DNA from: Bacillota bacterium
GTDB taxonomy: Bacteria > Bacillota > PH28-bin88
Assembly (NCBI GenBank): GCA_040757295.1
Contig: JBFLXH010000006.1
Coordinates: 23,300-87,299, forward strand
Reading direction: 5' to 3'
Length of the DNA stretch: 64,000 bases
Below, in pieces: positions 1 through 64,000 of the stretch (within the stretch, counting starts at the first letter, position 1; each line of letters opens with the position of its first letter). The notes under the pieces are model-generated. The model was given only the letters and a program-made list of their open reading frames with translations. It made no database searches and was not told the DNA's origin. The translations under genes were made by a program, and so were the position numbers.

Positions 1-435
1 TGCGCTATTTGTAATTTCTTTCAAGGTACCGGCTTCTTCCGGCGGAAGATCCGGTACAATGATACCGTCTACCCTTGCTTGTAAAGCCCGGAAGACGAAT
101 TTCTCTAGTCCATATCGATAAATAGGGTTGAAATATGTCATTAATATCAGGGGTGTCTGGATCCTTTCCCGCAATGAGGCCACTAGTCCGAATATTTTCT
201 CTAAGGATATGCCTCCGGCCAGGGCCCGCTGGGCAGCTTTTTGAATTGTGGGGCCATCGGCCACAGGGTCCGAGTAGGGAATCCCCAACTCAATAATGTC
301 AGCCCCGGCATCGGCAAGTTTTAAGACCAGCTTTTCTGTGAATTCAAGGCTCGGGTCACCGCAACTGACATAAGGTATTAGGGCTTTTTGCCCCTTTAAC
401 TTTAGGTTCTTAAAGGTTTGGGTAATCTTACTCAC
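1..435 (-). CDS. trpA: tryptophan synthase alpha subunit, N-terminal part (gene runs off the window start)
   Basis: Reverse translation from GTG at 433-435 gives [32 protein letters not shown]...[17 protein letters not shown], a canonical TrpA N-terminus. Its start overlaps the trpB stop (GTGAGTAA). It is absent from the ORF track because no stop lies in the window. Confidence 0.9.
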
Positions 436-1615
436 TTGCTACACCCCCTAGCAATTTACTAACAGTTTGGACATCCTTATCTCCTCGTCCGGATAAATTA
501 ACAACAATTACCTGCTCAGGAGATAAACCTGGAGCCAATTTCATCACGTAGGCAAGAGCATGGGCACTTTCTAGGGCGGGAATAATCCCTTCCAGGCGAG
601 ATAATGTCTGAAATGCCGCTAAGGCCTCTTCATCAGTAATGGCGTGGTATTCAGCCCGGCCGCTATCTTTATAATAACTGTGTTCAGGACCCACCCCGGG
701 ATAGTCCAGACCTGCAGAAATAGAATGAGCAGGCAGTACCTGACCATCGCTGTCTTGCAGGATATAACTCAGAGCGCCATGCAAAACTCCTTTGGTTCCA
801 GCGGTCAAGGAGGCCGCATGGTGGCCGGTATTTATCCCGTAGCCAGCAGCTTCTACACCAACCATTTTTACCTCGCGATCATGGACAAAGGGGTGAAAAA
901 GGCCCAAGGCATTACTTCCGCCGCCCACACAAGCAACTAAATAGTCAGGCAGTTTGCCTTCCCTCTCTAGAATCTGTTGTTTGGCTTCCTCACCGATAAT
1001 GCTTTGGAAATCTCGTACCATAGTCGGGTACGGGTGGGGCCCTACGACAGAGCCAATGACATAATGGCTGTCTTGGACCGAGGCCACCCAGTGACGCAAG
1101 GCCTCATTGGTAGCGTCTTTAAGTGTTTGAGTTCCTGACGTTACTTCTATTACCTGCGCTCCCAACAATTTCATACGAAAAACATTTAAAGACTGTCGCT
1201 TGACATCTTCTGCCCCCATAAAGACCGTGCATTCACAATCTAACAAGGCAGCAGCCGTGGCTGAGGCCACTCCATGTTGCCCTGCTCCTGTCTCAGCGAT
1301 AATTTTCTTTTTCCCCATTTTTTTAGCTAACAGGGTTTGCCCCAGGCTGTTATTGATTTTATGTGCACCCGTATGGTTTAAGTCTTCTCGTTTTAGATAA
1401 ATTTTGGCGCCTCCCAGGTGTTCCGTTAACCTCTTAGCGAAGTAAAAGGGTGTAGGTCTCCCCACGTATGTCTTAAAATAATATTCCATTTCTTCTTTAA
1501 AGCGGGGCTCCTCTTTGTATCGTTCATACGCTGTCTCCAATTCCGTGAGAGCAGACATGAGGGTTTCTGGAACGTATTTCCCGCCAAATTCCCCGAAATA
1601 ACCGGTGTTCTGCAC
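428..1615 (-). CDS. trpB: tryptophan synthase beta subunit
   Basis: 395-aa ORF with the PLP-lysine context HTGAHKINN and the GGGSNA loop. It sits between trpF and trpA. Confidence 0.97.
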
Positions 1616-2253
1616 TATAATAACCCCCTTGTTCCTTCAATAAAGGATTTTAGCATGATCAAGTCCTTTTTCCCAGGTTCCTTTTCTACGCCGCTGCTGA
1701 CATCAACACCAAAAGGATTGCCCAACCGGATGGCCTGGGCTACGTTGTGGGCATTTAACCCCCCGGCAATGATTACGGGTACTTGATACCATTCCTGTTG
1801 AGAGACCATTTCCCAGTTAAAGGTTTTTCCGGTGCCGCCCAATTGTTCTGGAACATAAGTGTCAAGCAGGATTTTCTTGATGCTGTTGTTTAATATATAG
1901 GTTTTAATCTTATCCCCACCGATCTGGGTATTAACCCGAAAAGCCTTGATGACCTCATAATCCCGCAAGCGGGCGCAGTATTCGGGTGACTCGTCTCCAT
2001 GGAGCTGTAAACCCGTCAGGCCGCAGAAAGCTGCAATTTCACGTACCAGACTAACTTCCTGTTCTGCAAATACACCTATCTTCTCAACTTCCGGCGGGAG
2101 GGCCTGGATTATTTTCCGGGCTAAATCCGGCGCCACTTTACGTTTGCTCGGTGCAAAGACAAAACCTATCGCATTAGCCCCATAGGCTACCGCTGTTTCG
2201 GCGTCAGGCAAGTTTGTAATCCCACATATTTTTATCCACACCATATGATTCAC
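1615..2253 (-). CDS. trpF: phosphoribosylanthranilate isomerase
   Basis: 212-aa ORF with an IKICGIT N-terminus and GVDVSSGVE near the C-terminus. Start and stop overlap the neighbouring trp genes. Confidence 0.9.
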
Positions 2254-3026
2254 CTGCCTACCAGCTCGCGCACTTTTAGGCCTATATCAGGGCTGGTAAC
2301 CAGAGCCTCTCCCACCAGAACGGCATCTACACCTGCTTCAGCCAGCTGCCTAATATGATAGGCTGTTGAAATGCCGCTTTCACTTACCAGTAGACACTGG
2401 TCAGGTACTAAGGCTGCCAGTTCAAGGGTTGTCATTAAATCAGTCTTAAAGGTCTTTAAATCCCGGTTGTTAATGCCTATTATTTCTGCCCCGGCATTTA
2501 CAGCCACTTCTAATTCCAGGGGGGAATGAACCTCTACCAGAGCAGCTAATTCTAAATCACAAGCCAACTTATGCAAGGAAGTTAACTGCTCTTTTTCTAA
2601 AACTGCCGCAATAAGCAGAACCGCATCAGCGCCATAAAGACTGGCTTCGTAGATTTGATATGGGTCAATAATAAAATCTTTGCATAATACAGGTAATCGG
2701 GCAGACTCCTTGACTTGTTTCAAGTGGTTAAGGCTGCCCTGGAAAAATTCCACATCAGTCAAAACAGAGATGGCTGACGCACCATTTTCTTCATAACAGG
2801 CAGCAATTTGTAAGGGGTCAAAGTCTTGCCGCAATACTCCTTTAGAAGGTGAAGCCTTTTTTACTTCCGCAATGAGGCTTACGCCACCTTTGGCTAGGGT
2901 TTTCTTAAAGCTTACCTTCTGGTGTCCGGAGAGGGGTAATTGTCTTTTTAATTCGTCCAGGGGAAGTAGCTTTTTCTTTTGGACTACCTCCCGTTTCTTA
3001 TTGGCAATAATACTATCCAATATCAT
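2250..3026 (-). CDS. trpC: indole-3-glycerol phosphate synthase
   Basis: 258-aa ORF with IAEVKKASPSKG and IGINNRDL motifs, in trp operon context. Confidence 0.93.
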   Translation of the reverse strand: MILDSIIANKKREVVQKKKLLPLDELKRQLPLSGHQKVSFKKTLAKGGVSLIAEVKKASPSKGVLRQDFDPLQIAACYEENGASAISVLTDVEFFQGSLNHLKQVKESARLPVLCKDFIIDPYQIYEASLYGADAVLLIAAVLEKEQLTSLHKLACDLELAALVEVHSPLELEVAVNAGAEIIGINNRDLKTFKTDLMTTLELAALVPDQCLLVSESGISTAYHIRQLAEAGVDAVLVGEALVTSPDIGLKVRELVGR

Positions 3027-3037
3027 TTATGCTCCCC

Positions 3038-4057
3038 CTAGTGTCTTATCCGGTTTGTAGCCTCTATTAATTGCTCCAGTTTTGCCATGGCCCGGCCTGA
3101 GTCAAGAATTTCTTCAGCAATTTTTATTCCTTCGGAAATGTCTTTAGCTATCCCACCAGCCATTAATGCTACCGCCCCGTTGAAAAGGACGATATCTTTG
3201 TAAGGGCTTTTTTTTCCTGCCAGAATATTCCTGGTAATTACCGCATTCTGGCTGGCTTCTCCTCCTTGCAGATCCTCAAGTTTAACTCTGGTAAACCCAT
3301 AATCTTCAGGATTAATTGTAAAAGTCTTGATGGAACCTTGGTGCAAGCAGCTGATTTTTGTGGGTCCCAGGGTGGAGATTTCATCCAAACCGCCGACCCC
3401 ATGGACAACATAGGCAGTTTTTACTCCCAAACGTTCCAACACCTGAGCCATAATTTCCGTTAAATTTGGGTCATAAACCCCCAGCACCTGGACTTTGGCC
3501 TGGGCTGGATTAGTCAGGGGACCTAAAATATTAAAGATACTGCGGATACCCACTTCCCGCCTGGGACCAACAGCATGCTTCATGGCCTGATGGAATACTG
3601 GCGCATATAAAAAGGCGATCCCGATCTCATTTAAGATAAGTTCTACTTCACTGGGCGAAAGGTCAATTTTCACTCCCAGGGCTTCTAACAAGTCAGCGCT
3701 GCCACTTTTGCTGGATACGGAACGATTGCCATGTTTGGCTACGGGTAGACCTGCACCGGCTACGACAAAGGCCACGGTCGTAGAAATATTGAAAGTGCCG
3801 CTGCCATCGCCGCCTGTTCCGCAGGTGTCAATTAATGTACTGTATTTGCTATTTATAGAAAAAGCCTTTGTCTTCATGGCCTGGGCACAGCCGGCAATTT
3901 CTTCAACAGTTTCACCCTTCATTCTTAAGGCTGTAATTAGACTGCCGATCTGGGCGGGAGTAGCTCCTCCTTCCATTACCTGCTCCATTACCTCTTTGGC
4001 CTCAACAAAACTTAAATTCTCTCTCCTTACAACCTTGTTAATAATCTCTTTAATCAT
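3038..4057 (-). CDS. trpD: anthranilate phosphoribosyltransferase
   Basis: 339-aa ORF with CGTGGDG and FNISTT motifs. A strong RBS (GAGAGGAGAG) lies upstream of the ATG at 4057. Confidence 0.95.
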   Translation of the reverse strand: MIKEIINKVVRRENLSFVEAKEVMEQVMEGGATPAQIGSLITALRMKGETVEEIAGCAQAMKTKAFSINSKYSTLIDTCGTGGDGSGTFNISTTVAFVVAGAGLPVAKHGNRSVSSKSGSADLLEALGVKIDLSPSEVELILNEIGIAFLYAPVFHQAMKHAVGPRREVGIRSIFNILGPLTNPAQAKVQVLGVYDPNLTEIMAQVLERLGVKTAYVVHGVGGLDEISTLGPTKISCLHQGSIKTFTINPEDYGFTRVKLEDLQGGEASQNAVITRNILAGKKSPYKDIVLFNGAVALMAGGIAKDISEGIKIAEEILDSGRAMAKLEQLIEATNRIRH

Positions 4058-4117
4058 TTTCTTCTCTCCTCTCTGCTCTACTAAACTCAGCTCGTAGACC
4101 GAACTTTTTGCAGCTTA

Positions 4118-4975
4118 TTATCCCTCTGTGCCTGTTTTCTTTAAGCCACCGGGTATCCCTAAATTTCTACTCATACATAATGCTATATGCTCCAATTCTT
4201 TCATTAATTGAAAATATCGTTCCGGCTTAAGGGATTGAGGACCATCGGACAAGGCTTCACTGGGCCGGGGATGCACTTCGATCATCAGCCCATCTGCACC
4301 GGCTGCAATAGCGGCTTTAGCCATAGGATTAACTAATTCCCACTTTCCTGTTCCATGACTAGGATCAACGATAACAGGCAGATGGGTCAGTTGTTTGATC
4401 ACTGGCACTGCCGATAAATCTAAGGTATTACGGGTGAAGGTCTCAAAAGTTCTAATACCTCTTTCACACAGGATTACTTGCCTATTACCACCTGCTAAAA
4501 TATACTCAGCTGCCATAATCCATTCTTCAATAGTTGCAGACAGGCCTCGTTTTAAGAGCACAGGCTTATTATTCTTTGCTACTTCCCGCAGCAAAGCGAA
4601 GTTTTGCATATTCCTGGCCCCTATTTGGATAATGTCAACATAATTTGCCACTAGGTCCACACTTCTGGTATCCATGACCTCACTAACCAGCAATAAACCT
4701 GCGGCTCTCCCGGCTTCAGCCAAATAATCCAAGCCTTTTTCCTCTAAACCCTGGAAAGAGTAAGGTGATGTGCGGGGTTTATAAGCACCTCCCCTCATAA
4801 TCCGGGCTCCACCTTTTTTAACTATTTTGGCGATTTCTAAAGCCTGATCCCGGCTTTCCACGGAACATGGACCGGCCATAACCTGTAACTCCCGGCCACC
4901 TATCGTTACATCGCCTAAACAGATCACTGTATCTGCTGCTTGAAACTCCCTACTGGCTAATTTATAAAGACCCAT
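4118..4975 (-). CDS. aroF: 3-deoxy-7-phosphoheptulonate (DAHP) synthase, class I-beta type, embedded in the trp operon
   Basis: The ORF carries GPCSVES...[17 protein letters not shown]...DPSH motifs. The track ORF starts at 5017. I place the start at ATG 4975 because it follows the same 17-nt GAGCAGAGAGGAGAGAA initiation region that precedes trpD. Confidence 0.85.
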
Positions 4976-5013
4976 TTTTTTCTCTCCTCTCTGCTCCTCT
5001 CTGCTAATCTTAC

Positions 5014-5577
5014 TCATACAGCCAAGAAATTCTTTAATATTTCAAAACCATATTCAGTGGCAACAGATTCAGGGTGGAATTGGACTCCAAAAGTAGGATG
5101 GCTGAGGTGTTGTATCGCCATAATGGTCCCATCTCCAGTCCTTGCAATAATTTGCAAATCCTTTGAAGTATGGTCCTTTTCCAATACCAGCGAATGATAC
5201 CGGGTTACCCGGATGCCTTGGGGAATGCTGGAAAAGAGATATTCACCCGAGTGATAGATGAGAGAGGTCTTGCCATGGACCAATTCGTGGGCCGGCACAA
5301 TGGGAAAACCAAACACCTGCCCGATACATTGGTGGCCTAAACATACACCAAGTATAGGGAGTTTTCCGGAAAGTCGGTGGATGATTTCTTTGCAGATCCC
5401 TGCATCATCGGGAGTTCCCGGCCCGGGAGAAATAACGATCTTTTCCGGTCGAAGAGTTAAAATATCCTCAATGGTGACCTGGTCATTCCGTGCCACTTTG
5501 ATGTCTGCTCCCAGTACTCCCAGATACTGGACCAAATTATACGTAAAGGAATCATAGTTATCGATGACGAGTAACAT
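5014..5577 (-). CDS. trpG: anthranilate synthase component II (glutamine amidotransferase)
   Basis: 187-aa ORF with the class-I GATase context GVCLGHQ and a C-terminal FHPES. It overlaps the trpE stop. Confidence 0.93.
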
Positions 5578-7054
5578 AAGCTCCCCCTCTTTCCGCCATT
5601 TCCACCGCTTTTAACAAGGCCTTAGCCTTGTTCAGTGTTTCTTGGTATTCTTTCAAGGGATCTGAATCTGCCACAATACCTGCCCCTGCCTGGATATAAC
5701 CAGTGTCTTTTTTCACGACCAGAGTACGAATTGTTATGCATGTATCCATATCTCCTCCATAGGTGATATACCCTACAGCTCCGGCATACGGACCCCTGGG
5801 CGTGGGTTCCAGTGCATCAATAATCTCCATAGCTCTAATTTTCGGGGCTCCGGAAACTGTGCCTGCGGGAAAACAGGCCCTGAAAACGTCCAAGCAGTTA
5901 AAATGGGGCAATAAAGTCCCCGTGACTTTGGAGACCAGGTGCATGACATGGGAATATTTTTCCACCTCCATAAAATTTTCTACTTTTACCGTGCCGTACT
6001 TTGATACTCTGCCTAAATCATTACGCCCCAAGTCTACCAGCATTAAATGTTCTGCTCTTTCTTTCTCGTCACCTAACAATTCTTGTTCCAAATTACATTC
6101 TTGAAACTCGTCTTTGCCCCGGGGCCGGGTTCCGGCAATGGGTCTGATCTCAGCCTTCCCGTTTTCTACCTTAACCAATACCTCCGGTGAAGAACCTACA
6201 AAATAAAGGTCATCCAGTTGTAAATAAAACATGTATGGGGAAGGGTTCAGCGAACGTAAAACCCGGTATATTTCGAGAGAATCTGTCTCCAGTTGGAACG
6301 AGATCCGCTGTGATAAGACTACCTGAAAGATATCCCCTTTCCAGATGTATCTTTTAGCCTCCTTGACCATCTCCTGAAATTGTTCTGAAGTAAGGTTATA
6401 ACTATACTTTAGATTCTTTTGTGGTTTAGCTGTGTTGCTTAACTGGTAATCAGGAATAACAGCATTTAACTTGGCCCTGATCAGCTCTATTTTCTTAACA
6501 GCTTCGTGGTAATCTTGATGGGGATTATCTGTCACTCTGGCGTTTACTACAACCTGGATGACTTGCCGGACATGATCAAAAATTACTAGGGTATCAGTAA
6601 ACATAAACATGCACTCGGGCAAGTCCGGTTCCTCTTTTTTCCCGGGAGGCAGTTTTTCAAAATATCGGGCCATATCATAACCTAAATATCCTACCGCCCC
6701 TCCCGTAAAACTGGGAAGCCCCGGAACTCTAACGGGTTGATACCTTTTTAAGAGTTTTTCTAATTCCTGCAGGGGGTCTTGGGCCACATAGTCAACCGTC
6801 TTTCCTTTTTCAGAGGTTCTTACCCTGCCGTCTTTAGAACTAAAAAGCAGGTAGGGTTCCGAACCTATGAAAGAGTATCTTCCGAGGCTTTGCCCCCTTT
6901 CCACACTTTCCAGCAAAAACCCGTAAGAACCTCTCCTAATTTTGAGAAAGACTGATAATGGCGTTTCTAATGCTGCTGAATACTCTTCATAAACTGGAAC
7001 AAGGTTACCTTTTTGCGCTAACTCAATAAATTCTTCAATACGTGATGGATACAT
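5558..7054 (-). CDS. trpE: anthranilate synthase component I
   Basis: Chorismate-binding enzyme motifs (LLESVE, PSPYMF, GAGIVADSDP). The track ORF begins at TTG 7162. The ATG at 7054 (MYPSRIEEF) has an AGGGGAG RBS and lies downstream of the leader terminator, so I use it as the start. Confidence 0.92.
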   Translation of the reverse strand: MYPSRIEEFIELAQKGNLVPVYEEYSAALETPLSVFLKIRRGSYGFLLESVERGQSLGRYSFIGSEPYLLFSSKDGRVRTSEKGKTVDYVAQDPLQELEKLLKRYQPVRVPGLPSFTGGAVGYLGYDMARYFEKLPPGKKEEPDLPECMFMFTDTLVIFDHVRQVIQVVVNARVTDNPHQDYHEAVKKIELIRAKLNAVIPDYQLSNTAKPQKNLKYSYNLTSEQFQEMVKEAKRYIWKGDIFQVVLSQRISFQLETDSLEIYRVLRSLNPSPYMFYLQLDDLYFVGSSPEVLVKVENGKAEIRPIAGTRPRGKDEFQECNLEQELLGDEKERAEHLMLVDLGRNDLGRVSKYGTVKVENFMEVEKYSHVMHLVSKVTGTLLPHFNCLDVFRACFPAGTVSGAPKIRAMEIIDALEPTPRGPYAGAVGYITYGGDMDTCITIRTLVVKKDTGYIQAGAGIVADSDPLKEYQETLNKAKALLKAVEMAERGGAYVTRHR

Positions 7055-7081
7055 TTTCAACACTCCCCTATAACCAGCGTT

Positions 7082-7113
7082 AAAAACAAAAAATCCAGGG
7101 CTAGCTGCCCTGG
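7082..7113 (-). terminator. intrinsic terminator (attenuator) in the trp leader
   Basis: The minus-strand RNA reads CCAGGGC-AGCUA-GCCCUGG followed by AUUUUUUGUUUUU. It lies about 30 nt upstream of the trpE start codon. Confidence 0.8.
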
Positions 7114-7169
7114 ACAGTCTTGGTAATTGAGCACATTGGAAATAATGTCCAAGATTAGCCAATACTTAC

Positions 7170-7282
7170 CTCTGGCTAAACTACCATTATTCCTAACCTA
7201 AATACTCATCTCAACTCATCTTGTCTCAGCTCGCTCAGCTTGACTAATCAAAGCTTATTTAGTTCTAAACTCAACTCATCTC
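7170..7282 (-). promoter_or_regulatory. (G/U)AG triplet array in the trp leader, candidate TRAP binding site
   Basis: The minus-strand leader contains 16 GAG/UAG triplets. Examples are GAGauGAGuuGAGuuUAG (7282-7265) and GAGuuGAGauGAGuauuUAGguUAG (7217-7193). Many spacers are 2-3 nt. Confidence 0.65.
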
Positions 7283-7308
7283 AACTTCAATTTTTAACGA
7301 TTTTCTTT

Positions 7309-7337
7309 ATTATACCCTAATCTAAAAGTGCAGTAAA
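7309..7337 (-). promoter_or_regulatory. putative sigma-A type promoter of the trp operon
   Basis: Minus strand: -35 TTTACT (7337-7332), a 17-nt spacer, then -10 TATAAT (7314-7309). Two tandem copies of AAAGTTTTTTGCTAA lie just upstream (7339-7369). Confidence 0.5.
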
Positions 7338-7429
7338 GAAAGTTTTTTGCTAAAAAAGTTTTTTGCTAATTGTGATTTATTATGTGCTTTCAGATTGTGC
7401 TTGTGCTCCAGCAGCTTCCTGAATGTATT

Positions 7430-7621
7430 ATAGCCCCGGGAGGTCAGACGCTTTTGCCTGAAGCGGTTGCGAATCGGGTGGCTTGTGTGCCGGGAGTTTC
7501 TTTTTTCTCCCGGGGTGGCGGTGGGAAAAACACCATGCGGCTTAATTTATCTAATTCCACACCTGATAGGATTGCTGAAAGAATTAGCAGGCTGGGCAAC
7601 CTTTTTAAAAGGTATATTTAA
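7430..7621 (+). pseudogene. C-terminal relic of a class I/II (PLP-dependent) aminotransferase
   Basis: The tail ...VACVPGVSFFSRGGGGKNTMRLNLSNSTPDRIAERISRLGNLFKRYI* matches the typical aminotransferase C-terminus (PG..F.....RL.F). The catalytic body is absent upstream. Confidence 0.5.
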
Positions 7622-7748
7622 CCGGACTAATATAGTAGCTAGACGCATCTTAACAACTTCTTAATAACTTTACCATTAGATGTTTGCAAGTCAGGGGTAT
7701 TATCTTAATCAAGGATAAAAAAATCCTAGACTTGAAAGGAGGATTAAG

Positions 7749-8237
7749 ATGCGTAAGAAATTCTGTTTGGCGGTGGTGTTGCTCTTAATTGCTGGCCTCC
7801 TGGCTGCATCCGTGCCAGCTTTTGCTGCTGAAGCTGGCGGAGAGCGAATGGGGTTGGGTAGGTGGAAAGGCGGGTTAATTCAAATAGTTGCCGACTTCCT
7901 AGAAATCGATGTTAAAGACCTGTTTGCCCAGCGCAAGGAGGGTAAATCCTTAACAGAGATAGCCCAGTCCGCAGGGGTTGAACAGCAGGAATTAGTTAAT
8001 CAAGTAATTTCTGTACGCCAGGAACAGCTCAGCCGGTTGGTTGCGGAAGGCAAGATTACCCAGGACCAAGCAGCCCTTTGCACGGAAGCAATGAAGCCTC
8101 GCATTGAAACCAGACTCAACCGAACTTTTGTAGGGCCCGCCGGGGATATGCCCTGGAAAGAAGAATTTATGCAACGGCAAACAATGAATAGGCAGCGAGG
8201 GTTTGGCTTGAGAGGTAAAGCTTGGCAGGCAAAATAA
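7749..8237 (+). CDS. secreted hypothetical protein (signal peptide; possibly DUF2680/YckD-like)
   Basis: 162-aa ORF with an N-terminal signal sequence (LLLIAGLLAASVPAFAAEA). It has an AGGAGG RBS and a terminator downstream. The family assignment is tentative. Confidence 0.7.
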   Translation: MRKKFCLAVVLLLIAGLLAASVPAFAAEAGGERMGLGRWKGGLIQIVADFLEIDVKDLFAQRKEGKSLTEIAQSAGVEQQELVNQVISVRQEQLSRLVAEGKITQDQAALCTEAMKPRIETRLNRTFVGPAGDMPWKEEFMQRQTMNRQRGFGLRGKAWQAK

Positions 8238-8250
8238 CATAGGCCAACTG

Positions 8251-8284
8251 GGGGGGGGGCATTGCCCCCCTTATAAGTTTTTTG
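8251..8284 (+). terminator. intrinsic terminator
   Basis: GGGGGGGGGC-ATTG-CCCCCC followed by TTATAAGTTTTTT, directly after the stop at 8237. Confidence 0.75.
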
Positions 8285-8308
8285 CGGCAGGATTTTTCCC
8301 AAAACTGC

Positions 8309-8424
8309 AATAATATAATGAGCGAGGCCACTAATTATTCATTGAATTACCGTGGCCTCAAAGCGAATTTCATACTCGGCTTCATTATGATAATGCAATT
8401 TTATCCCTTGCCGAGTATATTATT
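8309..8424 (-). repeat. hairpin-repeat family, unit A copy (inverted orientation)
   Basis: The reverse complement reads TATACTCGGCAAGGGATAAAATTGCATTATCATAATGAAGCCGAGTATGAAATTCGCTTTGAGGCCACGGTAATTCAATGAATAATTAGTGGCCTCGCTCATTATA. It is near-identical to the copies at 36388 and 56401. Confidence 0.9.
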
Positions 8425-8472
8425 GCGGTAGCATTTGATGCATGGCCACGAGGCCTGGTTGGAGGGGTATTA

Positions 8473-9165
8473 ATGGCTTGGCATTTGCTTTTGGTGGAGG
8501 ATGAGCCCAAAATTCGTGATATGGTTGTTGCTTACCTGAAAAATGAAGGATATACAATCAGTGTGGCAGCTAACGGCTCAGAAGGCCTGGAGCTTGCACG
8601 GAAATTAAACCCAGATTTAATTATCCTTGATTTAATGCTGCCCGTTATTGGCGGTTTAGAGGTCTGTCGGCAGCTGCGGCAGGAATCCCAGGTTCCTATA
8701 ATCATGCTCACTGCCAAAGCGGAAGAGGTAGACAAACTGCTTGGTCTGGAACTTGGCGCCGATGATTATATTACCAAGCCATTCAGTCTAAGAGAACTGG
8801 CTGCCCGAATACGGGTGGTCTTGCGGCGGAGCGGGCATGGGGTGCCGGGGACATCTCCGCTGGAAGTAATATCTGTCGGTGATTTAACCTTAGACTTAAA
8901 TCAGCGAGAAGTAAAGCTGGGCGGGAAACAGGTTGACCTGACTCCCACTGAGTTTTCCCTTTTGCATGTGCTAATGCGCCATCCTGGAAGGGCCTTCAGC
9001 CGGATGCACCTCTTAGATGCAGCCATGGGTGAAACCTATGCCGGATATGAACGGTCTGTTGATACCCATATCAGCAATTTACGCAGGAAGATTGAACCTG
9101 ATCCGGTCAATCCCAGTTACATCTTGACGGTTTTTGGCGTAGGCTACAAGTTCCGCTCTCGTTAG
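8473..9165 (+). CDS. OmpR-family response regulator
   Basis: 230-aa ORF. The receiver domain shows LLVEDEP and DLIILDLMLP. The winged-helix output domain ends in GVGYKF. Confidence 0.93.
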   Translation: MAWHLLLVEDEPKIRDMVVAYLKNEGYTISVAANGSEGLELARKLNPDLIILDLMLPVIGGLEVCRQLRQESQVPIIMLTAKAEEVDKLLGLELGADDYITKPFSLRELAARIRVVLRRSGHGVPGTSPLEVISVGDLTLDLNQREVKLGGKQVDLTPTEFSLLHVLMRHPGRAFSRMHLLDAAMGETYAGYERSVDTHISNLRRKIEPDPVNPSYILTVFGVGYKFRSR

Positions 9166-9188
9166 TCTTGTGGGGAGGATATTTATCA

Positions 9189-10556
9189 GTGAAATTAAAA
9201 GTCAAACTAACCATTGCCATGGTTTTAGTTGCTTTGGCAGCAACTTTTATGGCGGCTACTACTTCAGGATTTGCCACCCGCAAGCTATTTGAGGACTATG
9301 TCTTACACCAGCGAGAGACCCGAATGGCCCAGTGGGAGGCGGTTTTTTCCGCCTATTATGGCCAGAACGCCAGCTGGGACCAGGTGCAAAACCTGCTCAA
9401 TTTTACCAGGGGAAGGGGGCGAGGCGCGGGATGGCGCCTGGGCGGTGAGCGAGTAGTATTGGCTGATATAGATGGACGGATAGTAGGGGATTCCGAGGTA
9501 TCCATGCTGGGAAAGATGATGGGAAGCGGGACTTTGGCTCAGGCGGTGCCCATTATGTGGGGCGAACGGAAGGTTGGTTATTTATTCCTGACATCACGAT
9601 CACGGGCTAACCAAGGATTGGCCAGTCTTGAACAGGAATTCCAAGCATCAGTTAACAAGGCCGTCAGGCGGGGCGGACTGGCGGCAGCCCTTTTGGCCGT
9701 AGGGCTTGGCATTGCATTTTCCGGCAGATTGACTTTTCCCCTGGTGAAACTTACAGAGGCGGCGAAAAAGTTAGCCGGAAAGGAGTTGTCCTGCCGGGTA
9801 GAAATAACCAGCAGGGATGAAATCGGAGAATTGGCGCAGGCCTTTAATGCCATGGCAGACAATTTAGAAAGGAATGAACGAATACGCCAAAACCTGGTGG
9901 CTGATGTTGCCCATGAGCTTCGTACACCTTTGGCCATCCTGCGAGGCAACCTGGAATCCCTGCAGGAAGGAGTGGTAGAGCCTACTCCAGCCATCCTGGC
10001 TTCTCTCCATGATGAAGTATTACGAATGTCCAGGCTTGTTTCGGATCTGCAAGAGTTGAGTTTGGTAGAGGCAGGAATACTACCTCTGCAATTACAGCCT
10101 GTTTTTTTGCATGAATTAGCGGAACAGGTGGGTATGCTTTTTGCTGCTGAAGCGGCAGCGAAGGAAGTAAGGCTTATTATTGATGTTTCCTCTGATTTAC
10201 CGCCTGCCCAAATTGACCGGGACCGCATCGCACAGGTGATGCTTAATCTCCTGGCTAATGCCCTGCGCTATACAAAGGCCGGAGGAAGCATTACCCTGTC
10301 AGCGGCAAGGGAAGGAGAGCGGCTCTGCTTGCAGGTAAAAGATACGGGTGTTGGGATAAAGGCTGAAGAGCTGCCCCATATTTTCGACCGGTTTTTCAGG
10401 GGGGACAAGTCCCGTTCCAGGGCTGAAGGCGGCGGCGGACTTGGCTTGGCTATCGCCAAGGGATTTGTGGAGGCTCATGGCGGAGAGATTTGGGCAGAGA
10501 GCTCCCTGGGAGAGGGCAGTACTTTTTATCTGACCCTACCGCTATTTAAGGAGTAA
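9189..10556 (+). CDS. sensor histidine kinase (TM-HAMP-HisKA-HATPase)
   Basis: H-box VADVAHELRTPLA and G-box GGGLGLAIAKG. The track start is TTG 9168. The in-frame GTG at 9189 sits 9 nt after the GGGGAGGA RBS. Confidence 0.9.
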   Translation: MKLKVKLTIAMVLVALAATFMAATTSGFATRKLFEDYVLHQRETRMAQWEAVFSAYYGQNASWDQVQNLLNFTRGRGRGAGWRLGGERVVLADIDGRIVGDSEVSMLGKMMGSGTLAQAVPIMWGERKVGYLFLTSRSRANQGLASLEQEFQASVNKAVRRGGLAAALLAVGLGIAFSGRLTFPLVKLTEAAKKLAGKELSCRVEITSRDEIGELAQAFNAMADNLERNERIRQNLVADVAHELRTPLAILRGNLESLQEGVVEPTPAILASLHDEVLRMSRLVSDLQELSLVEAGILPLQLQPVFLHELAEQVGMLFAAEAAAKEVRLIIDVSSDLPPAQIDRDRIAQVMLNLLANALRYTKAGGSITLSAAREGERLCLQVKDTGVGIKAEELPHIFDRFFRGDKSRSRAEGGGGLGLAIAKGFVEAHGGEIWAESSLGEGSTFYLTLPLFKE

Positions 10557-10682
10557 GTTTTAGGCGATAGGTTTTTCCTTTCAAAACAGAATTCCGGTTG
10601 CCCGGCTGTCACGGTTGGGCACTTTTTCTATTAGGAAGAAAAATTTCCTTATTTAAAGGAAGTTGCTCCCAGGGCAGCGAAT

Positions 10683-10996
10683 GTCTGGCGGAGGGTGCGA
10701 GGGGAAACGGTAGAAGATGCTAGCAGGAAATCAGGGATATTTGTGATGGCTTAAAGGCAAAGGACCCTGAATTTAATTATGAGCTTCGTGAAATAATGGG
10801 AGTTGGCCCTACCTTAGTTCCTACTGATACCAAAGTTGTAGAGGCTTTCTTGTCGGCTGGGGAAAGGGTGCTGGGCCAGGGCCGTTGATTCAAGCCCCTC
10901 AAAATGACGAGTATATGGCAAATAAAGGACCTCTTAACAGCAGTCAAGGTGATGGCCCTAGGGGCTATGGAGTTATTGGGCTTTAAAGAGGTTTAA
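10683..10996 (+). pseudogene. degraded C-terminal relic of an M20 (ArgE/DapE-type) peptidase
   Basis: Three frames together read ...VRGETVEDASR / EIRDICDGLKAKDPEFNYELREIMGVGPTLVPTDTKVVEAFLSAGERVLGQ / ...NDEYM / IKDLLTAVKVMALGAMELLGFKEV*. There are frameshifts, an internal stop and an internal deletion. The N-terminal two-thirds are absent. Confidence 0.55.
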
Positions 10997-11008
10997 GCCT
11001 AAATTAAT

Positions 11009-11218
11009 TTGGAGGTGGCTGAAATGAAAGAAGGGTTTGTCGAAGATCCCAGATACAAACAGGCTGCAAAGGAAGCAAAAATCGGCCTGGGACTATTCTT
11101 TTTGAATATCCTTTGGTGGTTTGGCTTCTGTGTTCAGGGGCCGGGTGCTAAACCGGCCGGCGGATGGAACCTTGCGGCCTGTTGCTACCAATATTATGAT
11201 CTACCCATAATAACATGA
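11009..11218 (+). CDS. small membrane protein, DUF997/YhdT-like N-terminus (possibly truncated)
   Basis: The ORF begins MKEGFVEDPRYKQAAKEAKIGLGLFFLNILWWFGF, which resembles YhdT-type small proteins. The C-terminal half looks non-native and no panF-type partner follows. Confidence 0.35.
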   Translation: MEVAEMKEGFVEDPRYKQAAKEAKIGLGLFFLNILWWFGFCVQGPGAKPAGGWNLAACCYQYYDLPIIT

Positions 11219-11242
11219 ACTATTCCTTTGGAGGTGAGTAGT

Positions 11243-12040
11243 ATGCCGCGTTTTGCCGCCAATCTAGGTTTTTTGTTTACGGAAGTCCCTTTTTTGCAGA
11301 GATTCGCTGCTGCAAGGGCAGCAGGTTTCTCTGCGGTGGAATTTCCTTACCCCTATGACTATGACCGGGAGGATTTGCTTAAAAGAATCGAGGAAAACAA
11401 ACTGGAGATAGTCTTGTTTAACCTGCCTCCTGGTAATTGGGAAGCCGGGGAAAGAGGAATAGCCAATGACCCCAGCCGGATAGAGGAATTCCGTGCCGGG
11501 GTGGAGGAAGCTATTAGCTGGGCCCTTGACCTGGGCAGCCGACGGATCAACTGCCTAGCGGGAAAAATAATCGATGGAGTATCTTTTGAGGAGCAATGGA
11601 AAACCCTTTCAAACAATATTAAGTATGCCGCGGAAAAATTGGGAGAGAAAGGGCTCCTTTTAACAATTGAGCCGATTAACAGGTTCGATATTCCTGGTTT
11701 CTTTGTAAATAAAATAGATGATGCCATCCGGCTCCTGGATGAAGTTAAAGCTAGCAATGCCTACATTCAATTTGATGTTTATCACGTGCAAAGAACCCAC
11801 GGAGAGCTAACCGGGCTTTTACGCCGTTATTTCTCCAGGGTTGGCCATATTCAGATCGCGGACAACCCAGGGCGGCATCAACCGGGAACCGGGGAGATAA
11901 ACTATAATTTCCTGTTAAGGGAAATGGACGCCCTTGGTTATAAAGACTATGTCTCCCTGGAGTATATCCCTCATCCGGACACCTTAGCTTCCCTGAATTG
12001 GATTAAGGAATATGGTGTAGGGCCGTTAGAAGAAGGATAG
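11243..12040 (+). CDS. hyi: hydroxypyruvate isomerase-like (xylose-isomerase-like TIM barrel) protein
   Basis: MPRFAANLGFLFTE... N-terminus and a YVSLEY C-terminal region typical of the Hyi/OtnI family. A GGAGGTG RBS precedes the ATG at 11243. Confidence 0.8.
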   Translation: MPRFAANLGFLFTEVPFLQRFAAARAAGFSAVEFPYPYDYDREDLLKRIEENKLEIVLFNLPPGNWEAGERGIANDPSRIEEFRAGVEEAISWALDLGSRRINCLAGKIIDGVSFEEQWKTLSNNIKYAAEKLGEKGLLLTIEPINRFDIPGFFVNKIDDAIRLLDEVKASNAYIQFDVYHVQRTHGELTGLLRRYFSRVGHIQIADNPGRHQPGTGEINYNFLLREMDALGYKDYVSLEYIPHPDTLASLNWIKEYGVGPLEEG

Positions 12041-12127
12041 CCCTTGAGCTAGTGTGAATTATAATCGCCTGTTCCGGGGTAAAATGTGGATTAACCAAAA
12101 AGATAATTTTTTAAGGGGGTGGGGGCC

Positions 12128-12772
12128 ATGGGTTTAAAAAAAGGTTTCCGAGTTTTGACACTCCTAATTGTTTTGGGGTGTCTGATGGTTTCCCTTGGCT
12201 GTTTACGCCGTTCGCCGGAACAAGCAAGACCGGGACAGAAAGCTCCGGCAAAGGAAGTTGCAGTGGAAACCTACCTCCCGTTAAAGCAAGGTAATTTCTG
12301 GGATTACCGGGGCGAGGGAAACGAGTATGCCGAGTATGACGACCGGGTTTTATTTAGAGAAGGTAACTTGGTCCAACTGAAAAGGGCGAATCCGGGGACA
12401 ACTCTGGCCGTTATCTACGAGGTAAAAGAGGACAGCATTACCAAAGTATATACCGAAGAGGAGTTTTACGAAGAAAGAAACATTCTTGCCTCCTTCAAGG
12501 AAAACCAGCGGGAGATTATTTTAAAAAGGCCGTTTACCCTGGGGACTACCTGGACCGTAGGTGAAAGGACTTATGAGATTATTGAAACCAATGCTACAGT
12601 AAACACCCCGGCAGGCAGTTTTAAGGACTGTATCAAAATCCGCTCTACCTTTAAGGATAGTGATCATCAAATATTCCAGTTTTACGCGCCGGAAGTGGGA
12701 ATGGTTAAATCCGAGTTTAGAGCCGGAGAGGCTTTGGTGGTATCTGATCTGAAGGAGTATAAACTCCAGTAA
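12128..12772 (+). CDS. hypothetical lipoprotein
   Basis: ORF with a signal peptide and Cys-containing lipobox-like sequences (VLGC / SLGC). It has an RBS and a downstream terminator. I recognise no family. Confidence 0.65.
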   Translation: MGLKKGFRVLTLLIVLGCLMVSLGCLRRSPEQARPGQKAPAKEVAVETYLPLKQGNFWDYRGEGNEYAEYDDRVLFREGNLVQLKRANPGTTLAVIYEVKEDSITKVYTEEEFYEERNILASFKENQREIILKRPFTLGTTWTVGERTYEIIETNATVNTPAGSFKDCIKIRSTFKDSDHQIFQFYAPEVGMVKSEFRAGEALVVSDLKEYKLQ

Positions 12773-12802
12773 ACCAGTAAATGAATAATTTTTTGGTAAG
12801 AC

Positions 12803-12836
12803 AGACCAGGGTTTTTGAGCCCTGGTCTTTCATTTT
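12803..12836 (+). terminator. intrinsic terminator
   Basis: AGACCAGGG-TTTTTGAG-CCCTGGTCT followed by TTCATTTT. Confidence 0.8.
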
Positions 12837-12869
12837 AACCCCTAAAACCTCATTTATGATAAAATAGGG

Positions 12870-13065
12870 GTAACTCAGGAGTCAGGAGTCAGAATGAGAG
12901 AACCGGCGAAAATATACTCGGCAAGGGGTAAAATTGCATTATCATAATGAAGCCGAGCATGAAATTCGCTTTCAGGCCACATTTTAATTAGCGGCCTCGC
13001 TCATTATAGCTTGTCATATTTTTTCATCCCTCTGATGGTGCCGCGATAAGCGGCGTGGGGGTCTG
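12870..13065 (+). repeat. hairpin-repeat family, composite locus (variant end module + unit A + degenerate left-end module)
   Basis: 12870-12922 is the inverted complement of 20364-20419. 12913-13008 is a unit A copy flanked by TATA. 13021-13060 weakly resembles the TIR-containing left end. Confidence 0.85.
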
Positions 13066-13116
13066 AATTCTGAATGCCTGAATAGTAACAAATAGGGATA
13101 TGTACTAGAAAAAGGT

Positions 13117-14967
13117 GTGAGAGAGATAAAACAGGAATTATATGGTGAAACATCAGGTGTTAAAGAGGAGGTTCTTAAAGAGCTGGAGAGCTGCTACCTC
13201 CTTGAGGTAGAGGGTACCAGTCTGATTTCAGAGGAACTAGCCCGAAAAATGGCCTGGGTTTCTGAATTGTTGGGGCGGGAAGTGGCCGTATATATAAACC
13301 GCCGGGGCAAGGTGGTGGCAGTTGCCCTGGGGGACCATAACAAGGTAGTTTTGCCCCATTTTGAGGGGCGGCGAAAGACAAAACGCCTGGCCGGGGTGCG
13401 GCTGGTTCATACTCACCCTGGAGGCAGCGGCATGCTTTCGGGTGTTGATTGGGCAGCCCTGGCTGCCTTGCAGTTTGATTGTATTGCCGCAATTGGAGTC
13501 CAGGATGGGAAGGCAAACGACATTTATGCAGGTTTTTGTCCGCCTGGCAGAGAATTTTCCGCGGAGGCCTGTTTGATCAAGGGGCCGTTAAGATTGGCGG
13601 ATTTAGAGCAGTTTAATCTCCTGGAAACTATTGAGGCTATAGAAAAACAGGCGCGCTCTGCCGGGGCAGCGCAACCAGCAGTAATAGAGGCAGCCGAACG
13701 GGTAGTGGTGGTTGCTCTAGCCCTGCCGCCGGAAAAAAACGGGGAGCTGCCGCCAGAGGAATCTTTGGCTGAACTGGTTCAGCTGGTTAAAGCTGCGGGA
13801 GCCACAGTGGTGGGTTCCTTTATGCAAAAGAAGAGCCGAATTGATGGGACGTATTTTATCGGCAAAGGATTTGCCGGGCAATTAAGTTTGCAGCTGCAGG
13901 AGCTTAGGGCAAACGTGCTGGTGGTAGACCACGAATTAACGGGCACCCAGATGCGCAACCTGGAGCAGTTAACCGGTGTACGGGTCTTGGACCGGACGGC
14001 AGTAATCCTGGATATCTTTGCTCAGCGGGCCCAAACCAGGGAAGGAAAACTTCAGGTAGAACTGGCCCAGCTGCGCTACAGGCTGCCCCGGCTGATGGGC
14101 CAAGGCGGAGCTTTGTCCCGCCTGGCTGGAGGAATCGGTACCAGGGGCCCGGGGGAAACAAAACTGGAAACTGACCGGCGGCATATTCGCCGCCGCATAA
14201 AGGAAATTGAGGAACAGCTGGTAGAAGTGGAAAGGCGCCGCTACGTCCAGCGGCATGGGCGCAAAGACATTCCTGCTGTGGCCCTGGTGGGTTATACCAA
14301 TGCAGGAAAGTCAACTCTAAGGTTCCGTCTCCTGCAGTCGGTCGGTAGCCAAGAAGCCAATTGGGAACTTGAAGACAGGGGTACTGACAGGCTTTTTGCT
14401 ACCCTTGATCCCACACTAAGGGGAATTACTCTTCCCGGGGGTCAGGAAGTGCTGGTTGCTGATACGGTCGGGTTTATTCATAAGCTCCCGCATCAGTTTG
14501 TCTCTGCGTTTAGGGCTACATTGGAAGAAGTACAGGAAGCGGACCTTTTACTGCATGTTATTGACGCCAGTAATCCTAGGTGGGAGGAACAGAAGAAAAC
14601 AGTGGAGGAGGTCTTGGCGGAATTAGGGGTTGCCGAAAGACCAAGAATTAACGTTCTGAACAAAATAGATTTATTAGCGTCAGGCGCAAGCCTGTTACCC
14701 CTGCCGGACGGCAATCCATGGGTCTCCATATCTGCTGCTCAAGGCACTGGGCTTGAGCAGCTCCTGCTGGAGATGGCCAATTTACTGCAGCAGGACAGCA
14801 GGCAGGTACAGCTGTTCATACCTTACCCCCAGGCGGGAGTACTAAATGAGCTTTATAAAACGGTACAAGTCATTTCTGTCAATTACCGGGAAGATGCGAT
14901 AGTTGTGGACGCAGTAGTATCTAACGATAAAATTGGGCGCTATCAGCCCTACCTCGATATTAATTAA
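13117..14967 (+). CDS. hflX: GTPase HflX (long form with N-terminal extension)
   Basis: 616-aa ORF with G1 GYTNAGKST, G3 DTVGFI and G4 NKID. The HflX N-terminal domain region carries the LQVELAQLRY motif. Confidence 0.93.
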   Translation: MREIKQELYGETSGVKEEVLKELESCYLLEVEGTSLISEELARKMAWVSELLGREVAVYINRRGKVVAVALGDHNKVVLPHFEGRRKTKRLAGVRLVHTHPGGSGMLSGVDWAALAALQFDCIAAIGVQDGKANDIYAGFCPPGREFSAEACLIKGPLRLADLEQFNLLETIEAIEKQARSAGAAQPAVIEAAERVVVVALALPPEKNGELPPEESLAELVQLVKAAGATVVGSFMQKKSRIDGTYFIGKGFAGQLSLQLQELRANVLVVDHELTGTQMRNLEQLTGVRVLDRTAVILDIFAQRAQTREGKLQVELAQLRYRLPRLMGQGGALSRLAGGIGTRGPGETKLETDRRHIRRRIKEIEEQLVEVERRRYVQRHGRKDIPAVALVGYTNAGKSTLRFRLLQSVGSQEANWELEDRGTDRLFATLDPTLRGITLPGGQEVLVADTVGFIHKLPHQFVSAFRATLEEVQEADLLLHVIDASNPRWEEQKKTVEEVLAELGVAERPRINVLNKIDLLASGASLLPLPDGNPWVSISAAQGTGLEQLLLEMANLLQQDSRQVQLFIPYPQAGVLNELYKTVQVISVNYREDAIVVDAVVSNDKIGRYQPYLDIN

Positions 14968-15148
14968 GGTTTTTCTAAAAGAAAAGAGAGGTTGGTTCCC
15001 TTTCTGTTGCCGAAGGAGACCACGAGGAGTATTTTGCTCCCCTGCAGTGGGAGGAGACAGGAACGCTCAAATATCAGAAACAAAACCACCAGGGTCAGTC
15101 AGAAACCATGACTCTTTCTTTGCAGTAAATAGCCGAAATCTTAACCAA

Positions 15149-15190
15149 TAATCCAGGTCCAATGACTGAGACCTGGATTATTTCTGTTTA
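15149..15190 (+). terminator. intrinsic terminator about 180 nt downstream of hflX
   Basis: TAATCCAGGTC-(10 nt)-GACCTGGATTA followed by TTTCTGTTT. Confidence 0.7.
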
Positions 15191-15297
15191 AAAAATGACA
15201 TTTTGTCAGGTAGAAAATGGCATACAGCAACTATTAAAAAAGTATATTTAACTGGCATGTATGAATACCAAGCGGCTAAAACTTACCAGCCAAAGGG

Positions 15298-16521
15298 GTG
15301 TTGCCAGTGCGAGCAGTATTATTCGTGGTTTTTTCAGTGTTTTTTTCTTTCGTATTGTTGACTGGATGCAACAACCCTCTGGAACCTTCGGCTGGCTTTG
15401 TTCTTATCAGCCAGGAAAAAAGCTGGACTTTTTCCCCAGGGGAAGTGGGGATCAGCTACAAAAAAAACAGTCAAGGCTTCCTGCGGGGGTACAGCTGGGA
15501 AGCGGTAATTGATCATAATAAGATGAACCAGATCCTGGTAAGGCTGTCCCAGGAGATAGATGTGCTGCCTGCTAGCGCCACTTTGGAACTGGGGGAGGAG
15601 GGCAAGTTTACCATCCACCCGTCGGCTGACGGGAAGCGGGTAAACCTACATGCTCTCAAAGAGTTACTGGAAGAAAAGGCCTTAACCGGCGGCTCTGTGG
15701 AGATTCCAGTGAAAAAGATACTGCCCGACGTATCCACGGCTGACCTGGAAGCGCTGTTACCTAAGGGATTGTTATCAACCTTTGCAACAGAATTCACCAA
15801 AATCGAGGGACGCACAGAGAATATCCGGCTGTCCAGCGAAGCTGTTAATGGCATGGTAATAGCCCCTGGCGAGACCTTCTCCTTTAACGAAACGGTAGGG
15901 AGAAGGGAGGTGGAAAGGGGTTATAAACCAGCAGCGGTAATCAGCGGCGGCCGCTTTTCGGCAGGACTTGGCGGTGGAGTTTGCCAGGTTTCTTCCACTT
16001 TATATAATGCACTCCTGCTGGCAGATATTGAGATTGTCGAGAGGTGGCCCCACAGCATAAAAGTTCCCTATCTCCCGGCGGGGAGGGACGCTACTGTATC
16101 CTGGGACATCCAGGATTTAAAGTTTAAAAACAACACCGGCGGCTATCTGGTTATTAACAGCTCCATCGAGGGGCAGAAACTTACCTTTTCAATTTACGGC
16201 AATACCGACCATACGGCCGGAAAAAGGATCGAAGTTAAGACCGAAGTGCACCAGGTAATTGAACCGCCGATGAAAACTGTTCAGGACCCCGGTTTGCCTC
16301 CGGGAAAGAAGGTTGTTGAGGGCGGGCAGAAGGGCTATAAAACCAGCACATACCTGGTAATTACCAAAGACGGCGAAAAAGAAGAGCGGAAGCTTTCTCA
16401 AGATTATTACCGTCCGGTGGCCGGCCAGGTGCGCATCGGCTCAGGGCAGCAAGGGTCCGCACCTTTGGAGGCCAAAAGGGACCACCCAGAGACATCGGTC
16501 CCTGAAGAAGGCGCAGGTTAA
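15298..16521 (+). CDS. VanW family protein (lipoprotein, C-terminal G5-like region)
   Basis: 407-aa ORF with an LLTGC lipobox and the VanW core GGGVCQVSSTLYNA. Confidence 0.88.
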   Translation: MLPVRAVLFVVFSVFFSFVLLTGCNNPLEPSAGFVLISQEKSWTFSPGEVGISYKKNSQGFLRGYSWEAVIDHNKMNQILVRLSQEIDVLPASATLELGEEGKFTIHPSADGKRVNLHALKELLEEKALTGGSVEIPVKKILPDVSTADLEALLPKGLLSTFATEFTKIEGRTENIRLSSEAVNGMVIAPGETFSFNETVGRREVERGYKPAAVISGGRFSAGLGGGVCQVSSTLYNALLLADIEIVERWPHSIKVPYLPAGRDATVSWDIQDLKFKNNTGGYLVINSSIEGQKLTFSIYGNTDHTAGKRIEVKTEVHQVIEPPMKTVQDPGLPPGKKVVEGGQKGYKTSTYLVITKDGEKEERKLSQDYYRPVAGQVRIGSGQQGSAPLEAKRDHPETSVPEEGAG

Positions 16522-16569
16522 AGAGTCCTTGAGGTCTTTGTAAAAAGGCGGAGGTAAAACCAAAAGTGG

Positions 16570-17553
16570 TTAGTCCAAAGGATCTTTTTCGAGAAACAAC
16601 CATGGGTTGACGAAGACAGGGCCCACACTGATGGTCCAGTGGAGGTGGGGACCGGTAGAAAAACCAGTAGAGCCGACCTCCCCGATAATATCCCCTTTTT
16701 CAACCAAAGTGCCTTTTTCTACCAAGAGCCGGTCGAGGTGAGAATAGGCGCTGTAAAGGTTCAGCCCGTGGTCAATAATGACGGTTTTGCCTACCACATT
16801 TAGGGACTTAGACAGGGTAACCAGCCCCCTGTTGGTCGCTTTAATGGGGGTTCCTGTGGGGGCTGCTATATCAATGCCGGAATGCCTACCTGATTCCACA
16901 TTGTTGATATAGCGGATAACCCCAAATTCGGTAGAGATTCTTCCTTCTACAGGCATTAAAAAGGCGCCTTGCCACAGAGGTATTGCTGCTGTTGCTGACT
17001 TAGCCCTGGCAATATGGACGCGGTCTTCTTGCCAGAGCTTGTCACTGCGCTGGACTTGTTGTGCTTGGGTAACTCGTAGGAACTGGGTTGGGAATTTTTT
17101 TGCAGTTACTTGGATATTCTCCCGTGCATCCAGGAGCGTTTCACCGTTCCTGGATAGTTTAACTTGAACATAATACTCCCCGGGGACGGTGCGGTAGTTT
17201 ACTCCCACAACAGCCATCTTGCCGGCGGGATAGTCAAAAAAGAGGGGGTTCTTTTCGGCAAAAGAGGTGTGAAACTCCAGGTCATCACCCTCAGCAGCAT
17301 GATCAAGGTAGAGGATGAAAAAATCCCCTGGTGCAATAGTGGCGGTAGAAAGGCGTAAAACAGGCAGTACAGGGCTTTTGTCCAGAGATTTTGTTTTATC
17401 CGGTTGATCATTCTGGCTTGTTTGGACCTTGTTTTGATCTGGCGGTTCCTTGGGGACAGCAAAACATCCCGTCACAAGGGATAAAAGTGCAAGCAACAAG
17501 ATAAGAAAAACAAACAGCGAAAGGCGGTGCGGTGGGTGCTGGCCTTTACGCAA
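16570..17553 (-). CDS. M23 family metallopeptidase (lipoprotein)
   Basis: 327-aa ORF with an LVTGC lipobox and the LytM-type motifs GRHSGIDIAAP and GPHLHW. Confidence 0.92.
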   Translation of the reverse strand: MRKGQHPPHRLSLFVFLILLLALLSLVTGCFAVPKEPPDQNKVQTSQNDQPDKTKSLDKSPVLPVLRLSTATIAPGDFFILYLDHAAEGDDLEFHTSFAEKNPLFFDYPAGKMAVVGVNYRTVPGEYYVQVKLSRNGETLLDARENIQVTAKKFPTQFLRVTQAQQVQRSDKLWQEDRVHIARAKSATAAIPLWQGAFLMPVEGRISTEFGVIRYINNVESGRHSGIDIAAPTGTPIKATNRGLVTLSKSLNVVGKTVIIDHGLNLYSAYSHLDRLLVEKGTLVEKGDIIGEVGSTGFSTGPHLHWTISVGPVFVNPWLFLEKDPLD

Positions 17554-17842
17554 AAATCATCTTCCTTTCTAGCCAGTATAACTTTATTATAATATGCAAT
17601 TCCGGCCCGTAAAATTAAGTCATGGTAATAATTGCAAGAATGAGCAAAATTTATTCACGTCGCATTTACAGCGCCAGGCACTCCTGCACTGCAGGATCCC
17701 ATCACCAAGCCGGGTGCTGCCCCGTTTCAGTTGCTTGCCTGCTAACCTGGTAGAAAGTAACCGGAAACTTTTAATTAATAATAAAAAGAAGCCCTCCAAG
17801 GGAAGAAAAACCCTCAGAGGACTTTAATGATTTTATGAGGCC

Positions 17843-18634
17843 CTAAATCAGGGCTTCCTTGGTTCCGGCAATTAGTCCTTTCATTGCCCCGGCGATGACT
17901 GTGGTGGCCATGATAGGCATGAAGCGGGCGCCAAGGGCAGCAAACTTATGGAATTCTTCTTTGCTGGTGATCAGAACCCCCGGAGTGATGCCTGCCGCGG
18001 CAATCCGTTTCAGGCAATCGGCAATAGTAGCCTGTACCTCCGGGTGGCCTGGGTTGCCGGGATAACCCATGGATACCGAGAGGTCCGACGGGCCAACAAA
18101 TAAGACGTCAATGCCTTTCACTGTTAATATGGCATCCAAGTTTTTTACGGATTCAACAGTCTCAATATGGGTGATTACAACAGTATGCTCATTGGAAGCA
18201 TGAATATGTCCCGGCCCCCCGAAAAATCCATATCCTCCTGCCCGAGTAGAGTAGGCCACGCCCCGGTTGCCCGCCGGTGGAAATTTGACGGCATCTACTA
18301 CTAATCTGGCCTGTTCTGCCGTGTTGACCTGGGGTACCTGGACACCGGAGGCGCCGACATCAAGGGTTCTCAGAATTTCCTGCGGGTTGGCACCGGAAAC
18401 CCGCACCAGGGGGACAATCCCGGCGCAGCGGGCCGCCCGGATCATGTGCTCTGTTGTTTCAATTCCACCTGGGCCGTGTTCATTATCAATGATTACGAAG
18501 TCAAAATTGGCGTGCCCCGCCATTTCTACCAGGGCAGGGCTGGTAATGCCGGTAAAGAAACCAATCAGGGGGCGGTTCTCCCGGAGGTACCCGCGGAAGC
18601 GGGCGTCAAATACTGTCAACTCTTTCATCTCCAA
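17843..18634 (-). CDS. HpcH/HpaI family aldolase
   Basis: 263-aa ORF with DFVIIDNEHGP and DVLFVGPSDLS motifs of the HpcH/HpaI (2,4-dihydroxyhept-2-enedioate aldolase-like) family. Confidence 0.88.
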   Translation of the reverse strand: MEMKELTVFDARFRGYLRENRPLIGFFTGITSPALVEMAGHANFDFVIIDNEHGPGGIETTEHMIRAARCAGIVPLVRVSGANPQEILRTLDVGASGVQVPQVNTAEQARLVVDAVKFPPAGNRGVAYSTRAGGYGFFGGPGHIHASNEHTVVITHIETVESVKNLDAILTVKGIDVLFVGPSDLSVSMGYPGNPGHPEVQATIADCLKRIAAAGITPGVLITSKEEFHKFAALGARFMPIMATTVIAGAMKGLIAGTKEALI

Positions 18635-18690
18635 TCTACGATGTTTGCTTTGTGCTAGACCAGTTCTACAATTAGTTCTTTTTTCCTGCT

Positions 18691-18870
18691 TTAATTCTCT
18701 CCGCAGAACTCCAGAATGGAATTTGCCACAATTTCCGCGGCTGAAATAACACTGGGGAAATCAACATATTCTGCCGAGGCATGCAGCCCCTCCCCTTTTG
18801 GGCCAAAGATAACCGTGGGAATCCCGGCTCCAGCCAAAATGGCAGAGTCCATCCACCCGCTGAAGCCAAT
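18691..18870 (-). pseudogene. 5'-truncated C-terminal relic of a second M20 peptidase
   Basis: Reverse translation gives IGFSGWMDSAILAGAGIPTVIFGPKGEGLHASAEYVDFPSVISAAEIVANSILEFCGEN*. This is the M20 C-terminal block only. Homology stops at 18870. Confidence 0.6.
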
Positions 18871-19046
18871 TAGGTAGAGGTATAATTGGAGTTTTTAGCA
18901 AAGAGAGCAATTCCGGAACAAATAGGGTTAAAGGTCTAAAACCTGCTTAAACGACTTGAGACCGCGCCTTTTTAAAATTGCTCCCTTAGACTTTCTTTGT
19001 TAAAGTAAATTCGTAAAGAACAATAGGTGTATAGGAGATTTGCCAC

Positions 19047-20267
19047 ATGCTGCCTGTAGTAGTATTAATTTTGGTTTTGGCCGTTACCATTTATCTCACC
19101 CAAAAAGGGTACCAGCTATACTGGGGGCTCCTTGGTGGCTCGGTTCTGTTAAGTATAGCAAATGGCAACGGGCTAATCAGCACAGCTCAGATCTTTGGTA
19201 AGGCCCTGGCTGCTCCCAAGACCCTGGAGTTAGTCATTGCTGTAACTATAGTATCCATAATGACCTCGGTGATGTCGTCGAGCAACCTCTTAGAGCGGAT
19301 GGTCGCAAGGCTTTCAGATTTTTTCAATAATCCTAAGCTAACCCTGATGGGCATCCCGGCTCTGGTGGGAGGCATTCCGGTAACCGGAGGGGCTATTATG
19401 TCTGCTCCGTTGGTGGGCCAGATCGGTGCATCCCTGGCCTTAAGCAATGCCCGCATGGCGGCAGTCAACATAATTTTCCGCCATGTCAGCATTTGGGTGC
19501 TGCCGTTTCGCCCAAACTACCTCTTGGCTGCCAGTTTGTCAGCTATACCCCTGTTTGACCTGGTCAAGGCCCAGGCCTCATTTACAGTCTTAGGCTTTTT
19601 GGTGGGGTACTGGTTTTTGCTGCGGGAAGCACAGGCTAAAGAGGAGCAGCAAGGGCAAAAAGCTAATCGTCTGCTGGCAGGACGGGATTTTCTAATCTAC
19701 TCTTCACCCCTCAGTATTATTTTAGTAGTGAGCGCTTTTGGCCTTAGGCTTGATTTGTCTTTGTTTCTCGGGTTAATCCTCTGCATGTTCTTTGCATGGG
19801 GTCATCCTAACTTTAAATTTCAATCAGTGATCAAGGGGATTAGGCCGGACCTTATTATGACCATGGTCTCTATAATTGTCTTTGCGAAAGCGGTCCATAG
19901 TATTGAAGTCTTGCCGAACCTTTTAAACAGTGTTGTTTCCTATGGTATTCCTTTCAACCTGCTGGTCTTTCTTGTCCCTTTGGTTGTCGGCTATCTCACG
20001 GCTGATATTACCACTTGTGTTGCCTTGGTCTTCCCTTTACTTTTACCCCTGGTGCCTGTCGAAACCAAGCTTTATTATGTCGTGGCTTTCTATGCAACGG
20101 GCATGATTTCTTACATGATTTCACCTTTGCATATGTGCCAGGTGTTAACCAACGACCACTTTGGGATTAATCTGTTTCAAATTTACCGGGAATACTGGGC
20201 CGTTCAGTTGGCCTTATTGGCCGGGATTATTACCTTCTTCTTTTTAGGTATTTATTGGCTTGGCTAG
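19047..20267 (+). CDS. integral membrane protein (DUF401-like, tentative)
   Basis: 406-aa ORF that is hydrophobic throughout with many predicted TM segments. The family name is from memory only. Confidence 0.75.
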   Translation: MLPVVVLILVLAVTIYLTQKGYQLYWGLLGGSVLLSIANGNGLISTAQIFGKALAAPKTLELVIAVTIVSIMTSVMSSSNLLERMVARLSDFFNNPKLTLMGIPALVGGIPVTGGAIMSAPLVGQIGASLALSNARMAAVNIIFRHVSIWVLPFRPNYLLAASLSAIPLFDLVKAQASFTVLGFLVGYWFLLREAQAKEEQQGQKANRLLAGRDFLIYSSPLSIILVVSAFGLRLDLSLFLGLILCMFFAWGHPNFKFQSVIKGIRPDLIMTMVSIIVFAKAVHSIEVLPNLLNSVVSYGIPFNLLVFLVPLVVGYLTADITTCVALVFPLLLPLVPVETKLYYVVAFYATGMISYMISPLHMCQVLTNDHFGINLFQIYREYWAVQLALLAGIITFFFLGIYWLG

Positions 20268-20273
20268 GCCATT

Positions 20274-20419
20274 TTTATCACAGATGGCTACCCGCTCTTA
20301 AGCCTACGCTTCTTTAAAGCGGCGGGAAATGCTCGGCAAAGGAAAAATATTAAAATCAATGAAGCCGAGTATATTTTGGCCGGTTCTCTCATTCTGACTC
20401 CTGACTCCTGTGTAGTTAC
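20274..20419 (+). repeat. hairpin-repeat family, TIR-bearing left half + variant right end
   Basis: Starts with TTTATCACAGATGGCTACCCGCTC, the inverted complement of the ends at 58631 and 60029. The first 86 nt match 36257-36342 with a single mismatch. The right part is the inverse of 12870-12922. Confidence 0.9.
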
Positions 20420-20685
20420 GTTTTATCATTCCATGTTTTTAGAAGCAGCTCCTTGGCCTTTTTAGGGAGCCTGCGAATCTCTTTCTCCTTTCTCAAAGCA
20501 TCTCCCCGGCTAGCCGTCTTTTCGGCGTAGACCAGTGTTACAGGGCGCCGCCCTCTGGTGAAAATAGCTCCTTTGCCGGCATTATGAAGGGCAACCCGGC
20601 GGGACAGGTCGATGGTCTGGCCAGTGTACATGGAGCCGTCAGAACACTTTAGTATGTAGACCCAAAACACAGGGGTATCACTCAT
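20416..20685 (-). CDS. GIY-YIG nuclease family protein (UPF0213-like)
   Basis: 89-aa ORF: FWVYILKCSDGSMYTGQT...RR...HN.GKGA..T, the typical small GIY-YIG domain. Confidence 0.88.
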   Translation of the reverse strand: MSDTPVFWVYILKCSDGSMYTGQTIDLSRRVALHNAGKGAIFTRGRRPVTLVYAEKTASRGDALRKEKEIRRLPKKAKELLLKTWNDKT

Positions 20686-20858
20686 TTATTACATCCCCCA
20701 AAATTAATCTCCACAGCAAAAAATGCAGGGATTCCAGCCTGGCGGTTCGAATTTTTTGATTATCAGCCAGGGTCTCTTGTTAAAGGCATCATTTCTATTT
20801 GTTGATGTTCGCCGTAATGCTGCCGGTTCCTGCATATACAGGTTTTAAGGAGTGAGGG

Positions 20859-21752
20859 TTGTTGTCCACTGGAAAGATCTTCGATATCATGCGCTATTCT
20901 ATCCATGATGGGCCAGGAATCAGAACAACGGTTTTTCTTAAAGGCTGCCCTCTTAACTGCTGGTGGTGCCACAACCCGGAAGGCAAGTCCCCGCAGGAGG
21001 AAATCATGTTCTGGCCCGACCGCTGTATCGGGTGTGACGAATGTCTGCAGGTCTGCTCCTCTGGGGCTATTAGTTCGCGGGAACTGGATAGCAAATGTAC
21101 CCTTTGCGGAAATTGTATCCCTGTATGTCATGCAGGGGCCCGGGAGCTGGTTGGTCGGCAGGTGGCTGTGAGCGATTTAATGCGGGAGATAGAAAAAGAT
21201 ATCGTTTTTTATGACCAATCCGGCGGCGGTGTAACTTTTTCCGGGGGAGAGCCTTTGATGCAGGCAGATTTCCTGCTGGCTATGCTGAAAAAGTGCGGGG
21301 AAAAGGAGATTCATGCGGCAGTTGATACAACAGGTTATGCAACGGCGGAAACAGTGCGCAAAATCAGCCCGTATACTGATTTATTTCTTTATGACTTGAA
21401 ACTAATAAATGATGAGGATCATCGAAAGTTCACCGGAGTGTCCAATAAACCTATTCTGGAAAACCTGCTTTTTCTTGCTTCCATCAACCATAACATAAAC
21501 GTCCGGATACCTATCATACCCGGCATAAACAACAGCGAAGAAAATATTTCTGCCATAGGGGAATTTATTTCCTCTTTAAAGGTTGTCAAAGAGATAAATA
21601 TTTTACCCTACCATAAAACCGGGGCAGAGAAATACTCCAGGCTAAAAAAAGTTTACCTGTTGCCAGAATTAGATCCCCCTGCTGCCGGCGAAATTGAGGT
21701 AATTGCTGCCAGGTTAAAGGCCTATGGCTTAAAAATAAAGGTGGGGGGTTAG
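20859..21752 (+). CDS. glycyl-radical enzyme activating protein (radical SAM with extra ferredoxin-like clusters)
   Basis: GKIFDIMRYSIHDGPGIRTTVFLKGCPLNCWWCHNPE (CX3CX2C), plus CIGCDECLQVC and CTLCGNCIPVC. It lies directly upstream of the GRE. Confidence 0.93.
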   Translation: MLSTGKIFDIMRYSIHDGPGIRTTVFLKGCPLNCWWCHNPEGKSPQEEIMFWPDRCIGCDECLQVCSSGAISSRELDSKCTLCGNCIPVCHAGARELVGRQVAVSDLMREIEKDIVFYDQSGGGVTFSGGEPLMQADFLLAMLKKCGEKEIHAAVDTTGYATAETVRKISPYTDLFLYDLKLINDEDHRKFTGVSNKPILENLLFLASINHNINVRIPIIPGINNSEENISAIGEFISSLKVVKEINILPYHKTGAEKYSRLKKVYLLPELDPPAAGEIEVIAARLKAYGLKIKVGG

Positions 21753-21757
21753 GTAAG

Positions 21758-24115
21758 ATGAACGATCGGGTAGCCAGACTGCGGAAAGAGAGTTTAGAGG
21801 CCATTCCCTCAATATCCACGGAAAGGGCTGAGTTGATTACTGAGTTTTATCAAAAAGCAGGAACTGTTTCGGCTCCGATGCGCAGGGCTTTGGCTTTTAA
21901 ACACTTGATGGAAAACAAAACCATCTGCATTAACGAGGGAGAATTGATTGTAGGCGAGCGAGGGCCAGCGCCAAAGGCGACACCAACCTATCCGGAACTG
22001 TGTTGTCACAGTCTTCAAGACCTGGATATTCTAAATTCAAGGGAAAAAATACCCTTTGCGGTCAGCCCGGAGGCGAGGGCCGTCTATGAAGAAAAGATAA
22101 TTCCCTTCTGGCAGGGCAAGTCTATGCGAGACCTTATTTTTGCCGAAATGGCGCCGGAGTGGAAGGCAGCTTATAAAAGCGGTATTTTTACCGAATTTAT
22201 GGAACAAAGGGCTCCAGGGCACACGGTTTTAGACGACAAAATATATCAGAAGGGCTTTCTTGACTTTAAAGAAGATATAAAAAAGAGCATGGAAAGCCTG
22301 GATTTTTTGAATGATTCCGATGCCTACAATAAAATGGAAGAATTGAAGGCCATGGACATCTGCGCTGATGCCATTATCCGCTTTGCCGAGCGTCACGGGG
22401 AAAAAGCCCAGGAACTGGCTCAAGCTGAACAGGATCCCATCCGGAAAGGAGAATTGGAAAAGATAGCGGAAATCTGCCTGCGGGTTCCGGCCCACCCACC
22501 GCAGACTTTCTGGGAGGCTTTGCAAGCCTACTGGTTTGTTCACCTTGGCGTGATCACTGAGCTCAACACCTGGGATGCCTTTAATCCGGGCAGGCTTGAT
22601 CAGCACCTGTATCCCTTTTATAAAAAGGGCCTGGCCGACGGCACCCTGACCCATGAGTCAGCCGAAGAACTGCTGCAGTGCTTTTGGGTTAAGTTTAATA
22701 ACCAGCCGGCCCCGCCAAAAGTAGGCGTAACAGCAGAAGAAAGCGGAACTTATACCGATTTTGCCAATATTAACACCGGGGGCTTAAGGGCGGACGGATC
22801 AGACGGCGTTAATGATGTTACCTATTTAGTCTTGGATGTAATCGATGAAATGGTATTACTGCAGCCCAGCTCCAATATCCAGCTAAGCAAAAAAAACCCT
22901 GACCGGTTCTTGAAGCGGGCCTGCAAGATTATTCGCAAGGGATGGGGCCAGCCGTCCATCTTTAATGCCGATACAGTGGTAGAGGAACTCCTCCGCCAGG
23001 GTAAATCCATTGAAGACGCCCGCAACGGCGGGACCAGCGGTTGTGTGGAAACCGGAGCCTTCGGAAAGGAAAGCTATATCCTAACGGGTTATTTAAACCT
23101 GGTCAAAATCCTGGAAGTAACCCTGAATAACGGCCTCGATCCCAGAACCGGCGAAAAAATCGGCCTGGAGACAGGGGACCCTGTGGGTTTTTCTTCCTTT
23201 GCAGATCTCATGGCTGCCTTCCGGCGGCAGCTTAAGCATTTTGTGGATATAAAAATTAAGGGCAACAACATCATCGAAAGGATGTACGCTGCTTATATGC
23301 CGGCGCCTTTCCTTTCAATTATTATTGACGATTGTATTGCCAAGGGGAAAGACTACAACGACGGCGGAGCCCGCTACAACACTAACTATATTCAAGGGGT
23401 GGGCCTAGGCAGCCTGACTGATGCCGTTTCTGCCATCAAGTTCCACGTTTTTGATGAGCATAACTTGACTATGGCGGAGCTGCTGGCAGCCCTTAGGGAC
23501 AACTTTTCGGGCCATGAGAAAACCCGGCGGCTGCTGTTAAACAAAACACCCAAGTTTGGCAACGATGATGATTATGCGGATGATGTCATGATGGATCTGT
23601 TTAACGCTTTTCATGATGAGGTCAGCGGGAGAAAAAACACCAAAGGCGGAAGGTATTACATTAACCTCCTGCCTACTACCTGCCACGTTTATTTCGGCTC
23701 TGTCACCGGCGCAACTCCTGACGGCAGAAAAGCCTGGCAGCCCCTTTCGGAAGGGATTTCTCCCGTCCAGGGTGCTGACCGTCACGGGCCAACGGCGGTT
23801 ATTAAGTCTGCGGCCAAAATGGACCATGCCCGGACTGGCGGCACCCTCTTAAATCAGAAGTTCACTCCCCAAGTTCTGGAAGGGGAGGAGGGTATCGACA
23901 ACCTGGCCCACCTGGTGCGCTCATACTTTAAATTGGGCGGCCACCATATCCAGTTTAACGTAGTCGATGCGGCAACCTTAAAGGCGGCCCAGTCCAATCC
24001 TGAGCAATACCGGGATTTGATTGTCCGGGTGGCCGGCTACAGCGATTACTTCTGCGACCTGAGCAAGGCTTTGCAGGATGAAATCATCGCCAGGACAGAG
24101 CACAAGTCTTTTTAA
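21758..24115 (+). CDS. glycyl radical enzyme, PFL2/dehydratase clade, trans-4-hydroxy-L-proline dehydratase (HypD)-like
   Basis: 785-aa ORF with the glycyl radical motif RVAGYSDYF and the catalytic Cys loop GGTSGCVETG. Long stretches (FTEFMEQRAPGHT, WVKFNNQPAPPKVG, NKTPKFGNDDDYAD) match my recollection of Clostridioides HypD. The GRE call is firm; the substrate call is tentative. Confidence 0.85.
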   Translation: MNDRVARLRKESLEAIPSISTERAELITEFYQKAGTVSAPMRRALAFKHLMENKTICINEGELIVGERGPAPKATPTYPELCCHSLQDLDILNSREKIPFAVSPEARAVYEEKIIPFWQGKSMRDLIFAEMAPEWKAAYKSGIFTEFMEQRAPGHTVLDDKIYQKGFLDFKEDIKKSMESLDFLNDSDAYNKMEELKAMDICADAIIRFAERHGEKAQELAQAEQDPIRKGELEKIAEICLRVPAHPPQTFWEALQAYWFVHLGVITELNTWDAFNPGRLDQHLYPFYKKGLADGTLTHESAEELLQCFWVKFNNQPAPPKVGVTAEESGTYTDFANINTGGLRADGSDGVNDVTYLVLDVIDEMVLLQPSSNIQLSKKNPDRFLKRACKIIRKGWGQPSIFNADTVVEELLRQGKSIEDARNGGTSGCVETGAFGKESYILTGYLNLVKILEVTLNNGLDPRTGEKIGLETGDPVGFSSFADLMAAFRRQLKHFVDIKIKGNNIIERMYAAYMPAPFLSIIIDDCIAKGKDYNDGGARYNTNYIQGVGLGSLTDAVSAIKFHVFDEHNLTMAELLAALRDNFSGHEKTRRLLLNKTPKFGNDDDYADDVMMDLFNAFHDEVSGRKNTKGGRYYINLLPTTCHVYFGSVTGATPDGRKAWQPLSEGISPVQGADRHGPTAVIKSAAKMDHARTGGTLLNQKFTPQVLEGEEGIDNLAHLVRSYFKLGGHHIQFNVVDAATLKAAQSNPEQYRDLIVRVAGYSDYFCDLSKALQDEIIARTEHKSF

Positions 24116-24283
24116 TAACACATAGGACATTATGCTCAGATAAACTGGTAGTCCTGGAAATGCGGAAAAGCTTAATTTCAATGCGGTTTTCGGAAACTGC
24201 CTTAAGCCCCTGGGCACCTCGGGACTCCGGTTAAATAGGGCTCTAGCTTTGTTCTATGGGCATAATAATCCTTTCCTTGCCCT

Positions 24284-24335
24284 AAGAAACTGTCTGAAAT
24301 CAGACACACATTTGTCTGTTATCCGACAGTTTCTT
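24284..24335 (+). promoter_or_regulatory. candidate enhancer (UAS) for the NtrC-type activator
   Basis: Nested palindromes: AAGAAACTGTC...GACAGTTTCTT (11-bp arms) enclosing TGTCTG-AAAT-CAGACA and CAGACA-CACATT-TGTCTG. It is centred about 95 bp upstream of the -24/-12 promoter. Confidence 0.45.
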
Positions 24336-24402
24336 CCGTTTCATGAAACTTTGGAGGCCTTTTTAGCAGGTGCTCGCGACAAAACACTGGGATTGCAGTG
24401 CT

Positions 24403-24417
24403 TGGCATGAATATTGC
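24403..24417 (+). promoter_or_regulatory. sigma-54 (-24/-12) promoter of the efflux/two-component operon
   Basis: TGGCATGAATATTGC matches TGGCAC-N5-TTGC with exact GG/GC spacing. It lies 56 nt upstream of the ATG at 24473. Confidence 0.75.
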
Positions 24418-24472
24418 GTAGAATGCTTTGTTGTCCAATGTAAATGTCGGAGTTTAGGAGGGGATTGAGCCA

Positions 24473-26137
24473 ATGCATTTATTAAAAAAATGGGGGATAT
24501 GGGTTCTGGTTGTAGTAATAATCACAGCATCTGCTTGGTATGGCTGGCAGAAATACTCGGTTCGCCGGGCCAGCGCCAATCAGGGGTCTCAAATGATGAC
24601 AGTTAAGGTGGAGCGGGGGAACCTGCAGGTTAGGGTTACCGGCACCGGAGCGGTGCAGGCGGCCAATCAGGAAGAGATCCGGACCAGAATGAGCGGCACT
24701 ATTAACAGAATGGCTATGAAAGACGGCCAACAGGTGCAGGCGGGGCAGGTATTGGCAGAGCTAGATGTTCAGGACTTGAGCCTGCAGATTGATAAGGCCA
24801 GGTTGGACATTACCATCCAAGAACGGGAACTGGCCAAACTGCGGCAGGAAAAGACTGTTGACACGGTTACTGCCCCCGGGTCAGGGGATATAGCCTGGAA
24901 GGTTAAAGCCGGTGATCGAGTGCAAGAGGGAGCCATTATCGCTACTCTGCAGGACAAGTCCCGGATGGAAATCGTGGGCCGGTTTAATTCCGCTCAAGTA
25001 GAGCACATCAAGGCTGGGCAGACAGCTGAGGTATTCCTGCCGGAATTCCTTTCTACTCTGTCAGCCAAAGTGGTTGAGGTTAACGCCTCTCCGAGGGCAG
25101 GGACCGGCGGCTCCATCCTGTATGATGTCCGGGCAGAGATAAAGAACCCAGGTGGGTTAACGTCTGGAATGAAAGCCAGGTTAAGTGTGGTTACCGGGAA
25201 TGGGACCTTGGGGGCGGTGGAGGATAGTGTCCTTAGCCTGCCCGAGCCAGTGGATTTGCGAGCGCCCATAACCGGCAAAATACAAGCTATTAGGGTAGAA
25301 AACGGCAGGACAGTGGCTTTAGGCCAATCCCTGGCAGAAATTTCCGACTCAGATCGGGCGGATAAACTTGTGGATCAGATTGCAACCGCTGAATTGCGCC
25401 TGCAGCAGGCCCGTCTTGATCTGGAGGATAAGGAACGGCAGCAAAGGGAACGGAACCAGAACCGCCTGGTGTTGGCTCCCATTGACGGCACCGTTGTTCT
25501 GCCCGCTAAACCGGTAGGTGTGGGAGACAGCGTTAACCAGGGAACTGTGTTCGGTAGGATTGTGGATTACTCTCAAATGCAGGTGGTCATCCCGGTGGAT
25601 GAACTGGATGTGGCCAAGGTGCGACCTGGCCAGCGGGTACGCCTGACTGCTGCTGCCCTCCCTGGGAAAAATATCAGCGGTGAGGTGCTGACGATTGCTG
25701 CCCAGGGGACTAGTCAAAGCGGTGTAGCTACCTTTGATGTGACTATCAAGATTGAACCAACTCAAGAATTAAAGGTGGGAATGACGGTAAATGCGGAAAT
25801 CGTTGTGGAGCAACGGCAAAATGTTTTGCTGGTTCCTATTGAAGCCGTGAATGAACAAAGAGGGCGCAGCATGGTGATGGTACCGGGAGAACCCGGAGAA
25901 GACGGAAAGCCAGGAAGCCCCAGGCCGGTGCAGGTCAGAACAGGGGCCTATGACGCGACCAGAATCGAAATTCTGGAGGGATTGCAGGAGGGGCAGCAGG
26001 TTCTCATCCAGGCTGCCCAGAGCAGGGCAGGCAACATACCTGTTATTCGTGTGCCGGGAATGGGTACCCCTGCCCCTGGGGGCGGCAACTTTAACCCACA
26101 ATCCCGTCCTGCCCAGCAAAGGGGTGGGGGCCAGTGA
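24473..26137 (+). CDS. HlyD/MacA-family efflux periplasmic adaptor
   Basis: 554-aa ORF with an N-terminal TM anchor, a coiled-coil segment and beta-barrel/lipoyl-like regions. It overlaps the ABC ATPase start. Confidence 0.88.
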   Translation: MHLLKKWGIWVLVVVIITASAWYGWQKYSVRRASANQGSQMMTVKVERGNLQVRVTGTGAVQAANQEEIRTRMSGTINRMAMKDGQQVQAGQVLAELDVQDLSLQIDKARLDITIQERELAKLRQEKTVDTVTAPGSGDIAWKVKAGDRVQEGAIIATLQDKSRMEIVGRFNSAQVEHIKAGQTAEVFLPEFLSTLSAKVVEVNASPRAGTGGSILYDVRAEIKNPGGLTSGMKARLSVVTGNGTLGAVEDSVLSLPEPVDLRAPITGKIQAIRVENGRTVALGQSLAEISDSDRADKLVDQIATAELRLQQARLDLEDKERQQRERNQNRLVLAPIDGTVVLPAKPVGVGDSVNQGTVFGRIVDYSQMQVVIPVDELDVAKVRPGQRVRLTAAALPGKNISGEVLTIAAQGTSQSGVATFDVTIKIEPTQELKVGMTVNAEIVVEQRQNVLLVPIEAVNEQRGRSMVMVPGEPGEDGKPGSPRPVQVRTGAYDATRIEILEGLQEGQQVLIQAAQSRAGNIPVIRVPGMGTPAPGGGNFNPQSRPAQQRGGGQ

Positions 26138-26820
26138 TGATCAGGATCGAGGGCTTAAAAAAGGTCTACCGTATGGATGGGGTAATAGTCGAGGCCTTAC
26201 GGGGGGTTGACCTCACAGTTGAGGCTGGGGAGTTTATGGCTATAGTGGGGCCATCGGGCTCGGGCAAGTCAACTTTAATGAATCTAATCGGGTGTTTGGA
26301 TGTGCCAACTGCCGGAAAATACTGGCTCAACGGGCACGAGGTCAGCCGGTTGTCCCCCAACCAGCTGGCTGAGGTGCGCAACCGGCAGATCGGGTTCGTA
26401 TTCCAAAGCTTTAATCTCCTTCCCAGGGTAACCGCTCTGGAAAACGTTGAGCGCCCCCTGGTTTACCGGGGAATGGGCGGGAAGGAGCGCCGGGAGCGAG
26501 CAATCCGGGCCCTTACCCAGGTTGGCTTAGCGGACCGCCTGCATCACCGGCCGACCCAGCTTTCCGGCGGCCAGCAGCAGCGGGTGGCAATTGCCCGGGC
26601 CCTGGTGGGGGATCCGGCCCTGATTCTGGCTGATGAGCCAACCGGCAACCTGGACAGCAAATCCGGTCAGGATGTGATGCGTCTCCTCAAAGAACTCCAT
26701 GCCCAGGGCAGGACCATCATGGTAATTACCCATGACCCGGAGGTTGCCCGTCACACCCAGCGCCAGGTGCGGATTCATGACGGGCAGATTTTGCGGGAAG
26801 AGGAGGGAGTGGCTTCATGA
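26134..26820 (+). CDS. ABC transporter ATP-binding protein (MacB/LolD type)
   Basis: Walker [10 protein letters not shown], signature LSGGQQQR, Walker [12 protein letters not shown]. Confidence 0.95.
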
Positions 26821-27986
26821 ACCTGATTCAAGGTGTCCGCTTGGCTTTCGGGGCAATTTGGTCAAATAAGCTTCGTTCTTTTCTGACCATGCTGGGCGTA
26901 ATCATTGGCGTTTTTGCCGTTGTTGGCCTGGTTTCCCTTGGACAGGGCACAACCAAAAAGGTTACAGATCAGGTGAAGGAGATGGGTTCTAACCTGATCA
27001 CAATAAACATCACAGGGCGGGGGCCTTTAAGCAGCCTGACCTATGAAGAGGCTCTGGAACTGGCTTCCAGGCCGGGGGTCCAAGCGGTTGTTCCCATGGT
27101 TAGCGGGCGTGCCACCGTAAAGTTCGGCACCACCAGCGAGGAGACTTCCGTTGAGGGCTCCACCCCCGATTACCCGTCTGTCCGCAACCATTCTATCGGG
27201 CAGGGCCGGTATCTCTCTTCAACTGATATTCAAAACCGGCAGAAGGTGGCGGTGCTGGGGGCAGAGGTTGTAGATAAGCTCTTTTCTGGGGTTAATCCCT
27301 TGGGGAGGGAGATCTGGATCAATGGCGCTTCTTTTACCGTAATTGGCGTATTGAATAAAAAAGGAACCAGCATGGGCGGGTCCAACGACGACAAGGTGAT
27401 GATCCCTATTAGCACTGCCCAGCGGCTGTTGCGTAACGCAGGCATCCGCACGATATATGTCCAAGCTGAATCGCCAGAGTCTGTCCAGTGGGCAGTTGCC
27501 TCCCTGGAGGCAAGCCTGACCCGCCGCTTCCGGGATGCCAACGCTTTTCGCATATTCAACCAAGCTGATATACTGGATACCATGAGCCAGGTTACGGGCA
27601 CCCTAACCATGATGCTGGCTGGAATTGCGGGGATTTCCCTGCTGGTGGGAGGTATTGGGATCATGAATATCATGCTGGTCTCGGTTACGGAGCGGACGCG
27701 GGAAATCGGTGTGTGCAAGGCTTTGGGGGCTAAAAAGAGGGACATTTTAATGCAGTTTTTGGTGGAATCGGCAGTCATCAGCAGCATAGGCGGGGTGATT
27801 GGCCTTGCCTTGGGCTATGGCCTGATCAGGACTATCAGCAAGCTGGCCGGGCTTCCTGCTGTTTTTTCTCCCCAGGTAGTGGGGGTTGCTGTGGTTTTCT
27901 CGCTATTTGTAGGCATTTTCTTTGGCATGTACCCGGCCAACAAAGCGGCGAACCTGAACCCAATTGAAGCATTGAGGTCCGAGTAA
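26817..27986 (+). CDS. ABC transporter permease (MacB periplasmic core + FtsX domain)
   Basis: 389-aa ORF with an N-terminal TM, a large extracytoplasmic domain and a C-terminal FtsX-type 3-TM bundle (TERTREIG motif). Confidence 0.92.
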   Translation: MNLIQGVRLAFGAIWSNKLRSFLTMLGVIIGVFAVVGLVSLGQGTTKKVTDQVKEMGSNLITINITGRGPLSSLTYEEALELASRPGVQAVVPMVSGRATVKFGTTSEETSVEGSTPDYPSVRNHSIGQGRYLSSTDIQNRQKVAVLGAEVVDKLFSGVNPLGREIWINGASFTVIGVLNKKGTSMGGSNDDKVMIPISTAQRLLRNAGIRTIYVQAESPESVQWAVASLEASLTRRFRDANAFRIFNQADILDTMSQVTGTLTMMLAGIAGISLLVGGIGIMNIMLVSVTERTREIGVCKALGAKKRDILMQFLVESAVISSIGGVIGLALGYGLIRTISKLAGLPAVFSPQVVGVAVVFSLFVGIFFGMYPANKAANLNPIEALRSE

Positions 27987-27987
27987 G

Positions 27988-29478
27988 ATGGCCAGGAGTA
28001 TCCTGTTTCAGCTGGTGGCCATTGGGGTGATCTCATTGATTTTTCCCCTTGGCTTTGCGATTTATGGCCTATACGCGGGTGCCGGCGTGGAAAGGCTGGC
28101 TGTGGAGGAGCGGGGGAGGCGTTTACAGGCCGTATTAGGGCTGGTTGAAAGCGGTTTAAGTGAAATTCCCAAGGAGGAAACCGGTGAGGTATTAGATGAA
28201 CGGGTAAAAGGAATCTTGAAAAAGAGTCTATCTAATTATTCAGGTGTCAGGGCAGGGGTTCTCCTTCTTCCTTCCCGCAGGGTAATCCTGGCAGGAGACC
28301 TGGACCGTTTTGACCACCGGCCAGAACCGTGGCCGCGGGAAGATGGAGATTTCATCCTGGAACGAAACCCGGTAGTCCTGCAAGCCTTAATGACCGGAGA
28401 ACGAGCTTCGGGACTGGTAGCTTTCTTTAAAGGAGAAAGATTGGTTCATGCAGTGCCGGTTTCCATAGCCAATGAAAAGGCAGTGGCCTGGACGGAAGAA
28501 ATGCTGCAGCCGGCTTTTGTCCATAACCGGGTTATGCGACAATGGGGTTTTATTTTATCTCTGCTCGGCCTGTCTGTTGCTTTTGCCAGCGCCCTCTACC
28601 TTTCCGGCAGGCTGGCCAGGGGTGTTAACCGGATCCAAAAGGGATTGGCATCCTTAAAGCATGACCTGAATTATCGTTTGCCCCCCATGTCGGGAGAACT
28701 GGGGCAGATTGCAGCGGCAATCAACCAGCTCGCCCGGGGGTTATTGGAAAGAGACCGGCTGGAACAACAATTGCAGCGCTCTACCCGCCTGGCTGCATTG
28801 GGGCACCTGACGGCCGGCGTAGCCCATGAGATGAGGAACCCTTTAGGCATTATCCGCGGCACCGCTCAGCTAATGTCGCAAGAATACAGCCACATACCAG
28901 GGTTGGCCCAGGACGTGGGAGTAATCCTGGAACAAGTAGACCGGCAAAACCGGGTGATCCGGGAGTTGCTGGATTTTGCCAGGCCTTCCCCTCCCCAGGT
29001 GCAGACACTTGATCTTAATGCTGTGCTGGAATCCGTACTGTTATTTAGCAGGAAATTCTTGCAGCAGAAGCAGGTTGAACTGATTACAAGACTTGACTAT
29101 GGAATCCCGCCAGTTCAGGCTGACGGTGAAAGAATCAAACAGGTTTTTCTCAACCTGTTATTGAATGCTGCAGAGGCCATGCCCGGGGGCGGTAGGATTA
29201 CCATTGAAACTAGCGGAAGTCCTGGAAGAGTAGTTGTCAGTTTTCGGGATACAGGACCGGGAATCAGTCCTGCTGATCTGCCCCACCTTTTTGACCCATT
29301 TTTCACTACAAAAAACGAAGGTACCGGATTGGGTTTGGCTATTTCACACCAAATTGTTACTTTGCATGGCGGGACAATCGAGGTTGAGCAGGGTAACCCC
29401 GGAGCAGTCTTTAGAGTAATCTTGCCTGCATTTGAAGAAGGGAGGAGCGGTGGTGGAACCCTTGATCCTGGCAATTGA
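27988..29478 (+). CDS. sensor histidine kinase (NtrB/AtoS-like, HAMP-HisKA-HATPase)
   Basis: H-box GHLTAGVAHEMRNPL and G-boxes DTGPGI / GTGLGLAISH, with two TM segments flanking an extracytoplasmic domain. Confidence 0.92.
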   Translation: MARSILFQLVAIGVISLIFPLGFAIYGLYAGAGVERLAVEERGRRLQAVLGLVESGLSEIPKEETGEVLDERVKGILKKSLSNYSGVRAGVLLLPSRRVILAGDLDRFDHRPEPWPREDGDFILERNPVVLQALMTGERASGLVAFFKGERLVHAVPVSIANEKAVAWTEEMLQPAFVHNRVMRQWGFILSLLGLSVAFASALYLSGRLARGVNRIQKGLASLKHDLNYRLPPMSGELGQIAAAINQLARGLLERDRLEQQLQRSTRLAALGHLTAGVAHEMRNPLGIIRGTAQLMSQEYSHIPGLAQDVGVILEQVDRQNRVIRELLDFARPSPPQVQTLDLNAVLESVLLFSRKFLQQKQVELITRLDYGIPPVQADGERIKQVFLNLLLNAAEAMPGGGRITIETSGSPGRVVVSFRDTGPGISPADLPHLFDPFFTTKNEGTGLGLAISHQIVTLHGGTIEVEQGNPGAVFRVILPAFEEGRSGGGTLDPGN

Positions 29479-30808
29479 CGATGAAGAGCATATGCGAAAT
29501 TTGCTGGAACGGGCCTTGCGGCCTCAGGCAAGGGTTATTTCTGCCGCTACCGGCCAGGAAGGGCTACACCTGGTTGAGAGGGAAGAACCTGCCCTGGTCC
29601 TGCTGGATATGCGGCTGCCTGATATGAATGGGATAGAAGTCTTAAAAATAATCAAAGAAAAGTCGCCCCGAATCCAGGTGATCATGATCACTGCCTATGG
29701 CTCCATCGATACCGCTATTGAGGCCATCAAAGCCGGAGCGGCAGACTACCTAACCAAGCCTTTTGATATTGAAGAACTGCGCCTGGTCGTTGGACGGAAC
29801 TTGCAGCTAAATGCCTTGGTTAAACAGGTGGAAATATTGCGAGAGGAAGTCCAATCAAGGCACCCGGACGAAATAGTAGGGGAGAGTGAGCCCACCAGGA
29901 TATTGCGCCGAACCATCGAACAGATTGCCGGTACCCAAGCTACAGTCCTGCTGACGGGGGAAAGCGGCACCGGCAAAGAAGTTGTGGCCAGGGCCATCCA
30001 CCGTAGCAGCCAGCGCAGGGATAAACCGCTGGTGGTAGTAAACTGTGCTGCCTTGCCCGAGCACCTGTTGGAAAGCGAATTGTTTGGTCATGAAAAAGGA
30101 GCTTTTACCGGCGCGGTGGCCAGGAAGCCGGGCAGGTTTGAACTGGCGGATGGGGGAACTATTTTCCTGGACGAGATTGGGGAAATGGCTCCCTTAATGC
30201 AGGCCAAGCTGTTACGGGTACTGCAGGATCGTTCCTTTGAAAGAGTTGGAGGAACAAAGACCATAAGAGTTGATGTGAGGGTAATCGCAGCTACAAACAG
30301 GAACTTGCCTGAGGCGATCCGTTCCGGATCTTTCAGAGAAGACCTATACTATCGTCTGAATGTGGTTCACCTGCACCTGGTCCCCCTTAGAGAAAGGAAG
30401 GAAGACATTCCTGCCCTTGCTCAATTCTTTTTAACCAAATTCGACGTCAGAAAAAAAATCAGGGAAATATCTACTGGGGCCATGAAAATGATGCAAGCAC
30501 ATCAATGGCCAGGCAATGTGAGAGAGCTGGAAAACGCCATTGAGCGTTCGCTGATTGTGGCTCCAGGTGAAGTGATCCTGCCTGAACACCTGCCTTTTGC
30601 AGCCGCCAGACCTGCAGGGAATGCATTAGAAAAGGACGACTATATTATCCGGTTTCCGCCAGAAGGAATTTCTCTGGATGAAGTAGAGCGAGGGCTGATC
30701 CTGGAGGCTCTCCGCCGAACTAACGGAAACAGGACAGTTGCGGCCAAATTGCTGGGCATCACCCGCTCTGCCCTGTTGTACCGCCTGGAAAAGCACGGAT
30801 TGCCCTGA
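29453..30808 (+). CDS. sigma-54-dependent response regulator (NtrC/AtoC family)
   Basis: Receiver domain (LLDMRLPDMNG), AAA+ domain with GESGTGKE and the GAFTGA loop (EKGAFTGA), and a C-terminal Fis-type HTH. The start is GTG after the GGGAGGAG RBS; the track start is TTG 29432. Confidence 0.93.
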   Translation: MEPLILAIDDEEHMRNLLERALRPQARVISAATGQEGLHLVEREEPALVLLDMRLPDMNGIEVLKIIKEKSPRIQVIMITAYGSIDTAIEAIKAGAADYLTKPFDIEELRLVVGRNLQLNALVKQVEILREEVQSRHPDEIVGESEPTRILRRTIEQIAGTQATVLLTGESGTGKEVVARAIHRSSQRRDKPLVVVNCAALPEHLLESELFGHEKGAFTGAVARKPGRFELADGGTIFLDEIGEMAPLMQAKLLRVLQDRSFERVGGTKTIRVDVRVIAATNRNLPEAIRSGSFREDLYYRLNVVHLHLVPLRERKEDIPALAQFFLTKFDVRKKIREISTGAMKMMQAHQWPGNVRELENAIERSLIVAPGEVILPEHLPFAAARPAGNALEKDDYIIRFPPEGISLDEVERGLILEALRRTNGNRTVAAKLLGITRSALLYRLEKHGLP

Positions 30809-30840
30809 GGATCAGTAGATTAAACAAGTCTTCGTCTAAG

Positions 30841-30872
30841 AATCTTGCAAGAAATTTGCAAGATTTTTTTAT
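30841..30872 (+). terminator. intrinsic terminator after the two-component genes
   Basis: Perfect 10-bp inverted repeat AATCTTGCAA-GAAAT-TTGCAAGATT followed by TTTTTATCTTTT. Confidence 0.7.
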
Positions 30873-31086
30873 CTTTTAAGAAATTTAAAATAATAATTAA
30901 TAATGGAACTATAACTTTTATTAATTGACACCTCCCCATCCCGTGAAATTTATGGTAAAATCAAATTAACTCATGTGAATATATTTACAAAAAGGCTATC
31001 GGGGGTGGTTCCTAAATAACCAGGCTAAATTCTACAGTGGCTTAAGGGCACCAGAACAGGGGAGTTAAACAAGGGGAGGTAAGGAA

Positions 31087-31872
31087 ATGGGTGAGAGTGA
31101 AAAGGCCCGGAGTATGTTGGGAAAAGAACTGCAGGAAAAAGTGGTTGATGGCTGTGAATGCATTGAATCAGGAGGGAACACCGGCTTTTTAAAGAGGCCC
31201 ACAACCAGACGGCGTTTTTTGAAACTGGGAGCTACTACTGTGGCGGGACTTGCCAGCATGTCCATGATAAGCGCCTTTATGGCTAACCCGGCTAATGCCG
31301 GTAAGGTTCCGGTAATCGTTAATTCTAAAGGAGTATTGTTGGCTGATCCGGCCCGCTGTGCTGCTTGTCGGCGCTGTGAGCTGGCCTGCACTGAATTTAA
31401 TAACGGTAAGTCTCACCCGGTGATTGCCAGGGTCAAGGTTTACCGTAATTTAAATTTCGGTCCCCAGGGCGGGCAGTACGGCTTTTATAATAGTCAGGGC
31501 GGCAAGTTTGGCAATTTGCGGGTAATCCAGGATACCTGTAAGCAGTGCCCCCATCCGGTTCCCTGTGCTGATGTTTGTCCACGGGGAGCCATTGAGGCAT
31601 CCCCAACAACAGGCGCCCGGGTGGTCAATCCGGAAAAGTGTGTTGGCTGCAAGATTTGTATGGCAGCTTGCCCGTGGGACATGATTTCCTATGACCCCGA
31701 TACCAAGAAGGCGACCAAGTGTTTCCTCTGCAACGGCAAGCCGGAGTGCGTGGCGGCCTGCCCAACCGGCGCTATCAAGTATATTAAGTGGCGTGACCTG
31801 ACCAAGCAAACCCCGCCCCGGGCGGCTGTGTACCGGCAAGCCCCTGATGCCAGCTGTGCTACATGTCATTAA
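31087..31872 (+). CDS. 4Fe-4S ferredoxin-type subunit with twin-arginine signal (YdhX/YdhY-like)
   Basis: TRRRFLKLGATTVAGLA Tat motif and several CxxCxxCxxxC clusters (CAACRRCELAC, CVGCKICMAACP, CFLCNGKPECVAACP). Confidence 0.9.
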   Translation: MGESEKARSMLGKELQEKVVDGCECIESGGNTGFLKRPTTRRRFLKLGATTVAGLASMSMISAFMANPANAGKVPVIVNSKGVLLADPARCAACRRCELACTEFNNGKSHPVIARVKVYRNLNFGPQGGQYGFYNSQGGKFGNLRVIQDTCKQCPHPVPCADVCPRGAIEASPTTGARVVNPEKCVGCKICMAACPWDMISYDPDTKKATKCFLCNGKPECVAACPTGAIKYIKWRDLTKQTPPRAAVYRQAPDASCATCH

Positions 31873-31949
31873 TCCATATTTTTTAGGAATTTTTTACCGT
31901 TGTGTGACAATATCGGTTGTTAAGGTTTAGAGAATGGGAGGAGTGAAGG

Positions 31950-34046
31950 ATGTCAGTATATGGTTGGTCTGGAAAGATTCTGCGGGTAGACTTAAGCACC
32001 GGCAGGATTTGGACAGAAAATACCCTGGAAAAGTATAAGGACTATTTAGGAGCTACAGGTATTGGCTACAAGGTCATGTGGGATGAGGTTCCTGTTGGGG
32101 TAAAAGCCTTTGATCCTGAAAACCGGATTATCTTTGGCGGTGGCCCATTAATTGGTTCTGGTTCCCCCTGCGGCGGCCGGGTAGCTATTACCTCCCTGTT
32201 TCCCACCAGTTACCCGGTGGAACTCATCGGCAGCGGCCACATGGGCGGGCACTGGGGGGCAGAATTAAAGTTTGCGGGCTGGGACGCCGTTATCATTCAG
32301 GGCAAGGCTGCCAACCCGGTTTGGTTATCCATTATGGATGACAAAGTAGAGATAAGGGATGCCCGTCAACTCTGGGGCAGCGGCATTTACCGGGCGACTG
32401 CCGAGATCTGTGCTGAAATGGGAGCCGAAGCCCAGGTAGCAGCCATTGGTCAAGCCGGCGAAAATCTGGTCCGGATGGCTTGTGTAATGACAGGTAATTC
32501 CCATTCTGCTGGTGGCATCGGTGGTGTAATGGGTTCCAAGAATTTAAAGGCCATCGGCGTCCGCGGTACCGGTAGTGTAAAAATAAAGGCCGATAAAAAG
32601 GAATGGAAGGAACTGGTAAACTATGTCCTGTCTCTGGCTGGCTCCAATAACCAGTGGGTAGTGCCCAGCACCCCGCAGCCGTGGGCGGAGTTTCACGCCT
32701 CCAACAGCCGCTGGACTGCCCGCAAAGGCCTCTTCTGGGGCGCAGCCAACCCCCCGGTAGAGACCGGCACCTGCGATCCTCGTGACATGAACAGCATCGG
32801 CTACCGCTGCCAAAAGGCTGTATTTGACCTGGGTCCCATTGCTGAACAGTTCACTGTCCGGATGGATGGCTGTCATTCCTGTCCTATCCGCTGCCATATG
32901 CAGATTTCTGTGCCCACTGCCGAGAAATATGGGGTATCCCGGTATGCGGCCAATACCTGTATCGGCTGGTGGGGCCGTGGCGTAATCAAGACTTATCCCG
33001 ACGGCGCGAGGGGGATGACTGCTCTTGAAGGGGCGGTTGTCGGTAAACACATGACTGATGACTATGGTGTGTGGTGCAATTATGGCCAGATCAACCGGGA
33101 CTTCCAGTATGCCTATGAAAAGGGTATTTTGAAAAAGGTGCTTAGTGAAAAGGAATACAAAAGCATTCCCTTTGATCTTTATGAAAAAGGTAGCCCCGAA
33201 TTCATCAAGGACTTTGTACGTAGGATTGCCTTCAGAGAAGGGGAATTTGGGTATGCCCTGGGCGAAGGATCTGCCCGCGTAGCGGAGAGGTGGGGCTTTG
33301 AGGAAGATTATTACGGTTACTCCTATAACATCTGGAACCGGAAGCTCGGTTATCCCAAGCACCACTCCACCGAAAACGGCGGGCAGGTGGGTGCATTAAT
33401 CAATTCCCAGTACAACCGGGATGCCCAGTGCCATTCCCATGTTAATTTCTATGCTTGCGGCCTGCCGCTTGAGATTCAAAAGCGCTTGGCAGCCGATGTG
33501 TTTGGCTCCGGCGATGCCATTGATGCTTACCGGAACTATACCCCGATGAATGTTTACAAGGCCAAGTTTGCCAAGTGGTCTCTGATCAGGAAAGAGCTTC
33601 ATGACAGCTTGCCCTTATGCAACTGGATGTTCCCCTGGATTGTTTCTCCTTTGAAGGAAAGAGGATATAAGGGAGATACTACCATTGAGGCTAAGTTGTA
33701 CTCTGCAGTAACCGGTGATAAGAAGAGCGAGGCTGAACTGGATCTGGTTGCCGAAAGAATTTTCAACCTGCACCGGGCCTTGACCATTCGTGGTATGGGC
33801 ACTAAAGACATGCGCAAAGAGCACGATCTGGTGCCTGACTGGGCCTATGACTACCCGAAGGATGCTAAACCCTTTACCGCTGGCCATGACAAGATGGACC
33901 GGGAAGATATGCAAAAAGCCTTTGATATGTTCTATAAAGAATGCGGTTGGGATGTAGCCACCGGCGCCCCCACCAAGGAAACATATCAGAAGCTGGGCCT
34001 GGGTTTTGTTGCCGACGAGCTGGGTAAATTGGGCCTGCTGCCCTAG
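31950..34046 (+). CDS. aldehyde:ferredoxin oxidoreductase (AOR) family pterin enzyme, YdhV-like
   Basis: 698-aa ORF. The GWSGKILRVDLSTG N-terminus, GSKNLKAI, SRWTARKGLFWGAA, CHSCPIRC and DKMDREDM stretches match my recollection of E. coli YdhV (about 700 aa). Confidence 0.9.
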   Translation: MSVYGWSGKILRVDLSTGRIWTENTLEKYKDYLGATGIGYKVMWDEVPVGVKAFDPENRIIFGGGPLIGSGSPCGGRVAITSLFPTSYPVELIGSGHMGGHWGAELKFAGWDAVIIQGKAANPVWLSIMDDKVEIRDARQLWGSGIYRATAEICAEMGAEAQVAAIGQAGENLVRMACVMTGNSHSAGGIGGVMGSKNLKAIGVRGTGSVKIKADKKEWKELVNYVLSLAGSNNQWVVPSTPQPWAEFHASNSRWTARKGLFWGAANPPVETGTCDPRDMNSIGYRCQKAVFDLGPIAEQFTVRMDGCHSCPIRCHMQISVPTAEKYGVSRYAANTCIGWWGRGVIKTYPDGARGMTALEGAVVGKHMTDDYGVWCNYGQINRDFQYAYEKGILKKVLSEKEYKSIPFDLYEKGSPEFIKDFVRRIAFREGEFGYALGEGSARVAERWGFEEDYYGYSYNIWNRKLGYPKHHSTENGGQVGALINSQYNRDAQCHSHVNFYACGLPLEIQKRLAADVFGSGDAIDAYRNYTPMNVYKAKFAKWSLIRKELHDSLPLCNWMFPWIVSPLKERGYKGDTTIEAKLYSAVTGDKKSEAELDLVAERIFNLHRALTIRGMGTKDMRKEHDLVPDWAYDYPKDAKPFTAGHDKMDREDMQKAFDMFYKECGWDVATGAPTKETYQKLGLGFVADELGKLGLLP

Positions 34047-34098
34047 TGTTGTCCTAGGCTGAAGTATCCTAGTGTATTGAATAAAGGAGGCCGGCATC

Positions 34099-34671
34099 AT
34101 GTCTGGTGAAGTAATAGCTGTGGATCATAAGAGCTTGGCAACAAAAATAGCAGAACGGGTAAGAGAGGATTCCCGGTTGACGGGAAAGCTTACCTCCATG
34201 GAAGTATTTTACGAAAGGCCGTATAGCCTGAAACCAGAAGAAACGGAAGATGTCCTGCGGCTTCTTATTGAGGCAGAGGAGCACAAAGATATCAATATTC
34301 TTAGAGACACTGATGCCGGCAAAGTCTATTTCTACGCTTCACCTTATATATGTGAAGCCTACGCCAAAAATCTCCTGCTGGCCGAAAGAAACAACCCCTA
34401 TGTGTTAATTGCGGAGACAGTGCGGGAGGAATCCCGGATGTATCCCCGCCCAACCTGTAGTATGTTGTTTCAACTGCCTCCCTATGAGCTAAACCTGGAT
34501 GACTTGCCTTTTTTCCTGGAGGAAATCAGGAAGAGGGAAGACATGCAGGATATTAAGTGGTTTAAGGCGTCTACTGATGTTTTATACCTTTACTCAGAGC
34601 GTTATATGTCTCTGGAGCACGCCAAAGGTCTGGCTGAGTGGGTAGAGGTCGAGCAGTTCGAGAATCAGTAA
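34099..34671 (+). CDS. YdhW-like accessory protein of unknown function
   Basis: 190-aa ORF. The C-terminus [29 protein letters not shown] resembles the E. coli YdhW C-terminus as I recall it. It has the same position, directly after the YdhV-like gene. Confidence 0.7.
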
Positions 34672-34703
34672 TAGCAGGAGATGCTAGATTTAAGGGGGAC
34701 AAC

Positions 34704-34925
34704 ATGTTTGGATTAATGCCGACAATCGGTCCATGGGAGCTTGTGTTGATCCTTGCTGTAGTCTTGGTGATATTTGGTCCTGGTAAGCTTCCGGGAGTAG
34801 GAAAGGCTATTGGAAGTACAATTAAGGAGTTCAGGAAGGCAAGTGGTGAGAACCATCATGAGCCACCGGCCAGTCTGGTTTCAAAGGAGAACAGTAAAGG
34901 GGAAATTGACAATAAGGCTGGTTAA
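34704..34925 (+). CDS. tatA: twin-arginine translocase TatA/TatE family protein
   Basis: [37 protein letters not shown]... is the canonical TatA TM + hinge (FGPxKLP). I use the internal ATG with an AAGGGGG RBS; the track ORF starts 66 nt earlier. Confidence 0.9.
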
Positions 34926-34957
34926 TCTGTCATATTGCTAATAGGGGGGACAATCAA

Positions 34958-35596
34958 GTGAAATCGAGAATATTGCTGGTTGCTGCTCTAGTTCTGGTGC
35001 TTTGCTTATTCCTTGGAACATCGGCTACGGTGGCTTCCGTTAGCATGGGCACCGATTGCTTCAAGGCAGGGTGTCATGAACCTGGCAAACCGCCGACCGC
35101 GGAAAGTGTGGTTAAGCCCAAGGCACCTGTGCCGGCTCCTGCTCCTGCCCCGGTTCCCAAAGCTGAACCGGCTAAAACAGAGAAAAAGCCTGAGCCTGCC
35201 GCTCCGGTGAAAAAGCCGGCTCCTGCTCTGAAAGCCCCCGCCCAGGTAACCAAGCTTGTCAGCATTTCGGCTTTTGGTAAGACCCAGGAGTTCCAAGGGA
35301 CGGTTGAAGGGAAAACTGTTTTGCTGCCGCTTAGGCAAGTGGCTGACCTGATGGGCGCAACCCTTGGCTGGGAACAGAAAACTGGCGTAGCCACTATTAA
35401 ATACGGCAACCAAGCGGCTACCATTTCCACAAAGCAAGCGGTGGCTACTGTTAATGGGCAACTAATTAACGTTGAGGCCAAAGGGAAAAATGTTGGCGGG
35501 CGGGTATGGGCACCCCTAAGTTTTGTCATTAAGGTCTTTGGCCAGCCTGTATCGGGCGACCCGCAAAAGGATGTTATTTTCAAAGAAGGTTTTTAA
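34958..35596 (+). CDS. secreted protein with Pro/Ala-rich linker and copper-amine-oxidase N-terminal-like (stalk) domain
   Basis: Signal peptide, a PAPAPAPVPKAEPAK linker, then TVLLPLRQVADLMGATLGWEQKTGVATI...VNGQLI...GRVWAPLSFV, typical of the Cu_amine_oxidN1 fold. Confidence 0.7.
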   Translation: MKSRILLVAALVLVLCLFLGTSATVASVSMGTDCFKAGCHEPGKPPTAESVVKPKAPVPAPAPAPVPKAEPAKTEKKPEPAAPVKKPAPALKAPAQVTKLVSISAFGKTQEFQGTVEGKTVLLPLRQVADLMGATLGWEQKTGVATIKYGNQAATISTKQAVATVNGQLINVEAKGKNVGGRVWAPLSFVIKVFGQPVSGDPQKDVIFKEGF

Positions 35597-35642
35597 GAGG
35601 TAGCTCCTAAACAAGCCACCCAGGCGTACTTTCTCAGTAAGA

Positions 35643-35674
35643 GTAAACCCCTGCCCAATCAGGCAGGGGTTTAC
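35643..35674. terminator. bidirectional intrinsic terminator
   Basis: Perfect 13-bp stem GTAAACCCCTGCC-CAATCA-GGCAGGGGTTTAC. The flanking T-tracts are only weak and interrupted: TGCTGCTTTATATT on the plus side and TCTTACTGAGAAAGT downstream on the minus strand. Confidence 0.8.
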
Positions 35675-35701
35675 TGCTGCTTTATATTGGAAACAGAAGG
35701 G

Positions 35702-35915
35702 CTACTTGAACACTGCGCCATTCATGGCGGAAGTCACCTGGTTGGCGTACCTCTCCAGGCAGCTGCCTTTTGGGATGTCTTTCTGGAAAGGCACAAAACC
35801 TTCCCTGCGGCGGGCCAGCTCTTCATCGCCGACCAGCACGTTTGCCTTGCCGTTGATAATGTCAATTTCCACGATGTCACCCTCTTGAATTAGGGCTAGA
35901 ATCGCCGCACTGCTG
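35702..35915 (-). pseudogene. C-terminal relic of dihydroxy-acid dehydratase (IlvD/Edd family)
   Basis: Reverse translation gives ...AAILALIQEGDIVEIDIINGKANVLVGDEELARRREGFVPFQKDIPKGSCLERYANQVTSAMNGAVFK*. Only the last ~70 residues of an IlvD-type protein are present. Confidence 0.65.
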
Positions 35916-35924
35916 CTGCAGGCA

Positions 35925-36134
35925 AAAGCTGCAAAACTGCGGGAAATTTTTTGGTTCTGTCAGGAGGCGACCTTTTGCATCCACCAGGGTTACCCCTAGC
36001 CCTACACTTAAGGCAAACTTTTCCGTAATAGCCTCGAGGCTAACCAGCTGAGTGATTTCCTCCAGATCGATATCGTCTATTGTTGAAGGCTCTCCCAGTG
36101 CAATGGGCAGAGTAGGGTAGACAATACTCATCAT
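35925..36134 (-). pseudogene. N-terminal relic of a PocR-type sensory domain protein
   Basis: ...ITQLVSLEAITEKFALSVGLGVTLVDAKGRLLTEPKNFPQFCSFC fits the PocR ligand-binding domain pattern. The reading frame then runs into the IlvD relic and stops. Confidence 0.45.
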
Positions 36135-36256
36135 TCAAATTCAACTCCTGGACAGACGGCTTAAACGCGAAAAAATTTCTAGATAACTTTTTATTTATCC
36201 TGCCGGAAGGTTTTGCCGTCTGGTAAATAATCTGCCTGAGGAGGGGTGCGCGGAAG

Positions 36257-36535
36257 TTTATCACATATGGCTACCCGCTCTTAAGCCTACGCTTCTTTAA
36301 AGCGGCGGGAAATGCTCGGCAAAGGAAAAATATTAAAATCAATGAAGCCGAGCATGAAATTCGCTTTCAGGCCACGTTAAATTAATGTATACTCGGCAAG
36401 GGATAAAATTGCATTATCATAATGAAGCCGAGTATGAAATTCGCTTTGAGGCCACGGTAAATCAATGAATAATTAATGGCCTCGCTCATTATATAATTTG
36501 TGGCCTGGCTCATTAAAAGAACGGCTACGCCCCTG
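36257..36535 (+). mobile_element. TIR-bounded hairpin-repeat element (B/C type) carrying a nested unit A
   Basis: Left TIR TTTATCACATATGGCTACCCGCTC (36257-36280). The right end is degenerate (GAACGGCTACGCC, about 36519-36531). The second hairpin CAGGCCAC(36368)/GTGGCCTG(36500) is split by the insert. Confidence 0.85.
36388..36493 (+). mobile_element. nested unit A copy flanked by TATA on both sides
   Basis: TATA-CTCGGCAAGGGATAAAATTGCATT...AATGGCCTCGCTCAT-TATA sits inside the loop that is uninterrupted in the copy at 58585-58620. Confidence 0.85.
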
Positions 36536-36894
36536 CATTAACTGGCCCCGCACGAGCGGGGGTCACAATCCCCCTCTGAAGCCAAGACCCAGGTGAACAC
36601 CTTTTCCTTCTTTGCCGGAGAAGTTTTCCTTAAAAAGGACAACTCCTGCCTGTATATTTGTTCTAGGTTGTTGAAATCTTGTCTATCTCCATCAAGTCTC
36701 CAATTCTTGGTTAATAAAATTAGTGCATGGAGGAAATGAAAAAAACATAAAGGCTAACTTTGTTGCTTTTGATAGGCAGTCCGGGGTTTAAGTGGGGAGG
36801 ATTTTTTTGTAAATGGGCGAATTTTTTTTGAACAGCGTTCGTTAAACCAGGGCCTGGTTTAAATCTATGGTAGAATAAGAAAGGGTGATAATAC

Positions 36895-37638
36895 TTGTCT
36901 TTAAAAGGAAAAGTCGCGATTATTACGGGAGGTGCTACGGGGATCGGCAAGGCTACCGCCCTGAGCCTGGCAAAACAAGGAGTGACTGTTGTGATAAACT
37001 ACTCCAGGTCAGGACGAGAAGCCGAAGATACCCTGAAAGAGGTTGAGGCAGCAGGGGGACAGGGAATGATCTGGCAGGCGGATGTTGCCGATGACGAAAA
37101 AATAAGAGAAATGGTTAAGGCAGTTGCTGAGAAGTATGGACGGCTGGACATTCTGGTAAATAGCGCGGGGACAACCAACTTTGTTCCGTTGGAGGATTTG
37201 GAAGGGTTGCTGGAGGAGTATTGGGACCGGGCAATGGCAGTCAATGTCAAGGGCGTGTTCTTCTGCTGCCGGGCAGCAGCCCCTTATTTAAAGGAAAGCA
37301 AGGGCTGTGTAATAAACGTAAGTTCAAGAGCAGGCTTTACCGGAGTAGGCAGTTCCATGGCTTATGCGGCATCCAAGGGAGCGGCAATTACTCTTACCAA
37401 ATCCCTTGCCAGGGCCTTGGCTCCGGAGATAAGGGTAAATGCGGTAGCTCCCGGGATAGTGATGACTCGATGGGTTGAAGGGCGGGAAGATCATATTAAA
37501 CGAGGGAGTAAGGATGTTCCCTTGGGGAGAGCCTGTGAACCGGAAGATGTGTCTGAGGTGATCATGAGTCTGATTACCAATGCGGGTATGATTACCGGCC
37601 AAACAATTGTAATTGATGGCGGAATGTACATGCGTTAG
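36895..37638 (+). CDS. SDR family oxidoreductase (FabG-like)
   Basis: 247-aa ORF with TGGATGIG cofactor motif and catalytic YAASKGA, starting at TTG. Confidence 0.92.
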   Translation: MSLKGKVAIITGGATGIGKATALSLAKQGVTVVINYSRSGREAEDTLKEVEAAGGQGMIWQADVADDEKIREMVKAVAEKYGRLDILVNSAGTTNFVPLEDLEGLLEEYWDRAMAVNVKGVFFCCRAAAPYLKESKGCVINVSSRAGFTGVGSSMAYAASKGAAITLTKSLARALAPEIRVNAVAPGIVMTRWVEGREDHIKRGSKDVPLGRACEPEDVSEVIMSLITNAGMITGQTIVIDGGMYMR

Positions 37639-37677
37639 AAAAAAACGAAAAAGATTGACTAGCAGGGAGATGCTGCT

Positions 37678-39423
37678 ATGCAAGCACATGAAAACCATAT
37701 AGGTGGCGTTGCTTTGTCAGAAATCCTGCATACCTTTCATAACGGGATACTAATAGTTGATAATGCAGCAGCCATTCGGTTCGTTAACCGAATGGCTGCT
37801 ACAATCCTTGGGCTAGATCCGGATAATGTGCTTGGGAAAGCCATCCAGGAAGTAATTCCAGATTCGGAGCTGCCCAAGGTGTTGTTAACGGGAGTAAGCA
37901 GGTTGGGCCAAAAGTATAGTTTGGGAAGCGTGACAATTATTGCCCATCATTCTCCCTTTTTCCTAAATGGAAAAATTGCTGGGGCAGTTTCCGAATTTCA
38001 GGAAATCACCGAGATGGAGAAAATGTTTATCCAGTTAAGGAATCTCCAAGAACTAAGCAGCCAGTTAGAGGCTATTCTGGAGTCGTCTTACGATGGTATT
38101 TACATTACCGGGTCTGACGGGGAAACCTTGCGGGTCAACAAGGCTTATGAAAGAATAACGGGGCTAAAGGTGAGCGATCTCGTTGGAAAAAACATGAAGG
38201 ATTTAGAGTCCAAAGGAGTGATTACCAACTCAATTACTTTTAAAGTGGTAGAAACCAAGCAACCGGTAACGGCTATTCAAAAAACTGCCACGGGAAAGGA
38301 AATTTTTGTTACTGGCAGCCCCATCTTTGACCAACAGGGAAAAGTCGCAGCCGTTGTAACAAACGTAAGGGATATGTCCCAACTGAAGGCTCTTCAGGAG
38401 GATTTGCAGCAGTCAAAAAGACTGACCTTTCGTTACCATAACCAGCTTCTGCGCCTGCAAGCCAGGGATTCCGCTTTTGCTGAGGAAATGGTAGCAAGAA
38501 GCAAGAAGATGTTGGATGTCCTGGAATTAGCACAACGGGTGGCCATGTTTGATTCAACGATTTTAATTCTTGGCGAATCCGGTGTAGGTAAGGATTTAGT
38601 CGCGGAATTGATTTATCGCTCAAGTCCCAGGTCGACCAAAGGTTCCTTTATCCGTGTTAATTGCGGGGCTATCCCCTACAACCTGTTGGATTCTGAATTG
38701 TTCGGCTATGAGGAAGGCGCTTTTACTGGCGCTCGCAGGGGCGGCAAACCCGGGCTGTTTGAACTGGCCGACCAGGGGGTCTTGTTCCTGGATGAAATCG
38801 GCGAATTGCCCCTTGATTTGCAGGTGAAGTTACTTAGAGTAATCCAGACCAGAGAGTTTAATAGACTGGGTGGTGTACAGCCCATAAAAGTAGATGTTAG
38901 ATTAATCACAGCTACAAACAAGGACTTAATCAAGGAAGTTGCCGCTGGCCGTTTCCGGCAGGACCTTTATTACCGGATCAATGTAGTGCCAATTATTGTG
39001 CCGCCGTTAAGGGAAAGAAATGAAGACATTATCCCTTTAGCCGTGTATTATCTGGAAAGCTTTAATAGAAAGTATGGGTATTCACGTTTTTTCTCGCCGG
39101 CAGTTCTGGAAGCTTTTTTGTCTTACGAATGGCCGGGCAACGTACGGGAGTTGATTAATGTGGTTGAACGTTTAGTGGTGACAGCCGAACATGACCATAT
39201 TAATGTAGAAAGGTTGCCGGCAGTTTTTATGCAGAATAATAAAGAGATTGCGGAGTGTGGAACATGGGATTTTCATAGTGCGCGTGAAGCATTAGAAAAA
39301 AAGCTGATTGAAGACGCTTTAAAAATGCACAGGACAACCAGGAAAGCGGCCAAAGCATTGGGGATTAGCCAGTCAGGCCTAATAAGGAGAATTAGTAAAT
39401 TCGGGCTAAAAAGTCGTAAATGA
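37678..39423 (+). CDS. sigma-54-dependent transcriptional activator with PAS sensor domains
   Basis: 581-aa ORF with two PAS-like regions, an AAA+ domain (GESGVGKD, GAFTGA loop EEGAFTGA) and a C-terminal HTH. Confidence 0.93.
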   Translation: MQAHENHIGGVALSEILHTFHNGILIVDNAAAIRFVNRMAATILGLDPDNVLGKAIQEVIPDSELPKVLLTGVSRLGQKYSLGSVTIIAHHSPFFLNGKIAGAVSEFQEITEMEKMFIQLRNLQELSSQLEAILESSYDGIYITGSDGETLRVNKAYERITGLKVSDLVGKNMKDLESKGVITNSITFKVVETKQPVTAIQKTATGKEIFVTGSPIFDQQGKVAAVVTNVRDMSQLKALQEDLQQSKRLTFRYHNQLLRLQARDSAFAEEMVARSKKMLDVLELAQRVAMFDSTILILGESGVGKDLVAELIYRSSPRSTKGSFIRVNCGAIPYNLLDSELFGYEEGAFTGARRGGKPGLFELADQGVLFLDEIGELPLDLQVKLLRVIQTREFNRLGGVQPIKVDVRLITATNKDLIKEVAAGRFRQDLYYRINVVPIIVPPLRERNEDIIPLAVYYLESFNRKYGYSRFFSPAVLEAFLSYEWPGNVRELINVVERLVVTAEHDHINVERLPAVFMQNNKEIAECGTWDFHSAREALEKKLIEDALKMHRTTRKAAKALGISQSGLIRRISKFGLKSRK

Positions 39424-39589
39424 AAAGCGGGGCAAAGACGCATTGTTGAACCGATTTTGGTTCGGGGCTAAGACTGGATTTGCTTCGGAAATGGCGCAAG
39501 TATCAGCAAGTCTGTGTTACTTTTCCCCATGACAAAGCAAAAACATTGAAAAGTCAAAAATTACAAACAGTTCCTAATTATTAGAAGCT

Positions 39590-39604
39590 TGGCACAGATC
39601 TTGC
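39590..39604 (+). promoter_or_regulatory. sigma-54 (-24/-12) promoter
   Basis: TGGCACAGATCTTGC is a perfect TGGCAC-N5-TTGC match, 84 nt upstream of the ATG at 39688. Confidence 0.8.
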
Positions 39605-39687
39605 ATTGTCCTTGTTTTAGGGCTAAATATTTGCAGAAGGGAGGTTATCCTTTAAGAACGGCCCAAAAATAGACAGGAGGAGAAAGG

Positions 39688-41088
39688 ATGGCCATTGGTT
39701 TTTCCAGTGCAAGGCGTGAATTCGGAAAAGAGCAGCCATTTGTTCCGCTAGGGATTTTTAAGCTGCGCCTTCCTTTTATTCATTATCAAGTGGAAATACC
39801 CGAAGTAATACAAGCCTTATTCATGTTTGTAACAGGATTGGCGGCAACCCAATTTTTGCAGGATAATTTTGGAATCCCTTTTGAAATGGCCTTGGCCATC
39901 GTACTTTTTCACGAAATTACTTATTGTCTGCACCAGCTTTTGGGTGATCCCATTATCTCAGGTTGGATCACTCCGGCAATTCCTCTTACGGTTGCTTTCT
40001 TGGGAACCTATGCTATGGGAATCGACCGGCTTCATGCTTTGATAGCGCTGCAAATAATCGTTGGTTTAATGTTTTTGTTTTTGGGAACTACGGGTCTGGC
40101 GAAAAAAATTCTTGATGTAACGGCCAATTCCATCAAGGCGGGTATTATTTTAGGGGCTGGGATAGCAGGATTGATAGGAAAGTATGGTTTCTTGCCGGTA
40201 CAAAACGGCGGGATGGGATTTTTTAAATTTCCTTATAGTTTTTCCGCTGGGCTCTTGGTAGCATTTTTCTTGCTCTATTCCGCAGGTTTTAAGGAAATGA
40301 AAAGGCAGGGAGCCTTTATAGGCCCGCTGGCTAAGTACGGCATGGTTCCTGGTATAATCGTAGCTATGGCGGTAGGGTTCTTAACAAAGGAGGTTCCTCT
40401 GCCCAAAATAACCGACTGGGGATTTTTCTTACCTCCGATAAAGCAAGTTATCACAGATTGGTCAGTTTTTGGTGTGGGTCTCCCTTCATTGCAGATGTTT
40501 GTTGCAGCCGTCCCCATGGCAATCGTGGCTTATGTTATTGCTTTCGGTGATATTATCATTGGACAGACGGTTATTGAACGGGCTAACGAAGCTCGGCCGG
40601 ATGAACTAATTGATATGAACACCAATAGAACCAATATCCTGTGTGGGGTCCGAAACATTATCGAGGGCGCCTTGGCTGCTACAATTACTCTGGCCGGTCC
40701 CCTTTGGGCGGCGATGACAGTAGCGGTTGCTGAACGGTATAAACAAGGGCGTGAAGCCATGGATTCCATTTTTGGAGGAGCTGGAACCTTCAATATCATG
40801 AAATTTGTCTGTATACTTTGGCTGCCCTTGGTATTTATCTTCAAACCCATATTGCCATTGGCGATTTCCCTCACGGTAATGGTTCAGGGTTTTGCCTGTT
40901 TCTACATTGCCATGGAAATGTTGCAGACAAACGAGGAGCGGGGAGTTGCCGGGTGTATTGCTGCGGTCCTGGCTGTTAAAGGGGCTACATATGGGCTGGC
41001 AATTGGTATTATTCTTTGGTTGGTAATTCAAAAACTAGGGTTAAACCCTGTTGTATCACCTGCGGCAACGGTCAACAATAAACAATAA
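39688..41088 (+). CDS. multi-pass membrane permease of unrecognised family
   Basis: 466-aa ORF that is hydrophobic throughout, with a GGAGGAG RBS. It is the first gene after the sigma-54 promoter. Confidence 0.75.
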   Translation: MAIGFSSARREFGKEQPFVPLGIFKLRLPFIHYQVEIPEVIQALFMFVTGLAATQFLQDNFGIPFEMALAIVLFHEITYCLHQLLGDPIISGWITPAIPLTVAFLGTYAMGIDRLHALIALQIIVGLMFLFLGTTGLAKKILDVTANSIKAGIILGAGIAGLIGKYGFLPVQNGGMGFFKFPYSFSAGLLVAFFLLYSAGFKEMKRQGAFIGPLAKYGMVPGIIVAMAVGFLTKEVPLPKITDWGFFLPPIKQVITDWSVFGVGLPSLQMFVAAVPMAIVAYVIAFGDIIIGQTVIERANEARPDELIDMNTNRTNILCGVRNIIEGALAATITLAGPLWAAMTVAVAERYKQGREAMDSIFGGAGTFNIMKFVCILWLPLVFIFKPILPLAISLTVMVQGFACFYIAMEMLQTNEERGVAGCIAAVLAVKGATYGLAIGIILWLVIQKLGLNPVVSPAATVNNKQ

Positions 41089-41189
41089 TTAGATGCATTA
41101 AATTGTTTTGGCTCTGAAGGAAGTGGTGGGCACTCCATCGAAATCAATAAAGAACCCGAGCAATAATAGCCGAACAGGAGGGATAGTCG

Positions 41190-42347
41190 TTGCCGTATGC
41201 TGATTTTTCGTTTTCAGTCCCGGGGCAGGTCCGTTTTGGGGTTGGTATTATAAAACAGCTCCCCGCCGAATTGGAGAAAAACGGAATTAATAACGTATTG
41301 GTTGTTTCCGATCCTGGGGTGGTAAAAGCCGGCCTGCCGGATGAAATGTTTGCTTTATTCAGGGAGGCTGGGATTGGCTTCACTTTGTTTGACCAGGTGG
41401 AACCCAATCCAAGTGTGGAAACAGTTGTTAAGGCCTTGGAAGCGTACCAGGAAAACGGTTGCCAGGGAATGGTGGCCTTCGGTGGAGGAAGCCCTATTGA
41501 CACTGCTAAAGCCTTGGGGGTTCTGGCTACTAATGGGGGCGAATTAACTCAATATGAAGGGGTAGGAAAGTTTAAAAATCCGCCGCCTCCTTTGTGGGTG
41601 ATCCCCACAACGGCTGGTACAGGCAGCGAGGCAACCCCTTTTGCAGTCATTACCCATCGGCAGACAAATTACAAGTTTCCGGTTGCTGGTCCTTCGTTAA
41701 TTCCTCGCTTAGCCCTATTGGATCCGACCCTGATCACGACCCTGCCACCTCATGTTGCGGCATCTACCGGCATGGATGCACTTACTCATGCCATCGAATC
41801 TTATCTTTCTCTAGCGGCACATCCGTTTTCAGAGTGCATGTCGGAGAAAGCGATTGCTTTGGTGGGCCGGCATCTCAGGAATTTTGTCGCTAACCGCCAG
41901 GATTTGGAGGCTGCCGGGGGAATGCTTCTGGCAAGTCTTTTTGGCGGAATAGCCTTTGCCCATGCCCGGTTGGGTTTGGTCCATGCAATGGCCCATCCTC
42001 TTGGGGGTTTCTTTAATGTGCCCCATGGAGTGGCCAATGCTGTGCTGCTGCCTTATGTAATGCAGTTTAATCTGCTGGCTGACAAGGGCAAGTACGAACG
42101 GATTGCCCAGTTGCTGGGTGAGGACTTGAATGGTTTATCATCCGCGGAGCGGGCTCAAAAGGCGGTTGAAGCTGTAGAGACTTTAAACAGGGACTTGGGC
42201 ATTCCTGCCAAGATTTCAGCTGTCGGGGTTAAGAAGGAAGCCATTCCCCAGATGGCAGTTGACACAATGAAAAGCGGCAACGTGAAAGTTAATCCCAGGC
42301 AAGCCGTCATGGAAGACGTAATCCGGCTGTTTGAACTGGCCTATTAA
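41190..42347 (+). CDS. iron-containing alcohol dehydrogenase (FucO/DhaT-like)
   Basis: 385-aa ORF with GGGSPIDTAKA and the metal-binding block HAMAHPLGGFFNVPHGVAN. TTG start after an AGGAGGG RBS. Confidence 0.93.
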   Translation: MPYADFSFSVPGQVRFGVGIIKQLPAELEKNGINNVLVVSDPGVVKAGLPDEMFALFREAGIGFTLFDQVEPNPSVETVVKALEAYQENGCQGMVAFGGGSPIDTAKALGVLATNGGELTQYEGVGKFKNPPPPLWVIPTTAGTGSEATPFAVITHRQTNYKFPVAGPSLIPRLALLDPTLITTLPPHVAASTGMDALTHAIESYLSLAAHPFSECMSEKAIALVGRHLRNFVANRQDLEAAGGMLLASLFGGIAFAHARLGLVHAMAHPLGGFFNVPHGVANAVLLPYVMQFNLLADKGKYERIAQLLGEDLNGLSSAERAQKAVEAVETLNRDLGIPAKISAVGVKKEAIPQMAVDTMKSGNVKVNPRQAVMEDVIRLFELAY

Positions 42348-42351
42348 GATT

Positions 42352-42396
42352 AACAGCCCTTTCCTTACGTAAGAAGGGAAAGGGCTGTTGCTTTTG
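42352..42396. terminator. bidirectional intrinsic terminator between convergent genes
   Basis: AACAGCCCTTTCC-(12 nt)-GGAAAGGGCTGTT followed by GCTTTTGTT. Confidence 0.8.
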
Positions 42397-43260
42397 TTAC
42401 TTTAACGAGGCCAGCCGCATCGCCAGGGATGCCAGGTCGTCAGAGGTTTGTTTCAGTTTCTGGGTGCTGCTGGCGACCTCATGGGTGGAGGTTGCCTGGC
42501 TGGCTGTTACAACCCTTGCATCTTCTATCCCGGCAATAATTTGGTTAACCGACAAATTGATATTCCCCAGGATTTGCCCGATCTGGTCTGCAGATGCTGA
42601 GCTGTTTTCCGCAAGTTTGCGCACTTCCTGAGCTACCACCGTAAACCCCCGGCCTTGTTCCCCTGCCCGAGCTGCCTCAATGGCGGCATTCAATCCCAAC
42701 AGTTTGGTTTGATCAGCAACCATCCTGATAAAGCGGAGAATTTTATCAGTTTCATCCAGGTGGTTTTGAGCCAGCATAGCTACTTGGGTTAATTTAGTCT
42801 GCTGTAGAGCCGTCTTTTCCGCGCTTTCAGCGATTTGTGAAGTTGCGTTGACCAATTGGCGGATGGTGTTGGTTAGAAGTTCGGCCATTGATGCCAGCTC
42901 TTGGGCTTGCGCATGCAGGTGGGCTGCCATTTCTTCTTTAGCCTGAACAAGGTACATCATTAATTTCGCCACATGGGAATCGACCAGGGTAGTCTCCGGG
43001 CGCAAGGAACCCTTGATTGCTTCCAGCACTTTGGCGCTGCCGGTTGCCTCAATAACGATGTCCAGCCCAGGCTGGCTTAAAAAGTCTGCAAAGCGGGTGC
43101 TGGTAGGTACTTTCAGTTGCTGGGCAAGCTGCATGCCGGGAGCATGGGGGTCTACGTCTGCCAGCCCAATAACCTCAATGTCTGGCAGGCCGTGAAAAAC
43201 CCGCAGGATTGAGGTGCCTCCTTTGCCGCCTCCTACAATGGCAATCCTGATGACGGTCAT
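42397..43260 (-). CDS. soluble methyl-accepting chemotaxis signalling domain fused to an N-terminal Rossmann-like (GxGxxG) domain
   Basis: The N-terminus [14 protein letters not shown]...VIGLADVD...DIVIEATG is a dinucleotide-binding-fold pattern. The C-terminus carries the MCP hairpin core [35 protein letters not shown]. There are no TM segments. I place the start at ATG 43260. Confidence 0.8.
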
Positions 43261-43455
43261 ATAAGTTCGCCTCTTTTCGCCATAGTCTGTCAAGATGGCA
43301 AAAGATTTCCACACCGGCATGGGCAAATCCTGTCGTAAGAACTTGATTCAAAAAAAATCTATTGCTTTTTGCCATTTTGTTGCTTGAGGTTTCAATCAGC
43401 CTCAGGTATACAAAAAGGAGATCTGAACAAAATATTTTCGTGGAGGTGACAAAAA

Positions 43456-43659
43456 GTGACAGTAGCCGGGCAGGTTAAGCAGACTTTAGCCAGTCTGAAG
43501 GGTGCTAAGGCAACCCTAGATATTTTTGCCTCTTTCGAGAAAACAGAGGCGAAGCAAGTATTCGAACGTAATACCGAGCGCATTGGCAAGGTGATTAACG
43601 AACTGGAAAAAAGGCTGCAAGCTCTTGAATTTGAAGAGCCCCAATATAAAGGTTTTTAG
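43456..43659 (+). CDS. DUF1657 family protein
   Basis: 67-aa ORF VKQTLASLKGAKATLDIFA...EEPQYKGF, typical of DUF1657 spore-associated proteins. GTG start after a GGAGGTG RBS. Confidence 0.8.
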   Translation: MTVAGQVKQTLASLKGAKATLDIFASFEKTEAKQVFERNTERIGKVINELEKRLQALEFEEPQYKGF

Positions 43660-43701
43660 AATAGGCTTAGATAGTTCAGATAATTGATAAGGAGATAAGC
43701 T

Positions 43702-44559
43702 ATGCCGGACGCATTAAGAGTTTTCCTAAGCTCAACCGGATTATTTGTCCTCGTTTTGTTTTTAGTTCGCCTGATCGGAAAACGCCAAACCTCCCAGCTA
43801 ACCTTTTTCGATTTTGTTAACGTTGTTGTTATAGGGGTTTTAGCCGGCGCTACTTCCCTCAACCTGATTGGGATTATGGAAGGACTAATTGCCCTGGCTG
43901 TTTGGACCCTTTTCCCCATGGCTATATACTGGGCGGCCATTAAGTACAAGGCTGTGCGGGACATTGTACAGGGGAAAGAAACTGTCCTGATTAATCACGG
44001 AAAGATTTTGGAAGATAAACTGCTGGAGGCCCGCCTTACACCGGAAGACCTGATAAGCCAACTGCGAAGGAAAAATGTGTTTAAGACTGCAGACGTTGAA
44101 TTTGCTGTAATGGAGCCTTCCGGCGAGGTCAGCGTGATGCTAAAAAAGGAAAACCAGCCCGCCACAGCCAAGACCTTAGGGCTAAACATAGGACAAGAAA
44201 GCGTACCTCAAACCGTCATGCTGGATGGCATCATTATGGATGAAGCCCTTACAGCAATTGGATTAAACAGGAATTGGCTGCATTTAGAGCTGGAAAAAGC
44301 GGGGGTTGCGCCGGAGAATGTCTTTATTGCCCAGGTTGATTCCGTTGGCCAGCTTTATTTGGACTTGTTTGACGATGCTATTCAAGTTCCGCAACCACAA
44401 ACCAAAGAACTGGTCTATGCTACCTTAAAGCAATGTGAGGCAGCTCTGGAGACTTACGCTCTAAGTACTTTGAACCAAGAGGCAAAAAAGATGTACAGCC
44501 AGTCTGCTAGAGAACTGGCCGAAGCCGCCAGGGAGCTGGAGCCGCTCTTAAAAAGGTAG
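43702..44559 (+). CDS. DUF421 (YetF-like) membrane protein with DUF1657-like C-terminal extension (2Duf-like)
   Basis: 285-aa ORF with N-terminal TM helices, a DUF421 core (LINHGKILEDKL...LTPEDLISQLR) and a helical tail resembling DUF1657. Confidence 0.8.
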   Translation: MPDALRVFLSSTGLFVLVLFLVRLIGKRQTSQLTFFDFVNVVVIGVLAGATSLNLIGIMEGLIALAVWTLFPMAIYWAAIKYKAVRDIVQGKETVLINHGKILEDKLLEARLTPEDLISQLRRKNVFKTADVEFAVMEPSGEVSVMLKKENQPATAKTLGLNIGQESVPQTVMLDGIIMDEALTAIGLNRNWLHLELEKAGVAPENVFIAQVDSVGQLYLDLFDDAIQVPQPQTKELVYATLKQCEAALETYALSTLNQEAKKMYSQSARELAEAARELEPLLKR

Positions 44560-44570
44560 GAGGGAGAACA

Positions 44571-45050
44571 ATGTCTAACAAAAAAAAGAAGAAGCTGACT
44601 CCGGTGCAGCAAGAGTATCATTCCTTTTCTAAGGAGAGGGAGCCAAAACGCCCTGTTTTAGCCAATTGTTTTAGGGCGTTTCTGGTGGGCGGCACCATTT
44701 GCCTCATCGGCCAGGGAGTGACGGACTTTTTCATTTGGAATTTCGATTTCACCGAGAAAACGGCAGGCAGTCCGACGGTTGCTGTAATGGTTTTTCTCTC
44801 AGTGGTACTAACCGCATTGGGCGTCTACGATCATATCGCTCAGTGGGCCGGTGCCGGCACAGCGGTACCCGTAACGGGCTTTGCCAATAGCATTGCCTCA
44901 GCGGCAATTGAACACAGGAGCGAGGGGTTTGTCTTGGGTGTCGGTGGAAATATGTTCAAGCTGGCCGGCTCAGTAATCGTATTTGGGGTGTTTTCCGCTT
45001 TTGTTATTGCTTTAATCAAGACGACACTAAGTATATTGATGGCCTCATAG
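44571..45050 (+). CDS. spoVAC: stage V sporulation protein AC
   Basis: 159-aa ORF. The N-terminal lysine-rich segment is followed by NCFRAFLVGGTICLIGQG and multiple TM helices, typical of SpoVAC. Confidence 0.9.
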   Translation: MSNKKKKKLTPVQQEYHSFSKEREPKRPVLANCFRAFLVGGTICLIGQGVTDFFIWNFDFTEKTAGSPTVAVMVFLSVVLTALGVYDHIAQWAGAGTAVPVTGFANSIASAAIEHRSEGFVLGVGGNMFKLAGSVIVFGVFSAFVIALIKTTLSILMAS

Positions 45051-45053
45051 CCA

Positions 45054-45325
45054 TTAGTATTTAGCCGCTGGTTGCCGGGCGGAGAGACCGGCAAAGCTGC
45101 TGCCGGCCAGGATATGACTGAAAAAGGCCTTTAAAAAAGGAGTGGTGGGTTTCTTCAACATTTGCAGCGGGTCTCCATCCTGAACAATAGTGCCCTGCTC
45201 AAGGACAACCAACCTGTTGGCATAGAAGGGAATACCCTCCGCATCATGGGTGACAAAGATTTGTCACTTTTGTGCTTTTTATCACCTGTTCCAATTTGTT
45301 CATAAACCTTTTAAACATATCGGTT
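45054..45325 (-). pseudogene. frameshifted C-terminal relic of an ABC transporter ATP-binding protein
   Basis: Reverse translation gives IFVTHDAEGIPFYANRLVVLEQGTIVQDGDPLQML... (H-loop onward). A frameshifted ...LEQVIKSTKVT lies upstream. Walker A and the signature motif are missing. Confidence 0.6.
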
Positions 45326-45641
45326 TTTCCCTCCTAAGCAAAAAAGCTTGCTCATTCAGCGTAGGTAGTGAACCAGGCAATATGTCTGAAAAAGACCTGA
45401 CGAAACTCTACCTACCCTTACTAAAGATTCCTCCTTATAATTCCTTCTGATATTTTCAATTTTTATTGTTTCAGATTGCCTAACGGGTACCACACCCTAG
45501 AAGGGTTAATTTCTAATTAGGTCGAATTATATATTGGGAATATTTTCAAATTGGGAGGATCGGAGGGCAGCAGGTATTATTTGGCCCAAAGTTGGAGAAA
45601 AAGAATAGATAGGAGTTTATCAAAGGTTAGGAGTGTAGTTC

Positions 45642-48600
45642 ATGAATAGAAGAAATGTTATTGGAGTATGTATTGGGGCCTCCAATGTGAAGTTAATCAG
45701 CGGCTGTATTGATCACGGAAGGTTTCTTCCACTAAAACAGGTTATAAAAGCCCATGAGGGTAATGCGAGGCTGGTCTTGGAAGCCTTGTTGGCCGAGCAT
45801 GTTTTGCCGGGAGACCTGGTGGCGGTCACCGGGCGCAAACTGAAAGAACAGGTGCTTCTGCCGGCGCTGGCTGAACCGGAAGCCACGGAAGCAGCCTATT
45901 GGTTTTTACGGGATAAAACTCCGCCGGTAGAGGCAATTGTCAGCGCTGGGGGCGAAACCTTTATGGTATATGAGCTGGACAAAGCCGGGCGGATTGCTGC
46001 AGTTCATACAGGAAATAAATGTGCCTCCGGCACCGGCGAGTTCTTCCTGCAACAAGTCCGCCGGATGGATCTTGCCCCGGAAGATGCCCTATCGTTGGCT
46101 GACCTGGAACAACCTTATAAGGTCGCCGGACGGTGTTCTGTTTTCACCAAGAGTGACTGCACCCATGCCTTGAATAAAGGAGTGCCCAAGGGCCGGGTGG
46201 TAGCAGGACTATGCCGGATGATGGCGGCCAAGATTGCTGAGCTTTTAGCTAAAACCGGGGCCAAAGGGGTAATGGTTATTGGGGGGACGGCCCAGAACAG
46301 GGCGATGATTGAATACCTTCGAAGAGAAGGTTATGAAGTAATTCTCCCACAGTATGCTGAACTTTTTGAGGCCTTAGGGGCTGCTGTTTGGGCGGCGGTT
46401 AACAGTGAACCCTGGTCCGGAGGCAGCCTGTTTAAACCCAATGTCTCGTCTTTTAAATTTTTGGAGCCGCTGTCCACCCATCAACACCGGGTTAGTTTTA
46501 AAGAGCAACCTTGGGGGCAAGCTGCTCCCGTGGGGGAATATATTATTGGACTGGATGTGGGGTCGACAACAACGAAAGCCGTTTTAGTGGATGTAAAAGA
46601 GCGGGTCATTGTTGCCGGAACCTACCTCCGTACCAATGGCGACCCTGTTGCAGCCTCCCGGCAGTGTTACCGCGAACTAGCTGAACAGGTGCCAGCAGGG
46701 ATACGAATTATTGGCCTTGGCGTTACTGGTTCCGGCAGGCAGATTGCCGGTCTACATGCGCTGACCAGGGGGATAGTAAATGAAATAGTCGCCCATACAA
46801 CTGCTGCAGTATACTGGGACGCAGAGGTCGATACGATTTTCGAAATTGGCGGTCAGGACGCTAAATACACTTATATTAATAACGGGGTCCCTTCTGATTA
46901 TGCCATGAATGAGGCCTGTTCTGCCGGCACCGGTTCGTTCCTGGAAGAAGCCGCCCGCGAATCCCTGGACATGGCTACAGAGGAGATTTGCTTTCATGCC
47001 CTGCAGGGGGTCAAACCGCCGAATTTCAATGACCAGTGTGCGGCATTTATCAGTAGCGACGTAAAGACGGCTATCCAGGAAGGCCTCGCCGGTGATGATA
47101 TTGCTGCCGGCCTGGTATACTCAATTTGTCTGAACTACATTAACCGGGTTAAAGGTAGCAGGCCTGTTGGACGGAAGATTTTCATGCAGGGCGGTGTCTG
47201 TTACAATAGGGCGGTGCCTGTGGCTATGGCTGCCATTACGGGGAGAGAAATAATTGTTCCACCGGATCCAGGCTTGATGGGGGCTTTTGGAGTGGCCTTG
47301 GAGGTCTTGCGCAAGTTGGAAGAGGGGCTCCTGTCCCGGAGTTCTTATGACCTGGCGGAATTGGCGGCCAGGCCAGTGGAGTACGGGCAGCCTTTCGTTT
47401 GCGGTGGGGGTAGGGAAAAGTGCGACCGGAAATGCACCATCGCCCGCATCAAAATTGCTGGCAAGTCCTACCCCTTTGGCGGCGCCTGCAATAAATACTA
47501 CAATGAACGAATGCAGCTTAACCACGATGGTTCTGCCCTGGATTTGGTTGTCAGGCGGCAGCGGCTGCTTTTCGACCGGCCAACAATCCCTGCCAAGCCC
47601 AATGGCCTGCGGGTAGGAATTAGCTCTTCCCTGATGACTAACAATCTTTATCCGTTTTACCACGCTTTTTTTACTACTTTGGGCTTTGAAATTGTGCTGG
47701 CGGATGAGCCCGATGCGGATGGCCTCGAGCGGCGCGGAGCCGCTTTTTGCCATCCAGTGGATTTAGCCCATGGCTTTATGTTGAACCTGATCCGCAAAAA
47801 GCCCGATTATATCTTCTTGCCTCATGTTCAGGGATTACCGGTAGTTAACGGTATTCATGCTACTGCTACCTGTCCCTTTGTCCAAGCTGAGCCTTATATT
47901 TTAAATACTGCCTTCCAAGAAGACCTAAAAGGCATCAAGGTCCTGGCACCGGTCCTGGCTATGCTTAATAGCTATGAGGATTGTGAAAAGGATATGGTTA
48001 AACTGGGCTTGCGGCTGGGAGCTGGACGGCGTGCGGCTAAGGAGGCTTTTGCCGCTGCGGTTTTTGCGCAAAAGGAGTTTAATCGAGAGTTAAAACGGTT
48101 GGGGACGGAGGCATTGGTAGAGTTAGAACAAGGCAACCATTCCCTTGGCGTAGTCCTTTTTGGACGCTCCTACAATGCTTTTGCCAGCGTGGCTAACATG
48201 GGGATCCCCCACAAATTTGCTACCAGGGGGGTAATGATCATCCCTCACGATATGCTGGACTTGGAACAGGAAGAACCAATACCCAAAATGTACTGGTCAA
48301 CAGGGATGGGCATCCTGAAAGCGGCCAAGTTAGTAAAAGCCCATCCCAAACTATTCGGAGCTTATATCACCAGCTTCAGTTGCGGCCCCGACTCCTTTGT
48401 GATTAATTACTTCCGAGAAATCATGGGTGAAAAACCATCTTTGACCCTGGAACTAGATGCCCATACGGCAGATGCAGGGGTAGATACCCGGGTGGAGGCG
48501 TTTCTGGACGTAGCCGGGAGTTATTTGACCAAAGCCCGCCGGCCGCTTCAGGACAAGCAGGACTTTCAGCCTGCTGTCATGGTGCAGGAAGGAGAGAGCT

Positions 48601-49934
48601 GGTTTGTCCGCTTGGGTTTAGGGGAACATTTGAAGCTGACAGACCCCCGGGTGAAGCTGATAATACCTTCTATGGGGGATTATGCTTCAAGGCTGATAGC
48701 CGCGGCTTTCCGCTATTGCGGCATTAGGGCCGAGGCCTTACCCGCTCCTGCCGATGCCGAGTTGCAATGGGGGAAAAACCATGCCACCTGTAAAGAGTGC
48801 CTGCCATTGATGCTGACCGTTGGTTCCTTATTGAGATACCTGGACCGGAGGGAGCCTGGTGAGGTAACGGTTTATTTTATGCCGGAGACCGACGGACCCT
48901 GCCGCTTTGGGCAGTATAATGTCCTGATATCCATGTTGATTAATAAACTACAGTTGCCAAATGTGGCCATGCTGTCTCTGACTTCCGAAAACGGTTACGC
49001 CGGTTTGGGCAACAAATTCACCCAAAGGGCGTTTATTGCCTCTGTTGTGGCTGATGTGATGGAAGAAATCCGGGCCGCAGTCTTGACTTTATCCCGGCAG
49101 AAGGATTACGGCTTGCGGATTTATTCCGATGCCGAGAAAATCATTGAAGAAGCTATAGCTACCACGGAGTGGGACCAACTGGTCAAGGTACTGCAAATTG
49201 CGGCACACCTCTTGGCCAGAATCCCCCTCCACAAGCCCCTGGCGGAAGCAGTGAAAGTGGCTTTAATCGGGGAGATTTATGTGCGCCGTGATGGTTTTTC
49301 CCGGCGCTACCTGGTTGAGCAGCTGGCGGAAAAGGGTTTAGTAGCCCTTACTGCTCCGGTAACCGAATGGATTTACTACAGCGATTACTGTGCTGCTCAT
49401 GGTCTCAGCACCCAAAGCACCACAACCTTAAAGCTAAAGACAAAGCTCAAATCTCTGTTCATGGTCCACTATGAGAAAAACGTCAAACAGGCCTTGGCGG
49501 CTTCCGGGCTGTACGAGTATCATTTGATCGATGTGGAACATCTGATGCAGATAGGTTCACATTATATCAATCCCAAATTAACCGGTGAGACTATCCTGAC
49601 CTTGGCGTCAGCTCTGGCTGAAATCATTGATAAGGTGGATGGGGTTGTGGCCATCGGTCCTTTTGGCTGCATGCCTTCCCGCATTGCCGAGGCCATGATC
49701 AACCAGACTATTAACAGGGATAAGCTGGGGATCACTCAAAACCAGGAATTAATCAAGAAAGTGATTGCAGAGCATCCCCGTTTGCCCTTCCTAAGTATTG
49801 AAAGCGACGGCAATCCTTTTCCACCGGTTATCGAGGCCCGCCTGGAAAGCTTTGTCTTGCAGGCTAAAAGGCTGCATCATACTATGGTTGAGACAAGTAA
49901 AACTTCTTCGGAATTGGCTTATGATATCAGTTAA
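45642..49934 (+). CDS. giant acyl-CoA dehydratase activase-related protein (two BcrAD/BadFG-type ATPase domains + DUF2229-like region)
   Basis: 1430-aa ORF with two ASKHA/BadF-type ATPase modules (VIGVCIGASNVK...; IGLDVGSTTTKAVL...EIGGQDAKY...NEACSAGTGSF). A long C-terminal region follows, typical of 'CoA-substrate-specific enzyme activase' fusions. Confidence 0.85.
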   Translation: MNRRNVIGVCIGASNVKLISGCIDHGRFLPLKQVIKAHEGNARLVLEALLAEHVLPGDLVAVTGRKLKEQVLLPALAEPEATEAAYWFLRDKTPPVEAIVSAGGETFMVYELDKAGRIAAVHTGNKCASGTGEFFLQQVRRMDLAPEDALSLADLEQPYKVAGRCSVFTKSDCTHALNKGVPKGRVVAGLCRMMAAKIAELLAKTGAKGVMVIGGTAQNRAMIEYLRREGYEVILPQYAELFEALGAAVWAAVNSEPWSGGSLFKPNVSSFKFLEPLSTHQHRVSFKEQPWGQAAPVGEYIIGLDVGSTTTKAVLVDVKERVIVAGTYLRTNGDPVAASRQCYRELAEQVPAGIRIIGLGVTGSGRQIAGLHALTRGIVNEIVAHTTAAVYWDAEVDTIFEIGGQDAKYTYINNGVPSDYAMNEACSAGTGSFLEEAARESLDMATEEICFHALQGVKPPNFNDQCAAFISSDVKTAIQEGLAGDDIAAGLVYSICLNYINRVKGSRPVGRKIFMQGGVCYNRAVPVAMAAITGREIIVPPDPGLMGAFGVALEVLRKLEEGLLSRSSYDLAELAARPVEYGQPFVCGGGREKCDRKCTIARIKIAGKSYPFGGACNKYYNERMQLNHDGSALDLVVRRQRLLFDRPTIPAKPNGLRVGISSSLMTNNLYPFYHAFFTTLGFEIVLADEPDADGLERRGAAFCHPVDLAHGFMLNLIRKKPDYIFLPHVQGLPVVNGIHATATCPFVQAEPYILNTAFQEDLKGIKVLAPVLAMLNSYEDCEKDMVKLGLRLGAGRRAAKEAFAAAVFAQKEFNRELKRLGTEALVELEQGNHSLGVVLFGRSYNAFASVANMGIPHKFATRGVMIIPHDMLDLEQEEPIPKMYWSTGMGILKAAKLVKAHPKLFGAYITSFSCGPDSFVINYFREIMGEKPSLTLELDAHTADAGVDTRVEAFLDVAGSYLTKARRPLQDKQDFQPAVMVQEGESWFVRLGLGEHLKLTDPRVKLIIPSMGDYASRLIAAAFRYCGIRAEALPAPADAELQWGKNHATCKECLPLMLTVGSLLRYLDRREPGEVTVYFMPETDGPCRFGQYNVLISMLINKLQLPNVAMLSLTSENGYAGLGNKFTQRAFIASVVADVMEEIRAAVLTLSRQKDYGLRIYSDAEKIIEEAIATTEWDQLVKVLQIAAHLLARIPLHKPLAEAVKVALIGEIYVRRDGFSRRYLVEQLAEKGLVALTAPVTEWIYYSDYCAAHGLSTQSTTTLKLKTKLKSLFMVHYEKNVKQALAASGLYEYHLIDVEHLMQIGSHYINPKLTGETILTLASALAEIIDKVDGVVAIGPFGCMPSRIAEAMINQTINRDKLGITQNQELIKKVIAEHPRLPFLSIESDGNPFPPVIEARLESFVLQAKRLHHTMVETSKTSSELAYDIS

Positions 49935-51031
49935 TGGTCAAAAAGCTGGGCTATTAGGACAATTAAAGGCAGAGAAGCCTTAATCGCCAGAACCCGCACT
50001 AAATGGAGCAAACTTACTTTGAAAGAATCGGCGCCATAGGCTTCGGCAACTGCCACCATGGCGCTAACACCTCCTGGAGCGGTTGAACAGATACAGGTGC
50101 TGTAATCCCAATTGGTAGTCCGCTGGTAGTACTTGGCTAAAAGTAAAGCGGCCAAAAATAGGATTAGGGTGTTTATTATAATTGCAGGGTACAGAGCCCC
50201 TAGATTCCCAAGGAGGTCGCCGCTAAAGGATTGGCCTAAAATGAGACCTAGGCCTACCAAGGATAGGTTCAATAAAAATTTTGGGGGCAGCTGGATGGGA
50301 TAGCCTTTGAAGGTAAGGATGATCACGGAAGCCATTGCTCCGAACATCCAGCCAGCGGGAAAATTTATTTTATAGAAAAGATAGGCCCCTGCCGTAGTGA
50401 CGCTAAGGGTTACTAATAGGCGGCCAAATTCCATGGATTTGGTCTCTTCCCAGTTTTTTCTGAGATAAGAATTGGTCTGTAGGGGATTATAACCTCTTAA
50501 CTTCATTTTTTTGCCCCTCTGCTGTAGAAGCAAGGGGAAAAAGATGAGAGTGGCAAATAATCGGACAACCTGCAGTATCGTTACAGTAGCAACATCTGCG
50601 CCTGTGGCAACAGCGATTATTCCAACTTCTGCTGCTCCACCCGGGCTGGTCCCCAGAACGGCTGTGAGGAAGGACATGCTCGTCATCCGTGTAAGTAAAT
50701 AACCGAGGCCGAAGGTAATGAACAGAGCCCACCACAGCATGAGGAGGGCTGGTCTCAGGAGAGATTTTATTCCTTCAATTTCCTCCTGCCTAACCTTGCC
50801 TCCCAGGTAAAGGCCTAAGGCAACCTGTAGCATTGGGCTAAGGAATTCCGGCGCTTCTGGGAGGGAAAATCCCGCTAAATTCAACACTGCTACTGCTGCA
50901 ATCGGGCCTAGCATGGCGGCTGAAGATACATTCAACAATAAAAACAAAAACCAGCCGAGAATACCCGCTGAAAACAACAATAATAGTCCTTCCAATTGAG
51001 GCCATCTCCACTCAAAGCTGTATTGAAACAA
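49931..51031 (-). CDS. AbrB-duplication family membrane protein (putative transporter/regulator)
   Basis: 366-aa polytopic ORF with an internal duplication pattern (two GWxFGAM/LGPI-like halves). Its stop overlaps the convergent 1430-aa gene by 4 nt. Confidence 0.7.
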   Translation of the reverse strand: MFQYSFEWRWPQLEGLLLLFSAGILGWFLFLLLNVSSAAMLGPIAAVAVLNLAGFSLPEAPEFLSPMLQVALGLYLGGKVRQEEIEGIKSLLRPALLMLWWALFITFGLGYLLTRMTSMSFLTAVLGTSPGGAAEVGIIAVATGADVATVTILQVVRLFATLIFFPLLLQQRGKKMKLRGYNPLQTNSYLRKNWEETKSMEFGRLLVTLSVTTAGAYLFYKINFPAGWMFGAMASVIILTFKGYPIQLPPKFLLNLSLVGLGLILGQSFSGDLLGNLGALYPAIIINTLILFLAALLLAKYYQRTTNWDYSTCICSTAPGGVSAMVAVAEAYGADSFKVSLLHLVRVLAIKASLPLIVLIAQLFDH

Positions 51032-51318
51032 TACCTATTGTACCAAATGAATTTTTCTTTTTCAGCTACTGGTTTTCCTGCTTGGGTATTGCTGATCAAT
51101 GAATATCTAGTTAACAATAACAGAAAAGATCGCCTCTTTTTTTGGGGGGCTGTAACCCAGGGTCCTGCTCCGGACTTTTTTTTCACCAAATCAAAAACAA
51201 TGAGAAGGAATGGTTAAAAAAAGGAGAATTAGGCGTTCAAGTAGCCTGAAACGCTGTATATTAGCATAATTCAGGCAATAACCCTAGGTGTCTTGGAAAC
51301 AATAGGAGGCCAAAGCCT

Positions 51319-51600
51319 TCAGGTTATTTTTTTTAACTGCCCGCCCGGCGCCCGGGCTGTCCAACCGGGAGAAAATCGCCCGGATCCACCGGGCGATGGA
51401 ACCGGGCTTCCTGGCAGATTTGCTGCAGGATATGCTGCTGAAATAAGCGTTTCTAAGGGGTATAACTGCAAAAAAGCTTCCTTGGTTTCGGTTAGTGGCT
51501 GGGTCTTTTCAGCGGCCTCAAAAAGGATCTCAATTAAACCCACCCGGGGGGCGCCCAGCCCCCCGGCAGTTATTGGGTTATCAAAAATACTGCTTGTCAT
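51319..51600 (-). CDS. hypothetical small protein downstream of the TPP enzyme (questionable; the 3' half lies in a GC-rich patch that reads open on both strands)
   Basis: 93-aa ORF with an RBS-like AAAGG. I recognise no family, and the C-terminal Pro/Gly-rich tail looks non-native. Confidence 0.3.
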   Translation of the reverse strand: MTSSIFDNPITAGGLGAPRVGLIEILFEAAEKTQPLTETKEAFLQLYPLETLISAAYPAANLPGSPVPSPGGSGRFSPGWTARAPGGQLKKIT

Positions 51601-51618
51601 CCTTTGTCTCTCCCTGGG

Positions 51619-53433
51619 TTATTTAATTACCTTCTTTTGCCCAAAGGTGGGTTCGGCCGCTGGAATGGGTGGCATTTGCCAGGTACTGATCAAGGGAACA
51701 GGGGTATCCCTGTTGATAATTACATCCAAAACAGTTGGTTTGCCCGATTTTAAAGCTGCTTCATAGGCGGGACCGAAGTCTGCCGGTTTTTCAATCCGGA
51801 TCCCCTCGCCGCCCATTGAGCGGGCCATGGCAGCAAAGTCTGGGTTCCAAAGTTCACCGGTTTTGGCCTTCTTAAAGCTGGTGCCGATTTCCCGCCCGTC
51901 CAGGTAGAAGCGCTGCAGGTCCCTGATACAGCCGATGCTGTAATTATTTAAAACTACCCATACTGCAGGGAGGTCATACTCAACTGCGGTGGCCACTGCA
52001 TGGGGCATCATGATGAAACCTCCATCACTGCAGACGTTCACGCAGGGAGTATCCGGCCGGGCCAGTTTCGCGCCGAGGACGCCGCAAACCCCGAAGCCCA
52101 TGGCGGCATAGCCACCGGCAGTCAGGTGGGTAAAAGGCTTGGGGGTGCCCCAATACTGTTCCACCCAGGCCTGGTGATTACCAACATCAGAAACCAGAAT
52201 GGTCTCCGGAGGTGAGATTTTCCGCATGTCGCCGAGCACCCGGCGGGGATCGATGGGGGTCTCGTCGGAGGAGAGGTGCGGGGTGATAAAATCCCTCCAC
52301 TCCTGCTGGTAGCCCTTTACTTCCTCCAGCCACGGGTAGTCCTCCCGCGGCGGCGTTTTCTCGGCGGCGGCTTTAATCAACTGCTGTAGGACCACCTTGG
52401 CGTCTCCGATGATGCCCAGTTCCACGGGATAGTTCCGCCCGATCTCAGCGGTATCAATGTCTACCTGGATCAGCTTGGTTGGCGGGATATTGTAGGCATA
52501 GCCGGGCAGCCAGGAGGCGGTATGCAGGTCAGAGAAGCGGCAGCCCAGGGCCAGGATCACGTCGGCATTGCGAGCAGCCTCCACCGCCGGGTAATACCCC
52601 CAGCAGCCCGTTACGCCCAGGTACAGGGGGTCATCTTCGGGCATTGCTCCTTTGCCCATCAGGGAGGTGTAAACAGGGATCTGCAGGTAATCGGCCAGCT
52701 CTTTCAGTTCGGCAGTGGCCTCTGATACCAGCACGCCGCCCCCGGCCAGGATCAGAGGCCGCTTGGCCTTAAGCAGCAGCTCCAGCGCTTTGTCAATTGC
52801 TGCAGGTTCGGCTCCAGTGCGCCAGTTGATGGGGCGGGACCAGTTGGCAGGTTCGGGGATTTCCACCTGGGCTTTTTCAATATAGAGATCATACGGGACA
52901 TTAATGTGCACCGGCCCGGGGCGACCGGTAGTCATCAATTTAAACGCCTTGGGCAAAAACTTGGCCAGGTGTTCCACCTTTTGCACCTGCCAGCTGTGCT
53001 TGGTGTAGCTCTGCAGCACGGAGGGAAAGTCGGCCGGGTAATACCGGTAGGGTTCCTGCAGGGCGCCGGTGTCGTACTGGTCCATGGTTACTTGCCCTGT
53101 GATTAATAGGAAGGCGGATGAGTCAAAAAAGGCGTTGGCAACAGCGATGGCCATGTTGGCCGCTCCGGGACCGGTAGAAGTAAATACCGCCAGGGGTTTT
53201 TTAGTTAGGCGGAAATAAACATCGGCCATAAAACCGCTGGCCTGTTCAATTCTAGGCCAGATTAGCTGGATCTCATCAGTTCTGTCGTAAATTCCATCCA
53301 ATAAACCGATGGCGCCGTGTCCGGCATAACCGATGATGTAGGGCACCTTTTCCCTGATCAAGTACTCGGCAACAATTTCGCAACCCCTGTACTCTCCTGC
53401 CTCGCCCGGTCGTCTGATAGAAGTAGATGCCAA
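51619..53433 (-). CDS. thiamine-pyrophosphate-dependent enzyme (acetolactate synthase/benzoylformate decarboxylase superfamily), substrate unknown
   Basis: N-terminal PYR domain (TSTGPGAANM) and C-terminal TPP motif (CSDGGFIMM...NN). The start is re-assigned to TTG 53433, which follows an AAGGAGG RBS. The track ATG at 53487 lies inside the -12 element of the sigma-54 promoter. Confidence 0.88.
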   Translation of the reverse strand: MASTSIRRPGEAGEYRGCEIVAEYLIREKVPYIIGYAGHGAIGLLDGIYDRTDEIQLIWPRIEQASGFMADVYFRLTKKPLAVFTSTGPGAANMAIAVANAFFDSSAFLLITGQVTMDQYDTGALQEPYRYYPADFPSVLQSYTKHSWQVQKVEHLAKFLPKAFKLMTTGRPGPVHINVPYDLYIEKAQVEIPEPANWSRPINWRTGAEPAAIDKALELLLKAKRPLILAGGGVLVSEATAELKELADYLQIPVYTSLMGKGAMPEDDPLYLGVTGCWGYYPAVEAARNADVILALGCRFSDLHTASWLPGYAYNIPPTKLIQVDIDTAEIGRNYPVELGIIGDAKVVLQQLIKAAAEKTPPREDYPWLEEVKGYQQEWRDFITPHLSSDETPIDPRRVLGDMRKISPPETILVSDVGNHQAWVEQYWGTPKPFTHLTAGGYAAMGFGVCGVLGAKLARPDTPCVNVCSDGGFIMMPHAVATAVEYDLPAVWVVLNNYSIGCIRDLQRFYLDGREIGTSFKKAKTGELWNPDFAAMARSMGGEGIRIEKPADFGPAYEAALKSGKPTVLDVIINRDTPVPLISTWQMPPIPAAEPTFGQKKVIK

Positions 53434-53479
53434 GGCAATAACCTCCTTTAATAGATTTTTTTGGCTGCCGAGCAGATAA

Positions 53480-53494
53480 GCAAGCATTATGCCA
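53480..53494 (-). promoter_or_regulatory. sigma-54 (-24/-12) promoter of the TPP-enzyme gene
   Basis: The minus strand reads TGGCATAATGCTTGC with exact GG-N10-GC spacing. It lies 47 nt upstream of the TTG start. Confidence 0.75.
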
Positions 53495-53676
53495 ACCCGG
53501 TGAAAACAGGACGGAGGCTTGATGCAGAAACCATTAATAAGAGGTGGGCGGTGGCGAATTGATAGGTGATGCGGCCAGTTTGTTTCAAAATAATACAGAG
53601 GGCAGCTTGGGCAGAGGCATCAACCGGAAGATATGCCAAAATATTCAGGAAAATAATCTTGTAGCATAATGAAACA

Positions 53677-55677
53677 TCATGTTCCTGATTGGTATGGCTG
53701 CCGGAGAAGCTGGGCGAGGAAAGCCTCCAGGCCGTATTTTTTTATTTTGCGGTAAAGGGTGGTGCGCCCAATGCCCAAGACCTTGGCTGCTTGACTCAAA
53801 TTGCCGCTGTTCACCCGGATGGCTTCGCGGATAGAATCTTTTTCCAGATCGCTGAGGGATAGGCCCATGGATTTTGGCGGGGAGGGGGAATGCCGTTCCC
53901 CCAGAATTGTCATAACCGTTTCCCGCTGGATAGGGCCATCGGGGACAAGATAAGCAAGCCGCTGGACGGCATTTTCCAGTTCCCGGACATTGCCGGGCCA
54001 GGAGTAGGATTCAAGGCATGCCAGGGACGTTGTGGAAAAATAAAGTCTTTTGCCCAGCCGGTGACTCATTTTTTCCAGGAAGTGTCTGGCCAGCAGGGTG
54101 ATGTCACCGGCACGCTCCCTTAAGGGAGGGACATGGATGGGAAATACATTCAGGCGGTAATACAGGTCCTGGCGGAAATTGCCCCGGGAAACCTCCTGGC
54201 TCAAGTTTTTGTTGGTGGCTGTAATAATCCGCACATCTACGGGAATAACCTGACTCCCGCCGATGCGGATCAACTGCCGGTCTTGAATAAAGCGCAAGAG
54301 GGCTGCCTGTAGGTCTAGAGGCATATCCCCGATTTCATCCAAGAAAATGGTGCCGCCATCCGCCAGTTCGAATTTGCCTGGGGAACCCTGATGTTTAGCA
54401 CCGGTAAAGGCCCCCTCAGTGTAACCAAACATTTCGCTGCCGATCAGGTCTTTGGGGATAGCTCCGCAGTTAATGGCCACAAAAGGACCTTCTGTTCTCG
54501 AGCTGGCATTGTGAATGGCCTGGGCCAGCAGTTCCTTGCCGGTGCCGCTTTCTCCCAGAATAAGGATGTTTAAGGAATTTTCGGCAGCCAGTTTGGCCAG
54601 GGCCATGGTCTGGCGCATGGTTTTGCTTTGAGCCAGGATATCATCGAAGGTGAACAGGGCCCGGGCCCCGATCATGCGCTGCACCAGGCGGCGGACTGTC
54701 TTTATTTCCTGAATAGTGGCAACCGCGCCGGCAATGGAGGAGCCTTCTTTGCTGATTGGTTTAACCGCAACAGTGCAGTGCACTCTTTTTCCGGCTTCTT
54801 CGATAGATACTTCCTTGTCAATATATTCTCGGCCTTTTTGGAGCACTTCTTTTATTTTTAGTTGTTCCGCAAGAGAAGCGGGAAGGGGGCGGGTCAGAAC
54901 CTGCTCAGGCGGGAGGCTGAACAACCTGGCGGCAACTGAATTAATTTCAACGACTTGGCCTTGCTGGTTAACCGTTATTACCCCGTCAGACATGGATTCC
55001 AATACCGCGCGAAGGTATTTATTGCTGAGGGCTAGGCTGGCGGAAATTTGCTGGTTTTTCAGCTGATGTTCTATCGCCTGAGCAGCGGCCACTACCATCC
55101 CCAGGGTATGGGGATGGACCTTTAAAAAGTGGCCCGACATGTTAAGGATAGCTATTTGATCCCCCTGAGGGGCACGGATTGGAGCTGCGGAACAGGTCCA
55201 ATCGTGACACGGTTTACAGTAGTGCTCAACTGAGCAGACTTGAACAGGTTGGCCGGTTTCCAATGCAACCCCAATGGCTGTAGTTCCCATATAGGCTTCT
55301 GCCCAATTCACTCCTGGAACCAGATTAATATTGTCCGCTTCGTTTAAAACTTCGGCATCCCCCAGGAGTTCCAGCAGATTCCCTTGGGCATCGCATAGGG
55401 TGACCACAAAACCGGAGCCTGCTACCAGCCGGAACAGGCTTTCCATAAACGGTTTGGCAGTTAATATCAGGTTCTGGTGACGGACGATAGTAGCAGCTAA
55501 GACGGCCGGCGGTAATTTCTTCAGTTGGGGTTGATAGGGGTTGACCTTCAACATGGCGCATCTTTCCCAGGAGGCCAGGATCACAGGGCGGACGTGAGCT
55601 GAGGTAATCTTCCGCTGTTCGATAAAACAATGCCATGCATGCAATAACTGCTGCCGGTCATTAGTGACATTCTGCAT
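53677..55677 (-). CDS. sigma-54-dependent activator, AcoR/PrpR-like (GAF-PAS-AAA+-HTH)
   Basis: 666-aa ORF with an N-terminal GAF-like sensor, a PAS domain, an AAA+ domain (GESGTGKE, GAFTGA loop TEGAFTGA) and a C-terminal Fis-type HTH. Confidence 0.92.
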   Translation of the reverse strand: MQNVTNDRQQLLHAWHCFIEQRKITSAHVRPVILASWERCAMLKVNPYQPQLKKLPPAVLAATIVRHQNLILTAKPFMESLFRLVAGSGFVVTLCDAQGNLLELLGDAEVLNEADNINLVPGVNWAEAYMGTTAIGVALETGQPVQVCSVEHYCKPCHDWTCSAAPIRAPQGDQIAILNMSGHFLKVHPHTLGMVVAAAQAIEHQLKNQQISASLALSNKYLRAVLESMSDGVITVNQQGQVVEINSVAARLFSLPPEQVLTRPLPASLAEQLKIKEVLQKGREYIDKEVSIEEAGKRVHCTVAVKPISKEGSSIAGAVATIQEIKTVRRLVQRMIGARALFTFDDILAQSKTMRQTMALAKLAAENSLNILILGESGTGKELLAQAIHNASSRTEGPFVAINCGAIPKDLIGSEMFGYTEGAFTGAKHQGSPGKFELADGGTIFLDEIGDMPLDLQAALLRFIQDRQLIRIGGSQVIPVDVRIITATNKNLSQEVSRGNFRQDLYYRLNVFPIHVPPLRERAGDITLLARHFLEKMSHRLGKRLYFSTTSLACLESYSWPGNVRELENAVQRLAYLVPDGPIQRETVMTILGERHSPSPPKSMGLSLSDLEKDSIREAIRVNSGNLSQAAKVLGIGRTTLYRKIKKYGLEAFLAQLLRQPYQSGT

Positions 55678-56016
55678 TGCTGGCCACCCCTTTTAACCAT
55701 TATATTCCATTATAGAATATTTCGATAGCTTGGAGCTAAAATCCTTTTTCCGAAGCCAGAGGAGGAATAAAGCAAGCCATATCACTCATATTCTCAGCCG
55801 ATGCGTTATTCAAAAAAAATCCCCAGGGGCTGGTACCCTGGGGTTAAATGCCAACATTATTTCCCTGTGGACAAGCCTGTCTGGCTCGAACGGTTTCCAA
55901 GCCTGTGCCGTAACCAGTGCAGGATTAGCCCGCAAGCCAGGATGCCCAAGCCGAGGGTGTCTGTGCTGATGCTAGGATTAATGAGGGTAAGGGAGGCTAT
56001 GAAGAAGAGCAGGCGC

Positions 56017-56400
56017 TCATGAATCTTCAGATGGCCAAACAGGTAGTTTTATACCGGTCAAGGCTGTTGCCGGAGTGCTGATTGAACTTAGTTTACCTTC
56101 CCGGTCCAGGGTAATAATTCCGCTATGGATGTTGTCCAGGATTTGCTCCTTCAGCTGATCGCTGGCGGCCAGCCGGGAATTGAGCAAATCAAGTTCTATA
56201 GTCCTGCGGGTTACTTCCCGTTGGAGCATCCGGTTCCACCGCATCGTTAAGAGCGCTACCGCCGCTACCAGCGCCAGGGCCAAACTAACGCCATAAGTGA
56301 CTTGCTTTAAATTTTTATTATTTGTTTCAATTAATTCCCCAAACCACTTGCGGTAAATCTTTTCATAAGTGCCGTTGGCTTTAATGGCCTTAATACCGTC
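56017..56400 (-). pseudogene. internal fragment of a sensor protein (end of periplasmic solute-binding domain, TM helix, start of PAS)
   Basis: Reverse translation gives DGIKAIKANGTYEKIYRKWFGEL...VSLALALVAAVALLTMRWNR...SGIITLDREGKL. The 5' side is cut exactly at the repeat edge (56401) and the 3' side ends prematurely. Confidence 0.6.
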
Positions 56401-56513
56401 ATTATATACTCGGCAAGGGATAAAATTGCATTATCATAATGAAGCCGAGTATGAAATTCGCTTTGAGGCCACGGTAAATCAATGAATAATTAGTGGCCTT
56501 GCTCATTATAATG
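56401..56513 (+). repeat. hairpin-repeat family, unit A copy
   Basis: ATTATATACTCGGCAAGGGATAAAATTGCATTATCATAATGAAGCCGAGTATGAAATTCGCTTTGAGGCCACGGTAAATCAATGAATAATTAGTGGCCTTGCTCATTATAATG. Confidence 0.9.
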
Positions 56514-56694
56514 TTTTTAGGCCTTGCAAGGGGATCCCTCCTTGAAAACAATGAGACAAGGGAATAATTCGCGGGCAAATCATCTTCCCCTGCTTTTGGT
56601 TTTCTGGAAATGCCGAGAAAAAAACACCTGGTATAAAGGAAAAAACTGTCTCAACTCGAAGCATTATGAAAGTGCATTCTGGGGGGATAAGCAA

Positions 56695-57333
56695 ATGGCT
56701 GCGGTATATTTGATCAGGCACGGCCGTACCCGGTGGAATAAGGAAGAGGTTTTCCGGGGGCAGACAGAAGTGCCCCTTGATGATTGGGGCCGCAGGCAGG
56801 CTCAAGCCGTCGGCCGGGCCTTGCAGGGAAAGGGTATTGAGGCTGTAATCACTAGCCCCCTGGGAAGGGCGGTGGAAACGGCGGAACTGGCCAAATTGGC
56901 TTGGGGTGACATTCCGCTCCTGGTGGAGCCGGGGCTGACGGATGTCCATTTTGGGGAGTGGCAGGGGCTGTCCCGGCAAGAAGTGGCAAGCCGTTATCCC
57001 CAGTTGTATCGGGACTGGGCACAGCATCCCGGACAGGTGGCATTTCCCGGGGGAGAAATCATGGAAGAAGCTGCTGAGCGGTGTTGGGAAGCTTTTCAAA
57101 GGATTTGCAATGATTACCGGGGAAGATCGGTCGCTGTGGTCACCCACCGGGTAATCACCAAAATCCTGCTGAACCGGGTGCTGGGAGCAGGGTGGCAGGG
57201 TTTCTGGAAGCTTCGCCAGGACACGGCCTGTATTAATCTCCTGGAGTCCGCCGGGGAGTTCCTGGTGGTCCAGCACCTCAACGAAACCTGCCACCTGAAG
57301 GAGCTAGGGGCGGGCGACAGGATCGACTTTTAA
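56695..57333 (+). CDS. histidine phosphatase family protein (phosphoglycerate mutase/CobC-like)
   Basis: MAAVYLIRHGRTRWN... carries the RHG catalytic motif, with VVTHRV later. I use the internal ATG at 56695; the track ORF starts at 56524. Confidence 0.88.
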   Translation: MAAVYLIRHGRTRWNKEEVFRGQTEVPLDDWGRRQAQAVGRALQGKGIEAVITSPLGRAVETAELAKLAWGDIPLLVEPGLTDVHFGEWQGLSRQEVASRYPQLYRDWAQHPGQVAFPGGEIMEEAAERCWEAFQRICNDYRGRSVAVVTHRVITKILLNRVLGAGWQGFWKLRQDTACINLLESAGEFLVVQHLNETCHLKELGAGDRIDF

Positions 57334-57398
57334 CTGGTGCCTGTTGGCTTGACGATCAGCTAAAATGCCAGTTCGAGCTACGGCTTGGGCGGGTGAGA

Positions 57399-58274
57399 CT
57401 ATAGTCCCCGGTACCTTTCAGGCCGGAAATACCCCTGGTCCTTTTCCCGGAGGACCTGGTCTAGGAGTGCCAGTAATGCCTCCCGGTCCTGGCTCAAGGT
57501 GCCCTTTAAAGCCAGGTAGTTGGAGGCGTGGTTGCTGCGGAAAACGCAGCCGGTCAAGGAAAGACTGGCCAAGAGCAGCCGGGTTTCCAGGGCTGTTTCC
57601 AGGGGGTCCAGCAATGAAAAACGGCCTTCCCGGATCCAATGATCAAGGGGAGTCCCGGGTTTGACCATCAGTGTCAACAAACCCAGGTACTGGGGGGCGA
57701 TGGCATTCAGCACCCTGGCGGTTTCCGAGGCATGCTCTTCCCAGTGTTCCCGGCCTCCTAACCCCGAGATAACGGTGACCGAAAGATCAATCCCTGCATT
57801 AACGCCTTTGCGGCCGGCCAGAACCATTTCTTCGGCGCTAACCCCTTTACCCATTAGCTGCAGGATGCGGTCACTCCCGCTTTCAATGCCCATGTAGATC
57901 ATGCCTAGGCCGTGCTCTTTCAGCGCAACCAGTTCTTCCGGCTTTTTGGCCAGGATATCCTTGGGACCCCCGTAGACAGATACCCTCTGCAAGTGGGGAA
58001 AGTCGCGGTAAAGCCGGTCCAGCAAGCGCAGCAGCAGTTCTGTGTCAGCGGCCAGGGCATCACCGTCCGCCAGGAAAATCCGCCCCACTCCTGGGACCGT
58101 TGCTTTAGCTTCCGCCAGGTCTTCCTCTATCTCTTCCCATGTTTTGACAGAGAATTGCTTTCCTTTGTACATGCAGCAAAAAGCGCACCGGTTGTGGGCG
58201 CAGCCGATGGTAACCTGCAGGATCAAGCTGTCGGCTTCGCTGGGCGGCCGCCACAGGGGCAGGTTGTACTTCAT
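57399..58274 (-). CDS. radical SAM protein of unassigned subfamily
   Basis: 291-aa ORF with the CAHNRCAFC (CX3CX2C) cluster motif near the N-terminus and an AGGAGTGG RBS. Confidence 0.85.
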   Translation of the reverse strand: MKYNLPLWRPPSEADSLILQVTIGCAHNRCAFCCMYKGKQFSVKTWEEIEEDLAEAKATVPGVGRIFLADGDALAADTELLLRLLDRLYRDFPHLQRVSVYGGPKDILAKKPEELVALKEHGLGMIYMGIESGSDRILQLMGKGVSAEEMVLAGRKGVNAGIDLSVTVISGLGGREHWEEHASETARVLNAIAPQYLGLLTLMVKPGTPLDHWIREGRFSLLDPLETALETRLLLASLSLTGCVFRSNHASNYLALKGTLSQDREALLALLDQVLREKDQGYFRPERYRGL

Positions 58275-58289
58275 TGATTTTCCACTCCT

Positions 58290-58532
58290 CTAGTTCGGGG
58301 TTTGGACCTGATTAATGATTCGCCGGTCAGCCCCGATTTCCTGTCTTGTCGGCAGGGTGATCGGGGTCGGTTTTTTCACCGCAGGTTTTTTTGAGGGAAT
58401 AATAATTTTGTGGTTAAATGGGGTAAGGAGAAAACTGCCATAGGCTTGGGCAGCGCCGAATACCAGTAATGCAGTGGCGTAGCCGCTCTTATGCCGTCGC
58501 TTTACAGAAGCGGGGGGTATAATACTCGGCAA
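58290..58532 (-). CDS. small ORF translationally coupled to the radical SAM gene; its only start codon lies inside the repeat (possibly a truncated gene)
   Basis: 80-aa ORF with one hydrophobic segment (YATALLVFGAAQAYGSFLL). Its stop overlaps the RBS of the radical SAM gene. The TTG start at 58532 is part of the repeat stem. Confidence 0.3.
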   Translation of the reverse strand: MPSIIPPASVKRRHKSGYATALLVFGAAQAYGSFLLTPFNHKIIIPSKKPAVKKPTPITLPTRQEIGADRRIINQVQTPN

Positions 58533-58654
58533 AAAATAAAATTTTATTACAATAACTAATGAAGCCGAGTAGGAAATTCGCCTTCAGGCCACGTCAGATA
58601 AATGTATATTTTGTGGCCTGGCTCATTTTAGAGCGGGTAGCCATCTGTGATAAA
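58518..58654 (+). repeat. hairpin-repeat family, C-type copy with intact right TIR
   Basis: TATAATACTCGGC...GAAGCCGAGTAGGAAATTCGCCTTCAGGCCAC...GTGGCCTGGCTCATTTTAGAGCGGGTAGCCATCTGTGATAAA. Confidence 0.9.
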
Positions 58655-58718
58655 AAGGACTTTAACCTTTAGTTGTCGAAGTTTTTTTGCCAAATAGATT
58701 TGGAAAGTGGTGATATTT

Positions 58719-59885
58719 TTGTCCACCGGCAGCTGCAGCGTATCTGTAAAAGCTCAGGAAATACCTTCTTTTATCGTGATGGACGTTTTGGAAAAGGCCA
58801 AACAAATGGAGGCCCAGGGAGAACATATTATTCACCTGGAAGTGGGAGAACCTGATCAGGACACCCCGCAGCCAATTGTGGAAGCAGCGGCGAAAGCTAT
58901 GCGAGAGGGGGATACCCACTATACCCACAGCCTTGGCAAGATGGAATTACGGGAAGAAATCTCCAGGTATTACCATCGGAAATATGGTGTAGAAGTATCT
59001 CCTGATCGCATTATTGTGACTTCTGGCACCTCCCCGGCCATGCTGTTAATTTTTTCAGCCTTGTTGAACAGGGGCGAAGAAATTATTTTGTCTGATCCCC
59101 ACTATGCCTGCTATCCTAATTTTATCCGGTACGTTGATGGGCAGCCTGTATTTGTGCCGGTCAGCGAACAGGACGGATTTAAATACCGCATGGAGAATAT
59201 CAAGGGAAAAATAACCCCTTTAACAAAAGGAGTGTTATTAAACTCTCCTGCCAATCCGACTGGAAATGTGTTTTCGGGGCAAGAACTGCAGGAAATTGCG
59301 GCCCTTGATCATTACATTGTCTCTGATGAAATATATCACGGCCTTACCTATGAAGGAGAAGAACACACCATTTTGGAATATACGGATAAGGCTTTTGTAA
59401 TTAACGGTTTTTCCAAACTTTATGCCATGACCGGCTGGCGTCTTGGCTATGTAATTGCACCTCCAGAGTTTGTCCGGCCAATGCAAAAACTCCAGCAGAA
59501 CCTGTTCATCTGTGCCGGGTCTTTTGTCCAAGCCGGTGGGATTGCTGCCCTGCGGGAATGTGATGACCACGTGGCCAAAATGGTGACGGTTTATGACCAG
59601 CGCCGGCGCTACCTCTTATCCCGCTTGAAAACCCTGGGAATTGCCACGCAGGTTGAACCCACCGGAGCCTTCTATGCACTGGCAAATGTCAAAGAGTATA
59701 CCATGGATTCCTATTCCTTCGCTTTTGAAATCCTGGAACAAGCCAAGGTAGCCGTTACCCCCGGCATTGATTTTGGGCGCAATTGTGAGGGTTACCTCCG
59801 TTTTTCCTATGCTAATTCGCTGGAAAATATTAAGGAGGGCCTTGACCGCTTAGAGGCCTTTCTGGAACGAAAAACCCTAAAGTAA
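58719..59885 (+). CDS. class I/II pyridoxal-phosphate-dependent aminotransferase
   Basis: IPSFIVMDVLEKA...HLEVGEPD N-terminal region and the PLP-lysine context NGFSKLYAMTGWRLGY. The start is uncertain (GTG 58707/58710 or TTG 58719). Confidence 0.9.
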   Translation: MSTGSCSVSVKAQEIPSFIVMDVLEKAKQMEAQGEHIIHLEVGEPDQDTPQPIVEAAAKAMREGDTHYTHSLGKMELREEISRYYHRKYGVEVSPDRIIVTSGTSPAMLLIFSALLNRGEEIILSDPHYACYPNFIRYVDGQPVFVPVSEQDGFKYRMENIKGKITPLTKGVLLNSPANPTGNVFSGQELQEIAALDHYIVSDEIYHGLTYEGEEHTILEYTDKAFVINGFSKLYAMTGWRLGYVIAPPEFVRPMQKLQQNLFICAGSFVQAGGIAALRECDDHVAKMVTVYDQRRRYLLSRLKTLGIATQVEPTGAFYALANVKEYTMDSYSFAFEILEQAKVAVTPGIDFGRNCEGYLRFSYANSLENIKEGLDRLEAFLERKTLK

Positions 59886-59898
59886 GCTGTGTTTTACT

Positions 59899-59927
59899 GG
59901 CCCGGGATACCCGGGTCTTACTTTTTT
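59899..59927 (+). terminator. intrinsic terminator
   Basis: GGCCCGGGATACCCGGGTC followed by TTACTTTTTT. Confidence 0.65.
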
Positions 59928-59946
59928 CTAAAAAGACCATCTGTTG

Positions 59947-60052
59947 ACAATAACTAATGAAGCCGAGTAGGAAATTCGCTTTCAGGCCACGTCAAATAAA
60001 GGTATATTTTATGGCCCGGCTCATTTTAGAGCGGGTAGCCATCTGTGATAAA
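59947..60052 (+). repeat. hairpin-repeat family, C-type copy lacking the left arm, intact right TIR
   Basis: ACAATAACTAATGAAGCCGAGTAGGAAATTCGCTTTCAGGCCAC...ATGGCCCGGCTCATTTTAGAGCGGGTAGCCATCTGTGATAAA. It is a direct repeat of 58548-58654. Confidence 0.9.
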
Positions 60053-60080
60053 GAGAACAAGTGAGAGGGGTCTTAATCAA

Positions 60081-60350
60081 ATGACTAAACTGGCCCAACA
60101 TGCCACACCGGTTTTTCAGGCCGAACCGGTATATCCTATCAGTTACGAAGAATATGTATTGCGGGTTAGAGGGTTAGTAGAAAAACCTATTGATTATTCA
60201 TGGGACCTTCTTCGCGGTTTGCCCCATTCACCGGTTAAACAAATCGACCAATTACGGGAGGAAAAGTGTTGGATTTTGAGAAGGGCTTTTGATCATTTAT
60301 TAAATCATCGGGCAGGAATTTGGCTTTATTTAAAGAAAAAGATGCCATAA
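60081..60350 (+). pseudogene. N-terminal relic of a molybdopterin-binding oxidoreductase (sulfite oxidase/MsrP-like fold)
   Basis: YEEYVLRVRGLVEKPIDYSWDLLRGLP is the typical start of the Oxidored_molyb domain. The remainder of the ORF is unrelated and short. Confidence 0.4.
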
Positions 60351-60386
60351 AGCCGTTTTAAATTCCAACGCGGAGGAGAAGTGCAG

Positions 60387-60767
60387 ATGATCAAGCGCAT
60401 TGACCATGTAGCTGTAATTGTTAAGGACTTGGAGATTTCCGCAAAGTTCTATCAAGAAAATTTTGGCTTTAAGAAAGTATTGGAAAGGGAAGTTCCTAAT
60501 TCCTACGTGAAAAAAATAGTTTTTCTGCGTTTAGAGGGCGGGGAAGCTGAGATTGAATTAATGCATATTCCGGAAGCCAAGCCGGTTGAAGGTATTCATA
60601 TCTGCTTCAAGACCGATAATTTCATGGGGGATTACCAACGCTTAAAAGAAGCGGGTCTGCCTGTTGTGGTTGAACCGCTGGAAGTGCCGATTCGTTACGG
60701 GGAAGGAACCGGGCACAGGGCCATGTTCCGGGGGCCTGATAATGAATTGCTTGAGATTTATGGTTAG
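60387..60767 (+). CDS. VOC (glyoxalase/methylmalonyl-CoA epimerase-like) family protein
   Basis: MIKRIDHVAVIVKDLEISAKFYQENFGF... is the typical VOC beta-alpha-beta-beta-beta module. GGAGGAG RBS. Confidence 0.85.
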   Translation: MIKRIDHVAVIVKDLEISAKFYQENFGFKKVLEREVPNSYVKKIVFLRLEGGEAEIELMHIPEAKPVEGIHICFKTDNFMGDYQRLKEAGLPVVVEPLEVPIRYGEGTGHRAMFRGPDNELLEIYG

Positions 60768-60805
60768 CGCTGAAAATTTATTTTGAGAAATGGGGGTTAG
60801 CAGCA

Positions 60806-62113
60806 GTGATTAAGGAGTTTACCGTCAAAATCGAAGGAGCAGAAAACCTCACCTTTCCCAGGATGGTTCCGGTAAGACAAAAATTCAATACCCAGCGGGT
60901 AGATAGTATTCCCGTTGCGGTGCGCCAGGAATTCTCCAAGCCCGAGGTAATCAGGGATCTGAAACCTGGGGCAAAAGTAGCTGTGGCTGTTGGCAGCAGA
61001 GGTATTGCCAACCTAAAGGAAATCGTCAAGGCTGTAGTAGAAGAGTTAAAGGGTCTTGGCACTCAGCCGTTTATTGTTCCGGGGATGGCCAGCCACGGGG
61101 GTGCTACGGCAGAGGGACAAGAAGAAGTACTCGCCAGCTTTGGGATTACTGCGGCAGAAATGGGCGTTCCTCTGATAGCCTCCATGGATGTTGTTGAACT
61201 GGGAACCGTAGACGGCTGTCCCCTGTTCTTCGATAAGGTTGCTTTCGAATCTGACGCCGTGGTTATGATTAACAGGATAAAGCCCCATACCAGTTTCAAA
61301 GGCCCCGTTGAGAGCGGACTGTTAAAGATGCTGGTTATTGGATTAGGCAACCACAAGGGAGCGACAGCTATCCACAGTATGGGCTTTGACCGTTTCCGGG
61401 AACTGATTCCCAAAGCTGGCACACTGATTCTGGGTAAAATCCCGCCAGCTGTCGGAGTTGCCGTTCTGGAAAACGCTTATGATGAAACAGCAAAGATAGT
61501 GGCAGTGCCGGGTGCAGCCATTCCAAGCAGAGAGCCCGAGCTGCTGGCTGAAGCGAAAAGCTTTATGCCCAGGCTTTTAATGGAGTCCATAGATGTTTTG
61601 ATTGTTGACGAGATTGGGAAAGACATCAGCGGTTCTGGAATGGACCCTAACATCACCGGGCGGGTTGCATCTGGATTAAAGGAAGGGTTTAACGCTCCCC
61701 CGATCCAGAAGATTTTGGTGCTTGGTCTGACTGAGCGAACTCATGGTAGCGCGGTGGGGATTGGGATGGCAGATGTTACTACCAGGAAGCTGGTGTCAAA
61801 TATCAATTTCAGTTACACCTACGCCAATTCCATCACTTCAACAGTAGTAGGGGCGGCAAAAATCCCCATGTTTTTAAATACGGAAAAAGAAGCCCTGTTG
61901 GTAGCGGTGAAAACCTGCAACAGGGTGAAGCCTGAACAGGCCAAGATCGTCCGCATCAAAAACACCTTGGAGCTTAATCACATTCTTGTTTCAGAACCCT
62001 ACCTGGCAGAACTTGCGGGGCGGGAGGACATAGAAATCTTGGGAGAACCATTCCCCCTGGAGTTTGACAATCAAGGGGATATCCTTGGTCCCTCAGGGTC
62101 TCGCCACTGGTAA
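60806..62113 (+). CDS. LarA-like (DUF2088, nickel-pincer isomerase family) protein, tentative
   Basis: 435-aa ORF. AVGSRGIANL...PFIVPGMASHGGATAEGQ resembles the lactate-racemase-domain family as I remember it. The CDS call is firm; the family call is tentative. Confidence 0.7.
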   Translation: MIKEFTVKIEGAENLTFPRMVPVRQKFNTQRVDSIPVAVRQEFSKPEVIRDLKPGAKVAVAVGSRGIANLKEIVKAVVEELKGLGTQPFIVPGMASHGGATAEGQEEVLASFGITAAEMGVPLIASMDVVELGTVDGCPLFFDKVAFESDAVVMINRIKPHTSFKGPVESGLLKMLVIGLGNHKGATAIHSMGFDRFRELIPKAGTLILGKIPPAVGVAVLENAYDETAKIVAVPGAAIPSREPELLAEAKSFMPRLLMESIDVLIVDEIGKDISGSGMDPNITGRVASGLKEGFNAPPIQKILVLGLTERTHGSAVGIGMADVTTRKLVSNINFSYTYANSITSTVVGAAKIPMFLNTEKEALLVAVKTCNRVKPEQAKIVRIKNTLELNHILVSEPYLAELAGREDIEILGEPFPLEFDNQGDILGPSGSRHW

Positions 62114-62115
62114 GA

Positions 62116-62994
62116 TTAAAAACGTTTCAATGCAATACCCTGCCGGATTTGTTCAATCGCCTGCAGGGTTTCTTCTTGCCTTAAGAGGGAAACCCCTACC
62201 ACCAAAAGGTCGATCAGGCACAACTGGGACAGTCTTGCGGCCATGGCTTCTGTACGGAAAGTGGTCTCATTGGCGGCAACGAAAAGGTGAATGTCTGAAA
62301 CCTTGGTGATGGGGGATTTCATGTAGCTGGTGATGCAGATGGTTTTTGCTCCGGCTTCCTTGGCCACCCGCAGGGACTGGATTACATCTTTGTTGCTGCC
62401 CGAGTGGGAAATGCCTACAGCCACATCTTTGCAGGTGAGCAAACTGGCGGAGATTACCTGCATATGGGGGTCATTATAGGCTGCTGTGATCAGGCCCGTT
62501 TTCAGCATTTTATGGTGGGCATCCATGGCAATAATGCCGGAGGAGGCGGAGCCGTAGAAATCAATTTTGGAAGCAGAAGCCATGGCCATGACAGCATTTT
62601 CTACCTGGCGGAAATCCAGAATATGGAAGGTATCCTCCAGGCTTTTTTTCGCGCTGAAAAAGACTTTGGTTGCCAGTGACCTGGTGTCATCATCAACAGA
62701 TATTTCCTCATGGATGTTTTTTAGGGGTTCAACCAGGCTTTTGGACAGGGCAATTTTTAAGTCCTGATAGCCGCTGCAGCCGATTTTTTTGCATACCCTC
62801 ACCACAGTTGCCTCAGCCGTATCACACTTTTCGGCAAGTTCGGTTATTGGCATATGGATAATAGATTCCGGGTTTGACATTATATAACTGGCTACCCTGC
62901 CCTCTGCGGGTTTTAGGGAGGGCTCTATGCTGCGGAGGCGAACCAGAACTCCATCGATATTCAGTCTTTTTCTCGTCACATGATCTTCCCCCAT
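62116..62994 (-). CDS. MurR/RpiR family transcriptional regulator (HTH + SIS domain)
   Basis: 292-aa ORF with an N-terminal HTH (ITELAEKCDTAEATVVRVCKKIG) and a SIS domain (GISHSGSNKD). Confidence 0.9.
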   Translation of the reverse strand: MGEDHVTRKRLNIDGVLVRLRSIEPSLKPAEGRVASYIMSNPESIIHMPITELAEKCDTAEATVVRVCKKIGCSGYQDLKIALSKSLVEPLKNIHEEISVDDDTRSLATKVFFSAKKSLEDTFHILDFRQVENAVMAMASASKIDFYGSASSGIIAMDAHHKMLKTGLITAAYNDPHMQVISASLLTCKDVAVGISHSGSNKDVIQSLRVAKEAGAKTICITSYMKSPITKVSDIHLFVAANETTFRTEAMAARLSQLCLIDLLVVGVSLLRQEETLQAIEQIRQGIALKRF

Positions 62995-63441
62995 ATAATT
63001 GCCCTATTTTTGTCGCAATAGAAAATAAAAAAGGGACTTAACTGGTAATTCTGCAATTTTACTAAAAATCCTGTTAAAAAGAAAATTAATTTCCTGTTCA
63101 CCCATAAAATTTCCCTAAAAAACCCTTTCGGCTGAAGCTGAACCTTTGAAAATAAAGGGAAAACGTCCGCTAAAGAGATAATTATGTAATTCTTGAATAA
63201 AAATCTCTTGCGAAAAACCGTTATCTTTACTGAAAAAAGTTTCCTTCCGCAGAAGGAGATTCTAAAGCAGTGGCTAATACAAAGATAGGGGGTTTTCTAA
63301 ACTCTCTGATAGTGTGAAGTGGGTGAAATTTGCAAAAACAGCAGAGGGGGGGGCGATCAGGGAATAAATTATTTCCGGTGTCGTTTACTGTTTGGACGTG
63401 ACAACAGGCTATTTCGTAATTACAGGAGGGATATGGTTTAA

Positions 63442-64000
63442 ATGTTTAAAAAAGCTATTGCCTTGCTGCTAGTGCTGCTGCTTGCTGTCAGCGTTGTCGG
63501 CTGCGGCCAAAAACAACCGCCTGCCGCTGAAAAACCCGCCGAGAAGAAAGTTGAAACTTATACCATCAGGTTCGGAATGGGCGCTGCTGAAGGTTCTTCT
63601 AGTTATATCGGTGCAGTCAGGTTTAAAGAGATCTTAGAAAAAGAGAGCAACGGCCGCTTCAAGGTTGACCTGTTCCCAGGGGGCCAGTTGGGCGCCGACT
63701 TGTCCATGATGCAGGCCCTGCAGATGGGTACCCTGGATATGACCATGCCGGCAACCGCTCCCATCGCTAACCTAACTAATACCTTCTTGGTGTTCGACCT
63801 GCCGTACTTAATTCCTGATTATGCCACTGCCGACAGAGTTTTGGACGGTCCTGTTGGCCAGGAAATTCTTAAAACTCTTGAGCCTGTAGGAATTGTCGGT
63901 CTGGCCTGGTCGGAAAACGGCTTCCGCCACCTGACCAACAGCGCTCGGGAAGTCAAGAAAGTGGAGGACCTAAAGGGTCTTAAGATCCGGGTCATGCAAA
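63442..64000 (+). CDS. TRAP transporter substrate-binding protein (DctP family), N-terminal part (runs off the window end)
   Basis: ATG at 63442 after an AGGAGGG RBS. Translation gives MFKKAIALLLVLLLAVSVVGCGQ (lipoprotein signal), then YTIRFGMGAAEGSS...LFPGGQLG...MQALQMGTLDM, typical of DctP. There is no stop in the window, so it is absent from the track. Confidence 0.8.
   Translation, partial: MFKKAIALLLVLLLAVSVVGCGQKQPPAAEKPAEKKVETYTIRFGMGAAEGSSSYIGAVRFKEILEKESNGRFKVDLFPGGQLGADLSMMQALQMGTLDMTMPATAPIANLTNTFLVFDLPYLIPDYATADRVLDGPVGQEILKTLEPVGIVGLAWSENGFRHLTNSAREVKKVEDLKGLKIRVMQ

Follow-up and report, generated by a model that had tools for sequence, protein, structure and literature searches.

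Correia/NEMIS, RUP and Nezha-type MITEs are TA-duplicating sequences derived from IS630-like elements, with clear terminal inverted repeats (TIRs) of at least 20 nt that match a known IS. Dyall-Smith is said to have interpreted PATEs in 2011 as non-autonomous IS200/IS605 derivatives. The same origin of PATEs is given in PMC10055086. REP, BIME and REPIN sequences are moved by RAYT (TnpA-REP) Y1 transposases (PMC8266576, PMC3116915, PMC5581495); RAYT group 1 is present in Clostridia-like Bacillota, but it is only with groups 2 and 3, in Proteobacteria, that abundant REPs have been described (PMC5581495). Streptococcal BOX elements (boxA-boxB(n)-boxC) have TIRs, target-site duplications and a link to ISSpn2 (PMC3049150), and ERIC/IRU sequences occur in enterobacteria (PMC3184786, PMC2229807).

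We analyzed a 64-kb stretch of an uncultured Bacillota chromosome (the window), to which the counts and contexts of copies c1 to c7 refer. It contains one dispersed, non-coding, hairpin-rich repeat family at seven intergenic loci, all at the positions proposed in a sequence-only reading of this DNA. A degenerate 35-nt core, AATGAAGCCGAGNANGAAATTCGCNTTNAGGCCAC, matched seven times in the window and never in 100 shuffles. The 24-mer GAGCGGGTAGCCATCTGTGATAAA matched four times with at most one mismatch (zero expected), and a repeat search of the window recovered the same repeat families. The covariance model of the core scored 106-138 bits for full and 32-83 bits for partial copies. The units are AT-rich, with 34-40% GC compared to 49% for the window, and comprise at least four module types, namely E0, the two-hairpin core (free form, unit A), X and S (Table 1). 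Cores lie within E0 in both orientations, and unit A lies within a core hairpin loop. Copies follow stops and lie between divergent starts or convergent ends, in both orientations. The extents of loci 2, 3, 4 and 6 were revised. The repeated part of locus 2 is 12856-13010, and 13011-13065 resembles the inverted X weakly (p about 0.04). Locus 3 extends to 20429, and locus 4 to about 36602, including a second diverged end (36516-45) and an S-arm remnant. Copy c6 begins near 58462 rather than at 58518, and reverse-complementing 36516-36545 gives its left end, CCAGTAATGCAGTGGCGTAGCCGCTCTTAT. The family had not been recognized as a described repeat or RNA, and neither Rfam, even at E = 10, nor the literature yielded a match to it. 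In our favored reading, the copies are neither genes nor one fixed RNA. This undescribed family, whose small non-coding hairpin modules are nested like Russian dolls, has the look of parasitic mobile DNA.

Table 1. Positions of the repeat modules and of one neighboring hairpin in the window.
Feature	Position	Strand	Evidence
Possible shortened S-type hairpin, CCAACTGG-G10-CATT-GCCCCCC, then T run	8243..8275	+	listed as terminator-like
c1: unit A, TATA-flanked, free	8309..8424	-	covariance-model match 8314-8420, 138 bits; centre of palindrome GCAATAATA/TATTATTGC
Module X, ATGATAAAA..GTAACT..(CAGGAGT)x2..CAGAATGAGAGAACCGGCGAAAATATA, joined to hairpin 1 5' arm	12856..12922	+	alignment, inverted repeat
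c2: unit A variant, mosaic	12912..13008	+	covariance-model match, 106 bits; alignment, pair counts
c3 part 1: E0 24-mer arm and E0 inner hairpin	20274..20330	-	exact 24-mer; E0 model 20274-20357, minus strand, 35 bits
c3 part 2: B-type hairpin 1 only; A-type 3' arm gives G.U pair	20331..20372	+	covariance-model R1 match, 36 bits
c3 part 3: module X, inverted relative to 12856-12922	20364..20429	-	inverted-repeat search, alignment
c4: E0 24-mer arm (one mismatch) and E0 inner hairpin	36257..36310	-	24-mer match, E0 model
c4: B-type core, hairpin 2 loop interrupted by unit A	36311..36517	+	comparison with c6 and c7; fold
c4b: unit A nested in B-core hairpin 2 loop, TATA on both sides	36388..36493	+	covariance model, 134 bits; 97% identity to c1 and c5
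c4: second, diverged E0 arm (reverse complement CCAGTTAATGCAGGGGCGTAGCCGTTCTT), then S-type arm remnant (reverse complement GTTCACCTGGGTCTTGGCTTCAGAGGGGG)	36516..36602	-	
c5: TATA-flanked unit A in divergent promoter region	56401..56513	+	covariance-model match, 138 bits
c6: complete composite	58462..58654	+	E0 5' arm and inner hairpin 58462-58517; C-type core 58518-58630; E0 24-mer arm 58631-58654
c7: C-type core, 5' end cut within hairpin 1 loop, and E0 24-mer arm	59947..60052	+	24-mer, covariance model

The core is about 105 nt long, and every copy of unit A has TATA at both flanks. Its two hairpins fold as first described, with modest z-scores of -2.1 and -2.4. Unit A copies c1, c4b and c5 are 97-98% identical to each other, indicating recent activity. 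In c1, unit A lies precisely in the middle of an 18-nt perfect palindrome, from which a palindromic empty site was reconstructed, and c5 lies within a 12-nt palindrome. In c4, unit A splits the hairpin 2 loop of a B core, and the 3' arm of this core continues directly after the insert; the uninterrupted equivalent is seen in c6 and c7, and in the c4 fold hairpin 2 closes around the nested unit. The nesting of unit A within another copy thus reveals insertion behavior. Two compensatory stem changes between unit types had been taken as evidence of selected hairpins. The double changes are real, but they affect just two of the 17 pairs, and 199 of the 500 shuffles show two as well. Covariation was not significant in either the core or E0, and c2 and c3 contain mixed, mispaired stem states (A.C, G.U and C.C). 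The argument for selection is therefore statistically weak, and the recombinant copies contradict it.

The B and C units had been described as bounded by 24-bp TIRs, which turned out to be incorrect. The 24-mer belongs to a separate element, E0, as one of its arms, and no element carries it as a TIR at both ends; the complete copies 4 and 6 have one 24-mer arm and one diverged arm. E0 is an imperfect palindrome of about 85 nt that ends in ...CCATCTGTGATAAA, and both of its arms carry the hexamer GTAGCC on the same strand. The same-strand GTAG was found in nine of ten copies from two organisms, at the cost of G.G mismatches in the stem, and the plus strand of c6 contains three GTAG and no CTAC. 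The invariant 24-mer in L007-L013 is an artefact, since the 24-mer itself was the search query. In c4 and c6, the core lies on either side of the E0 inner hairpin, with opposite E0 orientations, and in both cases just 5' of T(T/A)AGAGCGG. The two-hairpin core was inserted into E0 twice, in opposite orientations; the junctions of the B and C cores within E0 show no direct repeats. In the c6 fold, the outer E0 stem closes around three inner hairpins (z = -5.5).

X and S are accessory modules. The X copies of c2 and c3 are inverted relative to each other, bracket 7.4 kb and are 96% identical over 50 nt (12856-12922 versus the reverse complement of 20364-20429, alignment score 96). The c2 mosaic has A-type ends, a B-type middle (GCCGAGCATGAAATTCGCTTTCAGGCCAC), a loop that is 10 nt shorter and A.C and C.C stem mismatches. 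S arms form tandem repeats in L009 and L012, and a further module, M, sits in the E0 inner loop in L009, L007 and L012. The c4 segment 36516..36602 matches the c6 left end and the S modules of L007-L012. By eye, the hairpin at 8243..8275 resembles the L011 S variant (CAACTGG...GGGGTATTGCCCCCCTCAAG); it is probably the terminator of gene 7749-8237, and its assignment to S is uncertain.

The inverted X shared by the chimeric c2 and c3 around the 7.4-kb segment indicates that recombination between copies does occur. It is nevertheless extremely improbable that the whole set arose merely by segmental duplication or recombination within this region, devoid of element biology; segmental duplication was an alternative that the sequence-only reading had itself named. 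Flanking sequences are unrelated from copy to copy, whose boundaries are reproducibly sharp. Two sequencing runs supplied three short-read contigs that are identical to the window, and each of them ends within a copy; of the Logan contigs, one ends at 56428 and one begins at 56483, both inside c5. Moreover, the proposed search beyond the window located copies on unrelated contigs of another Bacillota MAG (L002 and L001), where unit A is 96-99% identical to c1, c4b and c5. JGI metagenome contigs carry the same modules, with E0 and S between housekeeping genes, and E0 occurs without the core in other genomes. Scans of about 116 kb from five relatives (74-89% amino-acid identity) with the core and E0 covariance models gave no copy. 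In the proposed comparison of orthologous sites, segment 59886-60280, which includes c7, was absent from the relative with 89% amino-acid identity, but no empty/filled polymorphism was found within a species. Movement is thus inferred from structure and not from direct observation.

Elements fill whole spacers between same-strand genes, as at L007 10495-10666 between a phosphorylase gene and the next gene. Consequently, such elements must be transcribed, and many must be co-transcribed with genes of the same direction. Elements also occupy promoter regions. They could be primarily functional host sequences, with secondary or no mobility, acting as structured RNA (mRNA stabilizers, attenuators, processing sites, small RNAs) or as binding sites for genome-organizing proteins, as proposed for REP/BIME and ERIC. 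The best-conserved part of the core, the single-stranded linker with its adjoining arms (AATGAAGCCGAG.A.GAAATTCGC.TT.AGGCCAC), would agree with such a role, as would the retention of the hairpins in 95% of cells and the orientation of nine of 13 E0 24-mer arms toward a gene start. We consider a host function quite improbable, however, given the lack of any Rfam counterpart and of significant covariation, the presence of copies in both orientations and every intergenic context, and the tolerance of truncated and chimeric forms. In addition, close relatives lack the family at orthologous sites, the gene-start tally is not significant (p about 0.13), and matches to promoter and terminator consensus sequences stay at chance level. 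Effects of the elements on the host are probably incidental.

On balance, we lean toward reading the copies as lineage-restricted, AT-rich, non-coding, non-autonomous mobile DNA modules that are active now or recently, and the best reading of their type is MITE/REP-BIME/PATE. Their dispersed multicopy state, patchy distribution, insertion behavior, AT-richness and recent activity count for mobile DNA. Modular composites of variable length, with a folded outer stem that tolerates inserted or multiplied inner modules, in transcribed intergenic spacers, are also typical of BOX and ERIC/IRU, and BOX shares the Gram-positive host. There is no sequence similarity to either, however, and the inner module, unit A, also occurs free here, in a hierarchical nesting of up to three levels instead of a tandem array. 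The TIRs, target-site duplications and IS link of BOX likewise set it apart from the present family.

Transposases that work as dimers on double-stranded DNA typically have a symmetric target consensus. The copies might be classical MITEs moved by DDE transposases, with unit A derived from a TA/TATA-duplicating IS630/Tc1-type element, E0 as a TIR-bounded MITE of some IS, and nesting as a preference for AT-rich palindromic targets. The TATA on both sides of each unit A and the palindromic targets (in c1 centered between TA and TA) match this explanation, as do the imperfect inverted ends of E0, which are about 25 nt long with about 17/25 positions identical between the 24-mer arm and the diverged arm. 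AT-rich, strongly folded units are common to MITEs (PMC3049150). Like Correia/NEMIS, RUP and Nezha-type MITEs, the elements measure 100-200 nt, have a TA-containing target and are occasionally nested. In contrast to these, unit A has no convincing TIR: manual alignment of the unit ends gave a weak 8/12 match between TACTCGGCAAGG and the reverse complement of the right end TAATGAGCGAGG (p about 0.02-0.06). The S+E0 composites lack target-site duplications and do not terminate in inverted repeats (outer ends TTCAACTGG... and ...TGTGATAAA), which also counts against a TIR/DDE mechanism. The repeat-free core junctions in E0 are unfavorable as well, and the three bases left of CTCGGC, which pair within hairpin 1 (ATA/TAT in A type, ATG/CAT in B type), differ in a way that would be odd for pure target duplication. 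Finally, no DDE transposase was detected in about 300 kb of sequence, in which a minority of the ORFs of the loci were run against Pfam. DDE-driven MITEs are thus a rather unlikely explanation.

As the sequence-only reading had stated, the window contains no transposase gene, according to Pfam searches with a non-overlapping set of likely genes drawn from the ORFs of 100 aa or longer. The suggested search for an autonomous partner did reveal a Y1 transposase in L002, a unit A-carrying genome, as part of an IS605-type element (tnpA+tnpB). This element was rejected as the partner, because its ends are unlike those of any module; it contains the sole Y1 transposase seen, and no partner transposase for the modules was found. 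The presence of a Y1 enzyme in L002 and the strand specificity of GTAG in E0 and c6 count for the single-strand reading.

We tentatively propose that the mover could be a single-strand HUH/Y1 transposase, either a RAYT or an IS200/IS605-type TnpA, whose gene lies elsewhere in the genome. Such an enzyme would recognize the folded hairpins on one strand and insert them beside TATA in single-stranded DNA or in DNA extruded as a hairpin. The left-flank TATA might pair with the TAT after hairpin 1, akin to the guide-target pairing of IS200/IS605. Mosaics would grow by serial insertion of hairpin modules into or beside the loops of others. Serial insertion is directly visible in unit A within a core loop, in the core at two mirror-image positions of E0 and, in other genomes, in M within the E0 inner loop. 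Exchange between copies may then yield chimeras such as c2 and c3.

With REP/BIME/REPIN, the family shares short, dense intergenic palindromes, a conserved GTAG immediately 5' of the palindrome in E0 (C-type hairpin 2 is GTAG-preceded, too), mosaics with other short motifs and tandem arms (here the S arms), a strand-specific motif and the lack of target-site duplication. It differs in that E0 is longer, with a 45-50-nt palindrome containing an inner hairpin, and has GTAG in direct orientation on both arms, whereas a REPIN doublet is inverted. Unit A has GTAT instead of GTAG, no RAYT gene was seen, and the host is a Clostridia-like Bacillota bacterium. As in PATEs, there is no TIR, variable target-site duplication or coding capacity, and a hairpin lies near each end. 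The fixed tetranucleotide at the left flank and right end (TATA/TATA) is analogous to the target-adjacent and transposon-encoded motifs of IS200/IS605, and a Y1 transposase occurs in a genome with unit A. Unlike in PATEs, hairpin 1 directly abuts TATA, the candidate cleavage site, instead of lying about 15-20 nt away, the left hairpin has no sequence relationship to the right one and the loops are long (20-28 nt), and the module ends do not resemble those of the L002 element. Nor was an omega-RNA (guide-RNA)-like scaffold recognized. This geometry, unlike that of canonical IS200/IS605 ends, speaks against the HUH/Y1 mechanism, as do the imperfect inverted ends of E0 and the AT-rich palindromic target with TATA on both sides, which is also expected from a TA/TATA-duplicating DDE transposase. 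The hairpin modules add an undescribed example, from an uncultured Bacillota chromosome, to a familiar kind of bacterial repeat.

The repeats in the window are apparently an undescribed family of nested, non-autonomous hairpin elements, and the family itself is real. The sequence-only reading had assigned seven intergenic loci to one family, and its sequences were indeed read at all seven. A 35-nt degenerate pattern of the core, the two-hairpin module common to the copies, occurred seven times versus 0 of 100 shuffles, and a 24-mer shared by several copies gave four matches versus none expected. Scored with R1, the covariance model built for the core, full copies reached 106-138 bits and partial copies 32-83 bits. 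The three copies of unit A, the free form of the core (c1, c4b, and c5), were mutually 97-98% identical, and the GC content of the units was 34-40% versus 49% for the window. When the window and all fetched loci were compared with one another by blastn, dispersed short repeats were confined to the seven loci. The other matches were 63416-63666, which is homologous to a locus (L004) of a relative, and segments of three sigma-54 activators. The latter were rejected as family members, being unrelated, paralogous coding segments. The positions of the loci stood, whereas several borders had to be redrawn: locus 2 spans 12856-13010, loci 3 and 4 end at 20429 and ~36602, and locus 6 starts at ~58462 instead of 58518. 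An inverted copy of a further module, X, at 13011-13090 aligned weakly (p about 0.04) and was left out of locus 2. The coordinates of the features are compiled in the table.

Coordinates of the repeat copies, their modules, and other features (window coordinates unless a contig is named)
Feature	Coordinates	Strand	Remarks
Copy c1	8309-8424	-	unit A
Copy c2	12912-13008		chimeric
Copy c3	20274-20429		chimeric
Copy c4	36257-36602		
Copy c4b	36388-36493		unit A nested in c4
Copy c5	56401-56513		unit A
Copy c6	58462-58654		
Copy c7	59947-60052	+	
Module X	12856-12922; inverted at 20364-20429		alignment score 96; 96% identical
S remnant	36546-36602		
Possible S remnant	8243-8275		may be a remnant
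PocR-like N-terminus	about 36137 to 35880	-	
IlvD/Edd-type dehydratase C-terminus	about 35890 to 35693	-	
Sigma-54 activator repeats	29956-30306, 38681-38927, 54318-54556		conserved AAA+ segments of three paralogues
Paralogous sigma-54 activator genes	29432-30808, 37678-39423, 53677-55677		same order as their repeats
IS605-type element, L002	2000-3800	-	JBFLZY010000116.1, MAG124; tnpA overlaps tnpB

According to Pfam, the window is ordinary chromosome of an uncultured Bacillota, with sporulation genes, three sigma-54 activators, a trp operon, two-component systems, hflX, and a glycyl-radical enzyme, among others. Two of its proteins had their best named homologues in Moorella, Neomoorella, and 'Clostridiales bacterium PH28_bin88' (65-80% identity). 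At 35690-36140 on the minus strand, two gene fragments with frame shifts and stops between them adjoin c4, which looks like local gene decay or rearrangement.

The sequence-only reading had described a second type of unit, bounded by 24-bp terminal inverted repeats (TIRs). This description did not hold, as the 24-mer never stands at both ends of one copy. The unit is instead E0, an imperfect palindrome of ~85 nt, with the two-hairpin core inserted into it. E0 occurs free-standing in contigs of JGI metagenomes and reads CCAGTTAACTAGGGGC-GTAGCC-GCTCTTAT-CC-CACCGCTTC-GGAG-GAAGCGGGGG-C-ATTAGAGC-GG-GTAGCC-ATCTGTGATAAA. The 24-mer is its 3' arm; the second arm has diverged to CCAGT(T)AATGCAG(G/T)GGCGTAGCCG(C/T)TCTT, and the inverted arms match at 17 of 25 positions. 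GTAGCC stands on the same strand in both arms (9/10 5' arms and 9/10 3' arms in the window and the JGI organism(s)), and therefore G.G mismatches occur where a true inverted repeat would pair. Moreover, GTAG lies directly 5' of CCGCTCTTAT...ATTAGAGCGG in nine of ten E0 copies from two organisms. In c6, E0 is in forward orientation and the core lies 3' of its inner hairpin; in c4, and likewise in the fragment c3, E0 runs in reverse, with the core on the opposite side of the inner hairpin. The core-E0 junction is common to c6 and c4, just 5' of T(T/A)AGAGCGG on the core strand. E0 folds with z = -4.9 alone and with z = -12.4 together with the adjoining 26-bp hairpin of module S, while c6 folds into three hairpins enclosed by the outer E0 stem (z = -5.5). 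Nine of 13 E0 arms face a gene start, which is not significant.

Unit A has a left flank that is always (T)ATA and a right end that is always CTCATTATA, with a hairpin 0-10 nt from either end. We found no convincing TIR in it, the best ungapped match between its ends in our own alignment being 8/12. TATA always stands on both sides; a duplication and a target plus element end would reconstruct to the same empty site. Copy c4b splits the hairpin 2 loop of a B-type core, the 3' arm of which restarts directly after the insert; the likely empty site is visible as uninterrupted loops in c6 and c7. Copy c1 splits a perfect 18-nt palindrome exactly in half, with GCAATAATA on one side and TATTATTGC on the other; c5 is displaced by one base from the centre of CATTATATAATG; and in JGI contigs a further module, M, occupies the inner loop of E0 in four copies. 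Thus, insertion into or beside hairpin loops is a recurring theme, and nesting reaches up to three levels in c4. The tetranucleotide 5' of the hairpin is GTAG in the C-type core (extended hairpin 2), GCAT in the B type, and GTAT in unit A.

Copies c2 and c3 are chimeric: each combines one A-type and one B-type arm of hairpin 1, and the mixed arms are reciprocal. Together with the inverted X modules, this is the trace that an exchange or inversion between A-type and B-type copies would be expected to leave. The inverted X pair brackets 7.4 kb with hflX, a vanW-like gene, and genes for an M23 peptidase, an HpcH aldolase, and a DUF401 protein. Module S is a long hairpin, the 5' arm of which is tandemly repeated in two JGI contigs. 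The 27-nt arm (TTCAACTGGGTCTTGGCTTCAG.GGGG) occurs two or three times head to tail at L009 1982-2100 and L012 1836-1920; a single 3' arm follows, and E0 lies immediately downstream. Within the window, downstream of the gene at 7749-8237, ten consecutive G make up the 5' arm of a terminator-like hairpin (8249-8272). Homopolymers of ten G are prone to slippage and sequencing errors.

Local segmental duplication, the origin that would have undone the sequence-only reading, is contradicted by copies on other contigs. In the genome collection, the core pattern matched at least two loci on two contigs of 'Bacillota bacterium MAG124', namely a full unit A between TATA on L002 and a copy lacking its 5' end on L001. 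The 24-mer matched seven JGI metagenome contigs (L007-L013); its invariance there is a consequence of the 24-mer query, and four nearby secondary copies differ at 1-4 positions. Three Logan contigs from two runs were 100% identical to the window, covering 58630-59976, 56483-58578, and a stretch ending at 56428, which was fetched from 43677 onwards and the 19,866-nt whole of which would begin near c4. All mappable ends of these contigs fall within c5, c6, or c7, the pattern expected of multi-copy repeats in a de Bruijn assembly. The core pattern and the 24-mer had no match in the viral contigs scanned, and blastn with copy 6 against plasmids and phages gave chance matches only (E >= 0.2). Protein databases yielded no match to a 663-aa chimera of stop-free module translations, and a full-text literature search with five diagnostic oligomers returned only unrelated primer coincidences.

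Both core and E0 were absent from about 116 kb of five relatives with 74-89% amino-acid identity (loci L004-L006, L014-L016, L019, and L020), as judged by blastn and covariance models. In the aminotransferase-glyoxalase spacer of the relative with 89% identity, the equivalent of 59886-60280 is wholly missing, c7 included. A 101-aa ORF without Pfam match begins within the 24-mer arm of c7 (60045-60350, plus strand), and that spacer also lacks the greater part of its DNA, as far as about 60280. Its motif ...LRVRGLVEKPIDYSWDLL... recalls the N-termini of molybdopterin oxidoreductases, and the ORF may be a gene remnant. The sole trace of E0 or core in the five relatives is TTTATCATAGATAGCTGCCCGCTCA, a solitary sequence with five mismatches to the E0 arm (L004 6614-6637 and L005 4497-4520), for which about 0.02 matches are expected by chance in the searched sequence. 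In the 89%-identity relative it occupies the rpiR-dctP spacer, the orthologous window site (about 63090) being unrelated in sequence, and it may be what is left of an older E0. No empty allele was found. The nearest orthologues of the c1 flank share only 74-77% protein identity and their spacer is unalignable, so that no base-level empty site of unit A was obtained; exact-protein look-ups returned the same strain only.

The hairpins are real and conserved. Pairing was retained in 95% of cells in both the core and E0. The sequence-only reading had deduced selection on the hairpins from compensatory stem changes. Such double changes do occur, but they affect only two of 17 core pairs, a number matched by 199 of 500 shuffles, and the mixed copies c2 and c3 show mismatched or wobble states (A.C, C.C, and G.U). 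In E0, one pair is double-changed, and covariation is not significant in either E0 or the core. The compensatory-change argument thus adds little beyond two subfamilies and their recombinants. The view that the repeats represent no described RNA family was borne out: nothing reached the Rfam gathering score in the window and nine loci, and up to E = 10 only noise with E > 2 appeared. Matches to promoter and terminator consensus sequences were at chance level. Copies are present in both orientations and lie after stops (c3, 6 nt from the stop codon), between divergent starts (c5 and c6), and between same-strand genes (c1, c2, and c7). At L007 10495-10666, a reversed E0 with an enlarged M insert makes up roughly the whole 180-nt spacer between two same-strand genes, for glycogen phosphorylase and then 4-alpha-glucanotransferase/amylase. 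If both genes share a transcript, as the arrangement suggests, this E0 would be co-transcribed.

The family is multi-copy, sharp-ended, nested, and patchily distributed, and lacks coding capacity; we infer non-autonomous transposition. As the sequence-only reading had stated, the window holds no transposase: with Pfam, none of the ORFs of at least 100 aa among its likely genes matched a transposase family, those of DDE enzymes included. Nor was one found among the 22 likely genes of five JGI loci (L007, L009, L010, L012, and L013). We propose that the modules would be mobilised by an HUH/Y1 single-strand enzyme, that is, a RAYT or an IS200/IS605 TnpA. Such an enzyme is favoured over a DDE transposase because unit A has no TIR, because composites of S and E0 show neither target-site duplication nor inverted outer ends, because GTAG is conserved on one strand beside the palindromes, and because the junction tetranucleotides are fixed and hairpin loops serve as targets. 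Several points speak against the HUH model: the modules differ from IS608 and ISDra2 in hairpin geometry, a TA-rich palindromic target bordered by TATA on either side would equally suit a TA- or TATA-duplicating DDE element, and searches for a partner gene and an empty allele found neither.

The partner search used an approximate IS200 TnpA sequence as query, which makes the phmmer screen a lead and not a test. Six-frame translations of the window and L007-L013 contained no match to this query, which diverged RAYTs could escape. The one phmmer match, on L002, was confirmed by Pfam as a Y1_Tnp protein (134 aa, E = 1.7e-39). The accompanying tnpB encodes 380 aa with OrfB_IS605 and a Cas12f1-like TNB domain, and this IS605-type element lies 2.8 kb from the unit A copy. 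We rejected it as the autonomous partner, its ends being unlike hairpin 1, hairpin 2, or E0. It shows only that Y1-type enzymes exist in a carrier genome.

The three bases left of CTCGGC pair with the bases after hairpin 1, as ATA/TAT in the A type and ATG/CAT in the B type. Speculatively, this could be guide-target pairing rather than stem upkeep. A wider reading would make the modules substrates of an unrecognised REP/RAYT-like single-strand system in Clostridia-type Bacillota. Its Y1/HUH enzyme would read GTAG-type guide tetranucleotides beside hairpins and would prefer single-stranded hairpin loops as targets, those of its own family included, which would build hierarchical, BIME-like mosaics; on this view, the A/B difference at the base of hairpin 1 would represent a guide-target co-change, not simple stem maintenance. 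We consider this wider reading improbable.

In its working, the family is most similar to REP/BIME/REPIN elements or PATEs. REPs are palindromes of 20-50 nt after a conserved tetranucleotide, usually GTAG, which is the proposed guide (PMC8266576). Likewise, GTAG lies directly 5' of the palindrome in E0 and of hairpin 2 in the C-type core. REPs also alternate with inverted REPs, often in tandem arrays; the S arms of L009 and L012 have a BIME-like tandem arrangement next to E0, but E0 carries its two GTAG as direct and not inverted repeats. A RAYT gene flanked by REPs (a REPtron) would mark such a system. In Clostridia, RAYT group 1 is present, while abundant REPs are documented for groups 2 and 3 only (PMC5581495). 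With IS200/IS605-derived PATEs, unit A shares the missing TIR, the sub-terminal hairpins, and the fixed tetranucleotide junction, but the module ends are not homologous to those of the L002 element, the one IS element compared. Unit A further differs from IS608 and ISDra2 in its hairpin spacing, and of the TIRs that DDE-type MITEs carry at both ends of each copy, unit A shows no convincing instance, E0 has only its imperfect arms, and the outer ends of the S+E0 composites are not inverted. The modular, stem-enclosed architecture resembles that of BOX and ERIC. Membership in any of these families is not established.

Small hairpin repeats shape bacterial genomes through assembly breaks, inversions, pseudogenes, and altered mRNA stability and promoters. 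To our knowledge, Proteobacteria are well covered by studies of abundant REP- or BIME-like systems, and anaerobic Bacillota hardly at all. Here, the assemblies of two public runs were broken at three copies (c5-c7), and the covariance models of core and E0 could serve to mask or scaffold metagenome-assembled genomes of this lineage. The family provides an unusually clear record of hairpin-in-hairpin nesting, and its free unit lacks TIRs and has a constant TATA junction. Identification of the transposase would make the family a compact system for studying target choice by single-strand transposases.
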